A DNA stretch of 64,000 nucleotides from Entomortierella parvispora E1425 (GCA_020891255.1 BQFW01000012.1:2542001-2606000); one strand, 5' to 3'; counted from the stretch's first letter, positions 1 to 64,000 are shown. A program made the numbers and translations. The notes: a model not told the origin generated them from the letters alone.

Positions 1-1289
1 AGGGGTGAATCGAGAACTGCAGTCAGCTCTGGATCAATGCAGGCAACACAATGGTAGGTCGTTTTTTTTCTTTTTTCTTTTTCATTTAACTGCTTTCTTG
101 AGGTGCGTCCTACAAGCCTGTTTATATAACACGAGCACCCTGTAGATATGATAGAGCAAGACTATGAGCAAAAGCTCCAAGCAATTCAAAAGCAACACGA
201 GGAGATGGTCACGGATATGAAGGTATGCCTATCCCCTATAGCCATGCCCTTTTGGGCGATGTTCATTTTTCTCGTGGTTTGCCGATCCGCTCCTCATCTT
301 CCTCTTCATTTTCTGTTCTCCAGAATCAATTGAAGCGACAACATGATCAGGAGATCCAGGACCACCAACATCAGGAGAGCCAACGAGTCGCTGTCCTCCA
401 ATCGACCCTGAAGACACAATTGACAGCCTTGCGGAATCTTCACCGAGAAACACGGGACCAACATCGCCAAGCAGAGGCAGATCTGTCACTTTTACTCGAC
501 TATTTGAAGAACACCCTCAGTCCTTCTTGGATACATTTTTGCAACACTTCAAGCCAGAAAGGGGGATATCAGGAATCCCCTAAGAGCGCCTGGTCTATGA
601 ATCAAGTCTCTCATTTCACAACGGATCGCCAAGATCGCAAAGTCCAAGAAGAGGCACTGGATAAATCTTTGGCTCTGACAGGAGACATGGCTTGTAAAAC
701 AACAACGGGTCAGTCATGCTGGCTGATCCTTCAACAGCTGGATAGAGGCATCAACGACATTATCCCTTTGGTTGCAGATGCAGATCCTTTGACGTTCGAT
801 TCTATCCAGCCCCAAGCACGACAGTGGAAAGAAGGCACAGGAGAATCAGGAGTCAATCTCCTGAAGAGACGGCGGCAACAGCACAAGCGATTGAGCGACA
901 GCAGTGCCAGCAGCGGGAAGACCATTGTTGCAACTCACTTGGCAGTCGGGACTGCCACAACTGCCACAACGGCTGCCGCATCGCCCGACCCGCCTTCATC
1001 AGCCACCAAAGCTGGTCAAATTCAGCAAGCGCTGGCGACTCTACACTGTGTCGGAGACATGAGAGCCATGGAGGGCGGTCGTCTCCCAACAGAAAATGAC
1101 CTGTTAAACTTCAAACAGGAAAAAGAATATTTTCTGCAGTGTTTGACAGACCTACAGGCCGATCATCAACTCGAGATCGAGAATATCAAGCAGCAGTGCA
1201 TTCGTCTCTACCGAGAGTCCCTTCACGAAGTCCGTGCTGAGCTCATGGACAAGATGCAGCACAAACGCCTTCAAAAAAGAAGGGGTTAG
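1..1289 (+). CDS. Hypothetical coiled-coil protein, 5'-truncated by the window edge; introns ~54-145 and 223-323
   Basis: GT..AG introns join one open frame (...RELQSALDQCRQHN-D-MIEQDYEQKLQAIQKQHEEMVTDMK-NQLKRQHDQEIQ...) ending TAG at 1289; Q/E/L/K-rich heptads. Confidence 0.7.
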
Positions 1290-1572
1290 CTCATGAACAG
1301 GGACTTTTCATTCTGTTTTTTTCTCTGTCTGACGCAAAGTCATATCTTTCTCTCCTATCTTTATTATTGTGCGGTGATAGTTGTATGGATAATAAAAAAG
1401 AGCCGATTGCTGGCATAGTATTCTTCCTTTTTCTAAATATACGGCGGGTTGCAGTGGCAGATATCGGGGCGAGAGCAAGGAGTGGGGATCATGGAGATGA
1501 GCCTCCTCAGAAGAAAGCAACCGGTTGCTTGACCTCCCTGCTGCTCCTTGAGAGAAAACAGTCATCTTCAGC

Positions 1573-3340
1573 CTACTCATCGCCGATATCCCTCAAAAAT
1601 TTGCTGTAGCTTTCCCGTACACACTCGCCTCCTTTCTGTGGATCAAACATGAAACGGTAAAAGCTGCCGTCGGCACATATCACTATAGGATAAATGGCAT
1701 AGCAAAAAACATGTTAGATGTCATTTGGCTCTGAGGGCTATCAAGAGATGCAGCGGTAGAGTAATGGAGCAATCATACCTATAACGGTGTTCTTTTCTCC
1801 TCCAAAAGCACAGATACAGCGACAGTCTGCTGCAACTTTGAACTGCGCAAACGACCATGCCGACGAAAAATACTTTGGCAAGAGATCCTTCATAAATGCG
1901 AGGCTAAAAGAAAGTTCGTACAATAGATATGGTGTCAAATCCCTGCATGATATTATCGATCCTACTTTATCAAGGAGGAAAGGCATGGCTTACCTTGATT
2001 GTCGATTTCCAGTTGACATCTGAGAGGCGTGGTGGGGCTGGATGACCTCGCCATAGTGTGGTCCACTTGATGGTGAGGAGTTATGATGATAAACCCGCGA
2101 TCCAGTCGCCCCATCCAGATTAAAAATATGTACAGTGCCCTTATCAGAGCCAGCGCAAATCCTGGTAGAGTCGCTGTTGAATGCAATGCTGTAGATCTCA
2201 GCTCTGTCGACGCCTCTCCTGAACTCGTTCAAGAGCTTGCTGGAGCCAGTATCAAAGACCCTGATTAGAGTGCCCTTGTCAGAGGCAGATGCACACTTGG
2301 TTCCGTCAGTGTTCGTCACTAGACAAAACAACGGACTGGTATGGGCGGGAATAATAGAAATGTTGGCTGTAGGTTTGGTGCTGGCCATTGGGTATTTTGG
2401 TTGATTGTGGGTGCCAGGAGTGGGACCAGGGAGCGACGATGAGACAGCTGTGGTGGAGACTACGCTGTTAAGGTCCACTATCTGAATGTGCCCACTTTGT
2501 CTTCCTGGGAAGATTAAGATGGCGTGTTTGTCGGACGATGACAAAGCCACCAAGCCTGCGGAACAAATAAAGTAGTGTCGTCAGGTCAGTATAGAGCCTC
2601 GCTTGGTCCATATCTAACAGTGACGGTAGAAATACTTGCCTCGATCATTATCGACCGTCTCAAAGACATGCAGCTTGGTTGGTTGCAGATTGAAAGTGTA
2701 AACAATGACCTTGTTGGAAAGGACGACGACAAACCTAGGTGAAGAGGTGATTTTGGTGAGGAATGGGTTTCGTTCCAGTGGTCCTAGTCCTTGGCCGTCG
2801 CTTCACATCCACTTACTTGTCTCGCCGCAGCTTGACAGCCTTGACTTCACTCCTAAACTCGAGTTCAATGACACCTCTGTTCCGTTCGTCATCCCAGATG
2901 ATGACTTTATTTGGCGGGTACTTTGGATTTTTTCCTCCTCCGACAAGCGCGAGATAATTGCAGCGAAAAAGCATCTCAACAATGCAAATCCCGCCGTCTT
3001 CGAACTCTACGCGCGGGAGTTTCAAGTGGGTTAGACGTGTACGCCATGGGGTTGAAGGTCTAAGCAGTGCAGGGTCGATCAAGATACCTTTTCGCATTTT
3101 TTCTTTTAGTGGGTCGCAGTTGTATATTCGAAAGCCAGAATCAAGCCCGCACGAGAAACAGCCAAAGTCTAGAAAGTGGACAGAGTGCGAGGCAGTTAGA
3201 GGACGTTTCGGATGTCGGGTGCTATCCATTTGTTGAGCGGCGACCGAGAAGAGTGGGTTGGTCCTACCCTGGTTGAATGCTGCGTACAGCAGGCCGGGAG
3301 CATCGGCTGCCGAGTAGGGCGAAGGTTTTGACAAGTTCAT
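1573..3340 (-). CDS. HSV2: PROPPIN WD40 phosphoinositide-binding autophagy protein (Hsv2/WIPI3-like, Atg18 family), multi-exon
   Basis: [43 protein letters not shown] lipid-binding motif, [21 protein letters not shown]; last exon [26 protein letters not shown]. Confidence 0.88.
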
Positions 3341-3690
3341 GAGGCTATAGTCGGCAGTCAGATGAGGTTGAATAGGAGGCACAGACGCGGGTGGCCTGCT
3401 CGGCAAGAATGAATTGATGTCAAAAGAGGCAAAGGAGGAGTTTGAACAAGCCCATTACCACATGCATGGACGTTCAGTACAATGCATGCATGTGCATGGG
3501 GACTGCTCTTTGGTGCAGGTCACATGCACTCTTTTGGTGGCGCAAAGCTCCTTTCCTTTGGGTCCTCTGAAAAAAGTATGATACAAGGGTGTTTATTTTA
3601 CAAGTTTTTACAAGATGCAAGGTATGAGAAGGATTAGGGGAAAATGCAGAGAATAACAGAAAGTTGGGTTGAATCGATGGTAGACACGAT

Positions 3691-4086
3691 CTAGGACGAC
3701 TCTTGCAGGAGACTGGGGGTCAACGAGATACGAATGGTACTTCCTCGTCGTTTTTGAAGCAGCTCGTCAAACTGACGCATCTTTTCCGTCATCTCGACTG
3801 TGTGGTGGTTCAGGTCAAGACTGGTTGCGCGAGTGTTCGAGTCAGACATGGCAGCAATGGAGCGGCGACGCTCGCGCATCATTTGGGACTGGATAGCGTC
3901 CATAGAAGGGGCCATTGAGTGGCGGTAGTGCGCAGGAATCGGAGGGACCGCGGGGACCGAGGGATCAGTGGACTCGACGACGACACAGTGCTTTCCATTG
4001 CCGTGAAACAATCGGTTCAAGGAAAAGCGGCGGGTCTTGCTAGTGGACAACGTAGAGTCGTTGCTCGATGGGGTTGTGTTGGTCAT
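3691..4086 (-). CDS. Small hypothetical protein (131 aa)
   Basis: Single-exon ATG ORF with AAAAAATG context, TATA-like TATATAAG ~175 nt upstream; RRFS/RRRS/RRGS basic-Ser motifs. Confidence 0.65.
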   Translation of the reverse strand: MTNTTPSSNDSTLSTSKTRRFSLNRLFHGNGKHCVVVESTDPSVPAVPPIPAHYRHSMAPSMDAIQSQMMRERRRSIAAMSDSNTRATSLDLNHHTVEMTEKMRQFDELLQKRRGSTIRISLTPSLLQESS

Positions 4087-6061
4087 TTTTTTAGAGTATG
4101 AGGTAGGGGTATGTGCAAGAGAAGTATGGTGCGTTTCAGCAAGCTCGAAAGAATGAGGAGCAGCGTGTCTGGGTCTTGACGCGAAACGAGGCGATGGTGA
4201 GGGAAATGTGATGTTTGTGAAGTATAAAAAAAAAGTGGAGGGGAGCTGGGAATGCGGGTCTTATATAAGAGTGAGCCAGACGCATGGTGGCATCATTGTT
4301 GTTTGCTCTCTTGCTCGCAGCCTCACTTTTCCCCCGCGGCGTTACAACTTGATGCACAACGTGGACTTGTGCTGAAAAGAACTCCAAATAGAAGAACAAT
4401 TTTGAGAGCAATTGCAATGGTGCGATTGCAATGTTTTGTTTACAGGTATTTTGACCAAACAAACCAGCAGACAAAAGGAAAAAAAAAATAGAACAGGCTG
4501 GAGTCTTTGTTGGGATACCGTATGATGATTCTTCGGTGGCGGGTGACTCTCTCCCCTGCATGCATGGCACCACAACAAACATATTGGCGTACTGATCCAA
4601 TGACCCAAGTGTGGACAATTCACCCAACGGAACATTGTTTCAACCCAAATAAACGATGCGGAATCAAAGAGAGGGGTAGAAAGGGGGAGGTCACCAGCCA
4701 TATTTGAACCGAGAGAACGCAAAAACAGGGTTTGATGACACACCCGATAAAAGAGCATCAAAGTGCCGTAACCGTTGGGGAACAAGGATATAGTCTGCTC
4801 AAGAGGAGGCGGGCCACATCACGAGACGGTTGTTACAAGTATGGTTGGGATTATGGTTTCTTTGAACCCAGTCATGCCGACCTCAGGCGGGTGAGCAAGT
4901 CGACTGAATGGATTGACACCAGAACTGAATGGGCTGAGGAAAGGACTTCAGCGAGGGCGAGCGAAGCGCTGGCGTGGAGTTTGAACTTTGAGAGAAAACG
5001 TGGCAAACATACACTCAGCTGTCCCGCCATGCATCCTCCCCCATCGTCGTCATTCTTCGAACACTGACCACCCTCGAGCAGCAACGCAGTCCTCTCAGTC
5101 TTTGACACTTGACTGCATCTCAAATAGGTCTATATAAAAGAAAACAAAAAGGTGAAAGAAGGACGGGAATCTCTGTAGGGTATCACCCTGTCTTTCTCTC
5201 TCCTGCGCACCCGGACACTAAAGGTGACCACGAATGCAGGTGAACAATACACGTCGTAAGCAAATAAAAGAGGAAGGAAAACGAAACCAGAGAAGTCGCC
5301 TGTTTGAAGGATCCAGCTGAGGTATCAACGCGTTTGAAATGTCATTTTCCCATTCAATTTCCGATCTGGATCTCGGCCACGGTCAAAAATAGACCCGAAG
5401 GCCAGGCTCGCTCGCTCCCAACTCTGTAGCATCCGGATGGGATACAGGTGAGCAGATGAGCAGCGCGACTGGATGTCAAAAAAGGGCAGATCCGGTCGGG
5501 ACCTCCCTCGGTGAGCACCAGCCAGGGATGACAAACGACACAGTCGGGACTCTTCACTGCTGTGGTCCTGTCGCATTGCCTGTGAGCGTCTCCTAAAACG
5601 TGGCTGAGCGCGCTCCGCCACCCGCCCAAAACACCCGTTGCCACCAACCTGCACCCCAGCACGTACACTCCATACGTGCCGCGCATAAGCCAGAGCTGCA
5701 TGCGCCATGCATTCACCCGCTTTTTCTTCACAGCGGTCCATGGTCTCCCATTCCTGCCTTCCTTCCTTCTTTCCTTTTCTTTCTTCATTCCTGGTTCTTT
5801 TTCGTTATTCGTTGCTCTTCACCCTGGGAGTCTTGCAATATACTTTCGAAGCGCGTTCTTGTGTGTGTAGGAATCATCTCTGCCTCCTCCATTCGTGCCT
5901 TCTCGCCATCAAAGACGTTCGGCAGACTGCCTCATTTCATTTTCTCTGTTTTGCCAGACTCCTTCTGCAGCAAAGACAGAGGCAGAGCAAGCCGTTGTAC
6001 CTGCTTTCGTGAACACCGATAATTCTTATCATAGCTTTATTCTGGTCATCTCGTTGACAGG

Positions 6062-6559
6062 ATGGCTTCCCGAAAGGCTTTTCCTCCAAAAGCGGGGGCC
6101 ACGTCCCTCGGACACGCCCAGTCCGACCCTGGGTCAAGCCTGAGTTTGCGAAGCAGGGTCAAAAGTACCAATACGACCCAATCAGACCAGCTGCAGCACA
6201 AACGACAAAACGTAGGTGGCCGAGATTTGGCCGTGCCGTCGTCCTTGATGGAGTCTTCTCGATCGATGGAGACACCCTCTAGTGGACTGTCCAGGTCATT
6301 GGCGATGGGAGTCACCAACCCCAGTGCTTGGATCAATCCACAGGCGCCACCAAAACAGGAGTCTTCCAAACGCAGCCGACGACAAAGCGAGTCCCAACCG
6401 TACCCAAACCTCGTTCAGACACAGCTAGGATTCGCATCCGGAGAACAAGGCAGCACCCGCAAGCAAAAGACAGCTCGGACAGCAACCGCTCCTGGATCAG
6501 AGCGTGCTACGGCCCAGACGACCACCGTTGCCAGGCAGGACGCCAAGGTGTCAAGGTAA
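6062..6559 (+). CDS. Possible low-complexity ORF (165 aa), unverified
   Basis: ATG directly after a splice-acceptor-like TTGACAG; S/T/Q/R-rich; no recognisable domain. Confidence 0.25.
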   Translation: MASRKAFPPKAGATSLGHAQSDPGSSLSLRSRVKSTNTTQSDQLQHKRQNVGGRDLAVPSSLMESSRSMETPSSGLSRSLAMGVTNPSAWINPQAPPKQESSKRSRRQSESQPYPNLVQTQLGFASGEQGSTRKQKTARTATAPGSERATAQTTTVARQDAKVSR

Positions 6560-7261
6560 AGTGAGCATTGGAAAGGCATAGAGGCGGTCTGTGCCCAAGG
6601 TCGATAATTCCTTTGTGCGAGGGTGTGATGGACGACAACAGTGGCAACAAGGCAGAAAGACGCGCGCCCTGGCATGGGCTTTGAGAATGAGGCATGGAGT
6701 CATGTCCTTTCTTTTTTTTTATATTTATTTCCGCCCGTGGGTCCACTCCCGTACACGAACACGGCATATCCTGGGGACTCTGGGGACTGGGACTTCAGAA
6801 ACAAAGACACAGAAACGAATATGCCAAGGGAGAAGAGGGTAACTGGATCCGGTGATATGACTGGCTGGGAACGAACGAACGGACATGAATGCAATGGACG
6901 TGCGTGTGTGCGTGTGTGTCTCCTGCCTTCCTTCCATCCATTCCTTCGCCATCATCCCCATCCCTTCCCATCCCGTCAGCCAAAAACGCAACCAACTGCC
7001 CTAGCAACAACAACAAACAACAACAAAAAACAACAAACAGCACCTGCACGACAGACAGGGACGCACGCACAGCTCTCCCACCTGATCCCGTCCTTGCCGA
7101 GCTTTAACCATTGTCTGCCCTTCCCTTTCCTTCCTTTCTTTTTCCATCTACTCCCTGCTTCGCACTCTTTCCCATCCACCCTTGCTAATTCTTGACTGTG
7201 GATATCGCCCCATCCCGGTCGAAAATTACGCCATTCTCCTTCTCCGGCTGAACAATCATTC

Positions 7262-10200
7262 ATGCCTCCTCGGCCGGCTCCATACCATCTTCGTAATAGC
7301 GCCAGGACCAAATCCACCTCTTCTAGCCCACCTTCTGCCTCTATTCAAGACTCTACTTCCTCGACCTTGGCATCTCAGCGACTTGCATCCTCGATAGGAC
7401 GCCCCAACACTCGCCATCAGTCTCTGATTTCTCCTCAAGCCCATCAAGAGTTCATTACATTTTCTTCTGGACTCGACGGCACATTTGTTGCCACAACCTC
7501 GTCTGCTCCGCCACCAGCGACTCCAGCCGCTCACTCCTCATCCACCTCGACTTTCAACCACAGAAAGCGCGCCCTTGTTCTGCGCCATTCGGACCAGCAG
7601 ACTACCTCCCAGAGTAATAGTCAGAACCCTAGCCGATCCAAGATACCACGGCTTGCCTCCAATTCATCACTCTCAGAGGCAAGTACAGGAGCGCAGACCA
7701 GCACAAGGCGTACCTCACCCAGACGAACCACACAAAATATTCCTTTCACTCGAAAGTCGAAAATGAGTACCTCTCAAAAGATATCCAATCCCCGAGCCAA
7801 AGACTTGGTTAACAAGGACATGGAGCCAGACTCTGGACCAGAAGAATCTCACGACACTGCCAAGCCATCTGCGTCTGCGCCTCTTGAAGCTGCTGCTTCT
7901 CAGGAAAACAGTGGCACTGAGCAAAATGACAGTCAGATCACGACAAACCAAGAGTCTAGCCCAGAGCAGCACGGGTCTAGCACCAACAAACAGACCACTG
8001 CGGACGCTACTAGCATTGCAAAGGAGGAAGGAGATGTAGAGGTCCACGAGGATGATAACGAGCATAACGATAACAGCAATGCCAACGATGAAGACGAGGA
8101 CGAGGACGACGATGATGACGATGATGATGATGATGACGACGACGACGACGATGAAGAAGAGGAGGGCTACAGTCATCACCGTCAGGCGGACCAAGACGGC
8201 AGTATGAGTGGTATGGTCTCTGGAATCTCTTCCCGACTGAAGGGTATCCTAACCAACCTCCGAGCCCACGAAGATCCATCGCTACAGTTGATCGCGCTTC
8301 AAGATCTGGCTGTGCTGCTGTCTGTCTCTACTGAGGATACTCTGGCGGGCTATTTCAGCTGCGATACTTTCGTAAAGGAACTTGTCATTCTCCTGAAGGG
8401 CACCGGCGACGGGGATGACAACGCTGATATGATGCTTTTAGCCTGCCGATGCTTGTCCAATTTGATGGAGGCAATGCCAGCCTCACTTGGTAGCATTGTG
8501 TATGGAGGAGCGGTGGCAGCCCTGTGCGAGAAGTTAATTGTGATTCAATACATCGACTTGGCCGAACAATCGTTGACAGTAAGTGCGCCTATCACGAACC
8601 TCAATATTAACATGACGATCATGTGTGGACTGTATGTTAACTTCTTCGTCTGCTTGATAGACTCTTGAAAAGATCTCTTCTGAATATCCGCATGCTGTGG
8701 TCAAGGAAGGTGGTCTTGCAGCTGTTCTCACCTACATGGATTTCTTTTCCACAAATGTTCAGCGTACTGCTGTGAAGACTGCCGCAAATTGCTGCCGAGG
8801 AATGCATCACGACAACATTTCCATGGTCCAAGATATTTTGCCAAACCTCGAAAACATCATTCAGTACTCAGACCAGAAGATTGTGGAGCAAGCATGCCTG
8901 TGCTTTGTTCGCCTTGCAGATAGCTTCAGGTCCAACGCTGCACATCTTCAGGTAGGTGACCCTTGTCGATATAATCATAGGCCAGTGTCTCCCACATCAA
9001 GTCTAACACCGTTCTCTCCATCTGGTTTGTTGAATATATAGACCATTATCACAGAGCCAGTCTTGCGGGCAATGCTGTCGCTCCTATCCCCTAATGCAAT
9101 CGTTATCGTCGGGTAAGATCAAAACTGCAAAATTCCATTCAGTTCCATTGCCGAGTTTGCGCCACAAACTGTTGAGCTGACCTTCTATGCTTTTCTAGTC
9201 CGCCAGTTTATACTCTCCTCTTGCACTTTTTGAGCACCATTGCAGAACATTCGCCAGCCCTAGGATCCTCCTTGCTGGAAATGGACGTTGTTGATACCCT
9301 GTTTTTGGTTCTCACTGGAGTTCCCGCCCCCCAACCAGGTGTTATCGAAGGAGATGGTGCACTCAAGGTTCCTAATGTTGGATCACGTTCGAAAGATCAA
9401 GTGTCTGAGATCCTTGGTATTGTCTCTCAGTTGTTGCCGACTCTTCCCAAAGGTATCCCCTCGATCCTGTGCTACAGTTTAGAAGAAAATGTCTTGAGAA
9501 ATCAAAAGCTAATCCAAATAATCCTCTGTTTCGACATATTAGCCGATCCATTGTTTGACACGGAATACCGACAGTTGACTCTGAGGCAATCGGAGCAACA
9601 AAAGCGAGACGAGGCTTCTGGCGGCGAAGCACCAGTGGCTCCAGCGGCTCCAACGGCTCCAGCAGAGGTGGTGGTTGACATGAAGCGTGAGTTACTCGAG
9701 TCAAATCCAGCAAGAGTTCGTCGCCTTGGCCAGATCTTATTCCCAACTTTGATCGAAGTTTACTCGTCCACGGTACACTACCAGATCCGCCAACGAGCAA
9801 TCCTCGGATTGGTGAAGCTTGCTTACTTCTCAGAAGAGGCTATCCTAAGAGATGTGCTAAAGGTATTGCATCAAGTTGACTGCTCGCCTCAAATATAGTA
9901 ACGCCTGAGAATCCATGCTAATGACACCGCTTTGTTTACTGATACCTGTTATAGGAGGTTGAACTTGCCAGCTTTTTAGCCGTCATCTTGTCTCAGCAGG
10001 AACACCAATCCCTTGTCGTGGCTGCTTTGCAAATAGCAGATATTCTCATGACAAAGCTTCCAGCAGTCTACCGTCATTTCTTTGAAAGGGAAGGAGTCAT
10101 CTTTGAGATCTCGAAGCTTGCCTTCCTTGGAGTTGAAAAATCGCTTTCGAATGATCTAGAAAAAGCCGCCGTCGTGGACAAGCCATTGGAGAAGCCTCCC

Positions 10201-13200
10201 ACCAGTACAGAAGCCAAGGATAGTATCGCCGAGGATTCAGTCACGTCAACAACCACGGAGGCTGTCCCAGAAGCAAACAAAGGCGAATCTCCACCCCCTG
10301 TCGCCTCAAGCGCTACAGTCAGTCAGAGACTTGTCGGATTGATGGCGGATCTTCGTAGCACACGAGATGGCGCGGGTGGAGCTCATTCCATGGAGGATCA
10401 GCTAAACGCCATTCAAAGTGAACTGGAAGCGGCTTGGAGCTCAACCTCTACTCAAAACGGAGAAACTCCTCAACCTGCTCATGCCTCACGAGCGGCTCTG
10501 GACCAGCTTCGCATGCTCCACCGCCTTATTGTGGGAGGCTCGGTACCTGCTGCCACCGCTCCCACTGATGAACGTGGCCTAGGTTCTGGAAAGACAAAGG
10601 ATTGGATCTTTGAGCGGGCCAAGATCATTGTGGATGCTTGTCAAGCAGTGGGCACAGGCGACGTTGGACAGGCTGCAGGCAACTCCGTTTTAGCCGATCT
10701 AAAGCGAATGGGGGAGGGCTTGCGCGGACCTGCTAAAGGCGCAGCTGTCTCCCTCAAAGACTTGGCAGGATATCTCGCCAGAGTTGGCGCAAATGGCATC
10801 TCATCCTTTGAGTTCTTGAGCAGTGGCCTGTCTCAGTCACTGCTAGAGTACCTTACAAACGCGGAGAGTTCAGGACTTGACAACCAGGATAGTCGAATTC
10901 GCCGGTTTATCGAGACTTTCATGACGACCACCTCATCCAGTTCAGGGAAATCCGCTGCTATGTCGCCGTTCAGTCAACTGGTGAAGAAGCTCCAAGAGTC
11001 TCTTACTCGAATGGAAACATTTGAGGTTGAGACTGCCCAGACTTCTATGGGTGAGCCAAGAAATCCTTCTTCAAGCTTGGCCACTCAGGTGCGCCTTAAA
11101 CTTACCCCCGAGGAAGGAACTGAGGTCTCTCCAGGGTTGCAGAATCTTGTCGTTTCCATCCACGCAATTGCCACCTTTAGGACATTGGATGAGTACCTGA
11201 GACCGCGCCTTAAGCCAACACTCTCCGCCCCTGAGAAATCGGAAAATGGCGCCAATACCCCCGCTGATTCTGACCAGAAACATTCAACGGCTGGCGACAG
11301 TATCCCCACCACACGCAGAAGTAGTCGACTGCAAAAGCACGCGGACTTTTCTGAAGACAATGAGAAATCTGATGACGACGGACATGCGGAGACTTCTCAA
11401 GATAAGAAGGATGACGGCTTTGATGCCTCTTCTGATGTGAGTGACGCCGATATCGAGGAGATGGACTACGAGCTGGAACAGCAGACGAGCACGCAGGCCG
11501 TAAAGGGAGGAGATAATTCGCCGGTTGAAGTCAACACAGACGATCTTAAAGCCTCGGGTACCGCAAAGCCAGAGGGTAACGAGACTTCACCATCCGCGAG
11601 CAACAGATCTAAATCGCCGACATCTGCTAGCACGACAAAGTCAAAGTCATCTTCTGATGCGACTTCCCCCTGGCATATCGAATTCTCGCTTCACGGATCT
11701 CCTTTGAACACCGACATGACAGTGTATGGCGCTCTTCACAACTATGAGCGTAAGAATACGAAAGGACCTGCCTATCGACCTGCCTGGTCGTCAATTTACC
11801 CCATCAAGTACAGACGAGTTGACACCGCTGTCCCTGAGCAACTCCCTGTGCGAGCATTCAATCATAGTGAAGACAGCATTGACCTCACGTTGACATCTCA
11901 TATGCCCGATGAGCTATCACAGCAGGCCGACTACTCTCCCATCCTTGGACTATTGCGGGTTCTTCACGGAATTAATGATGACTGGACGCGCTTCTACGGA
12001 GCTGACGATCAGTCGCCGACGGCCACAGTACGGACCCTAAACTCCGAAGAGTTTGTCAACAGCAAGATATCGGCCAAAGTCTCTCGTCAATTGGAGGAAC
12101 CGTTGATAGTTGCAAGTAGCTGTTTGCCAAACTGGACAGTCGGTCTTGCCAAGGGCTTTCCATTTTTGTTTCCATTTGAGACACGATACACATACCTACA
12201 GTCGACCTCCTTTGGTTTCTCGAGATCTCTCATGCGCTGGCAGAATCAACAACAGCGAGCTGGACAGACTGATCAGCGCGATGACTCGCAAACGTTCCTG
12301 GGACGTATTCAACGTCAAAAGGTCCGAATTTCGCGCCAAAAGGCCCTTGAGTCAGCTGTGCGAGTAATGGAGCTCTATGGCTCTCATCGAGCCATGTTGG
12401 AAGTCGAGTACTTTGAGGAGGTCGGTACCGGCTTGGGTCCTACACTAGAGTTTTATTCCCTGGTGTCGAAAGAGTTTTGCAAGAAGTCTTTGAAACTTTG
12501 GCGCTTTGGTGATTCCGAATCAACTTCAGAATATGTGTCAGCACCGCATGGACTTTTCCCAAGACCTATGGGACCCTCTCCTGATGAGAATGACAAGTAA
12601 GTTATTCTGGACTATCTATAAGTGGTGGGTCTCTCCATCGTTCTAACCAACACTGAATTCTGCCCGCCATTTAGGAAAATTCTGCAGTTGTTTAAATCGC
12701 TTGGTCAGTTCATTGCCAAGGCCATGTTGGACTCGCGAATCATTGATGTCCCGTTGTCGTATCTCTTTGTGAGTCAGGTCCAAGGCCGGTGCCTGAAGCC
12801 AGGTTTGCAGTTGATCAAGTTGGTTGATCCGGTGCTTGCACAATCCCTTCAGAGTCTCCAGGAATTTGTCAAGGAAAAAAAGCGCATCTACAGCCTCAAC
12901 CTGCCTAGCAAGGAAAGGGAACGAGCGTTGAGCAGTATTGAACTCAAAGGATCCAAACTGGAAGACTTGAGCCTCGACTTTACCCTTCCGGGCTATCCAG
13001 ACATCAAATTGAAGGTAGGATACTTGAATTGATCTTGTTTGTGTTTTGTGCCTATATGTGACACACTCTGACCCATGGATTATTCTAGGCTGGAGGTGAT
13101 GCCATCCCCGTGACGATCTACAACATTGACGAGTACATCCAATTGGCTTTGGACATGACAGTGGGTAGCGGTGTGGAGGCCCAGGTAGCATCGTTCAAGT

Positions 13201-13868
13201 CTGGATTCAACTGTGTGTTCCCCATTCATGATCTTGCTGGCTTCCGCTCTGAAGAACTTGTGAGATTGTTTGGTTCCGGTGAAGAGGACTGGTCTTATGA
13301 GAGTAAGTTTTTCTTTTATTTTGGCTCACTTGGATGTGAAGGACCGGGATATATGAGCATGAGCGAACCAGCAGATCATCCTGACCCTTTGACTTTGCCT
13401 TTTGAACATTATAGCACTCGTGGATTGCGTGAAAGCGGATCATGGGTTCTCGAGTGAAAGTCGAGCTTTCAAAAGCTTATTGCAAGTCATGAGCGAGTTC
13501 AATGTAGAAGAGCGCCGACAATTCCTGCAGTTTATTACTGGGAGCCCAAAGCTGCCTATTGGAGGTAAGAAGACAGGCAGCAAGGCCAATTGTTGTCCTT
13601 TTCAGACGGCTGCTCTCTGGACGATTGGCGTTAACGAACTTTTTCTTTTGTCGTTGCATGATGCTTGATAGGTTTCAAGAACTTGCACCCAGCCTTTACG
13701 GTTGTGTGCAAGCCGTTTGAGGCACCTCTGAAGGCGGATGATTATTTGCCCTCAGTGATGACATGTGCAAACTATCTCAAGATGCCCAACTATTCGAGCA
13801 GGGATGTAACATTGGCAAAGTTCAGGATGGCGTACGAGGAAGGTCAGGGTAGTTTCCATCTGTCTTAA
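7262..13868 (+). CDS. UFD4: HECT E3 ubiquitin ligase, Ufd4/TRIP12 family, multi-exon
   Basis: ARM-like region (MLLACRCLSNLMEAMP, YIDLAEQSL, FFSTNVQRTA), HECT domain (LEVEYFEEVGTGLGPTLEFYSLVSKEF) and C-terminal DYLPSVMTCANYLKMPNYS...EGQGSFHLS* with catalytic Cys. Confidence 0.93.
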
Positions 13869-14678
13869 TTGGATGATCAGATGAGGAGGTTGCGACGCAG
13901 TCGCAGCATCGAAACTTGTACGATAAAAGTAAAACGCAACGTGTACATCGAAATAAACCAGCTCCCAGTCCCTTTAAAAAAAAAAAAATAAAATAAAAAA
14001 AAAAAACTGCTTTCCTGAAGAAAGCAGGAAGTTTCTAGTCCCCAGCCATTGGATTATTCAGCATCGGGCGTCTGTCGATGCAGACCCACAGGGAAAAGGT
14101 CCATTGCGTCCACTTTACCTCATTTTCCAGCCCCTGGTTGCTGAGTAATCGAGCGGCGCTTGTCGAAATTGAAAGACCGCGAAATTGGTGCAACCAAGAC
14201 AGGGTTGATTTTGCGACTGCGCGCGCACCGCAAAGGTTGTTTTAGAGTACTCACCGCAGATCTCCCCTTTCACGCCGTGTCCGAGATCTCGCGGATGAGG
14301 GGATGTGACGCGAGAGTCCAGTTTACAGTTTGCACAGTCGTCCCAAGCACACACAAACTGCTTTCTTGGCCCCCACGCCGTCTTGCGGATTAGCTGACTG
14401 GATGTTTCTTTCATTGGGCTGATGCTCTCTGGTGTGTGCGCTCCCAAGCCATCCTTCAGAAGTGCGGCTTAGGTCGCAGCCAGGCAGGCAGGTTGGTCCC
14501 TGGCTGCTGGGTGCGCAAGCTCATCGTCATCCAAGTCCCCGTCCCTGAAAAAAGTATAAATACTAGACCCTCGCCTTCTCTTTTTTTTTTCATCATTCAA
14601 CAAGCAATTCCTCTCTCTCTTCCTCACTCACTCACTCTCTCTCACCTTCAGACTCAACACCACCACAAATCTATAAAA

Positions 14679-15574
14679 ATGGCTGCCGCAACCACTTCCT
14701 CCATTGATCAGCTCCTCCCCAAGGCCACCAAGGCTCCCTCAGATGTTCTCGCCAAGGCTGCTGAGACTTCGACCGACTCATCTTTCAAGCTTCTCTACTT
14801 TGGTCTCCACGGTCGCGGTGAGATGTCTCGCACACTTTTGGCCTATGGTGGTGTCCGCTATGAGGAGATTCCCCTCCAATGGCCCGTCATGAAGGCTGAT
14901 ACACGCTTCGGATGCTTGCCGGTAAGTCTTCATTGCCCCTTTTCTTGGATCCTCGGCCATTGATGCCATGGCTTGATTTCTCAATGACACTGGCTCATGT
15001 TCTGTATTTCTTATTTTTCATTTCTTTATAACAACAGGTGCTCTACGAGACCACATCTTCTGGCACCGTCCTCCAATTGTCCGAGTCCCTCGCGATCGAG
15101 CGATACCTGGCTCGCAAGTTCAACCTCTTGGGCTCCAACGCCTGGGAGGAGCACCTTGTGAACGAATATACCAACTCGACCGAGACCTTGAGTGGCAACT
15201 TTATGAAGATCTGCTTCGTGTCTGATGAAGTCCGTCAGAAGGAGGCCGAGATCTTTTACAGAGACCACCTGACCCGTTGGGTTCAGGTCCATGAGCGTCT
15301 TTTGGCCGAGGAGGGCCAGAAGCAGAACGGACACTATGTGGGCGACAAGATCACCTTGGCCGATATCCGCACTACGGTGATGATGGACCGCGTCTTGTTC
15401 TTGGTCCCCAAGGGACAGGAGGAGACGGTGAACAAGATCTTGAACAAGGAGACCGCTCCTGGTTTGTGGAAGGTCCGCGAGACTGTTCACGCTCACCCTT
15501 TGATTGCGGCATGGAAGAAGAGCCAGCGTCACCAGGAGATTGATGCTGGCACCAAGGGTTTCTTCAAGTTCTAG
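14679..15574 (+). CDS. Glutathione S-transferase (sigma-like), intron 14922-15037
   Basis: FKLLYFGLHGRGEMSRTLLAYGG, RFGCLP|VLYET, SESLAIERYLARKF, HYVGDKITLADI; TATAAA at ~14556. Confidence 0.9.
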
Positions 15575-16854
15575 ACAAAGAAACGATGCGAGGCACCATT
15601 TTTTTTGTCAGATTTTGAAAAAAAAATAAAAAGAACTCTGCAAAAAAAAAAAAAAAGTTAATTCAATGGGCATTGGTTGGTTGGACTGCAAGCGGCGTGT
15701 TGTGGCAAAGTCTGCTGTGCTGCCTTTGGCCACGGAGAAGCAGATCGGCGAGAGATCTAGGGGAAGCAGAGAGACGTCCTGAGAAGAAGAAGAAGGTCGT
15801 TCAGGCACGCCGCACTTTTTTAAAGTTTTTTTTTTTTTTTTGATTTGTTGATCGACACGATTCGCCCGGCGTTTTCAGGCACAGAAGGACAGACAAGATC
15901 CCTGGGTCCAGCTGGACACTTTTTTTCATCTTCGAGTTCTTTTCTCTCTTTTGTTTCTTTTCCTTCTCCTTCTCTCCTCGTCCTTCATCCCTGTCATCAC
16001 CCGTTTCGGTCCTTCTTTGACGGGCAAGCTAGCCAAGTAGATGAACGAGCTCAGGAAAGCCAAAAACACAGCCTTTGCTCATTGAACCTACCTGGGTTGA
16101 TCTCTGGTCGGTCTTTCATTATTTTGTTTGACTGCCACCAAGGACACCCAACAACGCCTTAGATCCTACCGTTGGACAGCTTGTTCTTCTCGGCAAGGCA
16201 ACTGTCTCTGCATCCTTACCCATCTCCCTGTCTTCCTTTAGCTGGTTTCTGCTTGCGCTGGTTCAACAGAGCACGGTCATGAGAATCCCCAACAACAACC
16301 GATTGACCTGCGTCCTCGCTTAGGATCTTCACCTTTCTATCGCCCAGTGTGACCGGCGGTTCGACTCCACAGAATGGCGTGCCTGGTGGATTCCGATACA
16401 CGATGAACGGGTCTGCCGAATCCCTGGCCTCCGGCCTTGACTGTTCATCTGAACAACACCTCCTGGTATGATCTCTGGAAATCCACTACAGTGAATGTGA
16501 ACGTGGGCTGGAACTCGACCGTAACTGATACCAGCACCTTTGCGAGTTTGTTTTATGTCCCCAAGGTGGCCAATTCTACTGGATGGGGAGACAGAGAGCT
16601 TCGTGCTGGCGCATCTGAAGGACTAATCTGTCTACTTTGCTTAAGAGGACAATAACTTTGACCTTCATCCAACTGATCCAAGTTCCAACAATTCTCAACA
16701 ATGATAGACAGCGCTCTCATGACAAAAAAAAAAAGAAGTCCTGACCCAGTCATATCTGTGAGCGTTCGTTTGGAGGCGCGGTTTGTGCCAAAATAAACAA
16801 TAAAACGCTGCTATTTTTTGCGGCCTCTAGGATGGCATTCATCCCTTCCCTCAA

Positions 16855-18531
16855 ATGAGTTCTTTTGCCCTTCCTCCGACGCTGGCCACGATTCCCACGG
16901 AGGTCCTGGAGACACTCCTGCCATACCTCTGTCAAAACGATCTCTGCCAATGTGTCCTCACTTGTCGAGAGTGGAACAGGACCCTGATCCCATATCTCTG
17001 GCGAACCCTCGCCGTCAACTCACGCAGACAGTTCGAAGGGCTCTGCAATGACGAGGTTCAGCAGGCGCTGAAGAAGAATGGGCCATTCGTTCGTGAGCTA
17101 CAACTCGACCACAAGACGCTCTACAACCTACTTCTTCCTTTGCTGGAAACCCTCTTTTTCGAACCTGGTATCGAGGAACACGTCGCCTACAAGATCAGTC
17201 CCTTCACCCGTCTTCATACTTTGGAGTTGCACAGGATCAAAAAGTATCCAAAGAACTGTTTCGATGGAAGAATCTTTGCCTTGGTTCGTCAAAATCCTAC
17301 CATTAAGCGGTTCAAGATTAGCATGCAGATGGACCCCAACACGTTACTAGAGTTGGTGAAACAGCACATGCCCAACCTGGAGGACTTGGACCTGGATATC
17401 ACATGGCAAGGAAATGTCAAAGAGCTTTTGGAGACCCTCCCCGGGAAATTACGCACCGTACGAATCTTAGGTGTCCAACACTCTGCATCACATCAATTGG
17501 CCAAAGGCTCAAAGGCGTACTACGCGAACATGGCAGCAAGGATTGTCCGTCCACACCATGCCCTTGAGACCCTCGACATTTCTGGCTCGCTCAATGGACA
17601 GGAGGAAGATGTTTTGGTCAGGTTCTTGAAGAGTTGCAGCTCGAAACTAAGGGCATTCAAAGGCAAGGGCTTTACTTGGTGTTGTGGAAACGATGCCCTG
17701 ACCCAGGCCCTGTTAAGCATTGGTTTCGTTTTCACAGAGTTGTACATAAGTGACATTCCCTACTACATCCCCGACGATGATTTAGCCGGGATCATCTCCA
17801 ACAGACCCTGGGTTGTTCTGGAGCTGAACACGCGCCATATGAGATCTATGGCTGTCGACGCACTTGTTGAAAACTGCGACGATCTCACAGTACTCAGCCT
17901 TGTTGAACCAAGCAACTATCATCTCGCAAAAGCCTGCACACTTACAGACACGCACATGCGAATCATCGTCTCGAAAGCCAAGAATCTGAAATCCCTACAT
18001 ATCCAAAGTATCCTCATGGCGCACACGATCATGTCAAGGGATGTTTTCATGTCCGATTGGGCGACTACGACTTTGGAGCAGATTAGCTTCAAGATTGAGG
18101 TCCCACGCGTCAACATGGATGAAATAATCGATGAAGAAGATGAACCATTCCAAACCTCTCGCCACATCCAGCGGCAAGTATTTCGGCGCCTGGGACAACA
18201 CAAACACCTCAAAAAGTTGAACATCGGGGGCAAAGTTACGGATCCTTCGTCAGGGTTGTATAAAATCCAATACAATTGCCTTGAGTTGACACTGGAGGCA
18301 GGGCTGGATGAGTTGAGGGATCTCAAGAGACTGGAGGTGCTGAATGTTCGCAACATGGACCACCGCATCGGAGTGCCCGAACTTGAATGGATGGTCCATA
18401 ATTGGCCCCGACTCAACCTTGTGTTGGGCGCCCTGGAGGGTCCAGACCTGCCGAACGACAAGGTCAAGGATTGGATCGAAACCTACCGGCCTTCATGGTT
18501 GGGGAGAGGCAGTTGCGGCTACTTTCGCTGA
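16855..18531 (+). CDS. F-box/LRR (RNI-like) protein, array copy 1, intact, 558 aa
   Basis: N-terminal F-box (IPTEVLETLLPYLCQNDLCQCVLTCREWNRTLIPYLW), LxxLxL repeats, conserved C-terminal CLELTLEAGLDEL...ELEWMVHNWPRL; intronless. Confidence 0.9.
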   Translation: MSSFALPPTLATIPTEVLETLLPYLCQNDLCQCVLTCREWNRTLIPYLWRTLAVNSRRQFEGLCNDEVQQALKKNGPFVRELQLDHKTLYNLLLPLLETLFFEPGIEEHVAYKISPFTRLHTLELHRIKKYPKNCFDGRIFALVRQNPTIKRFKISMQMDPNTLLELVKQHMPNLEDLDLDITWQGNVKELLETLPGKLRTVRILGVQHSASHQLAKGSKAYYANMAARIVRPHHALETLDISGSLNGQEEDVLVRFLKSCSSKLRAFKGKGFTWCCGNDALTQALLSIGFVFTELYISDIPYYIPDDDLAGIISNRPWVVLELNTRHMRSMAVDALVENCDDLTVLSLVEPSNYHLAKACTLTDTHMRIIVSKAKNLKSLHIQSILMAHTIMSRDVFMSDWATTTLEQISFKIEVPRVNMDEIIDEEDEPFQTSRHIQRQVFRRLGQHKHLKKLNIGGKVTDPSSGLYKIQYNCLELTLEAGLDELRDLKRLEVLNVRNMDHRIGVPELEWMVHNWPRLNLVLGALEGPDLPNDKVKDWIETYRPSWLGRGSCGYFR

Positions 18532-18695
18532 GAACCATACCTTTAAAAATAAAAAAAAAGTGTCCGTGTGGACAAACCGTTTGCTCTCTTCTTTCTCTTT
18601 GTGCGACACAACCTTCGACCGACCATGATAGAATTGCTGCTGACCTCCATAAGAAGGATCGCCTCGCCAACAGAGGAATTCATCCGCCCATCAGA

Positions 18696-20394
18696 ATGAA
18701 GTTCCCCACCACCCCCGCGACATTGACCACGATTCCCCCTGAGATTCTGGAGACAATCCTGTCCGACTTCAGTCAGGGCGATCTTTACCGATGTGTTCTC
18801 GTCTCTCGAGAGTGGAGCCGAATGCTGATCCCATTCCTCTGGAGGACTCTTGCCATCTCTTCGCAGTCCCATGCCCACCGATTCAAGCGGAATGCCCGAA
18901 AGACATTGGCCAAGAATGCATTACATGTCCGCGAGCTACATCTCAGTTTCAAGGTCCTATACGAGCAGTGCCTTCCAACGACGTGACCTTCAATCTGCGA
19001 GGCAGCTTCCCTCATCCACCTGCACACTTTGGAATTGCATTATATCGTCAATCCAGGAGGCCTCTATGACGAAGGAATTGTGACCTTGGTCCGACAAAAC
19101 CCTTCCCTCAAACGCCTCAAGATCAGCACGGATATGGAATGCAACAAGTTGCTGCAGATGGTGACAGAGTACATGCCAAGTCTGGAAGACTTTGATCTAG
19201 ACACATTTGTGGCAAGGAGATGCCAAACTGTTTCTCGAGAACCTCCGCGAGGGCATACGCACTATACGAATGAAGTGGCTCCGTCACTTGAAATCATCGC
19301 AGCCGGTCCAAGGATTGAAATCCGACGACGCGAACATAGCGACAAGGAAAGTGCGTTCCCATCGTGCCCTCGAGTCTTTCGTTATCGATGGCATGCTCTT
19401 TGAAGAAGAAGAAGAAGAAGAAAAAGACGTTTTGTTCGAGTTCCTGAAGAGCTGTAGCTCTGAACTACACACACTCGGTGGCCTGGTCCCTACTTGGGGC
19501 ATCGAACATGTTGCTATTACCGAAGCCCTGAAAAGCATTGGCTTCATTTGGAAAGAGTTGCGTCGGGAAGCATTGTCGCCTGATGAGCCGGACGGCCGCG
19601 TTGCGTATTTTATCGCCAACTATCCTTTGACCCTCATTGACGCGCACGCGCAAAATGTGGGACCCATGTCTGTCGGAGCACTTCTGGAGAACTGTGACAA
19701 CCTCACCGTGTTCAGCATTGTGGGAAGCGGAACCACTGCCCTCACGGGAGCACACATGCAGACCATCCTGTCCAGGGCCAGGCATTCAAAATTTTGTCAG
19801 GTTCATGGCATCGTCGACACCCACATGATCTCTGCAAGAAATATCCTCATGTCCGAGTGGGCAAGTACGACTTTGGAGCACCTTGAATTCAAGATTGAAG
19901 TCCCTCGCGTTCATGACGAAGAAATCGCGGATGGGGAAGATCAAGCTGTGGCCATCTTGAACTCTCGCGACGTCCAGCGAAAACTCCTTCAACGCCTGGG
20001 ACAGCAAAAGCAACTGAAGACGCTCGCCTTAGGAGGCATGGTTATAACGCCTATCACGGGACAGCCTGGGAACCAACGCAATTGCCTTGAGTTCTCTCTG
20101 GAGGCTGGACTGGACGAGCTGGAAGATCTCAAGAAGCTTGAGTTGTTGGAAATCCACCACATGGACCACCCTGTTGGGTTACCGGAGCTCGAATGGATGG
20201 CTGAAAATTGGCCTCGATCCGTTAGAGTTAGACGTTAGTTCTTGAATAGCGAACCATCCAATTTTGTGGGGCTGAGACGAGGGTGGTTACACTCATTGCC
20301 CGTAGATTCACCTTCCGAGCATTAGGTCCAGGTTTGGATAGCCACTCACCAAGTCTTATGGTTGAGAGGCGGTGGTAGCAGCTGCCATTCCTGA
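18696..20394 (+). pseudogene. F-box/LRR pseudogene, array copy 2
   Basis: ATG at 18696; in-frame TGA at 18984-18986; +1 frameshift at ~19206; extra sequence at ~20220-20305 before a degenerate 3' end (VQVWIATHQ..W) ending ~20394. Confidence 0.85.
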
Positions 20395-20428
20395 AAATAA
20401 AATAAGACGTATCATGACGCTGTAGCAG

Positions 20429-20459
<31 letters not shown>

Positions 20460-20781
20460 CAATGTTGGTGCTTCAAACGAGAGGATGCAGGAGGCGCAAG
20501 GGTTGCTTCTTGTAGCTGGAGAACGTGTCCAGCTTCCATGGATGGATAAACATATGACCCGCATCGCTGACACTGGTGAGCTTGAGCACCACGAACTACA
20601 GTTTCGACTCTGATGTACGAACAGCAAAGCAGAATAATGAGCACCCTTCATCCAACGCTCTGCAGATACAGTCAGAGTGACTCTTGGATCCATCTGTGTA
20701 TCGAGGCGCAGTTTGTGCTCAATCGACAATAAAAAAGCGTTCCAATGAGCCTCCCTGGAAAACCATTCACCTGCTCCTCAA

Positions 20782-22479
20782 ATGAATTCTTTCACCTATC
20801 CCCTAACGCTGGTCACGGTTCCCATGGAGACCCTTGAGGTCATCCTTCCATACCTAAGTCAAAAGGATCTTTGTCATTGTGCCCTCGTTTCTCGAGAATG
20901 GAACAAGGTTCTGACTCCTTTCCTCTGGCAGACCATCACCATCCCTCCAAGCATCACCATCCGTTTAAACAAGCAAGCCGATATTTTCTCCAAGGATGAG
21001 ATCCAGCAGGCGTTCAACAGGAATGCGTCGTTTGTTCGTGTGCTACATCTCGTCCTTAAATCGATGTATGAACAGTTTCTCCCAACACTGGATACCGTCT
21101 CTTTAGATCCTAGAGTGGGCGACAGCAGGATCTACAAAACAGGACTCCTCTCCAACCTGCACACACTGGAATTGCACCATATCCATATCCAGCCGGGCGA
21201 GAAAACCTTGCTGGAAGAGAGAGTCTTTGCCTTGGTTCGTCAAAACCCCTTGATCAAACGCTTCAAGATCAGCCTGAACATGGACGACCAGGCGTTGGTA
21301 CAACTGGTCACAGAGTACATGCCAAACCTGGAGGACTTTGAGCTGGACATGCAATGGCAAGGAAACCTGAAAGAGTTTCTTGAGAACCTTCCGGAGAGTA
21401 TTCGCAAGGTGCGAATGCTGAGTGCCCTTCACGTGGAGCCGGAACCACAGGCCCAAACCCCGACAATGGACGGCGCAAGCGCCATGGCAAGGAAAGTTCG
21501 CTCCCATCGCGCCCTTGAGTCTTTTATCATCTCTGAGACGATCGAGGGACGGAAAGAAGACGTTTTTGTCAGGTTTTTGCAGAGTTGTAGCTCCAAACTA
21601 AGGGTATTCGAGGGCATCGGAGCAATGTGGTGTCCCGAAAACAAAGCAATTGCTCAGGCTCTATCGAGCCTTGGTTTTGTTTGGACAGCGTTGCGCAAAG
21701 ATGATCTCCCGTATAATATACCCGACGAGGATACAGCCAGGATCGTTACCAGCAGTCCTTTGACTGTGATTGAGTTGTTCACACAACATTTGCGATCCAT
21801 GACCGTCAAAGCTCTTATCGAGAAATGCGATAATCTTACAACACTCGGCATTGTTGAGGCTAGGGCTGATACTCCCGAAGGCACCTCCGCATTCACAGGC
21901 GCGACTATACAAACAATCTTGTCCAAGGTTAAGAATCTGAAATCCCTCTATGTCCACAGTCCCCTCAAAGCCCATAGGATGATTGCAGAGGATATTCTCG
22001 TGTCCGAGTGGGCAACCACCACTTTGGAGTACCTTGTTGTCAAGATTGATACTCCACGCGTCTATGAACATACAACGGATGAGGACGAAGGGGCGGTAGA
22101 CATTCAAAGATCAAGGGAAATCCAACGATCGCTTCTTCGTCGCCTGGGACAGCAAAAACACCTCAAGGGCTTAGTGATTGGTGGTGGGGTTGTATCAGAT
22201 AGCACAGGGAATTACGAGAACCAGCGCGACTGCCTTGAGCTTTCATTGGAGGCAGGACTGGACGAGTTGAAGGATCTCAACAGACTGGAGTTGTTGAGAG
22301 TTCACAACATGTACCATCGTATCGGAGTGCCGGAACTTGAGTGGATGGTCCAAAATTGGCCCCAAATCAACCATGTGTTCGGGGTGGTGGGTCCTGAGCG
22401 GCCGAGCGATGAGGTGAAAGACTGGATTGCAACTCACCGACCTTCGTGGCTGACAGGAGGCATTTGGCATTCGCGTTGA
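20782..22479 (+). CDS. F-box/LRR protein, array copy 3, intact, 565 aa
   Basis: F-box VPMETLEVILPYLSQKDLCHCALVSREWNKVLTPFLW, LRRs and conserved C-terminal block; intronless. Confidence 0.9.
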   Translation: MNSFTYPLTLVTVPMETLEVILPYLSQKDLCHCALVSREWNKVLTPFLWQTITIPPSITIRLNKQADIFSKDEIQQAFNRNASFVRVLHLVLKSMYEQFLPTLDTVSLDPRVGDSRIYKTGLLSNLHTLELHHIHIQPGEKTLLEERVFALVRQNPLIKRFKISLNMDDQALVQLVTEYMPNLEDFELDMQWQGNLKEFLENLPESIRKVRMLSALHVEPEPQAQTPTMDGASAMARKVRSHRALESFIISETIEGRKEDVFVRFLQSCSSKLRVFEGIGAMWCPENKAIAQALSSLGFVWTALRKDDLPYNIPDEDTARIVTSSPLTVIELFTQHLRSMTVKALIEKCDNLTTLGIVEARADTPEGTSAFTGATIQTILSKVKNLKSLYVHSPLKAHRMIAEDILVSEWATTTLEYLVVKIDTPRVYEHTTDEDEGAVDIQRSREIQRSLLRRLGQQKHLKGLVIGGGVVSDSTGNYENQRDCLELSLEAGLDELKDLNRLELLRVHNMYHRIGVPELEWMVQNWPQINHVFGVVGPERPSDEVKDWIATHRPSWLTGGIWHSR

Positions 22480-22632
22480 GTCCTAGTTACCAATAAAAGT
22501 GTCCACCTGGGCAAACCCGTTTGCCTTTTCTTTGTGCGACATGACCTTCGACCTGGCAGCCATGATGGAGTTGCTCTTGATCTCCATGAAGAATGATCGC
22601 CTTGCCAACGGAGAATCTCAATCGCCCATTGA

Positions 22633-22860
22633 ATGAATACCCTCACCACTCCTGCTGACGCCCCTTCAGCAGAGAGGTCAGTTCTTGGATTACAACCTAT
22701 CCGCCATGGTGGGTATAAGACGAGTGTGGATGCCGCCGTTACCTATAGATAAATAATCCTTCGCTGCCCTAAAGAGCCCATTGTCCTGGCTGTCCTCGGC
22801 TTGATTCCAGCAGACCACCAAACCACATGGCCGAAAGACGGTTGTAGCTGCTGTTCTTCA
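22633..22860 (+). pseudogene. Collapsed F-box/LRR relic (5' end fused to 3' end)
   Basis: Upstream 22490-22632 aligns with 18545-18695 (copy-2 promoter); ~9 N-terminal codons are followed out of frame by a C-terminal-like EVSSWITTYPPWW*; a second 3'-end-like segment at ~22795-22860 aligns with ~20330-20400. Confidence 0.6.
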
Positions 22861-23304
22861 GAATAAAATGAGACCGATCACGGCTTTTTTTTTTTTTTTT
22901 TTTTTTTTGCCTTGAACGAGAGGATGCAGGACACCAAGCCCACAAATTGAGACGGAGCCATTGAATGAACAATGTCATCAAGGAGCAGGGGTTGTCTCGT
23001 CATAGCTAAATTGCAGAACGTGCCCATCTGTCATTGAAGGATAAACATGCTGAGTCGCATCAATATGCTTGGGTAGCACAGGCTATAATCTCGACTGCAA
23101 AGAGCATGGCAAACCCAGAGTTTCGCCGCAAGTCGACAATGGAAGAACCAATGCCCTCAAGTCAACGCTGTGGAGACGCAGTCGTAGTGATCTTTGGATT
23201 CATCTGTGAGCACTAGTGTGGAGGCGCAGTTTGCGCACGATGGAGAATAAAAAGAGATCGCATGCAAGCGACTTCCAGGAAAACCATACACTTAGTTCCT
23301 CAAA

Positions 23305-24936
23305 ATGAATTCTTTCACCTCCCCCCCAACGTTGGTCACGGTTCCCACGGAGATCCTTGAGGCCATCCTTCCATACCTAAGCCAGAATGATCTTTGTCAT
23401 TGTGCCTTAGTCTCTCAAGAGTGGAGCAGGACTTTGACCCCTTACCTCTGGAAAACCATCGCCACCCGTTCGCGCAAAAAAGCGGACCGATTCTGTAGGA
23501 ATGAGTCCCAACAGGCATTGAAAAGCAACGCAACATTGGTCCGCGAGTTGCATCTCATTCACAAGTCAATGTACGAACTGTTTCTCCCGTCACTGAAAGT
23601 CATCTTTTCCGAGCCTGGTGTGGGCGAGCACAAGATGTACACCACAGGACCTCTCACCAGTCTACACACCTTGGAGTTACACAGCCTCAGGCATCCAAGA
23701 GACTCACTCGATGGAAGAATTCTCGCTCTTGTTCGTCAAAATCCTTCCATAAAACGTCTCCAGCTCGGTATTCGGATGGACGCAAACATGGTTATGCAGA
23801 TAGTGACGCGGTACTTGCCAAATCTGGAGGAACTTGATCTGTACCCACTGTGGCGGGGCAATCTCAAAGAGCTCTTGGAGAATCTTCCCGAGGGGATCCG
23901 CACTGTGAAATTGAGAGATATCAGACATATAGCACCACAGCCGTCGACTACAGTCTCTGGAGAGGATACCACAAATCCAGTTGGAAAGGCCGTTCGCCCT
24001 CATCGTTCCCTTGAAACTCTCCAGATCAATGGCTACCTCAACGAATGTGAGGAGGAGGTTTTGATCGAGTTCCTGGAGAGCTGCAGCTCCAAACTAAAGT
24101 CCATCAGCGGCATGGGATCCACCTGGCAGATCGGAACTCCGGCCATTTTCCAAGCATTGTCGAAAATTGGCTTTGTTTGGACAGAGTTATCCCCCAAAGA
24201 TATGGCGCGTTTTGATTCCGACACGAATGTTGCCGGCCTTATCGCCAACAACTCTTGGACCGTCATTGAGATGTACCTTCAGAATCTGGGATCGGCCTCT
24301 GTCCAGGCTCTTGTCGAGAACTGTAACAATCTTACGGTGCTCAATATCATGGAGGGCGGTAACTCGGCGTTCACAGGTGTACACATGCAAACCATCTTAT
24401 CCAAGGCCAGGAACTTGAAGATGCTTCAAGCGCACTGGCTCCTTGAGGCCAACAAGATCTGCGCGGCAGATATTTTCATGTCCGAGTGGGCAACCACTTC
24501 GTTGGAGCACATTGATTTTAAGATTGATGTCCCACGCGTCTATGATGAAGATATAACCGAGGACGACAATCAGGCGGTGGCTATCCAGGAGTCTCGAAAC
24601 ACTCAGCGGCGTGTTCTCCGACGCTTGGGGCAACAAAGACAAATGAAGAAATTGATTGTTGGTGGCATGGCCACAACCCCTAGCACAGGAGTATTCGGAC
24701 ACCAACGTAACTGCCTGGAGTTTACACTGGAGGCTGGACTGTACGAATTGAAAGACCTCAAGAACCTTGAACTCTTAGATATTCACCATATGGACCACCG
24801 TGTTGGAGTACTAGATCTTGAGTGGATGAAAGAGAATTGGCCCCAGGTCAACACTGTCGTGGGCATGCGAGATTCCCTTCACCCGAGCGAACAACGGAAT
24901 AACTGGTTGACGATAAATCGACCCTCGTGGGGGTGA
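23305..24936 (+). CDS. F-box/LRR protein, array copy, intact, 543 aa
   Basis: F-box VPTEILEAILPYLSQNDLCHCALVSQEWSRTLTPYLW, LRRs and conserved C-terminal block. Confidence 0.9.
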   Translation: MNSFTSPPTLVTVPTEILEAILPYLSQNDLCHCALVSQEWSRTLTPYLWKTIATRSRKKADRFCRNESQQALKSNATLVRELHLIHKSMYELFLPSLKVIFSEPGVGEHKMYTTGPLTSLHTLELHSLRHPRDSLDGRILALVRQNPSIKRLQLGIRMDANMVMQIVTRYLPNLEELDLYPLWRGNLKELLENLPEGIRTVKLRDIRHIAPQPSTTVSGEDTTNPVGKAVRPHRSLETLQINGYLNECEEEVLIEFLESCSSKLKSISGMGSTWQIGTPAIFQALSKIGFVWTELSPKDMARFDSDTNVAGLIANNSWTVIEMYLQNLGSASVQALVENCNNLTVLNIMEGGNSAFTGVHMQTILSKARNLKMLQAHWLLEANKICAADIFMSEWATTSLEHIDFKIDVPRVYDEDITEDDNQAVAIQESRNTQRRVLRRLGQQRQMKKLIVGGMATTPSTGVFGHQRNCLEFTLEAGLYELKDLKNLELLDIHHMDHRVGVLDLEWMKENWPQVNTVVGMRDSLHPSEQRNNWLTINRPSWG

Positions 24937-25185
24937 GGTGGGTATGGTTGCTCATCATTCAATAAAAACTTGTTTCCTCAACGCCCATGAGTTTCCACGC
25001 ACAGAAATGTTCGGAAAAGAAGTGGGTTGGCCAATCGCAACATCCCCCCCCCCCCGTCGCTTCATCACTTTAGCCATGCTCGATGACTCCAGGTGCCATC
25101 ATTGTCAAAAAAAAAAAAAAAAAAAAAAAGAAAAAAAGGAGGTAGTAGTTCAACGACGATGGAGACCTTTCAGGAAATGCTCGAA

Positions 25186-25385
25186 GAGGCGTAGTTTGTA
25201 GGCAATGGACAGTATATAATAAAACCTTACGCTCTGCACTTTCCCTCACATTTCGCCTTTATTCCCACAACTCCGGGACGGCCTCCACAGAGACGCAATC
25301 TCGCCAATCTCGGGAAGGGAGATCTTTGTCTTCATATGGTTGTATCTCGAGAGTGAAATTCCTTTAACTCTGGCAGGAAGTTAGC
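25186..25385 (+). pseudogene. Highly decayed F-box relic with retained promoter
   Basis: GAGGCGTAGTT plus TATATAATAAAA, then gatctttgtc...gtatctcgagagTGA matching the DLC..VSREW codons with Trp changed to stop. Confidence 0.5.
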
Positions 25386-25625
25386 AACTCTCCAGGGGTC
25401 CATCATTCATTCATGACCCTATCTCGGCCACAATTGGATTCAAGCGCAAGCCTCCCAACGAAGAGAGTTGTGTGGCAAGATCAAGTCTAGTCAAGAAATT
25501 GGAAGGCTCCAAAGCGCCATGGTCCATTGCGGAACTTATCAGTGTTTCCAATCCCAAGCAAAAGCTAGTCGTGGGCAAAACGTTCACTGTATTTCGCGCA
25601 TAGCTATTTTCTAATCCATAGATAG

Positions 25626-25940
25626 CTACGAGAAAATGACGCTCCTGACTTTGAGTCTTTCTCCTGCTTTTTTGGACGGTCCCAGTACGTAGTACACATC
25701 TCCGTCACAGTGTTCTTCAAGAAAAACTATGGCAGTCGCAGGGGTGTCGTTTGAAGGCGAGTGCCCTGGGCTTTCAGTGGTATCTGGCAGATTAATGCAC
25801 TTGCCGCTTTCAGGGTCGACCAACGTCTTGAGTTCACCTTCGTCTGTTTGGTAGGTGAAAGTGCCTGTAGTGGCAGCAGCACACAACGCATTGAAGATGG
25901 CAAAGCCAACAACGGAGAGAATGCCTGACCTAGCTCGCAT
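25626..25940 (-). CDS. Small secreted protein (104 aa, signal peptide, one Cys pair in the mature part)
   Basis: MRARSGILSVVGFAIFNALCAAA signal-like N-terminus; mature ATTGTFTY...GKCINLP...ATAIVFLEEHCDGDVYYVL...RSVIFS*; putative 5'UTR intron 25963-26069 (GTAAGT..TTCTAG). Confidence 0.75.
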   Translation of the reverse strand: MRARSGILSVVGFAIFNALCAAATTGTFTYQTDEGELKTLVDPESGKCINLPDTTESPGHSPSNDTPATAIVFLEEHCDGDVYYVLGPSKKAGERLKVRSVIFS

Positions 25941-26269
25941 GGTTGTCTTTCGTCTGAGATTTCTAGAAGAAAATAATGACAATTGTTGAATACAAGAAAA
26001 GTGTGAATACCAAAGTCTCTCGATATGTTTCCCTGCGAGGAGTTCTGGGTTCTATAAGGATCAACTTACCTTGAAGGAGTCGTTAAGTTTGGGTATGGAG
26101 GGCGGGGAGGAAGGCCAGATGAATGAAAAAAAATGGAAAGACGGAAGAGCCATTTTTATTTCCACAGTCTGCACCTCCATCAAGTTTGCACCTCCATGAA
26201 GCAGGCAGTCGGCAAGGATAAGGGACACATCCAGGAGGTGCGGTAAAGATTTTCAGGGCAGGCACAAGA

Positions 26270-27038
26270 AGGAATCAGCGAAAAACAGGGAGGGATAACT
26301 TTTTGAGAGCAGGGGAACAAAAAAAAAGAGAGATGAGATGGCCGAACATCATGTTTTGATCACACTCGCGCTTGAACAGGTGTCTGACGCGCTCGTGCAC
26401 GCGCAGCTACAGGCGAAACCGCGTCAACCCCACCTTACTATCGTGTTCCTCACCCGCTGACTTGCCCCAGGGACAAGCAGGGAATTGTGTTGGTGAAGCC
26501 CTAGGAGAGCTGCAGTCAACAAAGTCGGATGAACGAGGGTGGAGCAAAGGGATCATTACGATATAGGAGATCCCTTCCCTTCGATCAGCACAGGCAAATA
26601 GATTGGGGGATAGCTCCCCATGAATGTGGCCATAGAGTATCGAACCGTAAAAATCTGACTAAGGCGCGCCCCACATAGAACCACGATCGACGGATGATCG
26701 AAACAAGCTACCGAACCCTCAACTCCCCAACGGCTGGTCGATCCACGTCTAGTGACAGCAACAGAATTCTTGCTCTTGCGCCGTCCAGGGCCGAATGTAG
26801 TCAGCAGCAAACAGAATAAACGTCCTGACCTGCAGACCCGCAACAGTCTTCATCAGCTCTGGACCCCAGGACGGTTATTGTCGTCGCTGTTGTTGTTGTC
26901 ATCTTTTTTTTTGTGAGCACTTTCCCTTTTTCCTTTGTTGGACATGGCTGACATTTGAGGCACAGCCAGGGGACGATATAAAAGTTTGCTCTGTTCCTTT
27001 TCAGCTTTGGCTTCCACCTCGTTCCTTATATCCTCATT
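26270..27038 (+). repeat. Duplicated ~0.8 kb spacer/promoter, copy A
   Basis: Collinear with 31475-32332 (ggagggataact, ctgacgcgctcgtgcacgcgcag, cagggacaagcag, gatcattacgatat, ccccaggacggtt, ttggacatggctgacattt). Confidence 0.85.
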
Positions 27039-27461
27039 ATGACATCCTGCACCGTCCCCCTGACACTGGTCACGATTCCCACGGAGGTCTTGGGGGCAAT
27101 TGTGGCATACATCAGTCAGACTTCTCTTTGCCAATGTGTCCTCGTTTCTCGAGAATGGAACAGGGTTCTGACCCCTTTCCTCTGGCGAAACATCACCATC
27201 CATTCCCGCAAACAAGCCGATATTTTCTCCAAGGATGAAACCCAGCAGGCGTTCAACAGGAGTGCGTCATTTGTCCGTGTACTACATCTCGTCCACAAAT
27301 CGATGTATGAACAGTTTCTCCCAACGCAGGATATTGTCTCTTCAGATCCTGGCGTGAGCGACTGCCCACCCACCAACCCTCGTGGAGATGAGACGAGTGT
27401 GTCCCCTGTCCTCACTCAAGAAACAACAAATAAAAACAAAGGGGCTTGGCACATGCAATAG
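27039..27461 (+). pseudogene. Internally deleted F-box/LRR copy giving an F-box-only 140 aa ORF
   Basis: Intact promoter and F-box; after ~codon 108 the sequence jumps to the family 3' end (acccaccaaccctcgtggagatga = THQPSWR* in a shifted frame, TGA at 27389-27391). Confidence 0.8.
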
Positions 27462-27777
27462 TAAAGGCCAAGGGAAGAGAACGAAGATTGAATGATGTTT
27501 ATTGTATTGATACTAAAGGTTGGCTTTGCTGTGAGTGAAGGCGCTGCACGGTCAGTCTGATTTGACTGTTGCACGAGGTCTATTTGTTTGCAGCACAGCA
27601 CCATCGAATTGGCAATGGTCACCCTGCAAAAGTAAAAAAGAAATAAGCATGAGCATCGCTTCCCCCTGGCACTTTGTCGTGGATTCTAGGCGAAGCTTGT
27701 GACGAGGCGCAGTTGGCCCGTCGTATAAAAACCTGCCCTCTTGCCGTTTCAAGGCTGGAAATCGACCTTGCCTCAAA

Positions 27778-29403
27778 ATGATTGTTTCCACCCCTCCCCC
27801 GACCCTGGTCACAATTCCCACGGAGACCCTCGAGACAATCTTGCAGTATCTCAGCCAAAGCGATCTTTGTCAATGTGTCCTCATCTGTCGAGAGTGGAAC
27901 AGGACTCTGATACCCTACCTCTGGAGCACCTTTTCAGTCTGTTCACTCGAGCAAGCCCGCCGATTTGGGGATGAGGCTCTACGGGCACTGAAAATGAATG
28001 CGTCGCTTGTCCGTGAGCTGCATCTTGGCCACAGATTGTTATACGAGCGCTGTCTTCCTTGGGAGACTATCCATTCCAATCTTGGAGAAGGCGAGGATCT
28101 GGTCAGCAAAAGAGATTCCCTTGTCAATCTCACTCGCCTGCACACTCTGGAGTTGAGAAACATCGACTATCCGGTCAATAGGTTCGATGCCAGAATTACT
28201 GCCCTGGTCCGTCAAAACCCCTCCATCCAGTGCTTCAAGATCAGTACGCAGATGGATGCGAGTGCTTTGACGCAGCTAGTGACAAGGTACATGCCAAATC
28301 TGGAGGACTTTGAAATGGACACAATGTTTCGAGGGGATGTCAAAGAGCTCCTTGAGAACCTCCCCGAGAAAGTCCGTACAGTAAATCTGAGAATGGTCGA
28401 GCACTTGACGTCGCCGCCGACCTCGGGACCAGATGATACGAAAGCGATGGCAAGGAAAGTGCGCTCTCACCATGCCCTCGAGTCTCTCACCTTCTCTGGA
28501 TTGCACAATGGGCAGGAGGAGGATGTTTTGGTCAAGTTCCTGGAGAGCTGCAGCCCCAAGCTAAAGATATGCAGTGGCAGGGGATGCAACTTGTACACTG
28601 GAAACAAGGCCGTTGCCAAAGCTCTGTCGAGTATTGGTTTTGTTTGGACAGTGCTACGCAAGCATGAACTTTCCTACTATATATCGGACAATGGTTTCGC
28701 CGATATCATCGCCAACAATCCTTTGACTTCTATTGAAGTGTACACGCACTGTTTGGGATCCATGTCGGTCAAAACACTTGTAGAGAACTGCGACAATCTC
28801 ACGGTACTCAATGTCATGGAAGATGGGGCCACAGCACTCACAGGCGCACACATGCAGACTATCTTGTCGAGGGCCAAGAATCTGAAATCCTTACAGGTCC
28901 ATTGGCTCCTGGATGCCCTAAAGATAAGTACGGAAGACATTCTGACGTCCGAGTGGGCGACTACCTCCTTGGAGCACATTGATTTCAAGATTGATGTCCC
29001 ACGCGTCCATGGTCAGATAGCCGATAAGGATGACCGAGCGGAGGAGATTCAGAGCTCTCGAGACGTCCAGCGACAGCTTCTCCGGCGGCTGGGACAACAA
29101 AAAAACCTCAAGAGGCTGATGATCGGTGGTATGGTTACGGGGCATGGATCAAGGCATTACGAGCACCAACACAATTGCCTAGAGTTTACATTGGAGGCGG
29201 GATTGGACGAGTTGAAAGATCTCAAGAAACTCGAGCTCTTGGACATTCATCATATGGATCACCGTGCTGGGGTGCCAGAGCTTGAGTGGATGGTCAAGAA
29301 TTGGCCTCGACTCAGCCATGTTAGAGGGATTCTAGACTGTCTTCACCCTCCTGGCGACACAGTTCAGGTTTGGATGGAAACACGCCGTCCCTCGTGGAAA
29401 TGA
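27778..29403 (+). CDS. F-box/LRR protein, array copy, intact, 541 aa
   Basis: F-box IPTETLETILQYLSQSDLCQCVLICREWNRTLIPYLW, LRRs and conserved C-terminal block. Confidence 0.9.
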   Translation: MIVSTPPPTLVTIPTETLETILQYLSQSDLCQCVLICREWNRTLIPYLWSTFSVCSLEQARRFGDEALRALKMNASLVRELHLGHRLLYERCLPWETIHSNLGEGEDLVSKRDSLVNLTRLHTLELRNIDYPVNRFDARITALVRQNPSIQCFKISTQMDASALTQLVTRYMPNLEDFEMDTMFRGDVKELLENLPEKVRTVNLRMVEHLTSPPTSGPDDTKAMARKVRSHHALESLTFSGLHNGQEEDVLVKFLESCSPKLKICSGRGCNLYTGNKAVAKALSSIGFVWTVLRKHELSYYISDNGFADIIANNPLTSIEVYTHCLGSMSVKTLVENCDNLTVLNVMEDGATALTGAHMQTILSRAKNLKSLQVHWLLDALKISTEDILTSEWATTSLEHIDFKIDVPRVHGQIADKDDRAEEIQSSRDVQRQLLRRLGQQKNLKRLMIGGMVTGHGSRHYEHQHNCLEFTLEAGLDELKDLKKLELLDIHHMDHRAGVPELEWMVKNWPRLSHVRGILDCLHPPGDTVQVWMETRRPSWK

Positions 29404-29600
29404 GTCAGATATGATTCTTCTCCTCTCTCATGAACAACAAATAAAAATAAAGTGGGCCAGGTACAGCAACATCAAATTATTGGCAATGAGCTCTCAAAAA
29501 GAAAAAAAAAAGGCTCCCCCTGGCGCTTTGATATGGAGGCGCAGTTGACCCACCATATAAAGACCTTCCCTCTTGCCGCAAGGCTCGACCTTGCCTCAAA

Positions 29601-31229
29601 ATGAATATTCCCACCGCTCTCCCGACCCTGGTCACAATTCCCACGGAGACCCTGGAGACAATCTTGCCGTATCTCAACCAGGGCGATCTTTATCATTGTG
29701 TTCTCACCTGTCGAGAGTGGAACAGGACCCTGATACCCTACCTCTGGCGCACTTTATCAGTCTGTTCAAGCGCGCGTGCTAGTCGATTTGGGGAAGATGC
29801 TCTACGGGCACTGAAAATGAATGGATCGCTTATCCGTGAGCTGCATCTTGGCCACAGATTGTTATACGAGCGCTGTCTTCCGTGGGAGCCTGTCGATTCC
29901 AATCTTTGGGTAGGCGAGGCCTTGATCAACAAGAGAGGTTCCCTTGTCAATCTCACTCGCCTGCACACTCTGGAGCTGAAAAGCTTCCACCATTTCGTCT
30001 ACGGGTTCTTTCATGCTAGAGTTACTGCCCTGGTCCGTCAAAACCCTTCTATCCAATGCTTCAAGATCAGTAGGAAGATGGATGCGAGTGCTTTGATGCA
30101 GCTAGTGATACAGTACATGCCAAATCTGGAGGACCTTGAAATAGACACTGTGTTTCGAGGGGATGTCAAAGAGCTCCTTGAGAACCTCCCCGAGAAAGTC
30201 CGTACAGTAAAACTGAGAACGGTCGAGCACTTGACGTCGCCGGCGACCTCGGGACCAGATGATACGAAAGCGATGGCAAGGAAAGTGCGCTCTCACCATG
30301 CCCTCGAGTCTCTCACCCTCTCTGGATTGCTCAGTGGGCGGGAAGAGGATGTTTTGGTCAAGTTCCTGGAGAGCTGCAGCCCCAAGCTAAAGATATTCGA
30401 TGGCATGGGATGCTTCTGGTGCACTGGAAACAAGGCCGTTGCCAAAGCTCTGTCCAGTATTGGTTTTGTTTGGACAGTGCTACGCTGGAACGAACATCCT
30501 TATAATATAGCGGACGAAGATGTCGCCAAGGTCATCGCCAACAAGTCCTGGACTGTTATTGAAGTGTTCGCAAAGAAGTTGAGATACATGGCGGTCCAAG
30601 CGCTTGTAGAGAACTGCGACAATCTCACGGTACTCAATGTCATGGAACATGGCTATACAGCATTCACAGGTGCACACATGCAGACCATCTTGTCGAGGGC
30701 CAAGAATCTGAAATCCTTACAGGTCCATTGGCTCCGGGGTACCCTCAAGATAAGTACAGAAGATATTCTGATGTCCGAGTGGGCGACTACCTCCTTGGAG
30801 CACATTGATTTCAAAATTGATGTCCCACGCGTCCATGGTCAGATAGCCGATAAGGATGACCTAGCGGAGGAGATTCAGAGCTCTCGAGACATCCAGCGAC
30901 AGCTTCTCCGGCGGCTGGGACAACAAAAAAACCTCAAGAGGCTGATGATCGGTGGCAAGATTACGGGGACAAGATCAAGGCATCTCAAGCACCAACGCAA
31001 TTGCCTAGAGTTTACATTGGAGGCGGGTCTGGACGAGTTGAAAGATCTCAAGAAACTCGAGCTCTTGGATATTCACCACATGGATCACCGTGCCGGGGTG
31101 CCAGAGCTTGAGTGGATGGTCAAGAATTGGCCTCGACTCAGCCATATTAGAGGGATTCTAGACTGCCTTTACCCTCCTGGCGACAAAGTTCAGGTTTGGA
31201 TGGAAACACGCCGTCCCTCATGGAGATGA
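29601..31229 (+). CDS. F-box/LRR protein, array copy, intact, 542 aa; recent duplicate of the 27778 copy
   Basis: Same architecture; long identical DNA runs shared with 27778-29403. Confidence 0.9.
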   Translation: MNIPTALPTLVTIPTETLETILPYLNQGDLYHCVLTCREWNRTLIPYLWRTLSVCSSARASRFGEDALRALKMNGSLIRELHLGHRLLYERCLPWEPVDSNLWVGEALINKRGSLVNLTRLHTLELKSFHHFVYGFFHARVTALVRQNPSIQCFKISRKMDASALMQLVIQYMPNLEDLEIDTVFRGDVKELLENLPEKVRTVKLRTVEHLTSPATSGPDDTKAMARKVRSHHALESLTLSGLLSGREEDVLVKFLESCSPKLKIFDGMGCFWCTGNKAVAKALSSIGFVWTVLRWNEHPYNIADEDVAKVIANKSWTVIEVFAKKLRYMAVQALVENCDNLTVLNVMEHGYTAFTGAHMQTILSRAKNLKSLQVHWLRGTLKISTEDILMSEWATTSLEHIDFKIDVPRVHGQIADKDDLAEEIQSSRDIQRQLLRRLGQQKNLKRLMIGGKITGTRSRHLKHQRNCLEFTLEAGLDELKDLKKLELLDIHHMDHRAGVPELEWMVKNWPRLSHIRGILDCLYPPGDKVQVWMETRRPSWR

Positions 31230-31377
31230 GTTGGATGTGATTCTTCTCCTCGCTCATGAACAACAAATAAAAATAAAGTGGGCCAGGCACAGCCAAAAAA
31301 AAAAAAAAAAAAAAAAAAAAAAGACAAGGGCGTCGCTCTCCGTCTCTTTGACTTGGCCTTCAGACAAAGTTTGTGAC

Positions 31378-31441
31378 GAGGCGCGGTTGGCCCACTGTAT
31401 AAAAACCTGCCCTTGCCGTTCCAAGGCTGGCAATCGACCTC
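31378..31441 (+). promoter_or_regulatory. Orphan F-box array promoter with no downstream ORF
   Basis: GAGGCGCGGTT at 31378, TATAAAA at 31398, and a leader matching 27730-27766 that breaks off just before the expected ctcaaaATG. Confidence 0.7.
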
Positions 31442-31474
31442 TAGGAAGTGCCGACTTTCAAGGTAGGAACAGGG

Positions 31475-32332
31475 AATCAGAACGGACAGAGAAAAATAGA
31501 CTGGAGGGATAACTTCTTGAGAGCAGGGGGGACAAAAAAAAGTTGGCCGCCAAACATCAAGGGGGACGGATGCCGGATCGTCAAGAGATGTTTTTTTGAT
31601 CTCACACGCGTTTGAACAGGTTGCTGACGCGCTCGTGCACGCGCAGGTACAGTATGAACTGAACCCATTCAAGGGCCGACCTCACCTCGCCCTTGAGCTC
31701 CTCACCCTTGCTCCAGGGACAAGCAGAGGAGGTATTGGTCGGGTCCAGGAAAGCCCATGTCAAAATTGGATGCTCAAGAGCGTAGGAGCAGAGCGATCAT
31801 TACGATATGGAAGATCCCTTCCCCCATTCAGCACAGGCAACGGATCGAGGGATTATCTCCCCGTGGATAGGGTGATAGAGTATCTGAGCAAGGTGCATCT
31901 CAGATAGAACCACGGTCGAGGCAGTGCCTGCCTCATATCTTCGAAGGGGCGTTGATCGAAGCTGTTTTAGCACAAGAAGCGGCCGAGTATCGAACCCATT
32001 CCTGCAATGGTTCAACTCCTTAATGGTTCGTCGATCCACATCCAGTGGCAGTAAAGGAACTCGAGCTATCGAGCCGTCCAAGGCCGACTGTGGTCGGCTG
32101 CAAACAGAATAAATGTCCCGACCAGCAACGGTCTGATTAGCTCTGGGCCCCAGGACGGTTGATGTCGTCGCTGTGTTGTTGTTGTCATCGTTTTTTTTGT
32201 GAGCACTTTCCCTGTTTCCTTTATTGGACATGGCTGACATTTTAGAGCGAGGAGGCACAGCCAAGGACACTATAAAGGTTTGCTCTGTTCCTTTTCAGCT
32301 TTGGCTTCCACCTCTTTCCTCATATCCTCATA
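31475..32332 (+). repeat. Duplicated spacer/promoter, copy B
   Basis: Collinear with 26270-27038. Confidence 0.85.
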
Positions 32333-33994
32333 ATGACATCCTGTACCCCCCCCCCCCTGACACTGGTCACGATTCCCACGGAGGTATTGGGGGCAATTGT
32401 GGCATACATCAGTCAGACTGCTCTTTGCCAATGTGTCCTCGTTTCTCGAGAATGGAACAGGGCTCTGACCCCTTCCCTCTGGCGGACCATCACCATCCGT
32501 TCAAGCAAGTCAGTCGATATTTTCTCCAAGGATGAGGTCCACCAGGCGTTCAACAGGAATGCTTCGTTTGTCCGTGTGCTACATCTCATCCACAGATCGA
32601 TGTATAAACAGTTTCTCCCAACGCTGGACGTCATCTCTTCGAATCCTGACGTGGGCGAATTCAGGATCTACAGAACAGGACTCCTCTCCAACTTGCACAC
32701 ATTGGAGTTGTACTATATCAATATCCAGCCGGACGAGAAAACCTTGCTCGAAGAGAGAATCTTTACCTTGGTCCGTCAAAACCCCTTGATCAAATGCTTC
32801 AAGATCAGACTGACCATAGACTACACCGCGTTGGTACAACTAGTAACCGAGTACATGCCAAACCTGGAGGACCTTGATCTGGACATGCGGTGGCAAGGAA
32901 ACCTGAAAGGGTTTCTTGAAAATCTTCCCGAGAGTATTCGCAAGGTGCGATTGAAAAGCGTCCTTCACGTGGTACCGGAACCGCAGGCCCAACACCCAAC
33001 AATGGATGTCGCAAGCCAAATGGCAAGGCAGGTGCGCTCCCATGGCGCCCTCGAGTCTTTTATTATCTCAGAGACGATTAAGGAACGGAAAGAGGAAGTT
33101 TTTGTCCGGTTTCTGGAAAGTTGCAGCTCCAAGCTGAGGGTATTCAAGGGCCTCGGACCAGTGTGGTGCCTCGAAAACAAAGCCATTACTCAAGCACTGT
33201 CGAGCATTGGTTTCGTTTGGACAGAGTTGCGCAGGCATGAGATTCCGTATACCACATCGGACGAGGATATAGCTAGGATCATTACCAGCAGTCCCTGGGC
33301 TGTGATGGATCTGTTCACGTACCATTTGAGATCCATGGCTACCAGGGCGCTTGTCGAGAACTGCGATAATCTCACATCACTCACCATTGTAAAACCTGAA
33401 GATGGCGATCTGGAACACACCTATGCATTCACAGGCACGACCATGCAGACCGTCCTGTCCAAGACCAAGCATCTGAAATCCCTCTATGTCTACAGTCACC
33501 TCAAACCCTACAGGATGATCGCAGAGGACATTCTCACGTCCGAGTGGGCAACCACCACTTTGGAGCACCTTGTTGTCAAGATTGGTGTCCCACGCGTCTA
33601 TGAACATATAACGGATGAGGACGAAGGGGCGGTAGACATTCAGAGATCAAGGGAAATCCAACGGCTGTTTCTCCGTCGCCTGGGACAGCAAAAACACCTC
33701 AAGGTCTTAGGGATTGGCGGTAGGGTTATATCGGACAGTACAGGAAAGTACGAGCACCAACGCGACTGCCTTGAGTTTTCACTGGAGGCGGGACTGGACG
33801 AGTTGAAAGACCTCAAGAACCTTGAACTGATAGATATTCAACATATGGACCACCGTGTTGGAGTACCGGAGCTTGAGTGGATGACCAAGAATTGGCCCAG
33901 CATCGGCCATGTTATAGGGGTTCTAGACTGTCTTTACCCTCCTGGCGACACAGTTCAGGGTTGGATAGAAACACACTATCCCTCGTGGAGATGA
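32333..33994 (+). CDS. F-box/LRR protein, array copy, intact, 553 aa (apparent chimera)
   Basis: Body resembles the 20782 and 27039 copies; final ~20 codons and 3'UTR resemble the 27778/29601 copies. Confidence 0.9.
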   Translation: MTSCTPPPLTLVTIPTEVLGAIVAYISQTALCQCVLVSREWNRALTPSLWRTITIRSSKSVDIFSKDEVHQAFNRNASFVRVLHLIHRSMYKQFLPTLDVISSNPDVGEFRIYRTGLLSNLHTLELYYINIQPDEKTLLEERIFTLVRQNPLIKCFKIRLTIDYTALVQLVTEYMPNLEDLDLDMRWQGNLKGFLENLPESIRKVRLKSVLHVVPEPQAQHPTMDVASQMARQVRSHGALESFIISETIKERKEEVFVRFLESCSSKLRVFKGLGPVWCLENKAITQALSSIGFVWTELRRHEIPYTTSDEDIARIITSSPWAVMDLFTYHLRSMATRALVENCDNLTSLTIVKPEDGDLEHTYAFTGTTMQTVLSKTKHLKSLYVYSHLKPYRMIAEDILTSEWATTTLEHLVVKIGVPRVYEHITDEDEGAVDIQRSREIQRLFLRRLGQQKHLKVLGIGGRVISDSTGKYEHQRDCLEFSLEAGLDELKDLKNLELIDIQHMDHRVGVPELEWMTKNWPSIGHVIGVLDCLYPPGDTVQGWIETHYPSWR

Positions 33995-34203
33995 GATGGA
34001 TGTGATTCCTCTCCTCGCTCATGAACAACAAATAAAAATGAAATGGGCCAGGCACAGCCACAAAAAAAAAATTGACGAGGGCATCGCTCCCCCTGTCTCT
34101 TTGACATGGATTTCAGGCAACCTTGTGAAGAGGCGCAGTTGGCCCACCGTATAAAAACGTGCCCTCTTACCGTTTCAAGGCAGTCAATCGACGTTTCCTC
34201 AAA

Positions 34204-35855
34204 ATGATTGTTTCCACCCCTCCTCCGACCCTGGTCACAATTCCCACGGAGGCCCTCGAGACAATCTTGCAGTATCTCAGCCAAAGCGATCTTTGTCAAT
34301 GTGTCATCACCTGTCGAGAGTGGAACAGGGCTCTGACACCCTACCTCTGGCGCACTTTTTCAGTCTGTTCACTCGAGCATGTCAGACGATTTGGAGATGA
34401 AGCTGTACAGGCACTGAAGTTGAATGCGTCGCTTGTCCGTGAGCTGCATCTTGGCCACAGATTGTTAGACGACTGCTGTCTTCCGCGGGTCAAGACTTTC
34501 GATTCCAATCCTGGGATAGGCGAGGTCCTGATAAGCAAGAGAGATTCCCCTGTCAATCTCACTCGCTTGCACAGTCTGGAGTTGGAACACAGGCGCTATT
34601 CGGACAACAGATTCTATGCTAAAATCATTGCAAGAGTCATTGCCTTGGCCCGACAACACCCTTTCCTCAAACGCTTCAAGATCAGTACTCAGATGGATGC
34701 TGGTGCTGTGGTGCTGTGACACAGCTAGTGACACAGCACATGCCAAATCTGGGGGGACTTTGAAATAGATACAATTTTTGAAGGAGATGTCAAAAGGCTC
34801 CTTGAGAACCTGCCCAAGAAAATTCGTACTGTAAAACTGACAACTGTTAATCACTCTGGGTTACAGCCGTCACCACAGGGCTTGAGACCAGATGACAGGG
34901 AAGCAATGGAAAGGAAAGTGTGCCCCCATCATGCCCTCGAGTCTCTGGCCCTCTCTGGATTGCTCAATGGGCGGGAGGAGGATGTTCTGATCAAGTTCTT
35001 GGAGAGCTGCAGCCCCAAGTTAAAGACATTCGATGGCATGGGATTCATCTGGTGCGCGAGAATCAAAGCCATTGCCCAAGCTCTCTCAAGTATTGGCTTT
35101 TCTTGGACAGAGATACGCCGGGAAGCATTGTCGCACGAGGTGTCCGACAGCGATATCGCTATGATCATCACCAATCATCCATTGACCGCCATTGGAGTGT
35201 ACACTAGTATGCTGGGATCTTTGGCTGTTAAAGCACTGGTGGAGAACTGCGACAATCTGACGATACTCAATGTCATGGAACATGGCGATACAGCACTCAC
35301 AGGTGCACACATGCAGACCATCCTATCAAGAGCCAAGAATCTGAAATCTTTACAGGTCCACTGGCTCCTGAGTGCCGAAAAGATAAGTACAAGAGACATT
35401 TTCATGTCCAAGTGGGCGACTACCTCCTTGGAGCACATAGATTTCAAGATTGATGTCCCACGCGTCCATGGCCATCAGATAACCGATAAGGATGATCGAG
35501 TGGAAGAGAATCAGGGCTCTCGAGACATTCAGCGACGGCTTCTCCGGCGCCTGGGACAACAAAAAAACCTCAAGAGGCTGATAGTCGGCGGTATGGTTAC
35601 GGGGCATGGATCAGGACGAGCATCAACAGCAATTGCCTAGAGTTTACATTGGAGGCAGGACTGGACGAGTTGAAAGATCTCAAGAAACTCGAGCTCTTGG
35701 ATATTCACCACATGGATCACGGTGTTGGAGTACCAGAGCTCGAGTGGATGATCAAGAATTGGCCTCGACTCAGACAGATTAAAGGAATTATGGACAGTCT
35801 TCGCCCGCCGAGCTACAAAGTGATGACCGGGATGGTCTCCCATCGACGCCCATGA
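34204..35855 (+). pseudogene. F-box/LRR pseudogene (27778-type)
   Basis: 8-nt tandem duplication ggtgctgt at ~34705-34720 creates TGA at 34717-34719; +1 G at ~34755; net -4 shift at ~35612-35630. Confidence 0.85.
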
Positions 35856-36019
35856 ACAAATAAAAATCGGCTTTTTTTTTTTTTTTTTTCTTTTTGTGAG
35901 CTCTCTCCTCCATCATTTGGACATGACAGGCATTCGACGGTGAGGAGGCGCGGTGATAGCACAAGCACAGTATAAAAGACCGCTCTGCCCCTGCTTGTCT
36001 TTCATCTCTTTTCCTCGAA

Positions 36020-37669
36020 ATGAGCCTTCTCACCGGTCCACCTGCACTGGTTCCCGCGACACTCGTCACCCTTCCCACGGAGATCTTGGAAGCAATCGTG
36101 CCATTCCTCAGGCAGAATACTCTATGTCGATGTGTTCTTGCTTCCCGGGCATGGAACAGGACTCTGACCCCTTACCTCTGGCGGACTCTTGGCATCCACA
36201 CTCGCAGGCAAGCGGGTCTATTCTCTAATGATGAGGCTCAGCTAGCAGTCAAGAGGAATGCGCCGTTTGTCCGTGTGCTACACCTCCTCCGCAAATCGGT
36301 GTATGAAGGGCTCCTCCCAACTCTGGAAATTGTCTATTCAGATCCTGGCCTGGGAGATCGCAGGAGCTACACAACAGGACTCCTCTCCAATCTACACACC
36401 TTGGAATTGCACTCTGTCAGGCAGGAAAAGAACTCTTTGCTCAACGGGAGAATCTTTGCCTTGGTCCGTCAAAATCCCTTGATCAGATACCTCAAGATCA
36501 CTCTGCACATGGACTACCAAGCGTTGATGCAACTGGTCACGAAGTACATGCCAAGTCTGGAGGAGCTGGATCTGGATACGGTGTGGCAAGGAGATCTCCA
36601 AGAGTTCCTCGAGAACCTTCCCGAGAGTATTCGCAAAGTGCGAATGGTAAGCGTCCTTCACGTGGCACCAGAACCGTCAACCCGGGATACAGAAAACGAT
36701 AGCGCAAATGCAGTGGCAAGGGAGGTGCGCTCTCATCATCAACTCGAGTCTCTCTTCATCAATGGAACATTCAACGAGCAGAAGGAAGATGTTTTGCTCA
36801 AGTTTTTTGAGAGCTGTGGCCCCAAGTTGAAGACCTTCAGCGGCACAGGATTTCTCTGGTGCATTGAAAACATTCGCACGACTACAACTGCCTTGGCCAA
36901 CTTTGGCTTCAACTGGACAGAGCTGCGTCCGCCTGCGTTGCATAAATACGAGTCCGACAGCAGAATGGCCACGGTCCTCGCCCACCATCCCTGGACCGCG
37001 ATTGAGGTGTACCTGCACAATTTGGGAACCATGGCTGTCAGAGCCCTTGTCGAGAACTGCAGTCACCTCACCGTACTCAACATCCAAGAGAACCGCAGGA
37101 CTGCACTCAAAGGTCTCGACCTACAAACCATTCTCTCCAGGGCCAAGAATTTAAAATCTCTCCAGGCCCACTGGCTCATCAGCGACGACAAGTTGAGCGC
37201 AATGGATATACTCTCCTCCGAATGGGCCACCACGACGTTGGAGCATATTGATTTCAAGATTGACGTCCTGCGCGTGAAGGATCACGAGATAACCAGAGAG
37301 GATGGAGCTCTTCAGACTTCTCGCAACATCCAACGGCAGGTTCTTGGACGCTTGGGACAACAAAAACACCTCAAAAAGCTGGTGATCGGAGGGAAAATTG
37401 GAGATCCCATGACAACCATGTACAACTACCAACTCAGCTGCCTTGAGTTTACACTGGAGGCTGGATTGGATGAATTGTGGGACCTCAAACAACTCGAGCT
37501 GTTGGATATTCACCACATGGATCACCGTGTGGATGTGGAAGAGCTTGAGTGGATGGTTGAAAATTGGCCTCGAATCTCGGAGGTCTCTGGTATACTGGAC
37601 AGCTTTCGCCCTCCGAGTTACGAGGTCCGAGCCTGGTTGGCGGCCAATTCGAGACCCTCATGGCGGTGA
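36020..37669 (+). CDS. F-box/LRR protein, last array copy, intact, 549 aa
   Basis: F-box LPTEILEAIVPFLRQNTLCRCVLASRAWNRTLTPYLW, LRRs and conserved C-terminal block. Confidence 0.9.
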   Translation: MSLLTGPPALVPATLVTLPTEILEAIVPFLRQNTLCRCVLASRAWNRTLTPYLWRTLGIHTRRQAGLFSNDEAQLAVKRNAPFVRVLHLLRKSVYEGLLPTLEIVYSDPGLGDRRSYTTGLLSNLHTLELHSVRQEKNSLLNGRIFALVRQNPLIRYLKITLHMDYQALMQLVTKYMPSLEELDLDTVWQGDLQEFLENLPESIRKVRMVSVLHVAPEPSTRDTENDSANAVAREVRSHHQLESLFINGTFNEQKEDVLLKFFESCGPKLKTFSGTGFLWCIENIRTTTTALANFGFNWTELRPPALHKYESDSRMATVLAHHPWTAIEVYLHNLGTMAVRALVENCSHLTVLNIQENRRTALKGLDLQTILSRAKNLKSLQAHWLISDDKLSAMDILSSEWATTTLEHIDFKIDVLRVKDHEITREDGALQTSRNIQRQVLGRLGQQKHLKKLVIGGKIGDPMTTMYNYQLSCLEFTLEAGLDELWDLKQLELLDIHHMDHRVDVEELEWMVENWPRISEVSGILDSFRPPSYEVRAWLAANSRPSWR

Positions 37670-37800
37670 AGATGAGTGAGCTCTTCCCAAAGAATAAACA
37701 CGCAAGTTACTTTCGTTCCCGTTATAAACAGGTTCTTTTTATTTACAAAAGTGAAAGCTTTCGAAAGTGAGGATGACAAAAGCCGAGATAAGCACTCTAA

Positions 37801-38943
37801 TCAAGCTTGAATGAACATCTTGCGGGTGCTGACATCCAACTCCTTGTAACGGGCCGAGTCGATCCACTTCTTGAAGGATGGGTGAGCGTGGACGGTCTCG
37901 CGGACCTTCCAGAGGTTGGGGGTCTTGTCCTTGGAGATTCCGACCTCATGCGCACCCGTGGGGTGCAACAACAAGAGACGGTCGATGAAAGTGGAGGTCT
38001 TAATATCGGCCAAGGTGGTCTGGTGTCCGACATAGTGACCATTGCTTCCGTTCTTGGCCAGATAGGCCTCATGCAAGGCCACAAACTTGGCAAGAACCTC
38101 GGCATAGAACTTGTTGGCCCCCTCGACCTGGTTCTCAATCGGTCCATTGGGTCCTCTCAAGACACTGGAGTGAAACGCCAGCATGGCACCGTCGGTCGAG
38201 GTGAAGAACTCATTGACCTTGTGCTCCTCCCATGCGTTTTTGCCCATCAGGTGGTATTTCTTGGCCAGGTAACGTTCAATCGCTTGAGCTTCCGCGAGCT
38301 CCAGAATGGTGCCATCTGCGGTCGTCTCAAAGACAACAGGGACGCACTGGAATGGGGTCTTTGTCTTTTGAGCGGGCCAGTCCTAGATGAACATAAAAGT
38401 TCACAGAGAAAAGAAGGGGTGACAAAGAGGGGGGATGAGCGTGAGAAATTGAATGGGTGATTTGCAACTTTTGTCCTCATCGCGCTGATAGGTGGATCCA
38501 TGTCAACGTGCACTCTCTCTGGGCTGAGGAGGGTGTGTGTGTGTGTGTGTGGGGGGGTCATTAATATTGCATGAGCAAGAACATTGGGTGTGGGTCTCAC
38601 TTACTATTGGGAGTTCCTCCCACTTGGCATCGCCATAGCCGAGGAGATTGCGGATGATCTCTGCACGACCATGGATTCCAAAGTAGAGGACCTTGTACGT
38701 CGAATCATGAGAGGTTGCGGCCTTAGAAAGAACCTCAGACGAGGCAACGGTTGGGGTGGGGAAGGCCATTGTTGTTCGAGTCTTGATATAGGGTCTTGAA
38801 AAGATTGGGTCGAGTCGTCGAAGCGGTTGCTGCTGAAGTTGCTTGAGGAGAGGCAAGTGAGAGGTGGTGGAGAGGGTGGTTACTGGTGATGAAGAATAGA
38901 AACGGAAAGCAGCCGTGGCGGCCAACGACAGCCTTTTATACAT
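37801..38943 (-). CDS. Glutathione S-transferase, intron 38383-38604; starts at 38769, or at 38943 with a presequence
   Basis: YKVLYFGIHGRAEIIRNLLGYG, WEELPI|DWPAQKTKTPFQCVPVVFET, AEAQAIERYLAKKY, HYVGHQTTLADI. Confidence 0.9.
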
Positions 38944-39654
38944 TTTTTTTCCGGACCTTGACCCTGAGTACTTTGTGGAGTGGATGGAAAGAGCAGTGAA
39001 AACAGGCAGTGTCGTCAACTGGCGCTAGATGTGCCCAAGCCCAAAGTCAAAAGGACCGCGCGCGCGTTCCCCTCCTGTTGCTGAATAATTCAATGGCCAA
39101 GAGAGTTTTTTGGTCGTGTCTTTTGGTACTCAAGGGGCGCCATTGCTCAAGACGTCTCGAAGTCAAATTGAAAGAAAAAAAACGGCGCGCGTCAAATGGG
39201 GCCCATGGTTGCCGCTCCCTCTCTCTGGTCCCTCTTCTCTCTCCATCCACAAAGGCATATTTGCTTCTCGTCACGTTTAACTGCATTGTACTGCGCACCT
39301 CTACCCCACCCTCCTGCTTTTCTCACAGAGTACGCGTACGCTCCATTTTTTTTGTTTGCGGGCCATCCAGTGGCACTGCCCCTGAGATTGAATCTGCGCA
39401 AGGCATTGTCGTGAGGGGTTTCTGCACTTCCGAGCACGCAATCAGGAGGTGTTTATGGGCACAGCAACACGGGGGCGAAGTAGAAGACATCGTGGAATGC
39501 TGTGTGGGGATGCATGACCATGAGACCGTTAGAGCCCAGAAGAGACGCGCTGCCCCTCTAGACGTTCACGGCGCGCCGAATAGGCAAAAGAGAGTAGGCG
39601 TGTGATTCATTGTCTGTTTTTATTTATGTAAAGAGCCTGGGTCTATCATTGGAT

Positions 39655-40841
39655 CTACTGCTTGCGGTGGGACACCAAGGACTCATCATCCCAGGAAAAG
39701 AACTTTCCGCTGATGGAGCTAGGGGCCTTGACTGCCAAGCTGGCAATGACATGGCCGGGCTGATCGGGGTGGAGAAGTGCCTTGGTCTCGTGCAAATTGA
39801 CGAACTTGGCATACTGGGCAGGAACCATTCCGGTGACACCTATTACAGAAAGAAAAAAAAATCAGGCCAGTTGGTTAGATGAGATCAAAAAGACCACATA
39901 GGGGTTTTGGTAAGGAAGAAAAAAGCAAGTCCGGCAAACTCTTACCCTTCTCACGAATGACTCCCTGCATATCGGTGTCGACAACGCCAGGGCGGATCGA
40001 GACAGTGGTGATGTCGGACTCTTCCGTGGCGAGAATCTCACCAAACATCTTCAGGGCAGCCTTAGATCTAAAGGGAAGGAAAGGAAGAAAGAGACCCTGA
40101 TTTAGAAAAGAAACGAAGCGCGCTTCGTTGAAACAAAAAAAAGTCAATGACCCTGAGCTGTAGAGTTTGACATACGTGCAGTAAGCGCCCCAGCCATGGT
40201 AAGGATTGACAGCAGCTCCAGAGCTGACCAAGATCACACGTCCCTTGGAAGCACGGAGGGCTGGAAGAGCTTGCTGAACAAGGGTGACGATCGAGAAGAA
40301 GTTGATGTCAAAGGCTCTATAATGTCGAGACGGATCAAGAGGGGAGGAGGTCAGCAATCGAGTTTGAATGGATTCCAGCCGTCACTGATAATGGTTGCAT
40401 CGTTCGCTTTCCAGCCGTACCTCTTCCAGTCCTCAACAGTGGTGCTGGAAACAGGGCCCAAAGGATCGAGCACTCTAGTCATTCGAAAGCAGTTGGTTGT
40501 TAGATCGTTGTTGTTGATGTATCCCTGCAACGATAAAACAAGCTATCCTCTCTCGTTTACCCAGCATTGAGGACAAGGCCATCCAGCTTCCCGGACCAGG
40601 ACTTTGTGGCTAGGGTGACGGCCTCCGAAACAGTAGACTTTGTGGTCACGTCTCCGACGACGAACTTGAAGCGGTCCTTGAGCTGCAGATCGGCCTCGAT
40701 GTGGTGGGACAACTTCTGGAGTGCTTCTTGGGAACGGGCCACACCAATGACATTGGCACCGAGGTTTTGGATGGCAAGGAGAGCAATGCTGCGACCAATG
40801 CCGCGCGATGCGCCGGTGACGATAAGAGTGGGGCTAGTCAT
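39655..40841 (-). CDS. Short-chain dehydrogenase/reductase (sepiapterin/benzil reductase-like), multi-exon
   Basis: TGASRGIG Rossmann motif, LVLNAG, ILVSSGAA, YxxxK (WGAYC..SKAAL across an intron), IRPGVVDTDMQ, last exon LLHPDQPGHVIASL...FFSWDD. Confidence 0.88.
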
Positions 40842-41176
40842 ACTGAGTGGGAATGGAAGGTGAAGGTGAATGAGAGAAGAAAGAGATGTTGGGCATGAAT
40901 GAGATTCACGGACAGAAGGTATCAAGGGAACCAGCGCAGGTTTTTGTGCTCTCGGAGCACGTCACTCTCACGCTGTGGCGCGCAACCATTCAATCCAATG
41001 GGACGCGCCTGCTGCTTTCACACGCTCTCTCGTTTCTTTGTGCTTGTTTTTTTTAATCATGATGGATGCCTTATGTACATGCTATGGACGATGGAATAGT
41101 GGATGAAAGGGGTGTCGGATCGAAAAGAAAGTAGGCGACCCGTGTGCAAGGTTGAATCAAGATGGCAGGATATCCT

Positions 41177-42061
41177 TTAGGCCTTCTTCTGCTTCTTTGC
41201 GACAGGTTTGCCCTTCCCTGATCCTTTTGTTGCAGCGGCCTTGATGGCCTTGTCCAGCTTCTTGGTTGCCTGCTTTTCCGCATGCTCAACAATCTTCTCG
41301 ACCTTCTTCTCGACCTGCTTCTCAGCCTTGTGGACAATCTTGGCCACCTTCTTCTCGACCTCCTTCTCCACCTTGTGCACAGCCTGCTCCACCTTCTTCT
41401 CTGCCTTCTCTGCAATCTTTTCCAACTTGTCGCCCGTGGCACTTTCGGCAGCCAAGGCCATCTTGCGCTCCCACTGACGCTTCTTCTTCTCCTTGAGTTT
41501 TTGCTTCTGGGCCGCCTTGCGGTCCTCCTTCTTCTTGAGAGATTTCTCCTTCTTCTTCAGGTTCTTGGCCTTCAGTCCATCAATGTGCTCCTTGCTCCGC
41601 TCGTCCTTCAAGGCCTTCTTGTAAAGCTTCAAGTTGGCCTTGTGCTCATGACCGTTCAAGTGCACCTGGACCATGGTCTCGTTCTTTAGCTTTTTGCGAG
41701 GGCAGATCTTGCAGCGGTAGTGCGTCGTCTCCTCTGCCTCTGCTTCAGCCTCTTCCTCCTCGTCTTCGCTCTCGTCCTCCGAGCCCTTCTCTTCCTCATC
41801 CTCTGATCCGGCCTCCGCTTCGTCTTCCTCGCCGTCCTTCTTGAGCGATCCCTCGTACTTCTTGATATAGTTCTCCAACTCGGCATCCTCCTCGCTGTCC
41901 AAATCACCATTATCCTCATCCGAAGAGCTGTCGTCAGAGTCGGAACCAGAGTCGGAGAACTGGGCGAGAGCCTCCATCTCCTCATCGGCATCATCGCCCG
42001 TGGGCATCACTTCGGTGTAAATGGCATTCCTGGCCAACTCGCGATGGGCACGTTTCAGCAT
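41177..42061 (-). CDS. Acidic/Lys-rich protein with a C2H2-like zinc finger, probably nuclear or nucleolar (294 aa)
   Basis: Single-exon ORF; D/E/S tract; CKICPRKKLKNETMVQVHLNGHEH; Lys-rich helical tail. Confidence 0.8.
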   Translation of the reverse strand: MLKRAHRELARNAIYTEVMPTGDDADEEMEALAQFSDSGSDSDDSSSDEDNGDLDSEEDAELENYIKKYEGSLKKDGEEDEAEAGSEDEEEKGSEDESEDEEEEAEAEAEETTHYRCKICPRKKLKNETMVQVHLNGHEHKANLKLYKKALKDERSKEHIDGLKAKNLKKKEKSLKKKEDRKAAQKQKLKEKKKRQWERKMALAAESATGDKLEKIAEKAEKKVEQAVHKVEKEVEKKVAKIVHKAEKQVEKKVEKIVEHAEKQATKKLDKAIKAAATKGSGKGKPVAKKQKKA

Positions 42062-42336
42062 CTTGTTGTTTTCGTTGTTATTGTTGTTGTCTTTGTTGGG
42101 TTGTTGTGTTCTCGGACCGTGTCGCTCTTGACGTGCGTTCGAGGTCCAGGGTTGAGGGTAAAGAGATGCAACAAAGGAATGAAAGAGTGGAAGGAGAGAA
42201 GGCGCGTATGGTTCTTGTGTTTATTGGACTTCTCTCTTGATTTTTTTCTTTTTTTTTTTTTGTGGCATGCGATGTGATGGTGGCTTTGACAGCTCAAAAC
42301 AGCAGTCCCTTTGCCACCAATCTAAAAATCCTCTCT

Positions 42337-44873
42337 TCAAACAGGGATTTGCTCGACGTTGTCCTTGGCCTCTTGCCACGATCCCAGGTTCTGCAGAAAC
42401 AATAAAGAGGTGTTTTGCATGGAGTGAGCAGATTATACACAGCTATAGACACCCGTTGGCAAAAGGAGGGGAGAAAAAGGCAGACACTTACCTTTTGGCA
42501 CCACTTTTGGTGAGCCTTGGCATAGGCCAAGAGCACCTCCCTGAGGTCCTTGATCTTTTGACGCTGGAATCGATCCAAGTCTCCTTGCACTGCACGAGAG
42601 ATCTTTTCCAGGTCAGCATTGGTGGTCTCCAACTGCTCCTCCAACTAAAGAAATAGCAGCAGTTCTTCAATGTTAGGACTCGGGCCGTGAGATGTTTTTC
42701 TTCACAACTCAAAGCACAGCAGTGGTATACCTGAACAATCGCATCGCGCGTTTTGCCAATGTTGTTCCTTCGAGTCGCCTCAGGGTCCACATCAATGATT
42801 CCATGGAGAGTGTGGCTCAGAGCACTAAAGACATTGAGTCGTGTGCTCCTTCGCTTTGCAACGCCAGGTTGGGTATGGGTATGAGCATATGGGTTGTTGG
42901 AAGGAGGGAGTTGCGCGTAAGGGTTGGAAGGATCCACAGCTGTAGCCGTCGAGGATGCTGATGTGCGAGCGTAAGGATTGTGCGATTCCGACTCTGCTTC
43001 ATCATTGGTTACTGTAGACTCTGGCTCGTTGGTGAAGGTTCCTTCCTCAGAAATCGACTGGGCATCGCCCGACAAAGATTCTTCCTGGACAGTTTCGCTG
43101 CGCTGAGAGGTAGAAGCAGGTATGCTGGCCGACCCTCCTGTGGCAGAGCGCTCGCGCTTCAAGGCATCCTCAATCCTCTTGGCTTCAGTCTCCATCCTCT
43201 CCAGATTCTCCAATGAACTCCTCTTGGATTCCAGCAAATCAGCAGTGCTCTCGGACTGGATATGCTTTTGATGTCTAAACTTGAGAATCGACTTGATGAT
43301 GCTGGCATACTGTACATACTCCTGCATTGGCTCATTCACATTAACTTCCAGTGCTTGCATCTATTCAATATACGAGGATGACGGGATGCTATCGTTAGAG
43401 GCAGGGGGTCTTCAAAGTTGCACGCTGTTCTTTCTGTTTCATTATTTTACCAATGCAGTGGTGGCCATGAAGCTCGAGTCCACAGCCTGACCAATCTTTT
43501 CAATTGCGTTCGCCAATGGGACACACTCTGACTCGCTCAAACTGAATCCGTTCAAAGTCGCACCCAGGTCAGAGTTGTCATTTGCAATTTCTACAAAACA
43601 AAAAGGACAGTTACAGATGAATCCGTCATGTCATTGTGATACATGCAGCAGCCCCTCTGGCATGTGGCCTAAGCATACCTCCAAGTTTACGGACAACCTT
43701 CTTCTGACTGCGATCCATGCTGCCTGAAAGTTGGTTCGAGAACTTTTGAGTAAACACTTCACTGTCAATGAATCGGGGGTCAGGCTGTCTCAAGGGTGGT
43801 GGTGCAACCGCGCCTGCAGGGTTCGATGGTCCTGGCGACGACTGAGAGGAGGAAGCGGTAGGTGAGGCGGGAAGAGAGGGTGAGCGCGTCAAGGAGGCGG
43901 AGGAAGAGCTGGCTGTTAGTGTCGCGTTGAGAGGGTTCTTGGGCAGAGTCGAAATGGGCGGACAGTGCATCAGCTCCGACTAAAAAATATCAGGACGTGG
44001 AGGAGAGTACAGTGTGTTAGCGCAACGGTCCATAACGTCGATCTAGGTGCCAACGCCTACTACACCAAAGAACAGTGAGGAGAAGGAGTTGTGTCGTCGT
44101 CCATACCCAAGAAACTCCTGCCTCCAAGAACCGATGGAAAACGTGCTCGTAAGAGAGAATCTCATGCTTTGCCAGTCGATTCAGGAACTTTTGCAACATC
44201 CTCTTGCGCTTCTCGACCATGGCCGCATCCTCCTTGCTCTTGTTCTGGATATTGGCATAGTTGGCTATATTGAGAATAGCGGTTAGTCGTCGTAATGAAA
44301 ACAATGCGTACTACCCAGAAGGGGGCACTGACGTCTTGACACAGACGCACGTATTTGTCGGCTTACAGATGGAATGCTTCTCTGGGATGGGAGGCACAAT
44401 CAGAGTAGGGTAAATCCTGCAGAGCACCTTGCGCAACGATTCGAATTCAGAGTATCGTCTCTTGACCTCATTGTCCTACAGAGATGGTAAAAGAGTCAAA
44501 CAAAGTCAGTTCATGCCACGCATGGAGCAACAAGGGAACAGTCATTCCTCCCGCGACGAGACGTGCAGGGGACAGCGACAGCAGGGAGCGTGGGGTGTGG
44601 ATATCAAGGACATACGCCGATCTTGATGGTGTAGGCAACAAAGGCGCTGGCAGTCAGTCCGTCGGCGACCTTTGTGGCCGAGGTGACAAAGAGGGTGGTG
44701 TGGGGCTGGTGCAGGAGGGTGCTGACGGAGCAGCAGGTCGTTCCTGGGGCAGCGCGGGGGATGGTCGTGAAGGCCGTGTAAGGCTCGTGGGGAGGGGGGG
44801 TGTGGGGCCGGTGCTCGTCCTGGCGGTGGCTGTTGCTGTGGCTGTGGCTGTCTTCCGAGTCTGAGAAGGACAT
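42337..44873 (-). CDS. SNX41: PX-BAR sorting nexin, Snx41/Atg20-like, multi-exon
   Basis: [18 protein letters not shown]...[25 protein letters not shown] (PX); BAR region with [15 protein letters not shown] and [13 protein letters not shown]. Confidence 0.85.
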
Positions 44874-45450
44874 GGCGGATGGTGGTGGAGGGGGAGACAG
44901 ATGGAGACAGATGGAGAAGAAAGGAAAAGAGACGGGGGGCGGGCCAAGGTCAAAGTCAAGTCAAGGGCGTCTGTCTGCCAAGCACAAGCACAAGCACCCG
45001 CCAGACAAACGATAAAAACTGGAGGGCGACAGAGGGGCCAAAAAAGCAAAAAAGCCGTTCGACACCACATGGCGTGCCCTCTGTATTTGCACGACTGCTA
45101 TCTGCACACGCATCGACACCTCCCCTCCCCTCCCCACCTGTTGACCTGACAGATCAACATAAACAAATCCAAACGCGCTCAGCACGCTCTGCTCTGCTTG
45201 CCTGTTTGCATTCATTCATTCTTCTTTCTCGCTTCCTCGGCTTCATTGGACTACTCGCTCCTACCTTCCTCCACCGCCATCCTACTTGGGCCCCAATCCC
45301 GCTTCTCGTCCTCTCGTTGTCTTCTCCCCCACTTCTGACTCTCTCTTATTTTCGGGCATTATACCCATCAGCGCCCCCGAGATTAGCTTCAGCAGAAACA
45401 AACACGGAATACTTTTCTAAATCGACATTACCATCACAGACCGTCTTACC

Positions 45451-48400
45451 ATGCCACCAAAGCCACAGCCTATGGCTAGGACCCTCAGCGCGTTCTTCTC
45501 GAAAGACGACGCTTCTCCCGCGCAGATGGAACATCAACAGGAACAATCCGCTTCTGCACAGGAACAGAAAGGTAGGTCGATGCTTCATGATGATGGACTC
45601 GAGCGTTCATATTGCCGAACTAACCAGTCATCCTCCTATTGTTGTCAAAAAAAGTAGGCGAAGATACTACGCCCGAAAAGCCCAAAAGGAAGAGAGCGAG
45701 CAAGGCCAAAAAAGCAGAGTCTGTTGGCGCTCCAGTTGTAGCAACAGAAGAAAAACTGATCGCATCACCCAAAAAGAAGTCAAGGTCAAAAGTTGAGCTC
45801 TTGACAGAAGTCGAGATCCTAGTACGACCCTCAGTATCCACCAAGGCTGCAAAACCTGTCCAGGAGCATCAAAATATCGCTACCGACCTTTCACCGTTGG
45901 CCGAAAAGGCAGAGTCCACCCTTTTGACACCAACGCCACCAAAGGCAGCCAAAAAAGCACCGCCATCTCCCAGCAAACCTGCACCGACTGTCGTTGCTGG
46001 AGCCGCCTCCAGCAGCGTCACTGCATCTGTGACCAACGCCTCTAGAATGTTCAAGGTTCGCAACGGAAAGACATTCTTCTCAGAGCAAAAGCTCAAGTAC
46101 TATTCACATCCAGCTACCGTTATGGATCTGGCAAACTTCCATGCGTTCCGGGGACAGTTGCAGGAAGCGGCGAATCCACTGCAGTACCCAGGCGTCCGTA
46201 CAGATGGTAGCTATCGGGAGATTACGACTATACCTAGAGAGCATCTTGGACTTTTTGCCAAACTGGCAGAAGAAAGTGACCAGTCGCTATCGGATCTGGC
46301 AACAGGATTAATGACCAGCCTGTGCCCATTGGACTTTGAGCAATTTGGAGGATATTGTACTTCTGTGGATACTTTGGCGGTGCAAAAGGCAGAGACGGAC
46401 CACGACAGCATGGATGTGGATGTGGATGTGGAGACTGTAGACATTGATGACACCAACAAAACACCGTCAGTCAAGTGGGGATCAACAAGGGTATCCTTGG
46501 CAGCAGTGATGGATGCTATCCAAACTGTTGCAAAGAGAGTCAACTATGGAGTGCCGATCTCCAACCTTCCAAATTCTGTACCGGTCACCCCTGCAAACTT
46601 GTCCATATTTCGCTGGGAAGTGCAGGATATCGATCAATATTTTCCAGCTGATATGAGAGCGGCGGTTACCCAACGGAGGAGCAAACGAATGGAAGCATCT
46701 GCTGCTATGACAGCTTGGTTCCTGAGCTTGGAAACGAAACAACAGGATGAATTTTGCCCAGCAGTCAAGGTGTCGCTCAACCTGGACACAAGCCAGCCAG
46801 CAGAAGGCATGGATATAGATGTGAGTGCGCAAGCCCCAGCCAGCAAGGACGGTGGAGCTCGACCAGTCCTATTGGATAGTGCGATTGCTGTAGAAGCAGT
46901 CGTAGATCCAGCAGTACTAGAGGCGAAACTTAAAGAGGCCGAGGTAAAGAAAAAGGAGGCCGAGCTCAAAGAGGAGAAGCGTCTGGACAAGGAGCGCAAG
47001 TTGGCTGAACGACAGCTGGAAAAAGAACAAAAGGAGGCCGAAAGGCTGCAAAAGGAGGCTGAAAGACTGCAGAAGGAGGAGGCCAAGAAGCAAAAGGCCG
47101 AGGAAGAACGTCTCAAGAAAGAGCAGGTAATTGCTTGGTTTGAGCTCTGTTTGTTTGAGATACTGTGTCTAACATTTTGAACCGCTTTTGTAGACTTCAC
47201 TTCGTTTCGTAGGCTTTTTCAAACCAGCCACAGCTCCAGTCTCCAAAAAAGAGGGAGTGCAGGAGCAGATCAAGAACGACAATCCTTGCGCCTCTCAGTC
47301 GGAGCTCTTCCATCCATTCCATGTCAAGAAGAATACAACCCTCGCGCCGATCAACTCATTTGCTACCAAATTTTCTACTGAAGCTTTTGATCAGGAGCTT
47401 GGTCTTGCAGCATATCGCGCGACTGGATCCAACGACACTGAAATGGACATGGATGTGGACACTGTTCCTCAACTAGGAGCTATGAATATGAAGACGTTGC
47501 TGCCATCCCTCTTTCCAACCATGGGGCGGCGGAGCGAAGTTGCAACTAGGAAGAGCAAGCTGCCGCCTCAGACCAAGTACATGTCGGTTCCTGAAGTCAT
47601 TCAGTCTGGACTCCTCTTGCAAGAGCATGACGAGGACCTTAGTTACCTTTTGACTTGGAAGGATATTCCTTGTCTCCGCATGCGACTCTTTCAATTTGTG
47701 GAAAATTATCGCCCTGCGTATTATGGTAGGTAGCAACCAATTGGGGCCCTTTTTTTGTTTCTTTTCGCCTTGTCTGGTATTGACTCGATCATTTTTCTAT
47801 CCAATTTTAGGCACATGGTCCAAGAGAAGCAAGCGAATCACCGGTCGCAGGTTCTTGGGCAAGGATACTGTCCTGATTGACTACGATGTGGACAGTGAAG
47901 CCGAGTGGGAGGAAGACGAAGAAGGAGAGGAGTGCAAGAGTGATGACGAAGATGAGGATGCGGAGGAAGTCGGTAGCGAGCAGGATGAAGAGGTAAGTGA
48001 CTTGGCTCGAAAAATATTGACACGCTCCAAGTTCAGGTAGAGTCATCTCTGACGATTGGACACTCTTGCCTTGTTTTCTGTTTGAATAGGATGACTGGCT
48101 TGTACCAGAAGGATATCTTTCAGAAGATGAAGGAATGGAAGTGGGCGAAGAAGGGGGTTCCAAGGATTTGTCTGCCTCTAAAAAGTCAAAGGATGCAAGA
48201 CGTGTATGTATCAGGAATCTGGCTTCGTGCGCAGGTTGCAGAGGAGAGAAACTAACGATACTTCGAATGTCAATTGATAGCCCAATGCCACCCACGTTGC
48301 ACCTGTAATTGTTGGACCCATCTTTGAGACGACTCTTGGAGAATACTCCTGCCACCCCGCTCTGGAAGCGTACCACATTGAGTTCTTGACAGGTAAGCAC

Positions 48401-48552
48401 GCACGGCAATTGAAACCAATGTGAAATATACAAGTACAAGGGAATGATACTCATCACTCTCATCCTTGTTCTCTGTGTATTCAGACTACGATGTGGGCAT
48501 GGATATGTTCCATACAGCGACACTCCCACCACCCACAGGAATTCAGGTGTAA
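45451..48552 (+). CDS. CAC1: Chromatin assembly factor 1 large subunit (Cac1/Rlf2/p150), multi-exon
   Basis: K/E/R-rich coiled coil followed by LFQFVENYRPAYYG|TWSK...LIDYDVDSEAEWEEDEEGEECKSDDEDED and DDWLVPEGYLSEDEG. Confidence 0.9.
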
Positions 48553-48927
48553 GGGGGTGCTCCTATTGTACATTACAATAAACAGAAAGAGAGAAAAAAA
48601 AGGAAGACATCGCAGCCCTTGACGAGCAATGGCCACACGTTGCAGCAACGTGGTGGCGGTGGGAAGGGTCAAAAAAAAAAAGAAAAAAAAAAAAAAAAAA
48701 AAGACGGATCGAATATCACGTGGATCTGAGAAATGTGCAACAGTGCACAGTCCCAATCCAACGTCCCGTCCCTCCAAATTGCCATCCGCCCAAAGAGGCG
48801 AGTGGAGACTGAAAAAAAAGAAGAGATCATCCCCCAACACATTTGGTTCATCGCTCCTCTTCCTTCTTTCATCTCTTTCTCTTTCCTTCTTCCTCTTCAT
48901 CACTCTCTCATTCCCCGACTCTCCACA

Positions 48928-50737
48928 ATGACCGCCTCTGACAACACCAACCCTACCAACACCACCGTCTGGGACACCAAGACCCAGCAGTTCCACGGCG
49001 GACAGGACTGGAAGTTCCTCAACAACTTTGTCGAAGACTTCTCCGTCACCACCAACTGTCTCGGAACCCCCGTCAAGGCCATTGAGGCTGCTCGCGATGC
49101 TGTAAGGGCTTATTCCCCCGTCCTACCCTGTGCTGTTCTGGCCTGCCTTTTTTTTTGGTTTTTGACAGAGAATGAACTCTGACTCTCTATCGAATTATCT
49201 TTGCTTTCACCCAATGGACATAGGTTGCCACCTGCCACCACTACCCTCCTGCCAACCAGGAGCCCGCAAAGTCTTCTTTGGCCGAGTGGATCTGGCCCGA
49301 GCATTGGGAGGCCAACAAGGACCGTCTCTTGCTCGGAAACGGCGCCTCTGAGCTTATTGATCTTGTGATCCGATCTGCCCCCCAAGGCTCGTGGAAGGCT
49401 GGTCCTTGGGATGTTCAGGTAAAGACGAAAAAGGGAAAAGCAGGATAAAAAAATTGAAAAAAAGGTGCCCTTCTCCGTGTCCATGTGTCATTCCCACATC
49501 TCGCTTCTGCGCAGGAGGCCCTCACGCGCGAAAAAAGAGAGCCGGGATCTATATGGGACAGGCTGATCTGTGCCCCACCTTTTTTTTTCTTGTCCGCAAT
49601 GTGTGGAAGAGGGCAGAGAGAAAGAAGGGTGCTCGTGCTTTTTCGTTGCGCTGACTCGCTCGTGGGATGGGGAAGCAATTCCCTCGAGGCTATTTTTAAT
49701 GAGCCCTCTTTTTTTCAGTCTCAAAGCCTGATTTCACATTGAGGCAAAGGGCAGGTCTGCTCAAGCTTGCGATCCCTATCAGTCGCATCAGAGGAGCAAA
49801 CAAGATTAAACATTGGACTGACAACTCTATCTTGTTCTTTCTCTCTTCTTCCTCTTCTGCTGGACCCAATAGTACAAGGAGTACCAGCGATCTGCTGAGA
49901 CCAACGGTCGTGACATCCTCTCCCCCAAGGGCAACGACAAGGCCAACGTCGTCTGCATTGTCAACCCCTGCAACCCCACCGGAGATTACAAGTCGATCGA
50001 GGAGCTCAAGGACTGGATCTTGAACAACGTCCAGGATAACGGTGTCGTCGTCATCGGTAAGTCATCTCATGGAGAGGACCACGCGATTGTCTTTCAAGCT
50101 AAAAGGCATTTGTCCAGTCAAGAGAAGCTAACCGGGAGCCATTTCTGATTGAATCAAAACAACAATAACAGACGAGTCCATGCAGATCTGGGTTGGACCC
50201 AACTTCCGTGAGGACTCTATGACTGCCCAGACCGAGTTCTTGGAGAAGACCTTCAAGGAGCGCAACATCTCGATCTATGTCATTCACTCGTGGACAAAGA
50301 TTTGGTCCTGCACCGGTCTCCGTCTCGGATCCATTGTGTGCCCCACTGTCGCCCACTGCGTCGAGTTGAAGCGCATTCAGGTTCCTTGGAGCGTCAACAG
50401 CCCCGCTCTCGCTTTCTTGGACGAGGTTGTCCGTGACAAGGAGTACTTGGAGGAGACCTGGAGAGTTACCCCCATCTACCGTGCTCAGCTGATCAAGCGT
50501 CTCCAGGCCTTGGCCGGTGGTCGTGCCTGGGAGTACTTTGGAAAGTCGTACTTGAGCTGGGTCTGGGCTGATCTCAAGGATGTGGAGACTGCTGAGAAGG
50601 CCGTGGCTTTGGCCAAGCAGGCTGGTGTCCCCGTCCGCAGCGGAAAGCCCGGTTACGAGCGCCCCACCTTTGTCCGTATTGCTGTTCGTGAGCCCAAGCA
50701 GACGGATGTCCTCTTGGAGGCCTGGAAGGATCTGTAA
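48928..50737 (+). CDS. PLP-dependent aminotransferase class I/II, HisC/CobD-like, multi-exon
   Basis: HGG..DFSVTTNCLGTP, HHYPP, LLGNGASELID, VNPCNPTG, IDES, HSWTKIWSCTGLRLG (PLP Lys), VPWSVN, FVRIAVR. Confidence 0.85.
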
Positions 50738-51021
50738 AAAAAAAGAAAAGTCCTTTCTTTTTTCTCTATCCTACTCCACGTTTCGCAGCCAACAATACCA
50801 TACTCCTCCAAGTCTTTCCTTTCGCCTGACCCCCTGTAGATATATTATCCCATCTCGTTGTTTTTTTACCACTTTTCTTCACAATCAATAATCTCAATAG
50901 ACGAACCTAGAGATTCTGGTTCAATGACATTGATTTCCGTTAGGTGGCAGAGAGGGCGACTTTTTTTGGTACCGTTTTATTGTGTTTTTTTTTTTTTTTT
51001 TTTTTTTTCAATGGAAAAGCG

Positions 51022-52763
51022 TCAAAGTGCACCAAGATCCTTCATGTCATCGGTCAAGTACTTGCGGCAGGCATTGTACTCTTTATCAGAGCTCCAACCC
51101 TCAGCCTTGACTATTGTCATGACCAACTGGCCAGACTTGCAGCCCAATCGCACCAAGGCTCTTCCGAGGAACAGACGCAAGGCGCGACCAGGGGGAGTGA
51201 CTTTGGCGGAAGTCAAGGCCAATTTTCGGATGATGGGCTCCAGCTCCTCTTGACCTTTGTAACTCTGGCCGTCGAGATGGAAATAAATATTAGGGGACAA
51301 CTTGACGACGTTCGCGGCCATTGTCAGGGACTGGAGACCCAAATGTTTACAGATCTTGTTGAGTCGGGAGAGGTCCTGATCCCTATAGACAAACAAGTGT
51401 TGATCGCCCAACATGGACGAGTTGACCGATCCAGGCCAGATGGCAAAGAGTTCGATGCTCGAGATCTCAATCATAAGGGCCAGGGGCTCGATATCCGCTG
51501 TGGGTTTGTACAACAAATCTTGGAGATCGGACGATTGGATCAGATTCTGGTTGTGCAAAAGGATTTTTTCCTTGCTAACGTTGGCCGGCATTGATGATGA
51601 TGAGGAGGAGGAGGATGACGGTTGTTGTTGTAGTAGTAGTTGGTGATCCATTTTGATATCTTCCTCATCCTGGTGGCTTGATAAAGATTCACCCCGTTCT
51701 TTCCCCGACGATGACAAGTCTCTGTAATCGCGCCATCCTTTGACGAGGACATGGCGAACATTGATATTACAAAGGATCATGGTCACCTCCGCCTTGATCC
51801 TCTCCTCTGGTTTGGTGGGGAATCCACTGTAAATGTAATCGGTCCCCAAAGCCAGTTTCGAGGCCAGGTTGTTGAGTTTAAAGTACCGGGCCTCCTTCAA
51901 GAGGTTGTTGCGATGGACCTTGTCCCGGACATGGATATCGTACCCCTGTAAATGACTCAACACATCCTTGAACAACTCGGGACTCCGGCAGAAATACGTC
52001 GGTGTCAGGTTCCGGTCTGAAAAGGGCTCCAGAAGCGCAAAGAAGTTGGGCGAATCGTTCAAGATGGTTTCTCGTGCAATCTTGAAAATGGTGCCGCTCA
52101 CGTTCACGTACCTTGGATCATTACAAAAAAAAAAAAAAAAAAACAAAAAAAAGAAACAGAAAAATTAGAAAGTACAGCCAGTGAGGAAAGCATACTGGAG
52201 AGGGAGGGAGAACTGGGTTCTCTCCATCCCGCGACGAGTGGTTCCTGAAAGTCGGACGAGCAAAAAAAATAACAAGAGATGGGGTACATACAGGTGTTGA
52301 CGCAGGGTCTCAATCAGCCGCCTCAGCTTAAAAAAATGGGCGTCCAAGATCAGATTCTCTTGATGAACCTCATCCTTGGCGGCGACATAGTATCCTTGCA
52401 TGTGCTTGACAATGTCCCGAAACACTTCTGGATTCCTGTCAATGTACAAGAACCTCGTCCTTGATTCCTCGTATGCACTGTTAAAGAAGACTGAATGGAC
52501 CAAAAAAAAAAACAAAAAAATCTTACGCGTCAGGGTCCACCCACATAAAAAAAAAGACGCCTGTGCCCCTGAAATCTCAAGCCATTGCGCTGCAGTAGGA
52601 TTGGCAACATAAACATACTGTCGGTGAAAAAGTTGGGCGCGTCGTATTGAAGAGCTGAAGCTGTGATCGGAAAGTTCTGGCCCGAGACCACGATCGTATA
52701 GAAGGATCCAGGGTCGGAGGCGGTCAAAGGGGGGAGAGGATGTGGTGCTGGTGACATGGCCAT
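51022..52763 (-). CDS. Protein with two BTB/POZ (KCTD-like) domains, multi-exon
   Basis: Two repeats: IVVSGQNF..ALQYDAPNFFT..IDRNPEVFRDIVKHMQGY..DAHFFKL and VNVSGTIF..LNDSPNFF..RSPELFKDVLSHLQGY..EARYFKL. Confidence 0.85.
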
Positions 52764-55266
52764 GGTTGTATTCGTGGAGGCTCGACCCTTTCCTTGTTCT
52801 TTTCTAGTGTATGATTCTGTAGGTCGCGTTGTTTGGGACGCTTCAGGGGTATTGGGGTTGCTGATATACAGCAATTGGGTGGGTGGCGCGAGAACTTGGG
52901 TGAAAAGAGGTGACCTGGGCCGATGGATGAATTGCAGAATAGCAACTTCCCGAATCCTGGCTCTTCTAGATGCTGTTTGTTGATGGTAGTCCAAAGTGTC
53001 CTGATGTGCTAGTGAGCCTTGGATGTGAAAGGGTGTCCTGATGAGAGATGTTGCCTGGCATCCGTGTTGATGATGAAGACTTCGCGAGATGAGATAGCAT
53101 GCATCAAAAAAATAAAAAAAAAGAAAGCCCCCGCCACGTCCCACAAGAGTGGCTTGGACGAGATTTGTGTTCACCAATTTAGTAATTCGATTTTTTTTTT
53201 CTTTTTTTTTTTGACGCGTCTTCTTTTTCAGTCTAGAGCTCCAATGGAGCTGTCCAACTGCCCTCCCTTTCTGAAAAGGTCAATGACAGGCTCCTTGGTC
53301 ACCACAGACAGGCTAAACTATAGAAAATGATCTAAATCAAGAGTTGAAGCATGGTGTTCTCCCTGCAGAAGGGATCACATTGGGAGAATGAGCCACAAGA
53401 GTGGAAAAGAGCCAGAGCCAGAGCCAGAGCCACCAGTAAGGGTCTACATGTTGAAGATAAACACAAGAGTAGAGACAATCAACAACCTGGGTGACAAACA
53501 CGCGGATATTCCCGAACTCGGATTACGTCTATCATTTCTAGGGACCATCTGTCATTGCGGGCAAGTCAGCAGGCATCGTGGGATATCAAGGTCAAACATC
53601 CCCTGCCGTCATCGTAATTGCAATATTCATGTTTGTGGAGTAATCGTCATCATGGAAACGCCTCATTCTTATCAGAAACTGGGGCAATTGGGATCTGTGT
53701 GGGCTTACTGGCTATTATGAAACGATATGTCGTGCTTGGAGAGATTATTCTTTTAGACACACAGAACTTCTCAAGACAAGAGGGAGTCATCGCTCCTGAA
53801 TGGACTGAAGATGTTTGTCTGATATTTCCCAGGAGCTCCTACAACGTTACTGAACGATGAGAGGGAGGAAATAGACTACAGGACTTATTTTACAATTAAA
53901 ATGTGAAAAATGAAATGACGACGGTGATGTACGAAGTAAACCCAACGTTCTCGCATCCTCATCTTTGAAAGGGCACAGGTCAGGTTCAAGACCGGATGTA
54001 GATCTTTCTACACCCGGACCGTCAAGACCTTGCTCTATGTACGGAAGTGAATATTACTGGCTCGGAGCTCCACGATGATAGAGAATGATGCCCTGACCAT
54101 ACGAAACACGGTCCAAACGAGAGAAAACCAGGAAAACAAAAAGCTGTCAAAGATGAGAAACAAAGGGATGAAGATTGAAGTTCTTTTTTTTTTTTTTTCT
54201 AATTTTGCATTCAGGTCTGTGTCACCGTGGAGAATCTGTGTGTGGAGGAGGAAAGAAGCGGGGGAGGAGTTGGAAAAAAAAGTCTATGTAGAAGGCCAGT
54301 TCATGCTCAGTCCAACTGGTAGGCAAGAGAGACCCTGGGGGGAAGGATAGATGTTGCACACACAGACAGCAGGACAGGGCCAAGGCTGGCAGAAATGACA
54401 CCGGGTAGGAGCAAGTACCCGGACTGAAACTTCTGTGCGTTCTCAAGTTTTACGCCCTGGGAACATGGTCGCGGGCCTGAGATTGAACTTGGATAGTCAT
54501 CAGTACAGTAGTACTGTGCCTGTACCAGTTTTGCAGTGGTCATTGCTGCTCAGCGACAGCAGCAAGTTTGTTCCATGTTTCTAGCCTTATCGTATCCTTC
54601 CATGGTCTGCATCAGCGTGTCCGGACAGAGTGGATGTCCAGCAAAGGGTTTGGCGGAGCAGTTGAATGGCCACAGGACAGGAGTACACGTGTGTAGTTGC
54701 CATGGTACTGTCTTGGGGGTATAAGAACAGACACATCCTCGGAGTGATGGACCACGACCATCCAGACACGAAGAAAAGAAAAGGAAAAAAAAAAGAAAGA
54801 AAAAAAAAAAAGCGCAGACCCTTTCTTTCTAATTTTTTAAACAAAAAATAATTTTTTTTTCATATCTCCCACCAGTCCAGCACACCCACACCCACACCCA
54901 CACCCCCTGCTCTCTGTGCTCTCTCTCTCTTCAGCCTCGTCTCTCTCTCTTTGTCTTTGTGCTCTCTTCACTCCACTCCACCGACACAGGCATAGACACT
55001 GACACACCACTCCTCCATCCATCCATCCATCCATCCATCCATCCATCCCCTTCTCCCCTTCTCCCGTCTACTTTTCTTCATTCTTCATTCTTCATTCCAC
55101 TCCCCTTCACCCCTTCCTCTCCTTCGCCCTCTATCTCTCTTCTCTTGGCCACTGCCAGCCTCTGCCTTGCCCCCCTTGCTGCCGTTGCAACGAATAGAGA
55201 ATTGATTCTCCCTGGCCTGTCAGGGCTCATTTCCATTCAGTTTCTCCACCCTTCCTCCTCTCCATA

Positions 55267-58200
55267 ATGACCAAGCAGCGGGCTGCCCTGGCCCAGCCGC
55301 ACCACGGCCAGAGAGACCAACGGAGTGCCTCCGAGTCTGGCGCCGACAATGAGAACGATCAGGACAACGACCACGACATGGACGCCGACCAGGAGGACCA
55401 TGACGACCAAGACGGTCAAGCCAACGGCACTGCCGAGACGCGGATAAAGCGCCGGCGGCTGACCCAAGCCTGCGATGTCTGCCGTAAAAAGAAGATCAAG
55501 TGCGGTAAGTCCTGAAGTCCAGTTTTGATTGCGGCAAGGCGGCCAAACAGCCCTTGAGGCCCAGCGGACAAGCACAAAAAACCACGAGCAAATTTTTTGA
55601 TGATGCTGCTGTTTGTATCTCATCTGACAATTTTCCCCTTTGTTCCTTCCGTTGTTTTTTCCTCTTCTATTGAACTCTCGATTACTCAGATGGGTTAAAG
55701 CCGACCTGTGCCAACTGCGCAAAGGTAGATGCCAACTGCACCTATTTGCCATCGATGAAAAAGAGGGGTCCTCGGCAGGGATATATTGAATTGCTTGAAA
55801 AGCGATTGGACAAGATGGAGCAGATGCTGCATCAAGGCCCTGCCGCCGGTCTTGATCCGCCAGAGCCACTCGACCGCCGATCCGTCCTCGGGGCAGGTGA
55901 AGCAGACACGGCAGATGCACCAAAGACAGGTGTTCGTGGAAAGGAACAGATCGAGAGTCGATACTTTGGAAACACGTCCGTCTTTGGCCATTATTCAGCC
56001 AAGGACCGTCCTCCCTTCTATGCCGACAAGTGCAAACCTCCGTTTCCGGAATCAAACATTTCCATGATCAATTCCAGGAACCCTCTTTACGGCATCAAAG
56101 ACGAAGTCCCGCGGAAGGACATCCTGGACCACCTCATTCAGTTGTTCTTTGATTCAGTATACTACCAGTTTCCCATCATCCACCCGGCAACATTCATGGA
56201 GCAGTACAAGGAAGGCAAAGTCTCGCCCAACCTTCTCAATGCCATTTGCGCCGGCGTGGCTCGTTTCTCGGACCATCCAGACGTTGTCACCACTCCAGCA
56301 TTCTTGGCAGGAGAGCCTTTTGCGACCAATGTTCGGGCCTGTGTGGTCGACTCGATTGATATACCCACAGTGTCGAATGTTCAGGCACTGCTATTCCTTG
56401 CCATGTACGAGTATGGTGCTGCACGCGGACCGCGTGCTTGGATGTTTGGGGGTATGGCGATTCGAATGGCTCAAGAGCTTGGTCTCAATCGCGAGGACAG
56501 TAGCCCCGTCTTTTACCTCCAGGGCGATTGGGTGATGCGAGAGACAAGGAGGAGGACGTTCTGGGCTTGCTTTATCATGGATGTCTTGGCGTCTTCTTCA
56601 TCAGGTCGACCAAGGATGATTGACGAGCGCGACTGTGAGGTGTTGCTACCAAGTGAGGACAATGCGTGGCACGAGGCGCGACCTGTGGTGACAGAAATGC
56701 TGGATGATGAGCACGACGAACAGCCTCAGGAAGCGAGAAGCCCAGTGGATCCTCTTCACGCGAACGTCCAGAAACCTACTGCAGAACCAGTCTCAGCCGT
56801 TCCAATCGACAAGGAGACGCCACAGCAAAATGCCAATCCGAAAACGCCTTCAAAGAGTCACAGCCTCAGCTCCTTTGCATATTTGATCCGCATCCTCGCT
56901 ATCCTCGGAAAAGTGTCACAGTATGTCAACAGACCTCGAAACAAAAAGTCGGTCCCACCCAACGAGCCTGGATCAGAGTTTTCCATCATCGACGCGGCCC
57001 TGTCTGCTTGGATGAACTCCATCCCATCGAACCTGACCTACTCTGTGGCGAATGCCGATATGCTCAAGGACAAGGCTGAGGGCTGCATTGTTGTTTTCAT
57101 GCATGTCCTCTATCATACCTCGGTCGTTCTGCTTCACCGACCTATCCTTGCGGCGGACAAGGCGTCATTCCCTTTGGAATCACATTTTGTAGAGACGTCT
57201 GTTGCTCGCTGTTCTGAGGCAGCAAGCAAAGTCTCTGAGGTCCTTGACTTTGTCAGCACACAGAGCTGTCCTCCTCGAGTGTTCATCTCTTCATTTTTCG
57301 CCTACCCTGTTTTTACAACTGCCACTATGTAAGCCGCATGCCTCGGGAAATGACCGTTATTTTGTCCTACTTTGATTGTCAAATTTGCTAACTTTTTTTT
57401 TCTTTTATATATTCTAGTCACATTACCAACGCGTTTGCATCGGATGCCTCGGTTGCTGCTCGAGCTAGGAGGAATCTTAGCACCCATGTCAAGATTCTTC
57501 AAACCATGAAGTCCTATTGGGCCATGGCGGATAAATTCTTCTACATCATTCGGGATCTCTACTCGATCCAGTCCAAGATCAGCTCTTCGGCTGCCAGCGG
57601 TGGCATCATTGTTCCCCAGGTGGTGTCCCACAACCCTCATGGGTGTAGTCGCGATCATGCAGCGGACAACGCCGTTCAATCCCTTAAAGCTTCGTCCGAA
57701 AAACGTGAGAAGACTGGTGACGCAGGAGCGTTGGGCGCCCAAACAGGCCATGGACTTGATGGAAATGAGTCTGCCCCTCGTATGGTAGTCAATGGCAAAT
57801 TGGCCTCGATTAGTTCGTTCCTCAAGAGCGATTCTGGTCTGATTGCACTTTGGCGGCGTGCGACCGAGATGCAGGTGATTGATGAAGCCAATCAGGAGAA
57901 ACGGAGAGTCTCTGCAGCCGACGCCCAAAAGTCTCATTCCCTGAAGGTGGAAGAAGTCGGAGCAAAGGAGCAGGACATGGACGAAAAGGAATTGGAAGAG
58001 TACCGCGTTCGCATGAACCAGCTCGAAATTCAAGAGATCAACCAAGAGTTTGAGCGTCAATGGAAAGCAAAGTTGGAACAAGATGCAAAGAACGCTACTT
58101 CTGAGAGCACTGCCTCTGTGTCCAATCCGTCCAGGATTACCGAACTTTCACAAGCAGTTGAAACAGAAACAAGCGAGAAGAATGGCGAGTCGGAAGCTCT

Positions 58201-59686
58201 GAGGCAACAATCTTTGCAACAGGAAAAGCGCCAGAAGGAGGGAGAGACATCAGGAAACCCCAGAGCTGTGAAGCAAGCCAGAGTCGCAAAACCTGCGAAT
58301 GCACCTGCTCGGGCGAACAACAGCCGGAAGACGCGAGCTTACTCTACATCCAACCACCCTCAGCTGGATGCCGCAACCTCTGAAGCGAATCTGTCTTCAT
58401 CCTGGTCTGCTGGACAACCAAACTTCTCGTCAAGTCAGCCACTATACCAACCCGGTGGAGTAGCATCTTCCCTCCAACAAGGAGGTCCCATGCAAGGACA
58501 GGACACCATGGCCTCCTTGTCGTTTGGCGATTCTGTTGGAGCACAGGGAGCCGGCGACGTTAATCAGCATCTTATGAGCATCTATGCTCAGCAGCATCGG
58601 GATCAAGAGTCGATTTCCCAGTCGATTGATATGGCTCAGAATGCCAATATTCAGCGTCAGCAGCAGCAACTTCAACGACAACAGCAACAAGCTCAAATGT
58701 CGTCGTCTCTTGCCTTTGGTCCTGTTGGAGGATTCTCGTCTGGATTCATGCCTCAGGGATCGGCTCCAGTTCAATCCAACAGCTCTTTCCCGCAATTCCA
58801 GCAACAGTCTCAGCAGTCGTCGTCCTTTTCTGGTCCTGGATTTGGACCGCCTTTGGTCTACGGCAGCAGCTACAGCCAGACCCAAGACCCGAGAATCCAA
58901 GCGGAGCCTCTCAATTCCATTTTTGATTTTGCCATGCCTCTCGGTGATCTCAACTTCCTGTCGAGCTCTTTCCAAATGACGCCAATGATGATGCAAGAGA
59001 GTCAGCGATACAATGGACAAGGAACTGGCCAGGCTCAGCCTACCTCTACAAACCAGCAGCAGCAGCAACCCATGGGATCTGGACCATCGCCTATGTCCAA
59101 CCACTTGTCACCCACCCCCTCCTCACTTCATGGTATGCCAGGATCTCTTGCTTCCGAATCAGGCTCATCTCAGTCACCAGCAAGCCCTGCCACCTCCATT
59201 GGCTCGACCAACCTGCTCATGACAGGGATGGAAAATGGAGGCAATACTGGAAGAGGTCGAGCATCGTCCAACTCAAAGAGTCCGCCTTCAACCAACAATA
59301 TCTCGCCTGGTCTGCATTCATTCATGATGTCGGATGAGGCTTTTGCAGACATGCAGTCCACTCCGGATTCGCTTGTCCGCTACCTCCAGCACCATCATCA
59401 ACAACAGCAGCGACAGCACCAACAGCAACAGCTCGACATGCAACCGCTCCTGAATCAGCAAAACTCGCTCATTTACGATGATTATATGCAGTGGATGCCT
59501 GGCACCGGTGCGGGTTCTCAAGCCCCCTTGTCGTTCTCTCCCCAAGCGCAATCGCAACCTCAACAGCAGCAGCAGCAGCATGGGGTGGCACAGACAGCTG
59601 GAGCCATGTCCTCGATGGGCATGGATTTGGATCCATCAAACTCTTCACACCTGCGAATGCAGTCGACCATCCCTTCCTTCTCGTAG
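55267..59686 (+). CDS. Zn(II)2Cys6 transcription factor with fungal-specific TF domain and Q-rich C-terminus
   Basis: ACDVCRKKKIKC|DGLKPTCANC...CTY (intron 55505-55689), KKRGP; FPIIHPATF, GMAIRMAQELGLNRE, RRRTFWACF. Confidence 0.92.
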
Positions 59687-59901
59687 TGCACCCCAGACCT
59701 CTTTTTGAGGTCACTCTTCATGATCCCTTCTTGTACCATAGCGATGTAGTTTATCAAGTAAAAAAAAGATTGTCTCCCAAAAAAGGAACCGATCTGCAAA
59801 TCACCGAATCCAACGGCCAAGCACTTGCTGTACCGTATGACCAAGAGCAAGCATGAATGCATGCGCTCATCTCTTTACCACTTATACCATCCCCATTCAA
59901 C

Positions 59902-61520
59902 ATGCTGCCATCCTTGGCAAAAATACCCATAAGGAAGACTGTGGCGGCCACGCTGACCACTTTTCCCTCGCTCCTTCAGACTCCATTGACCTCTCATGTC
60001 ATTTCAAGACGGAATCTCAGTCACGCGTCCAACGGAGCTGTATCTGACAAGGTCGACTATGAAGTCGACCATCTAGTCATTGGTGCAGGAGTAGTTGGAT
60101 TGGCCATCGCAGAAAGACTGGCGAGTCGCGGGTCAGGATCTGTATTGCTTGTAGAAAAGAACGAGGCGGCTGGACAAGAGACGAGGTACATGCATGGCCA
60201 ATGACTCATTTTAGATTTTTCCGATATTTTGAGCATTTTGAGCTGACCCCACAAAAAAAAAAACTCCCCCTCACCATGCCTTCAGTTCCAGGAACAGCGA
60301 AGTCATCCATGCAGGCCTCTACTACCCTCCAGACTCGCTCAAAACCAAACTGTGCATCCGAGGCAACGAGCTCATGTACGACCTTTGTGAAAAGTATGGG
60401 ATTGAGCACAAACGCACTACAAAATGGGTCGTGGCCCAGACCGAGAACGATCTCGAGTACCTCGAGGGACTGTCCAAGAAGGCGCATAAACTTTTGTTGC
60501 CCACGGCTCGGATGCCAGGACCCCCCACGTCCATGTTGACCCAGAAACAAATGCTGGCTGAGGAGCCTTTGGTGAAGGGGATTGCGGCCCTCCTGTCGGA
60601 ACGAACTGGAATCGTGGACGTGCACGGACTGATGCAATTCCTGGAGATGAGGATTCAGGATCAGGGAGGAGATGTTGCCCTTCAATGCGAGGTCACGGGC
60701 ATTCACAGGGAGCGTCCACAGGCGGTAGGAGAGGATATGAAAGAGTCCCTGGGCGGCGGCGGTGGGTTCAGAGTGGATATGATGACGCCAGCAGGCCCTG
60801 CTACGGTCAAGGCAGCAACGGTGATCAACAGCGCAGGACTCTATGCGGACAAAATCTATGGACTGTTGCCAACGTCAAGCCCTAGTGGGAAGGTCCCTTC
60901 GTCAGAGAAGGTTGACGTCCTGGATCAGGAGCCACTGCCACCACATCGGCTATACTATTGCAAAGGCCATTACTATGGATATTCAGGACCAGCATTGGTG
61001 TCACGACTGATTTACCCTGTCCCGGACAAGAACTTGGCTGGTCTTGGGACACATTTGACTCTGGATCTGGCGGGCAGGATGCGCTTTGGACCGGACGTGC
61101 TGTACACTGATCGACCAGACGACTACTCGATTGATATGGACACGGTTGGCTCGCCTTCTTCTTTGGAGAAGGTATCAAAGGTCATCCAGACGTACTTGCC
61201 CTCGATCAATCCTTCCTCCATCTATGTTGACTATGCAGGAATCAGGTATGAATGGACCAGAGGTTGCCGTCTGAGCTGTGGAGGGGACACCATCCGTTCT
61301 TTTTCGTGGTGATTAACACCTTTTTTTTTCTTTTATGATTGGGGCTGACTTTTGCAGACCCAAGTTAGCTGGCCCAGGGGAGCCTTTCCGAGATTTCATG
61401 ATTCGTCATCACCAGGGCTTTGTCCACCTGGCAGGAATCGAAAGCCCAGGTCTGACTTCGTCTTTGGCCATCGCTGAATACGTCGAGGACCTTCTGTTCA
61501 AACGAGACACATATGTGTAG
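59902..61520 (+). CDS. Mitochondrial FAD-dependent oxidoreductase, L-2-hydroxyglutarate dehydrogenase-like
   Basis: Presequence-like N-terminus, [90 protein letters not shown]. Confidence 0.88.
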
Positions 61521-61552
61521 ATTCAACAAAATGAAAATGGACCCCTTAAGAA

Positions 61553-61777
61553 ACGCGTCGCGAGGTGGTGGCTTTGCTCCCCTTTCAGGCCCCCCTCTGG
61601 CCCCTGCCTTTGGTCTTCGTTTGACCGCACACATTCATGCATGCATGTCGCTCCCCTCCTTCCTTCCTTTATCTTCTACATCTGCAGCCTTGCTTCTTCA
61701 CTTGTCATTCGCCTGCAGCTTCCATTCCCTCGCCCTCATCACTCCATCCTTCCTAGCGACCATCCACATTGACGCGT
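61553..61777 (+). promoter_or_regulatory. Two MluI cell-cycle boxes (ACGCGT) upstream of the 61889 gene
   Basis: ACGCGT at 61553-61558 and 61772-61777. Confidence 0.45.
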
Positions 61778-61888
61778 CGTCTGTTTTTTTTTTTTCTTTG
61801 ATTTGTTTATTTTTGCGTTATCCCCTTCCCCCATTCCACATTCATCCACGCCCAATTACCCGCTGCTGCGTTTCCATACGTCGTGGTC

Positions 61889-64000
61889 ATGAAGCGAGCT
61901 CCACTCGGCGAGATCTCGATGCGCAAGCCGCTTGGCGAGATACACATTACCCGGGCGGACACGACCGACGACCAAGCAGGTCCAAGCCATCAAGAGCTGC
62001 ACAAGCAACAACAACAACAACAACAACAACAACAACCACGGCATTATCAGCGACAACAACAGCGACAACAAAATCAGGAGCATCGCGAGCAAAATCAATC
62101 CGAGAATGACCAGGATTATCCACCGCATTCGGAAGAACGCCAACCATACTCATTAACGCATGGTGATGCATCTTCGCCTGCTCGTGAGGAATACTCTTGC
62201 ACTTCGGACGAGGATGTGAAGCACCCTCAGTATCAGGGTCGGCAACATATTCTTCGGTCACGGCAACAAACACCCGAGCGCAAGTCGCGGCAGCACTATC
62301 CAGAATGGTGTGGACCACAGAGACGAGGATCAAGATATCTCTTCTCCATGATCCATCGAAGTCAGAGAATTGACCTTGAACGAGAGGTGTCCAGGTAAAG
62401 GGCATAGTGCCACTCGTGCTGCTCCCAAAGGCAAGCTATGAGTATCATTCTACCCGTCGTGCAAGATCTCCTTACTAAGTGACAAAGTACATTCCTCTTA
62501 TTGTTTCCCTACAGCGCTGAAGAGCTCTTTGAAACGCGTCCACGGCTCCTTTGGTCAGAGAACTACGACCCCAATCTATCGCCTGATATCTCGGACTGGG
62601 ACGATGAACCCATCCTTCAACCCTGGCTGGCCAAAGAGATTGCCGCAGAAGGCGACGATGAATTGAACAGCGCGCAACATGATGCAAACTCGAGCAACGA
62701 GTTCGATACCCAACACCCTCAACGGAAATCTTCCGCACCTGTGGTCTCTTATCCCCCGGGGACCACTGTACCGGCAACTGCGGTGGAAGAAAAAGGTGCA
62801 GCTGAAGTGGACTACGAAGACTTTGATGAAGAGCCTGGTGAAGAAGCTGACGATGAACGCGATGACGATGATGAACGGCCTCTCCGGAAGCGTCGCCGCA
62901 CCCCAGAGTATTCGGGCTCTACACCAGCCGCTCGACAGCCTGCCCCGCTCTCGAAACAATCGGCCGCATCCGACGAAGGCTATTTTGATATTATTGCAGC
63001 CTCGCGGCTACCGTGTGCAAATGATATCCCAGAGGTTGGTCCCTCTTCCGCTGCAATGGCCATCGCCCCTGTCGCTGCCTTCCATATTCGACCTGATACT
63101 CCCGAGATAGAAAAGGGCCTGCAACATTCAGGAGACAATGTCGAGAGCTCAGCACCCTCCGAAAAGTCTGTTGACATTAAGGAGAGCATGGACAAGGAGA
63201 ACAAGGACAAGGAGAACAAGGACCTGACTGAGGTTGATGCCGTTGGAATCCATGCTGACGGTGGCAAGCCGGACAAGGAGAACCCCTCAGATGTCCATGC
63301 CAAATCAACGCCTCAAGTTGATCTTAAGGAGCAACTCGGCCTACCAATTTCTGACCAAGAACAGCCAGCAGCAGCAGACGACGTGTCCTATGAATCTCAA
63401 GATATGTACTACGAGGACGACATTGAAGCGGATCTATCGGCTTATTTTGACGGCGATACTAAGCTGTCTGCAGTTCTCAACGACGAAGATGATTCTGATA
63501 AGGAGAATCAGGAACCATTTAACAAGGATGACTACAATCCGAATGATGGCGCCCAATCAGGATATGAACCGGTTGAAAGAGACGCTCGCGCTACCGAAAG
63601 TGGGGAGTCTGATCAAGAGAACGCCCCCATTTACACCACAACCCTACCTCCATCCATACCAGAGGAAGACGAAGAATCGGACAAGGAGAACCAAAAGCCG
63701 ACGTATGGGACAGATGAACATCTCCAAGAAGCCGCCCAGGAGAGCGATTACGAACGCGAGTCGATCGAAAGCGAGGTTTTCATTGTTGGGGATGACTACT
63801 CTGATGGTCCGTCTGATAAAGTGGATGACGTGCAAGTATTCAACTCGAAATATCCTCTTTACTTTGACGACTCTGGATTTGGGCACTCGGAGTGTTTCGA
63901 TGGCGCGTGCAGTCCATCGGGGCTTGTTCAAGAGGCCGACTCATTCTCCACACGCGAACCACAGCATCACAATGACACCCCTTGTACGCCGCTTTCACGA
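61889..64000 (+). CDS. Hypothetical acidic, disordered protein with D-box-like and multiple KEN motifs; 3'-truncated; intron 62395-62514
   Basis: MKRAPLGEISMRKPLGEIHI start; the spliced frame stays open to the window end and contains DKEN five times and DQEN once. Confidence 0.75.

Follow-up and report, generated by a model that had tools for sequence, protein, structure and literature searches.

Our analysis of a 64,000-nucleotide stretch of the Entomortierella parvispora E1425 genome (the window, from whose first letter all positions are counted) revealed, at positions 16773 to 37669 of the plus strand, a cluster, 21 kb long, in which copies of one predicted ubiquitin-ligase adaptor gene follow each other head to tail. 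The cluster holds seven intact intronless open reading frames (ORFs) of 541 to 565 amino acids (FB1 to FB7), two pseudogenes, a 140-aa F-box-only ORF, a solitary copy of the promoter, and two to three weak relics. Glutathione S-transferase (GST) genes lie on both sides, the right-flank gene inverted relative to the left-flank one. The genes and gene remnants are as follows.

15032-15571, plus strand: main exon of the left-flank GST gene (GST_C_3; Pfam E 5e-13), 45% identical to the right-flank GST
16855-18531, plus strand: FB1, intact intronless F-box/LRR gene, 558 aa (ORF; PF12937 E 3.4e-8)
18696-20373, plus strand: psi1, full-length pseudogene interrupted by an in-frame TGA (18984) and a +1 frameshift (near 19205), its C terminus truncated
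20782-22479, plus strand: FB2, intact, 565 aa (ORF, PF12937), sister of FB6 (72% aa and 80.9% nt identity)
23305-24936, plus strand: FB3, intact, 543 aa (ORF, PF12937)
25264-25375, plus strand: weak and uncertain relic of a lost copy, matching positions 19-149 of the model, in the F-box region (nhmmer E 2e-4)
27039-27461, plus strand: F-box-only ORF of 140 aa with an ATG start, FB6/FB2-type, homologous over its first ~108 aa
27778-29403, plus strand: FB4, intact, 541 aa (ORF, PF12937)
29601-31229, plus strand: FB5, intact, 542 aa (ORF, PF12937), the copy used for the AlphaFold2 model
32333-33994, plus strand: FB6, intact, 553 aa (ORF, PF12937)
34204-35860, plus strand: psi2, full-length FB4/FB5-type pseudogene, 82.5% nt identity to FB4
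36020-37669, plus strand: FB7, intact, 549 aa (ORF, PF12937)
37804-38382, minus strand: main exon of the second, right-flank GST gene (EMPS_09171; Pfam E 1.5e-10; 100% match to P0059)

All seven intact ORFs announced by the sequence-only reading were recovered with fixed coordinates, as were the F-box-only copy and both full-length pseudogenes with their lesions mapped; in psi2 these are frameshifting indels near 34701 (+8), 34751 (+1), 35616 (-5) and 35629 (+1). The public gene model EMPS_09164 corresponds to FB1 fused to psi1. That reading had counted at least 13 head-to-tail units. Our data revealed 10 units with protein homology, and 13 is reached only by adding the weak relics and the orphan promoter. 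Three relics were found as DNA-level matches, all of them weak: the one at 25264-25375, for which a protein-level search gave no match; a second at 31676-31753, seen only at the DNA level (nhmmer E 5e-6); and its duplicate at 26429-26515 (nhmmer E 0.11). The array genes are indeed intronless among spliced neighbors, as evidenced by the canonical GT..AG introns of the neighboring HECT and SDR genes and their absence from the array. Nucleotide identity among copies spans 61 to 90%, and the intact copies share ~50% pairwise protein identity, apart from the closer FB4/FB5 and FB2/FB6 pairs.

Upstream of the copies lies a putative promoter module, a GAGGCGCRGT box followed by a TATA-like WATAAAR element, located as follows.

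16773-16805, plus strand: FB1 promoter module, box and TATA-like element (pattern search; promoter alignment)
20703-20734, plus strand: FB2 promoter module (pattern search)
23221-23252, plus strand: FB3 promoter module (pattern search)
26957-26983, plus strand: promoter module of the F-box-only copy, with the variant box GAGGCACAGC (pattern search)
27704-27730, plus strand: FB4 promoter module (pattern search)
29536-29562, plus strand: FB5 promoter module (pattern search)
31304-31440, plus strand: orphan promoter that duplicates the whole FB4-type 5' flank (77% identical to 27628-27768), with box and TATA at 31378-31404
32252-32263, plus strand: FB6 variant promoter box GAGGCACAGCCA (promoter alignment)
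34130-34156, plus strand: psi2 promoter module, still intact (pattern search)
35945-35977, plus strand: FB7 promoter module (pattern search)

A pattern search for the module returned nine matches in the window versus zero expected. Genome-wide there were nine matches, eight of them inside the array, and we report this candidate module, private to the array, as a new observation. The box has decayed at psi1, and the orphan promoter, already proposed from the sequence, is followed by neither an ATG nor an ORF. Since the intact copies have retained a common promoter, they are probably switched on together, as judged from promoter conservation.

How did the copies arise? Two segments of the array are colinear over more than 3 kb, with component segments 69 to 85% identical by blastn.

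26276-29363, plus strand: block A, comprising a 5' segment with a relic, the deleted FB6-type copy, and FB4
31487-35821, plus strand: block B, comprising a 5' segment with the relic at 31676-31753, FB6, and psi2

This two-gene segmental duplication is likewise a new observation. The F-box-only ORF is an FB6/FB2-type copy that has lost ~1.3 kb of internal sequence. Together with the two pseudogenes, the orphan promoter and paralogues of different ages, the block duplication and the internal deletion bear out the proposal of a birth-and-death array. The other marks of such a tandem family are also present: mixed-age paralogues, fragments, and a single clade (SH-aLRT 100) that unites, on a long stem, the seven array copies and one metagenomic protein in a tree built by quick search mode.

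Each intact copy carries the Pfam F-box-like domain PF12937 above its gathering score (7/7 copies, 33.6 to 38.7 bits versus a cut-off of 24.3), and the usual F-box residues P14, E16, L18, L30, C33, W40, L48 and W49 are invariant in all seven. The AlphaFold2 model of FB5 (pLDDT 85.5, pTM 0.77) consists of an F-box followed by a predicted LRR solenoid, in which strand/helix repeats alternate over residues 50 to 540; this places a predicted LRR solenoid C-terminal to the F-box, as defines the FBXL subclass. The LRR assignment rests on this predicted fold because Pfam LRR matches were below threshold throughout. Foldseek matched the model best to TIR1, COI1, MAX2/D3, FBXL17, FBXL2, FBXL3 and Dia2 (E down to 2e-11, for TIR1), and most of these structures were solved as complexes with Skp1 or ASK1. 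VIA gave Z scores of 13.5 to 15.1 to FBXL17, FBXL2, Skp2, TIR1 and COI1 (14.9 to 15.1 for FBXL2 and FBXL17), with the TIR1 and COI1 alignments beginning at residues 4 to 14, and ranked FBXL proteins no higher than generic LRR proteins. The E1425 genome contains three Skp1 genes. The Pfam and fold matches agree with the earlier identification of F-box/LRR proteins of the SCF-adaptor type. Going by domain and predicted fold, the intact copies are most likely substrate receptors of SCF (Skp1-Cullin-F-box) ubiquitin ligases: the N-terminal F-box would dock on Skp1, and the target would be gripped by the LRR solenoid of ~490 residues, whose C-terminal repeats are strongly conserved. The contrast drawn before between a conserved F-box and C-terminal block and variable central LRRs is real, and the C-terminal motif stands as written, but the contrast is mild (majority-residue frequency of 0.75 to 0.78 in the F-box, 0.56 to 0.76 in the center and 0.81 to 0.84 in the C-terminal block).

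The expansion is specific to the lineage. In two relatives the two flanking GST genes are adjacent, with no F-box gene separating them: E. beljakovae has the order SDR-GST-GST, with a 1.2-kb spacer, and Mortierella sp. AD094 has two GST genes 3.6 kb apart with no long ORF in between. A single intronless copy, set in a different gene neighborhood, occupies the locus examined in each of Linnemannia hyalina, Mortierella sp. GBA39 and Dissophora. The E. parvispora E1425 genome yielded no further full-length match to the array orthogroup outside the array. Because the orthologues in other genera also lack introns, the intronless state is ancestral. In L. hyalina and GBA39, the promoter box likewise precedes the orthologue, at a distance of 250 to 320 nt.

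Estimates of omega by maximum likelihood (ML) were 0.43 overall and 0.33 to 0.53 by region. For old pairs, omega by NG86 was 0.25 to 0.42 at a dS of about 1. Of the seven intact copies, five stem from old duplications (dS about 0.8 to 1.5), and all seven ORFs (~550 codons) are still open at a dS of about 1; that old copies stay open at such omega values requires selection on each copy. The sole relaxed pair is FB4/FB5, the youngest (80% aa and 89.6% nt identity, dS 0.14, omega 0.75), compared with an omega of 0.44 in a single-copy orthologue pair from other species at equal dS. In the central columns 261 to 380 of FB4/FB5, omega was 1.32, a value that does not significantly exceed 1 (P = 0.30), and this stretch differed from the remainder of the gene (Fisher P = 0.047). 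Once duplicated, FB4/FB5 may thus have come under somewhat relaxed constraint or under pressure to diversify. Along FB4/FB5 and FB2/FB6, dS is strongly uneven, a hint of gene conversion; such conversion would bias the omega estimates as well as the tree.

We consider it reasonably probable (about 0.65) that the array arose by tandem expansion of one FBXL-type orthogroup within this lineage and is kept by moderate purifying selection in a manner that fits partitioning or broadening of targets. The founder would have been a single intronless gene seated between two old GST paralogues. It would have multiplied by unequal crossing-over or segmental duplication at the DNA level, carrying its own promoter (box plus TATA) each time. 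Duplication of the two-gene block, the copying of FB4 to give FB5 and the internal deletion that left the F-box-only ORF would have followed, as would two pseudogenizations and the stripping of one promoter of its gene. Purifying selection at an omega of about 0.4, the normal rate of the family, would keep the intact copies. The copies have a common promoter, yet their LRR surfaces have drifted to ~50% identity, as would be expected if targets were partitioned or their range broadened.

One potential alternative, which we regard as unlikely, is that the copies are largely redundant, the products of neutral birth-and-death with little functional divergence, kept for dosage or by chance and heading to loss. 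Loss is frequent, as evidenced by the pseudogenes, truncated copy, orphan promoter and relics; the identical promoter module implies one expression input; and an omega reaching 0.75 in FB4/FB5 is what relaxed constraint after duplication predicts. However, the age, open frames and low omega of five of the seven intact copies argue against redundancy, and ~50% protein divergence far exceeds what dosage duplicates normally retain.

More doubtful still is the proposal of the sequence-only reading that the array is a diversified receptor repertoire, part of an immune-like or non-self system in which SCF ligases would mark incompatibility factors or foreign proteins of endobacterial or viral origin for degradation. 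The lineage-confined tandem expansion with its pseudogenes and fragments would suit such a system, as would the raised omega of FB4/FB5 relative to the orthologue pair and the distinct central LRR stretch. Strain E1425 carries a Mycoavidus endobacterium (PMC8759367), and its three Skp1 genes and at least 150 F-box matches recall nematode and plant expansions. Against this, purifying selection across the LRR, which the proposal had itself named as contrary evidence, was observed in every region (ML omega ≤0.53), and the central excess in FB4/FB5 was not significant. An adaptive receptor repertoire is recognized by an omega above 1 focused on the ligand-binding surface, a pattern that the array does not display: variable sites were not enriched on strands (the concave face) compared with helices or coil (entropy of 1.03, 1.06 and 1.00, respectively), and the conservation profile of the array parallels the one seen among orthologues from other genera (Spearman 0.57). 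Only a single copy is present at the L. hyalina locus examined. All copies keep one promoter, whose box is common to the array and the single-copy orthologues and thus points to an old, housekeeping-like regulatory input rather than a newly evolved one. No RNase, HET or NACHT partner gene was found among the nearby ORFs scanned. Moreover, similar arrays recur across the genome, so this is not a special surveillance locus. A tie between the array and immunity is not supported by the present evidence.

Very improbable is an origin of the copies as retroposed or transposon-carried insertions, with the missing introns and the A/T tracts that follow genes as traces of reverse transcription. Every copy lacks introns, and 65 nt past the FB5 stop there is an AATAAA signal with a 29-nt A tract behind it. 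However, promoters and other 5' flanks were duplicated along with the genes, the two-gene block is colinear, orthologues in other genera are intronless as well, the tract elsewhere is T rather than A, and similar tracts occur outside the array; on these grounds we rejected processed retrogenes. A search for inverted repeats and Rfam elements found none. The chance that fewer genes were inflated through mis-assembly of long noisy reads is negligible: the assembly is nanopore-based and errors in the reads could account for single-base indels, the +1 of psi1 among them, but the copies differ by 10 to 39% in DNA, far too much for collapse or expansion, coverage was 409x with Pilon polishing (PMC8759367), and both pseudogenes carry non-homopolymer lesions (an in-frame TGA; 5- and 8-bp indels).

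The array is real, arose in this lineage, and is one of many such F-box clusters in the E1425 genome. Our literature search found no paper on F-box arrays in Mortierellaceae. A fungal precedent is offered by the Agaricomycetes, for which PMC10282164, citing Krizsan et al. 2019, describes a "remarkable expansion" of fast-evolving F-box, BTB and RING genes whose orthology erodes quickly. That expansion concerns Basidiomycota and is linked to fruiting-body development, whereas E1425 belongs to the Mortierellomycota. Within E1425, a further array of five head-to-tail intronless F-box ORFs lies on C10 (281-291 kb), and F-box gene clusters also occur on C8, C2 and C1. The C10 genes are short (about 240 to 330 aa), and, in contrast to these other arrays, FB1 to FB7 have a private promoter module and an orthogroup without another full-length member.

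The expanded, fast-evolving F-box families of nematodes and plants, including the S-locus SLF genes, resemble E1425 in several ways: they are large, clustered in tandem and subject to birth-and-death turnover that leaves pseudogenes, and they are accompanied by more than a single Skp1 gene. Their target domains are mostly FBA, FTH, DUF38 or Kelch, and these families have been shown to evolve under positive selection; in the E1425 array the target domain is a predicted LRR, and the omega analyses gave no significant sign of positive selection. The S-locus F-box (SLF/SFB) non-self system combines an F-box and an FBA-type domain with a linked T2 S-RNase and highly polymorphic haplotypes. We rejected this type for the array, given an LRR in place of FBA and the lack of an RNase domain among the flanking ORFs scanned. 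A further likeness is to the FBXL receptors (Skp2, FBXL2, FBXL3 and FBXL17; yeast Dia2; plant TIR1, COI1 and MAX2), in which an N-terminal F-box directly precedes an alpha/beta LRR solenoid, as predicted here. The array proteins differ from them in being only 12 to 16% identical in sequence, with Pfam LRR models below threshold, and in their strongly conserved C-terminal block, which they have in common only with other Mortierellaceae F-box proteins.

The interval from 16.8 to 37.7 kb contains seven intact ORFs of 541 to 565 amino acids each (FB1 to FB7), arranged head to tail on the + strand, along with two full-length pseudogenes (psi1 and psi2, located by piecewise matching), a copy reduced to its F-box, and weaker traces detected with a DNA profile:

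16855-18531, +, FB1, intact ORF
18696-20373, psi1, pseudogene; in-frame TGA (18984), +1 frameshift (near 19205), shortened end
20782-22479, +, FB2, intact ORF
23305-24936, +, FB3, intact ORF
25264-25375, weak relic (DNA profile, E 2e-4)
26429-26515, weak relic (DNA profile, E 0.11)
27039-27422, F-box-only piece, within an ATG-started 140-aa ORF
27778-29403, +, FB4, intact ORF
29601-31229, +, FB5, intact ORF
31676-31753, weak relic (DNA profile, E 5e-6)
32333-33994, +, FB6, intact ORF
34204-35860, psi2, pseudogene with frameshifting indels of +8, +1, -5 and +1
36020-37669, +, FB7, intact ORF

The same three broken units were recovered by tblastn, by a profile HMM run on the six-frame translation, and by the genome search. 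At the protein level, the HMM search returned no further relics at E < 1 except for a chance match in the HECT gene. The units listed in the sequence-only reading were thus all recovered by ORF calling, tblastn, profile HMM, genome search or DNA profile; its count of at least 13 units stands if the weak relics and an orphan promoter are included, but not otherwise. The assembly that holds the window comprises 38.9 Mb in 20 contigs. The published E1425 genome, from a strain that hosts a Mycoavidus endobacterium, was given as 38.66 Mb in 19 contigs plus the mitochondrion, based on nanopore reads at 409x and Pilon polishing (PMC8759367).

In the public annotation, model EMPS_09164 (847 aa) is chimeric: a false intron connects FB1 (16855-18462) with the 3' portion of psi1 (19288-20235). 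In the 2-kb gap 3' of FB3 lies a 118-aa ORF (25626-25982, - strand) that has no Pfam match and whose N-terminus is hydrophobic and resembles a signal peptide; it may encode a small secreted protein from within the array. No inverted repeats were found across the array and both flanking glutathione S-transferase (GST) genes, and an Rfam scan of the window gave no match.

All seven intact copies carry a Pfam F-box-like domain (PF12937) at residues ∼11 to 58, above the gathering score, and the Pfam LRR models stayed below threshold in all seven. The C-terminal motif quoted in the sequence-only reading is present in the copies. An AlphaFold2 model of FB5, built from a 42-sequence alignment (mean pLDDT, 85.5; pTM, 0.77), consists of an F-box of three helices and, from there to the C-terminus, a strand/helix solenoid. 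The top Foldseek matches of this model in the PDB were TIR1, COI1, MAX2/D3, FBXL17, FBXL2, FBXL3, and Dia2 (E down to 2.4e-11), and the majority of the matched structures are complexes with Skp1 or ASK1. With VIA-align, the FBXL proteins scored Z 13.5 to 15.1, and generic LRR proteins (ribonuclease inhibitor, Leptospira LRR proteins) scored equally well. The fold is thus that of an LRR solenoid, and the FBXL-type label comes from the F-box. F-box proteins are established as the substrate receptors of SCF ubiquitin ligases, and on this basis FB1 to FB7 are putative SCF substrate receptors. Three Skp1-domain loci were found in the genome (contig C9, 1403949-1404092; C2, 2246669-2246812; C6, 1654492-1654626). 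Most fungi have one Skp1 gene; in plants and nematodes, additional Skp1 genes go along with expanded F-box families.

How did the array grow? Most copies share ∼50% protein identity, the exceptions being FB4/FB5 (80%) and FB2/FB6 (72%). At the DNA level, identities were 89.6% for FB4/FB5, 82.5% for FB4/psi2, 80.9% for FB2/FB6, and 61 to 68% for the rest. The segment at 26276-29363 is colinear with 31487-35821 at 69 to 85% identity, which indicates that a two-gene block (one FB6-type and one FB4-type gene) was duplicated. In the first copy, block A, the FB6-type gene lost ∼1.3 kb to become the F-box-only ORF, while FB4 remained intact and was duplicated again to yield FB5. In block B, FB6 remained intact and the FB4-type copy decayed into psi2. 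Synonymous divergence is highly uneven along both young pairs: in FB4/FB5, dS is 0 over columns 201-260 of the codon alignment, and in FB2/FB6 it is 0.04 in some stretches versus >0.9 in others. Patches with dS of ∼0 (columns 201-260 and 41-80) lie beside stretches of 0.25 to 2.5 in these pairs. This patchiness suggests gene conversion between array members. With block duplication, internal deletion, pseudogene decay, and copies 61 to 89.6% identical in DNA, the earlier description of the array as a birth-and-death family was right.

In a quick maximum likelihood (ML) search with the seven copies and 35 homologues, the copies and one metagenomic protein formed one clade (SH-aLRT, 100) on a long stem. 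A profile search of the genome revealed no other full-length members of the orthogroup, the remaining matches being to the C-terminal block or the F-box only, in other long ORFs. Linnemannia hyalina, Mortierella sp. GBA39, and Dissophora globulifera each have one intronless copy per examined locus, with different gene neighbors, and in Actinomortierella ambigua two members are separated by 4.5 kb. In E. parvispora, the array lies between two GST paralogues that share 45% identity and are inverted relative to each other, and a short-chain dehydrogenase/reductase (SDR) gene follows beyond the right-hand GST. The congener E. beljakovae has the order SDR-GST-GST with a spacer of 1.2 kb, and in Mortierella sp. 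AD094 the spacer between two GSTs measures 3.6 kb and contains no long ORF. These arrangements argue that the F-box genes entered between an old pair of GSTs and multiplied there in the E. parvispora lineage. A small Crinkler-domain (PF20147) gene lies near the AD094 GST pair (locus L037, 12855-13316).

The array genes are intronless among spliced neighbors, as had been noted from the sequence: the TRIP12-like HECT ligase gene and the SDR gene have canonical GT..AG introns. Retroposition does not account for this, because the orthologues are intronless as well, which makes the intronless state an ancestral family trait. Tracts of 20 to 30 A or T occur in many intergenic spacers, often ∼20 nt past AATAAA. 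As they lie both inside the array (31294-31323, 35868-35898, 22884-22908, and 25106-25140) and outside it (also at 13976, 48670, 50985, 52124, and 54785), they look like a general gene-end feature of the genome and were rejected as marks of retroposition. Other ubiquitin-system genes in the window are the spliced HECT E3 gene (7196-13454, +), directly left of the GST, and a BTB/POZ-domain ORF right of the array (51025-52164, -); their proximity to the array is probably a coincidence.

Alignment of the 160 nt before each start codon revealed a conserved module, consisting of a GAGGCGCRGT box with a TATA-like WATAAAR 8 to 20 nt downstream, which sits ∼55 to 80 nt upstream of an ATG in TCCTCAAAATG context. 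The combined pattern has 9 matches in the window, located between 16773 and 35977, versus 0 expected, and genome-wide, 8 of 9 matches fall inside the array. The box-plus-TATA module is private to the F-box orthogroup of the array. The first box marks position 16773, where the sequence-only reading had begun the locus, and the orphan promoter of that reading corresponds to a full module at 31378-31404 with no ORF downstream. FB6 and the F-box-only copy have a variant box in common; the box is decayed in psi1 and intact in psi2. The box also occurs 250 to 320 nt upstream of the single-copy orthologues, once in L. hyalina (locus L031, 9691-9700) and twice in GBA39 (locus L034, 9681-9690 and 9745-9754), and Dissophora has the variant TGGCGCAGT. 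The box is thus older than the array. It is retained in every live unit, and the remaining spacer sequence has diverged past alignability. From this conservation we infer a shared regulator, under which the array copies would be co-expressed.

Are the copies diversifying as receptors would? Nei-Gojobori omega was 0.25 to 0.42 for old pairs (dS, 0.8 to 1.5), 0.37 for FB2/FB6, and 0.75 for FB4/FB5 (dS, 0.14). Codon ML gave 0.43 for the whole gene; by alignment columns, the values were 0.41 for the F-box (1-60), 0.53 (61-200), 0.46 (201-300), 0.46 (301-400), 0.41 (401-470), and 0.33 for the C-terminal block (471-560). The single-copy orthologue pair of L. hyalina and GBA39 has an omega of 0.44 at dS 0.148, so that the whole family is fast-evolving, and the rate of the old array members is not higher. 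In FB4/FB5, omega over the central columns 261-380 was 1.32 (Fisher P = 0.047 against the rest of the gene), a value not different from 1 (binomial P = 0.30). Per-site conservation in the array clade correlated with that in 32 orthologues from other genera (Spearman, 0.57), and mean entropy was the same for strands (1.03), helices (1.06), and coil (1.00). Entropy by secondary structure and the orthologue comparison thus gave no sign that change is concentrated on the concave, ligand-facing strands. The proposal of a diversified receptor repertoire found no support: regional ML omega stays at 0.33 to 0.53, and the strands are no more variable than the rest.

The array has company in this genome. 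PF12937 alone gave at least 150 scored matches, all above the Pfam cutoff, among 532 first-look candidates, including clusters on contigs C10, C8, C2, and C1, so that the array exemplifies a pattern seen throughout the genome. The C-terminal block is common to at least 60 dispersed long ORFs, many with an in-frame F-box, and a word search with this block matched Mortierellaceae F-box proteins only. On C10, ∼13 F-box matches fall within 260-320 kb, and five head-to-tail F-box ORFs of 239 to 334 aa lie on the minus strand at 281-291 kb (L036, 281000-290999), adjoining an enolase gene. Four open frames of 701 or 681 aa on C5 (near 292-294, 310-311, 338-340, and 614-616 kb; L016, L018, L020, and L023) each combine an F-box at the N-terminus with the C-terminal block of the array family. 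That their lengths are equal points to recent duplication and dispersal, or to transport by a mobile element.

The array is best read as a tandem expansion, specific to this lineage, of SCF-type F-box/LRR adaptors that are co-regulated and subject to moderate purifying selection. A bolder proposal is that the array, with several hundred other F-box genes and arrays, forms an SCF-based surveillance system of Mortierellaceae, in which co-regulated, rapidly turning-over receptors tag endobacterial, viral, or foreign-hyphal proteins for degradation and the GAGGCGCRGT box responds to a signalling pathway dedicated to stress or non-self. We consider this very unlikely. The immune-like reading, which we rate as unlikely, gained no support from the tests run, and the locus does not by itself demonstrate a fungal immune system.

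As a tandem expansion of adaptors, the array is cleanly and completely resolved. Its place of origin, between two old GST genes, is identifiable, several of its duplications and decay events can be put in order directly, and its units each come with a short promoter module that predates the array and is private to the orthogroup. This resolved history and the travelling module make it a convenient test bed for asking how ubiquitin ligases of early-diverging fungi gain new specificities and what transcription factor recognizes the box. Plants and nematodes are well known for tandem expansions of F-box adaptors. In Agaricomycetes, expansion of F-box, BTB, and RING genes has been described (PMC10282164). 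We found no description of F-box arrays or expansions in the literature on Mortierella, Mortierellomycotina, or Mucoromycota. F-box expansions are reported for plants, nematodes, and mushroom-forming fungi. For Mortierellaceae no such report was found, although the 39-Mb genome examined here contains at least 150 F-box matches and many arrays.
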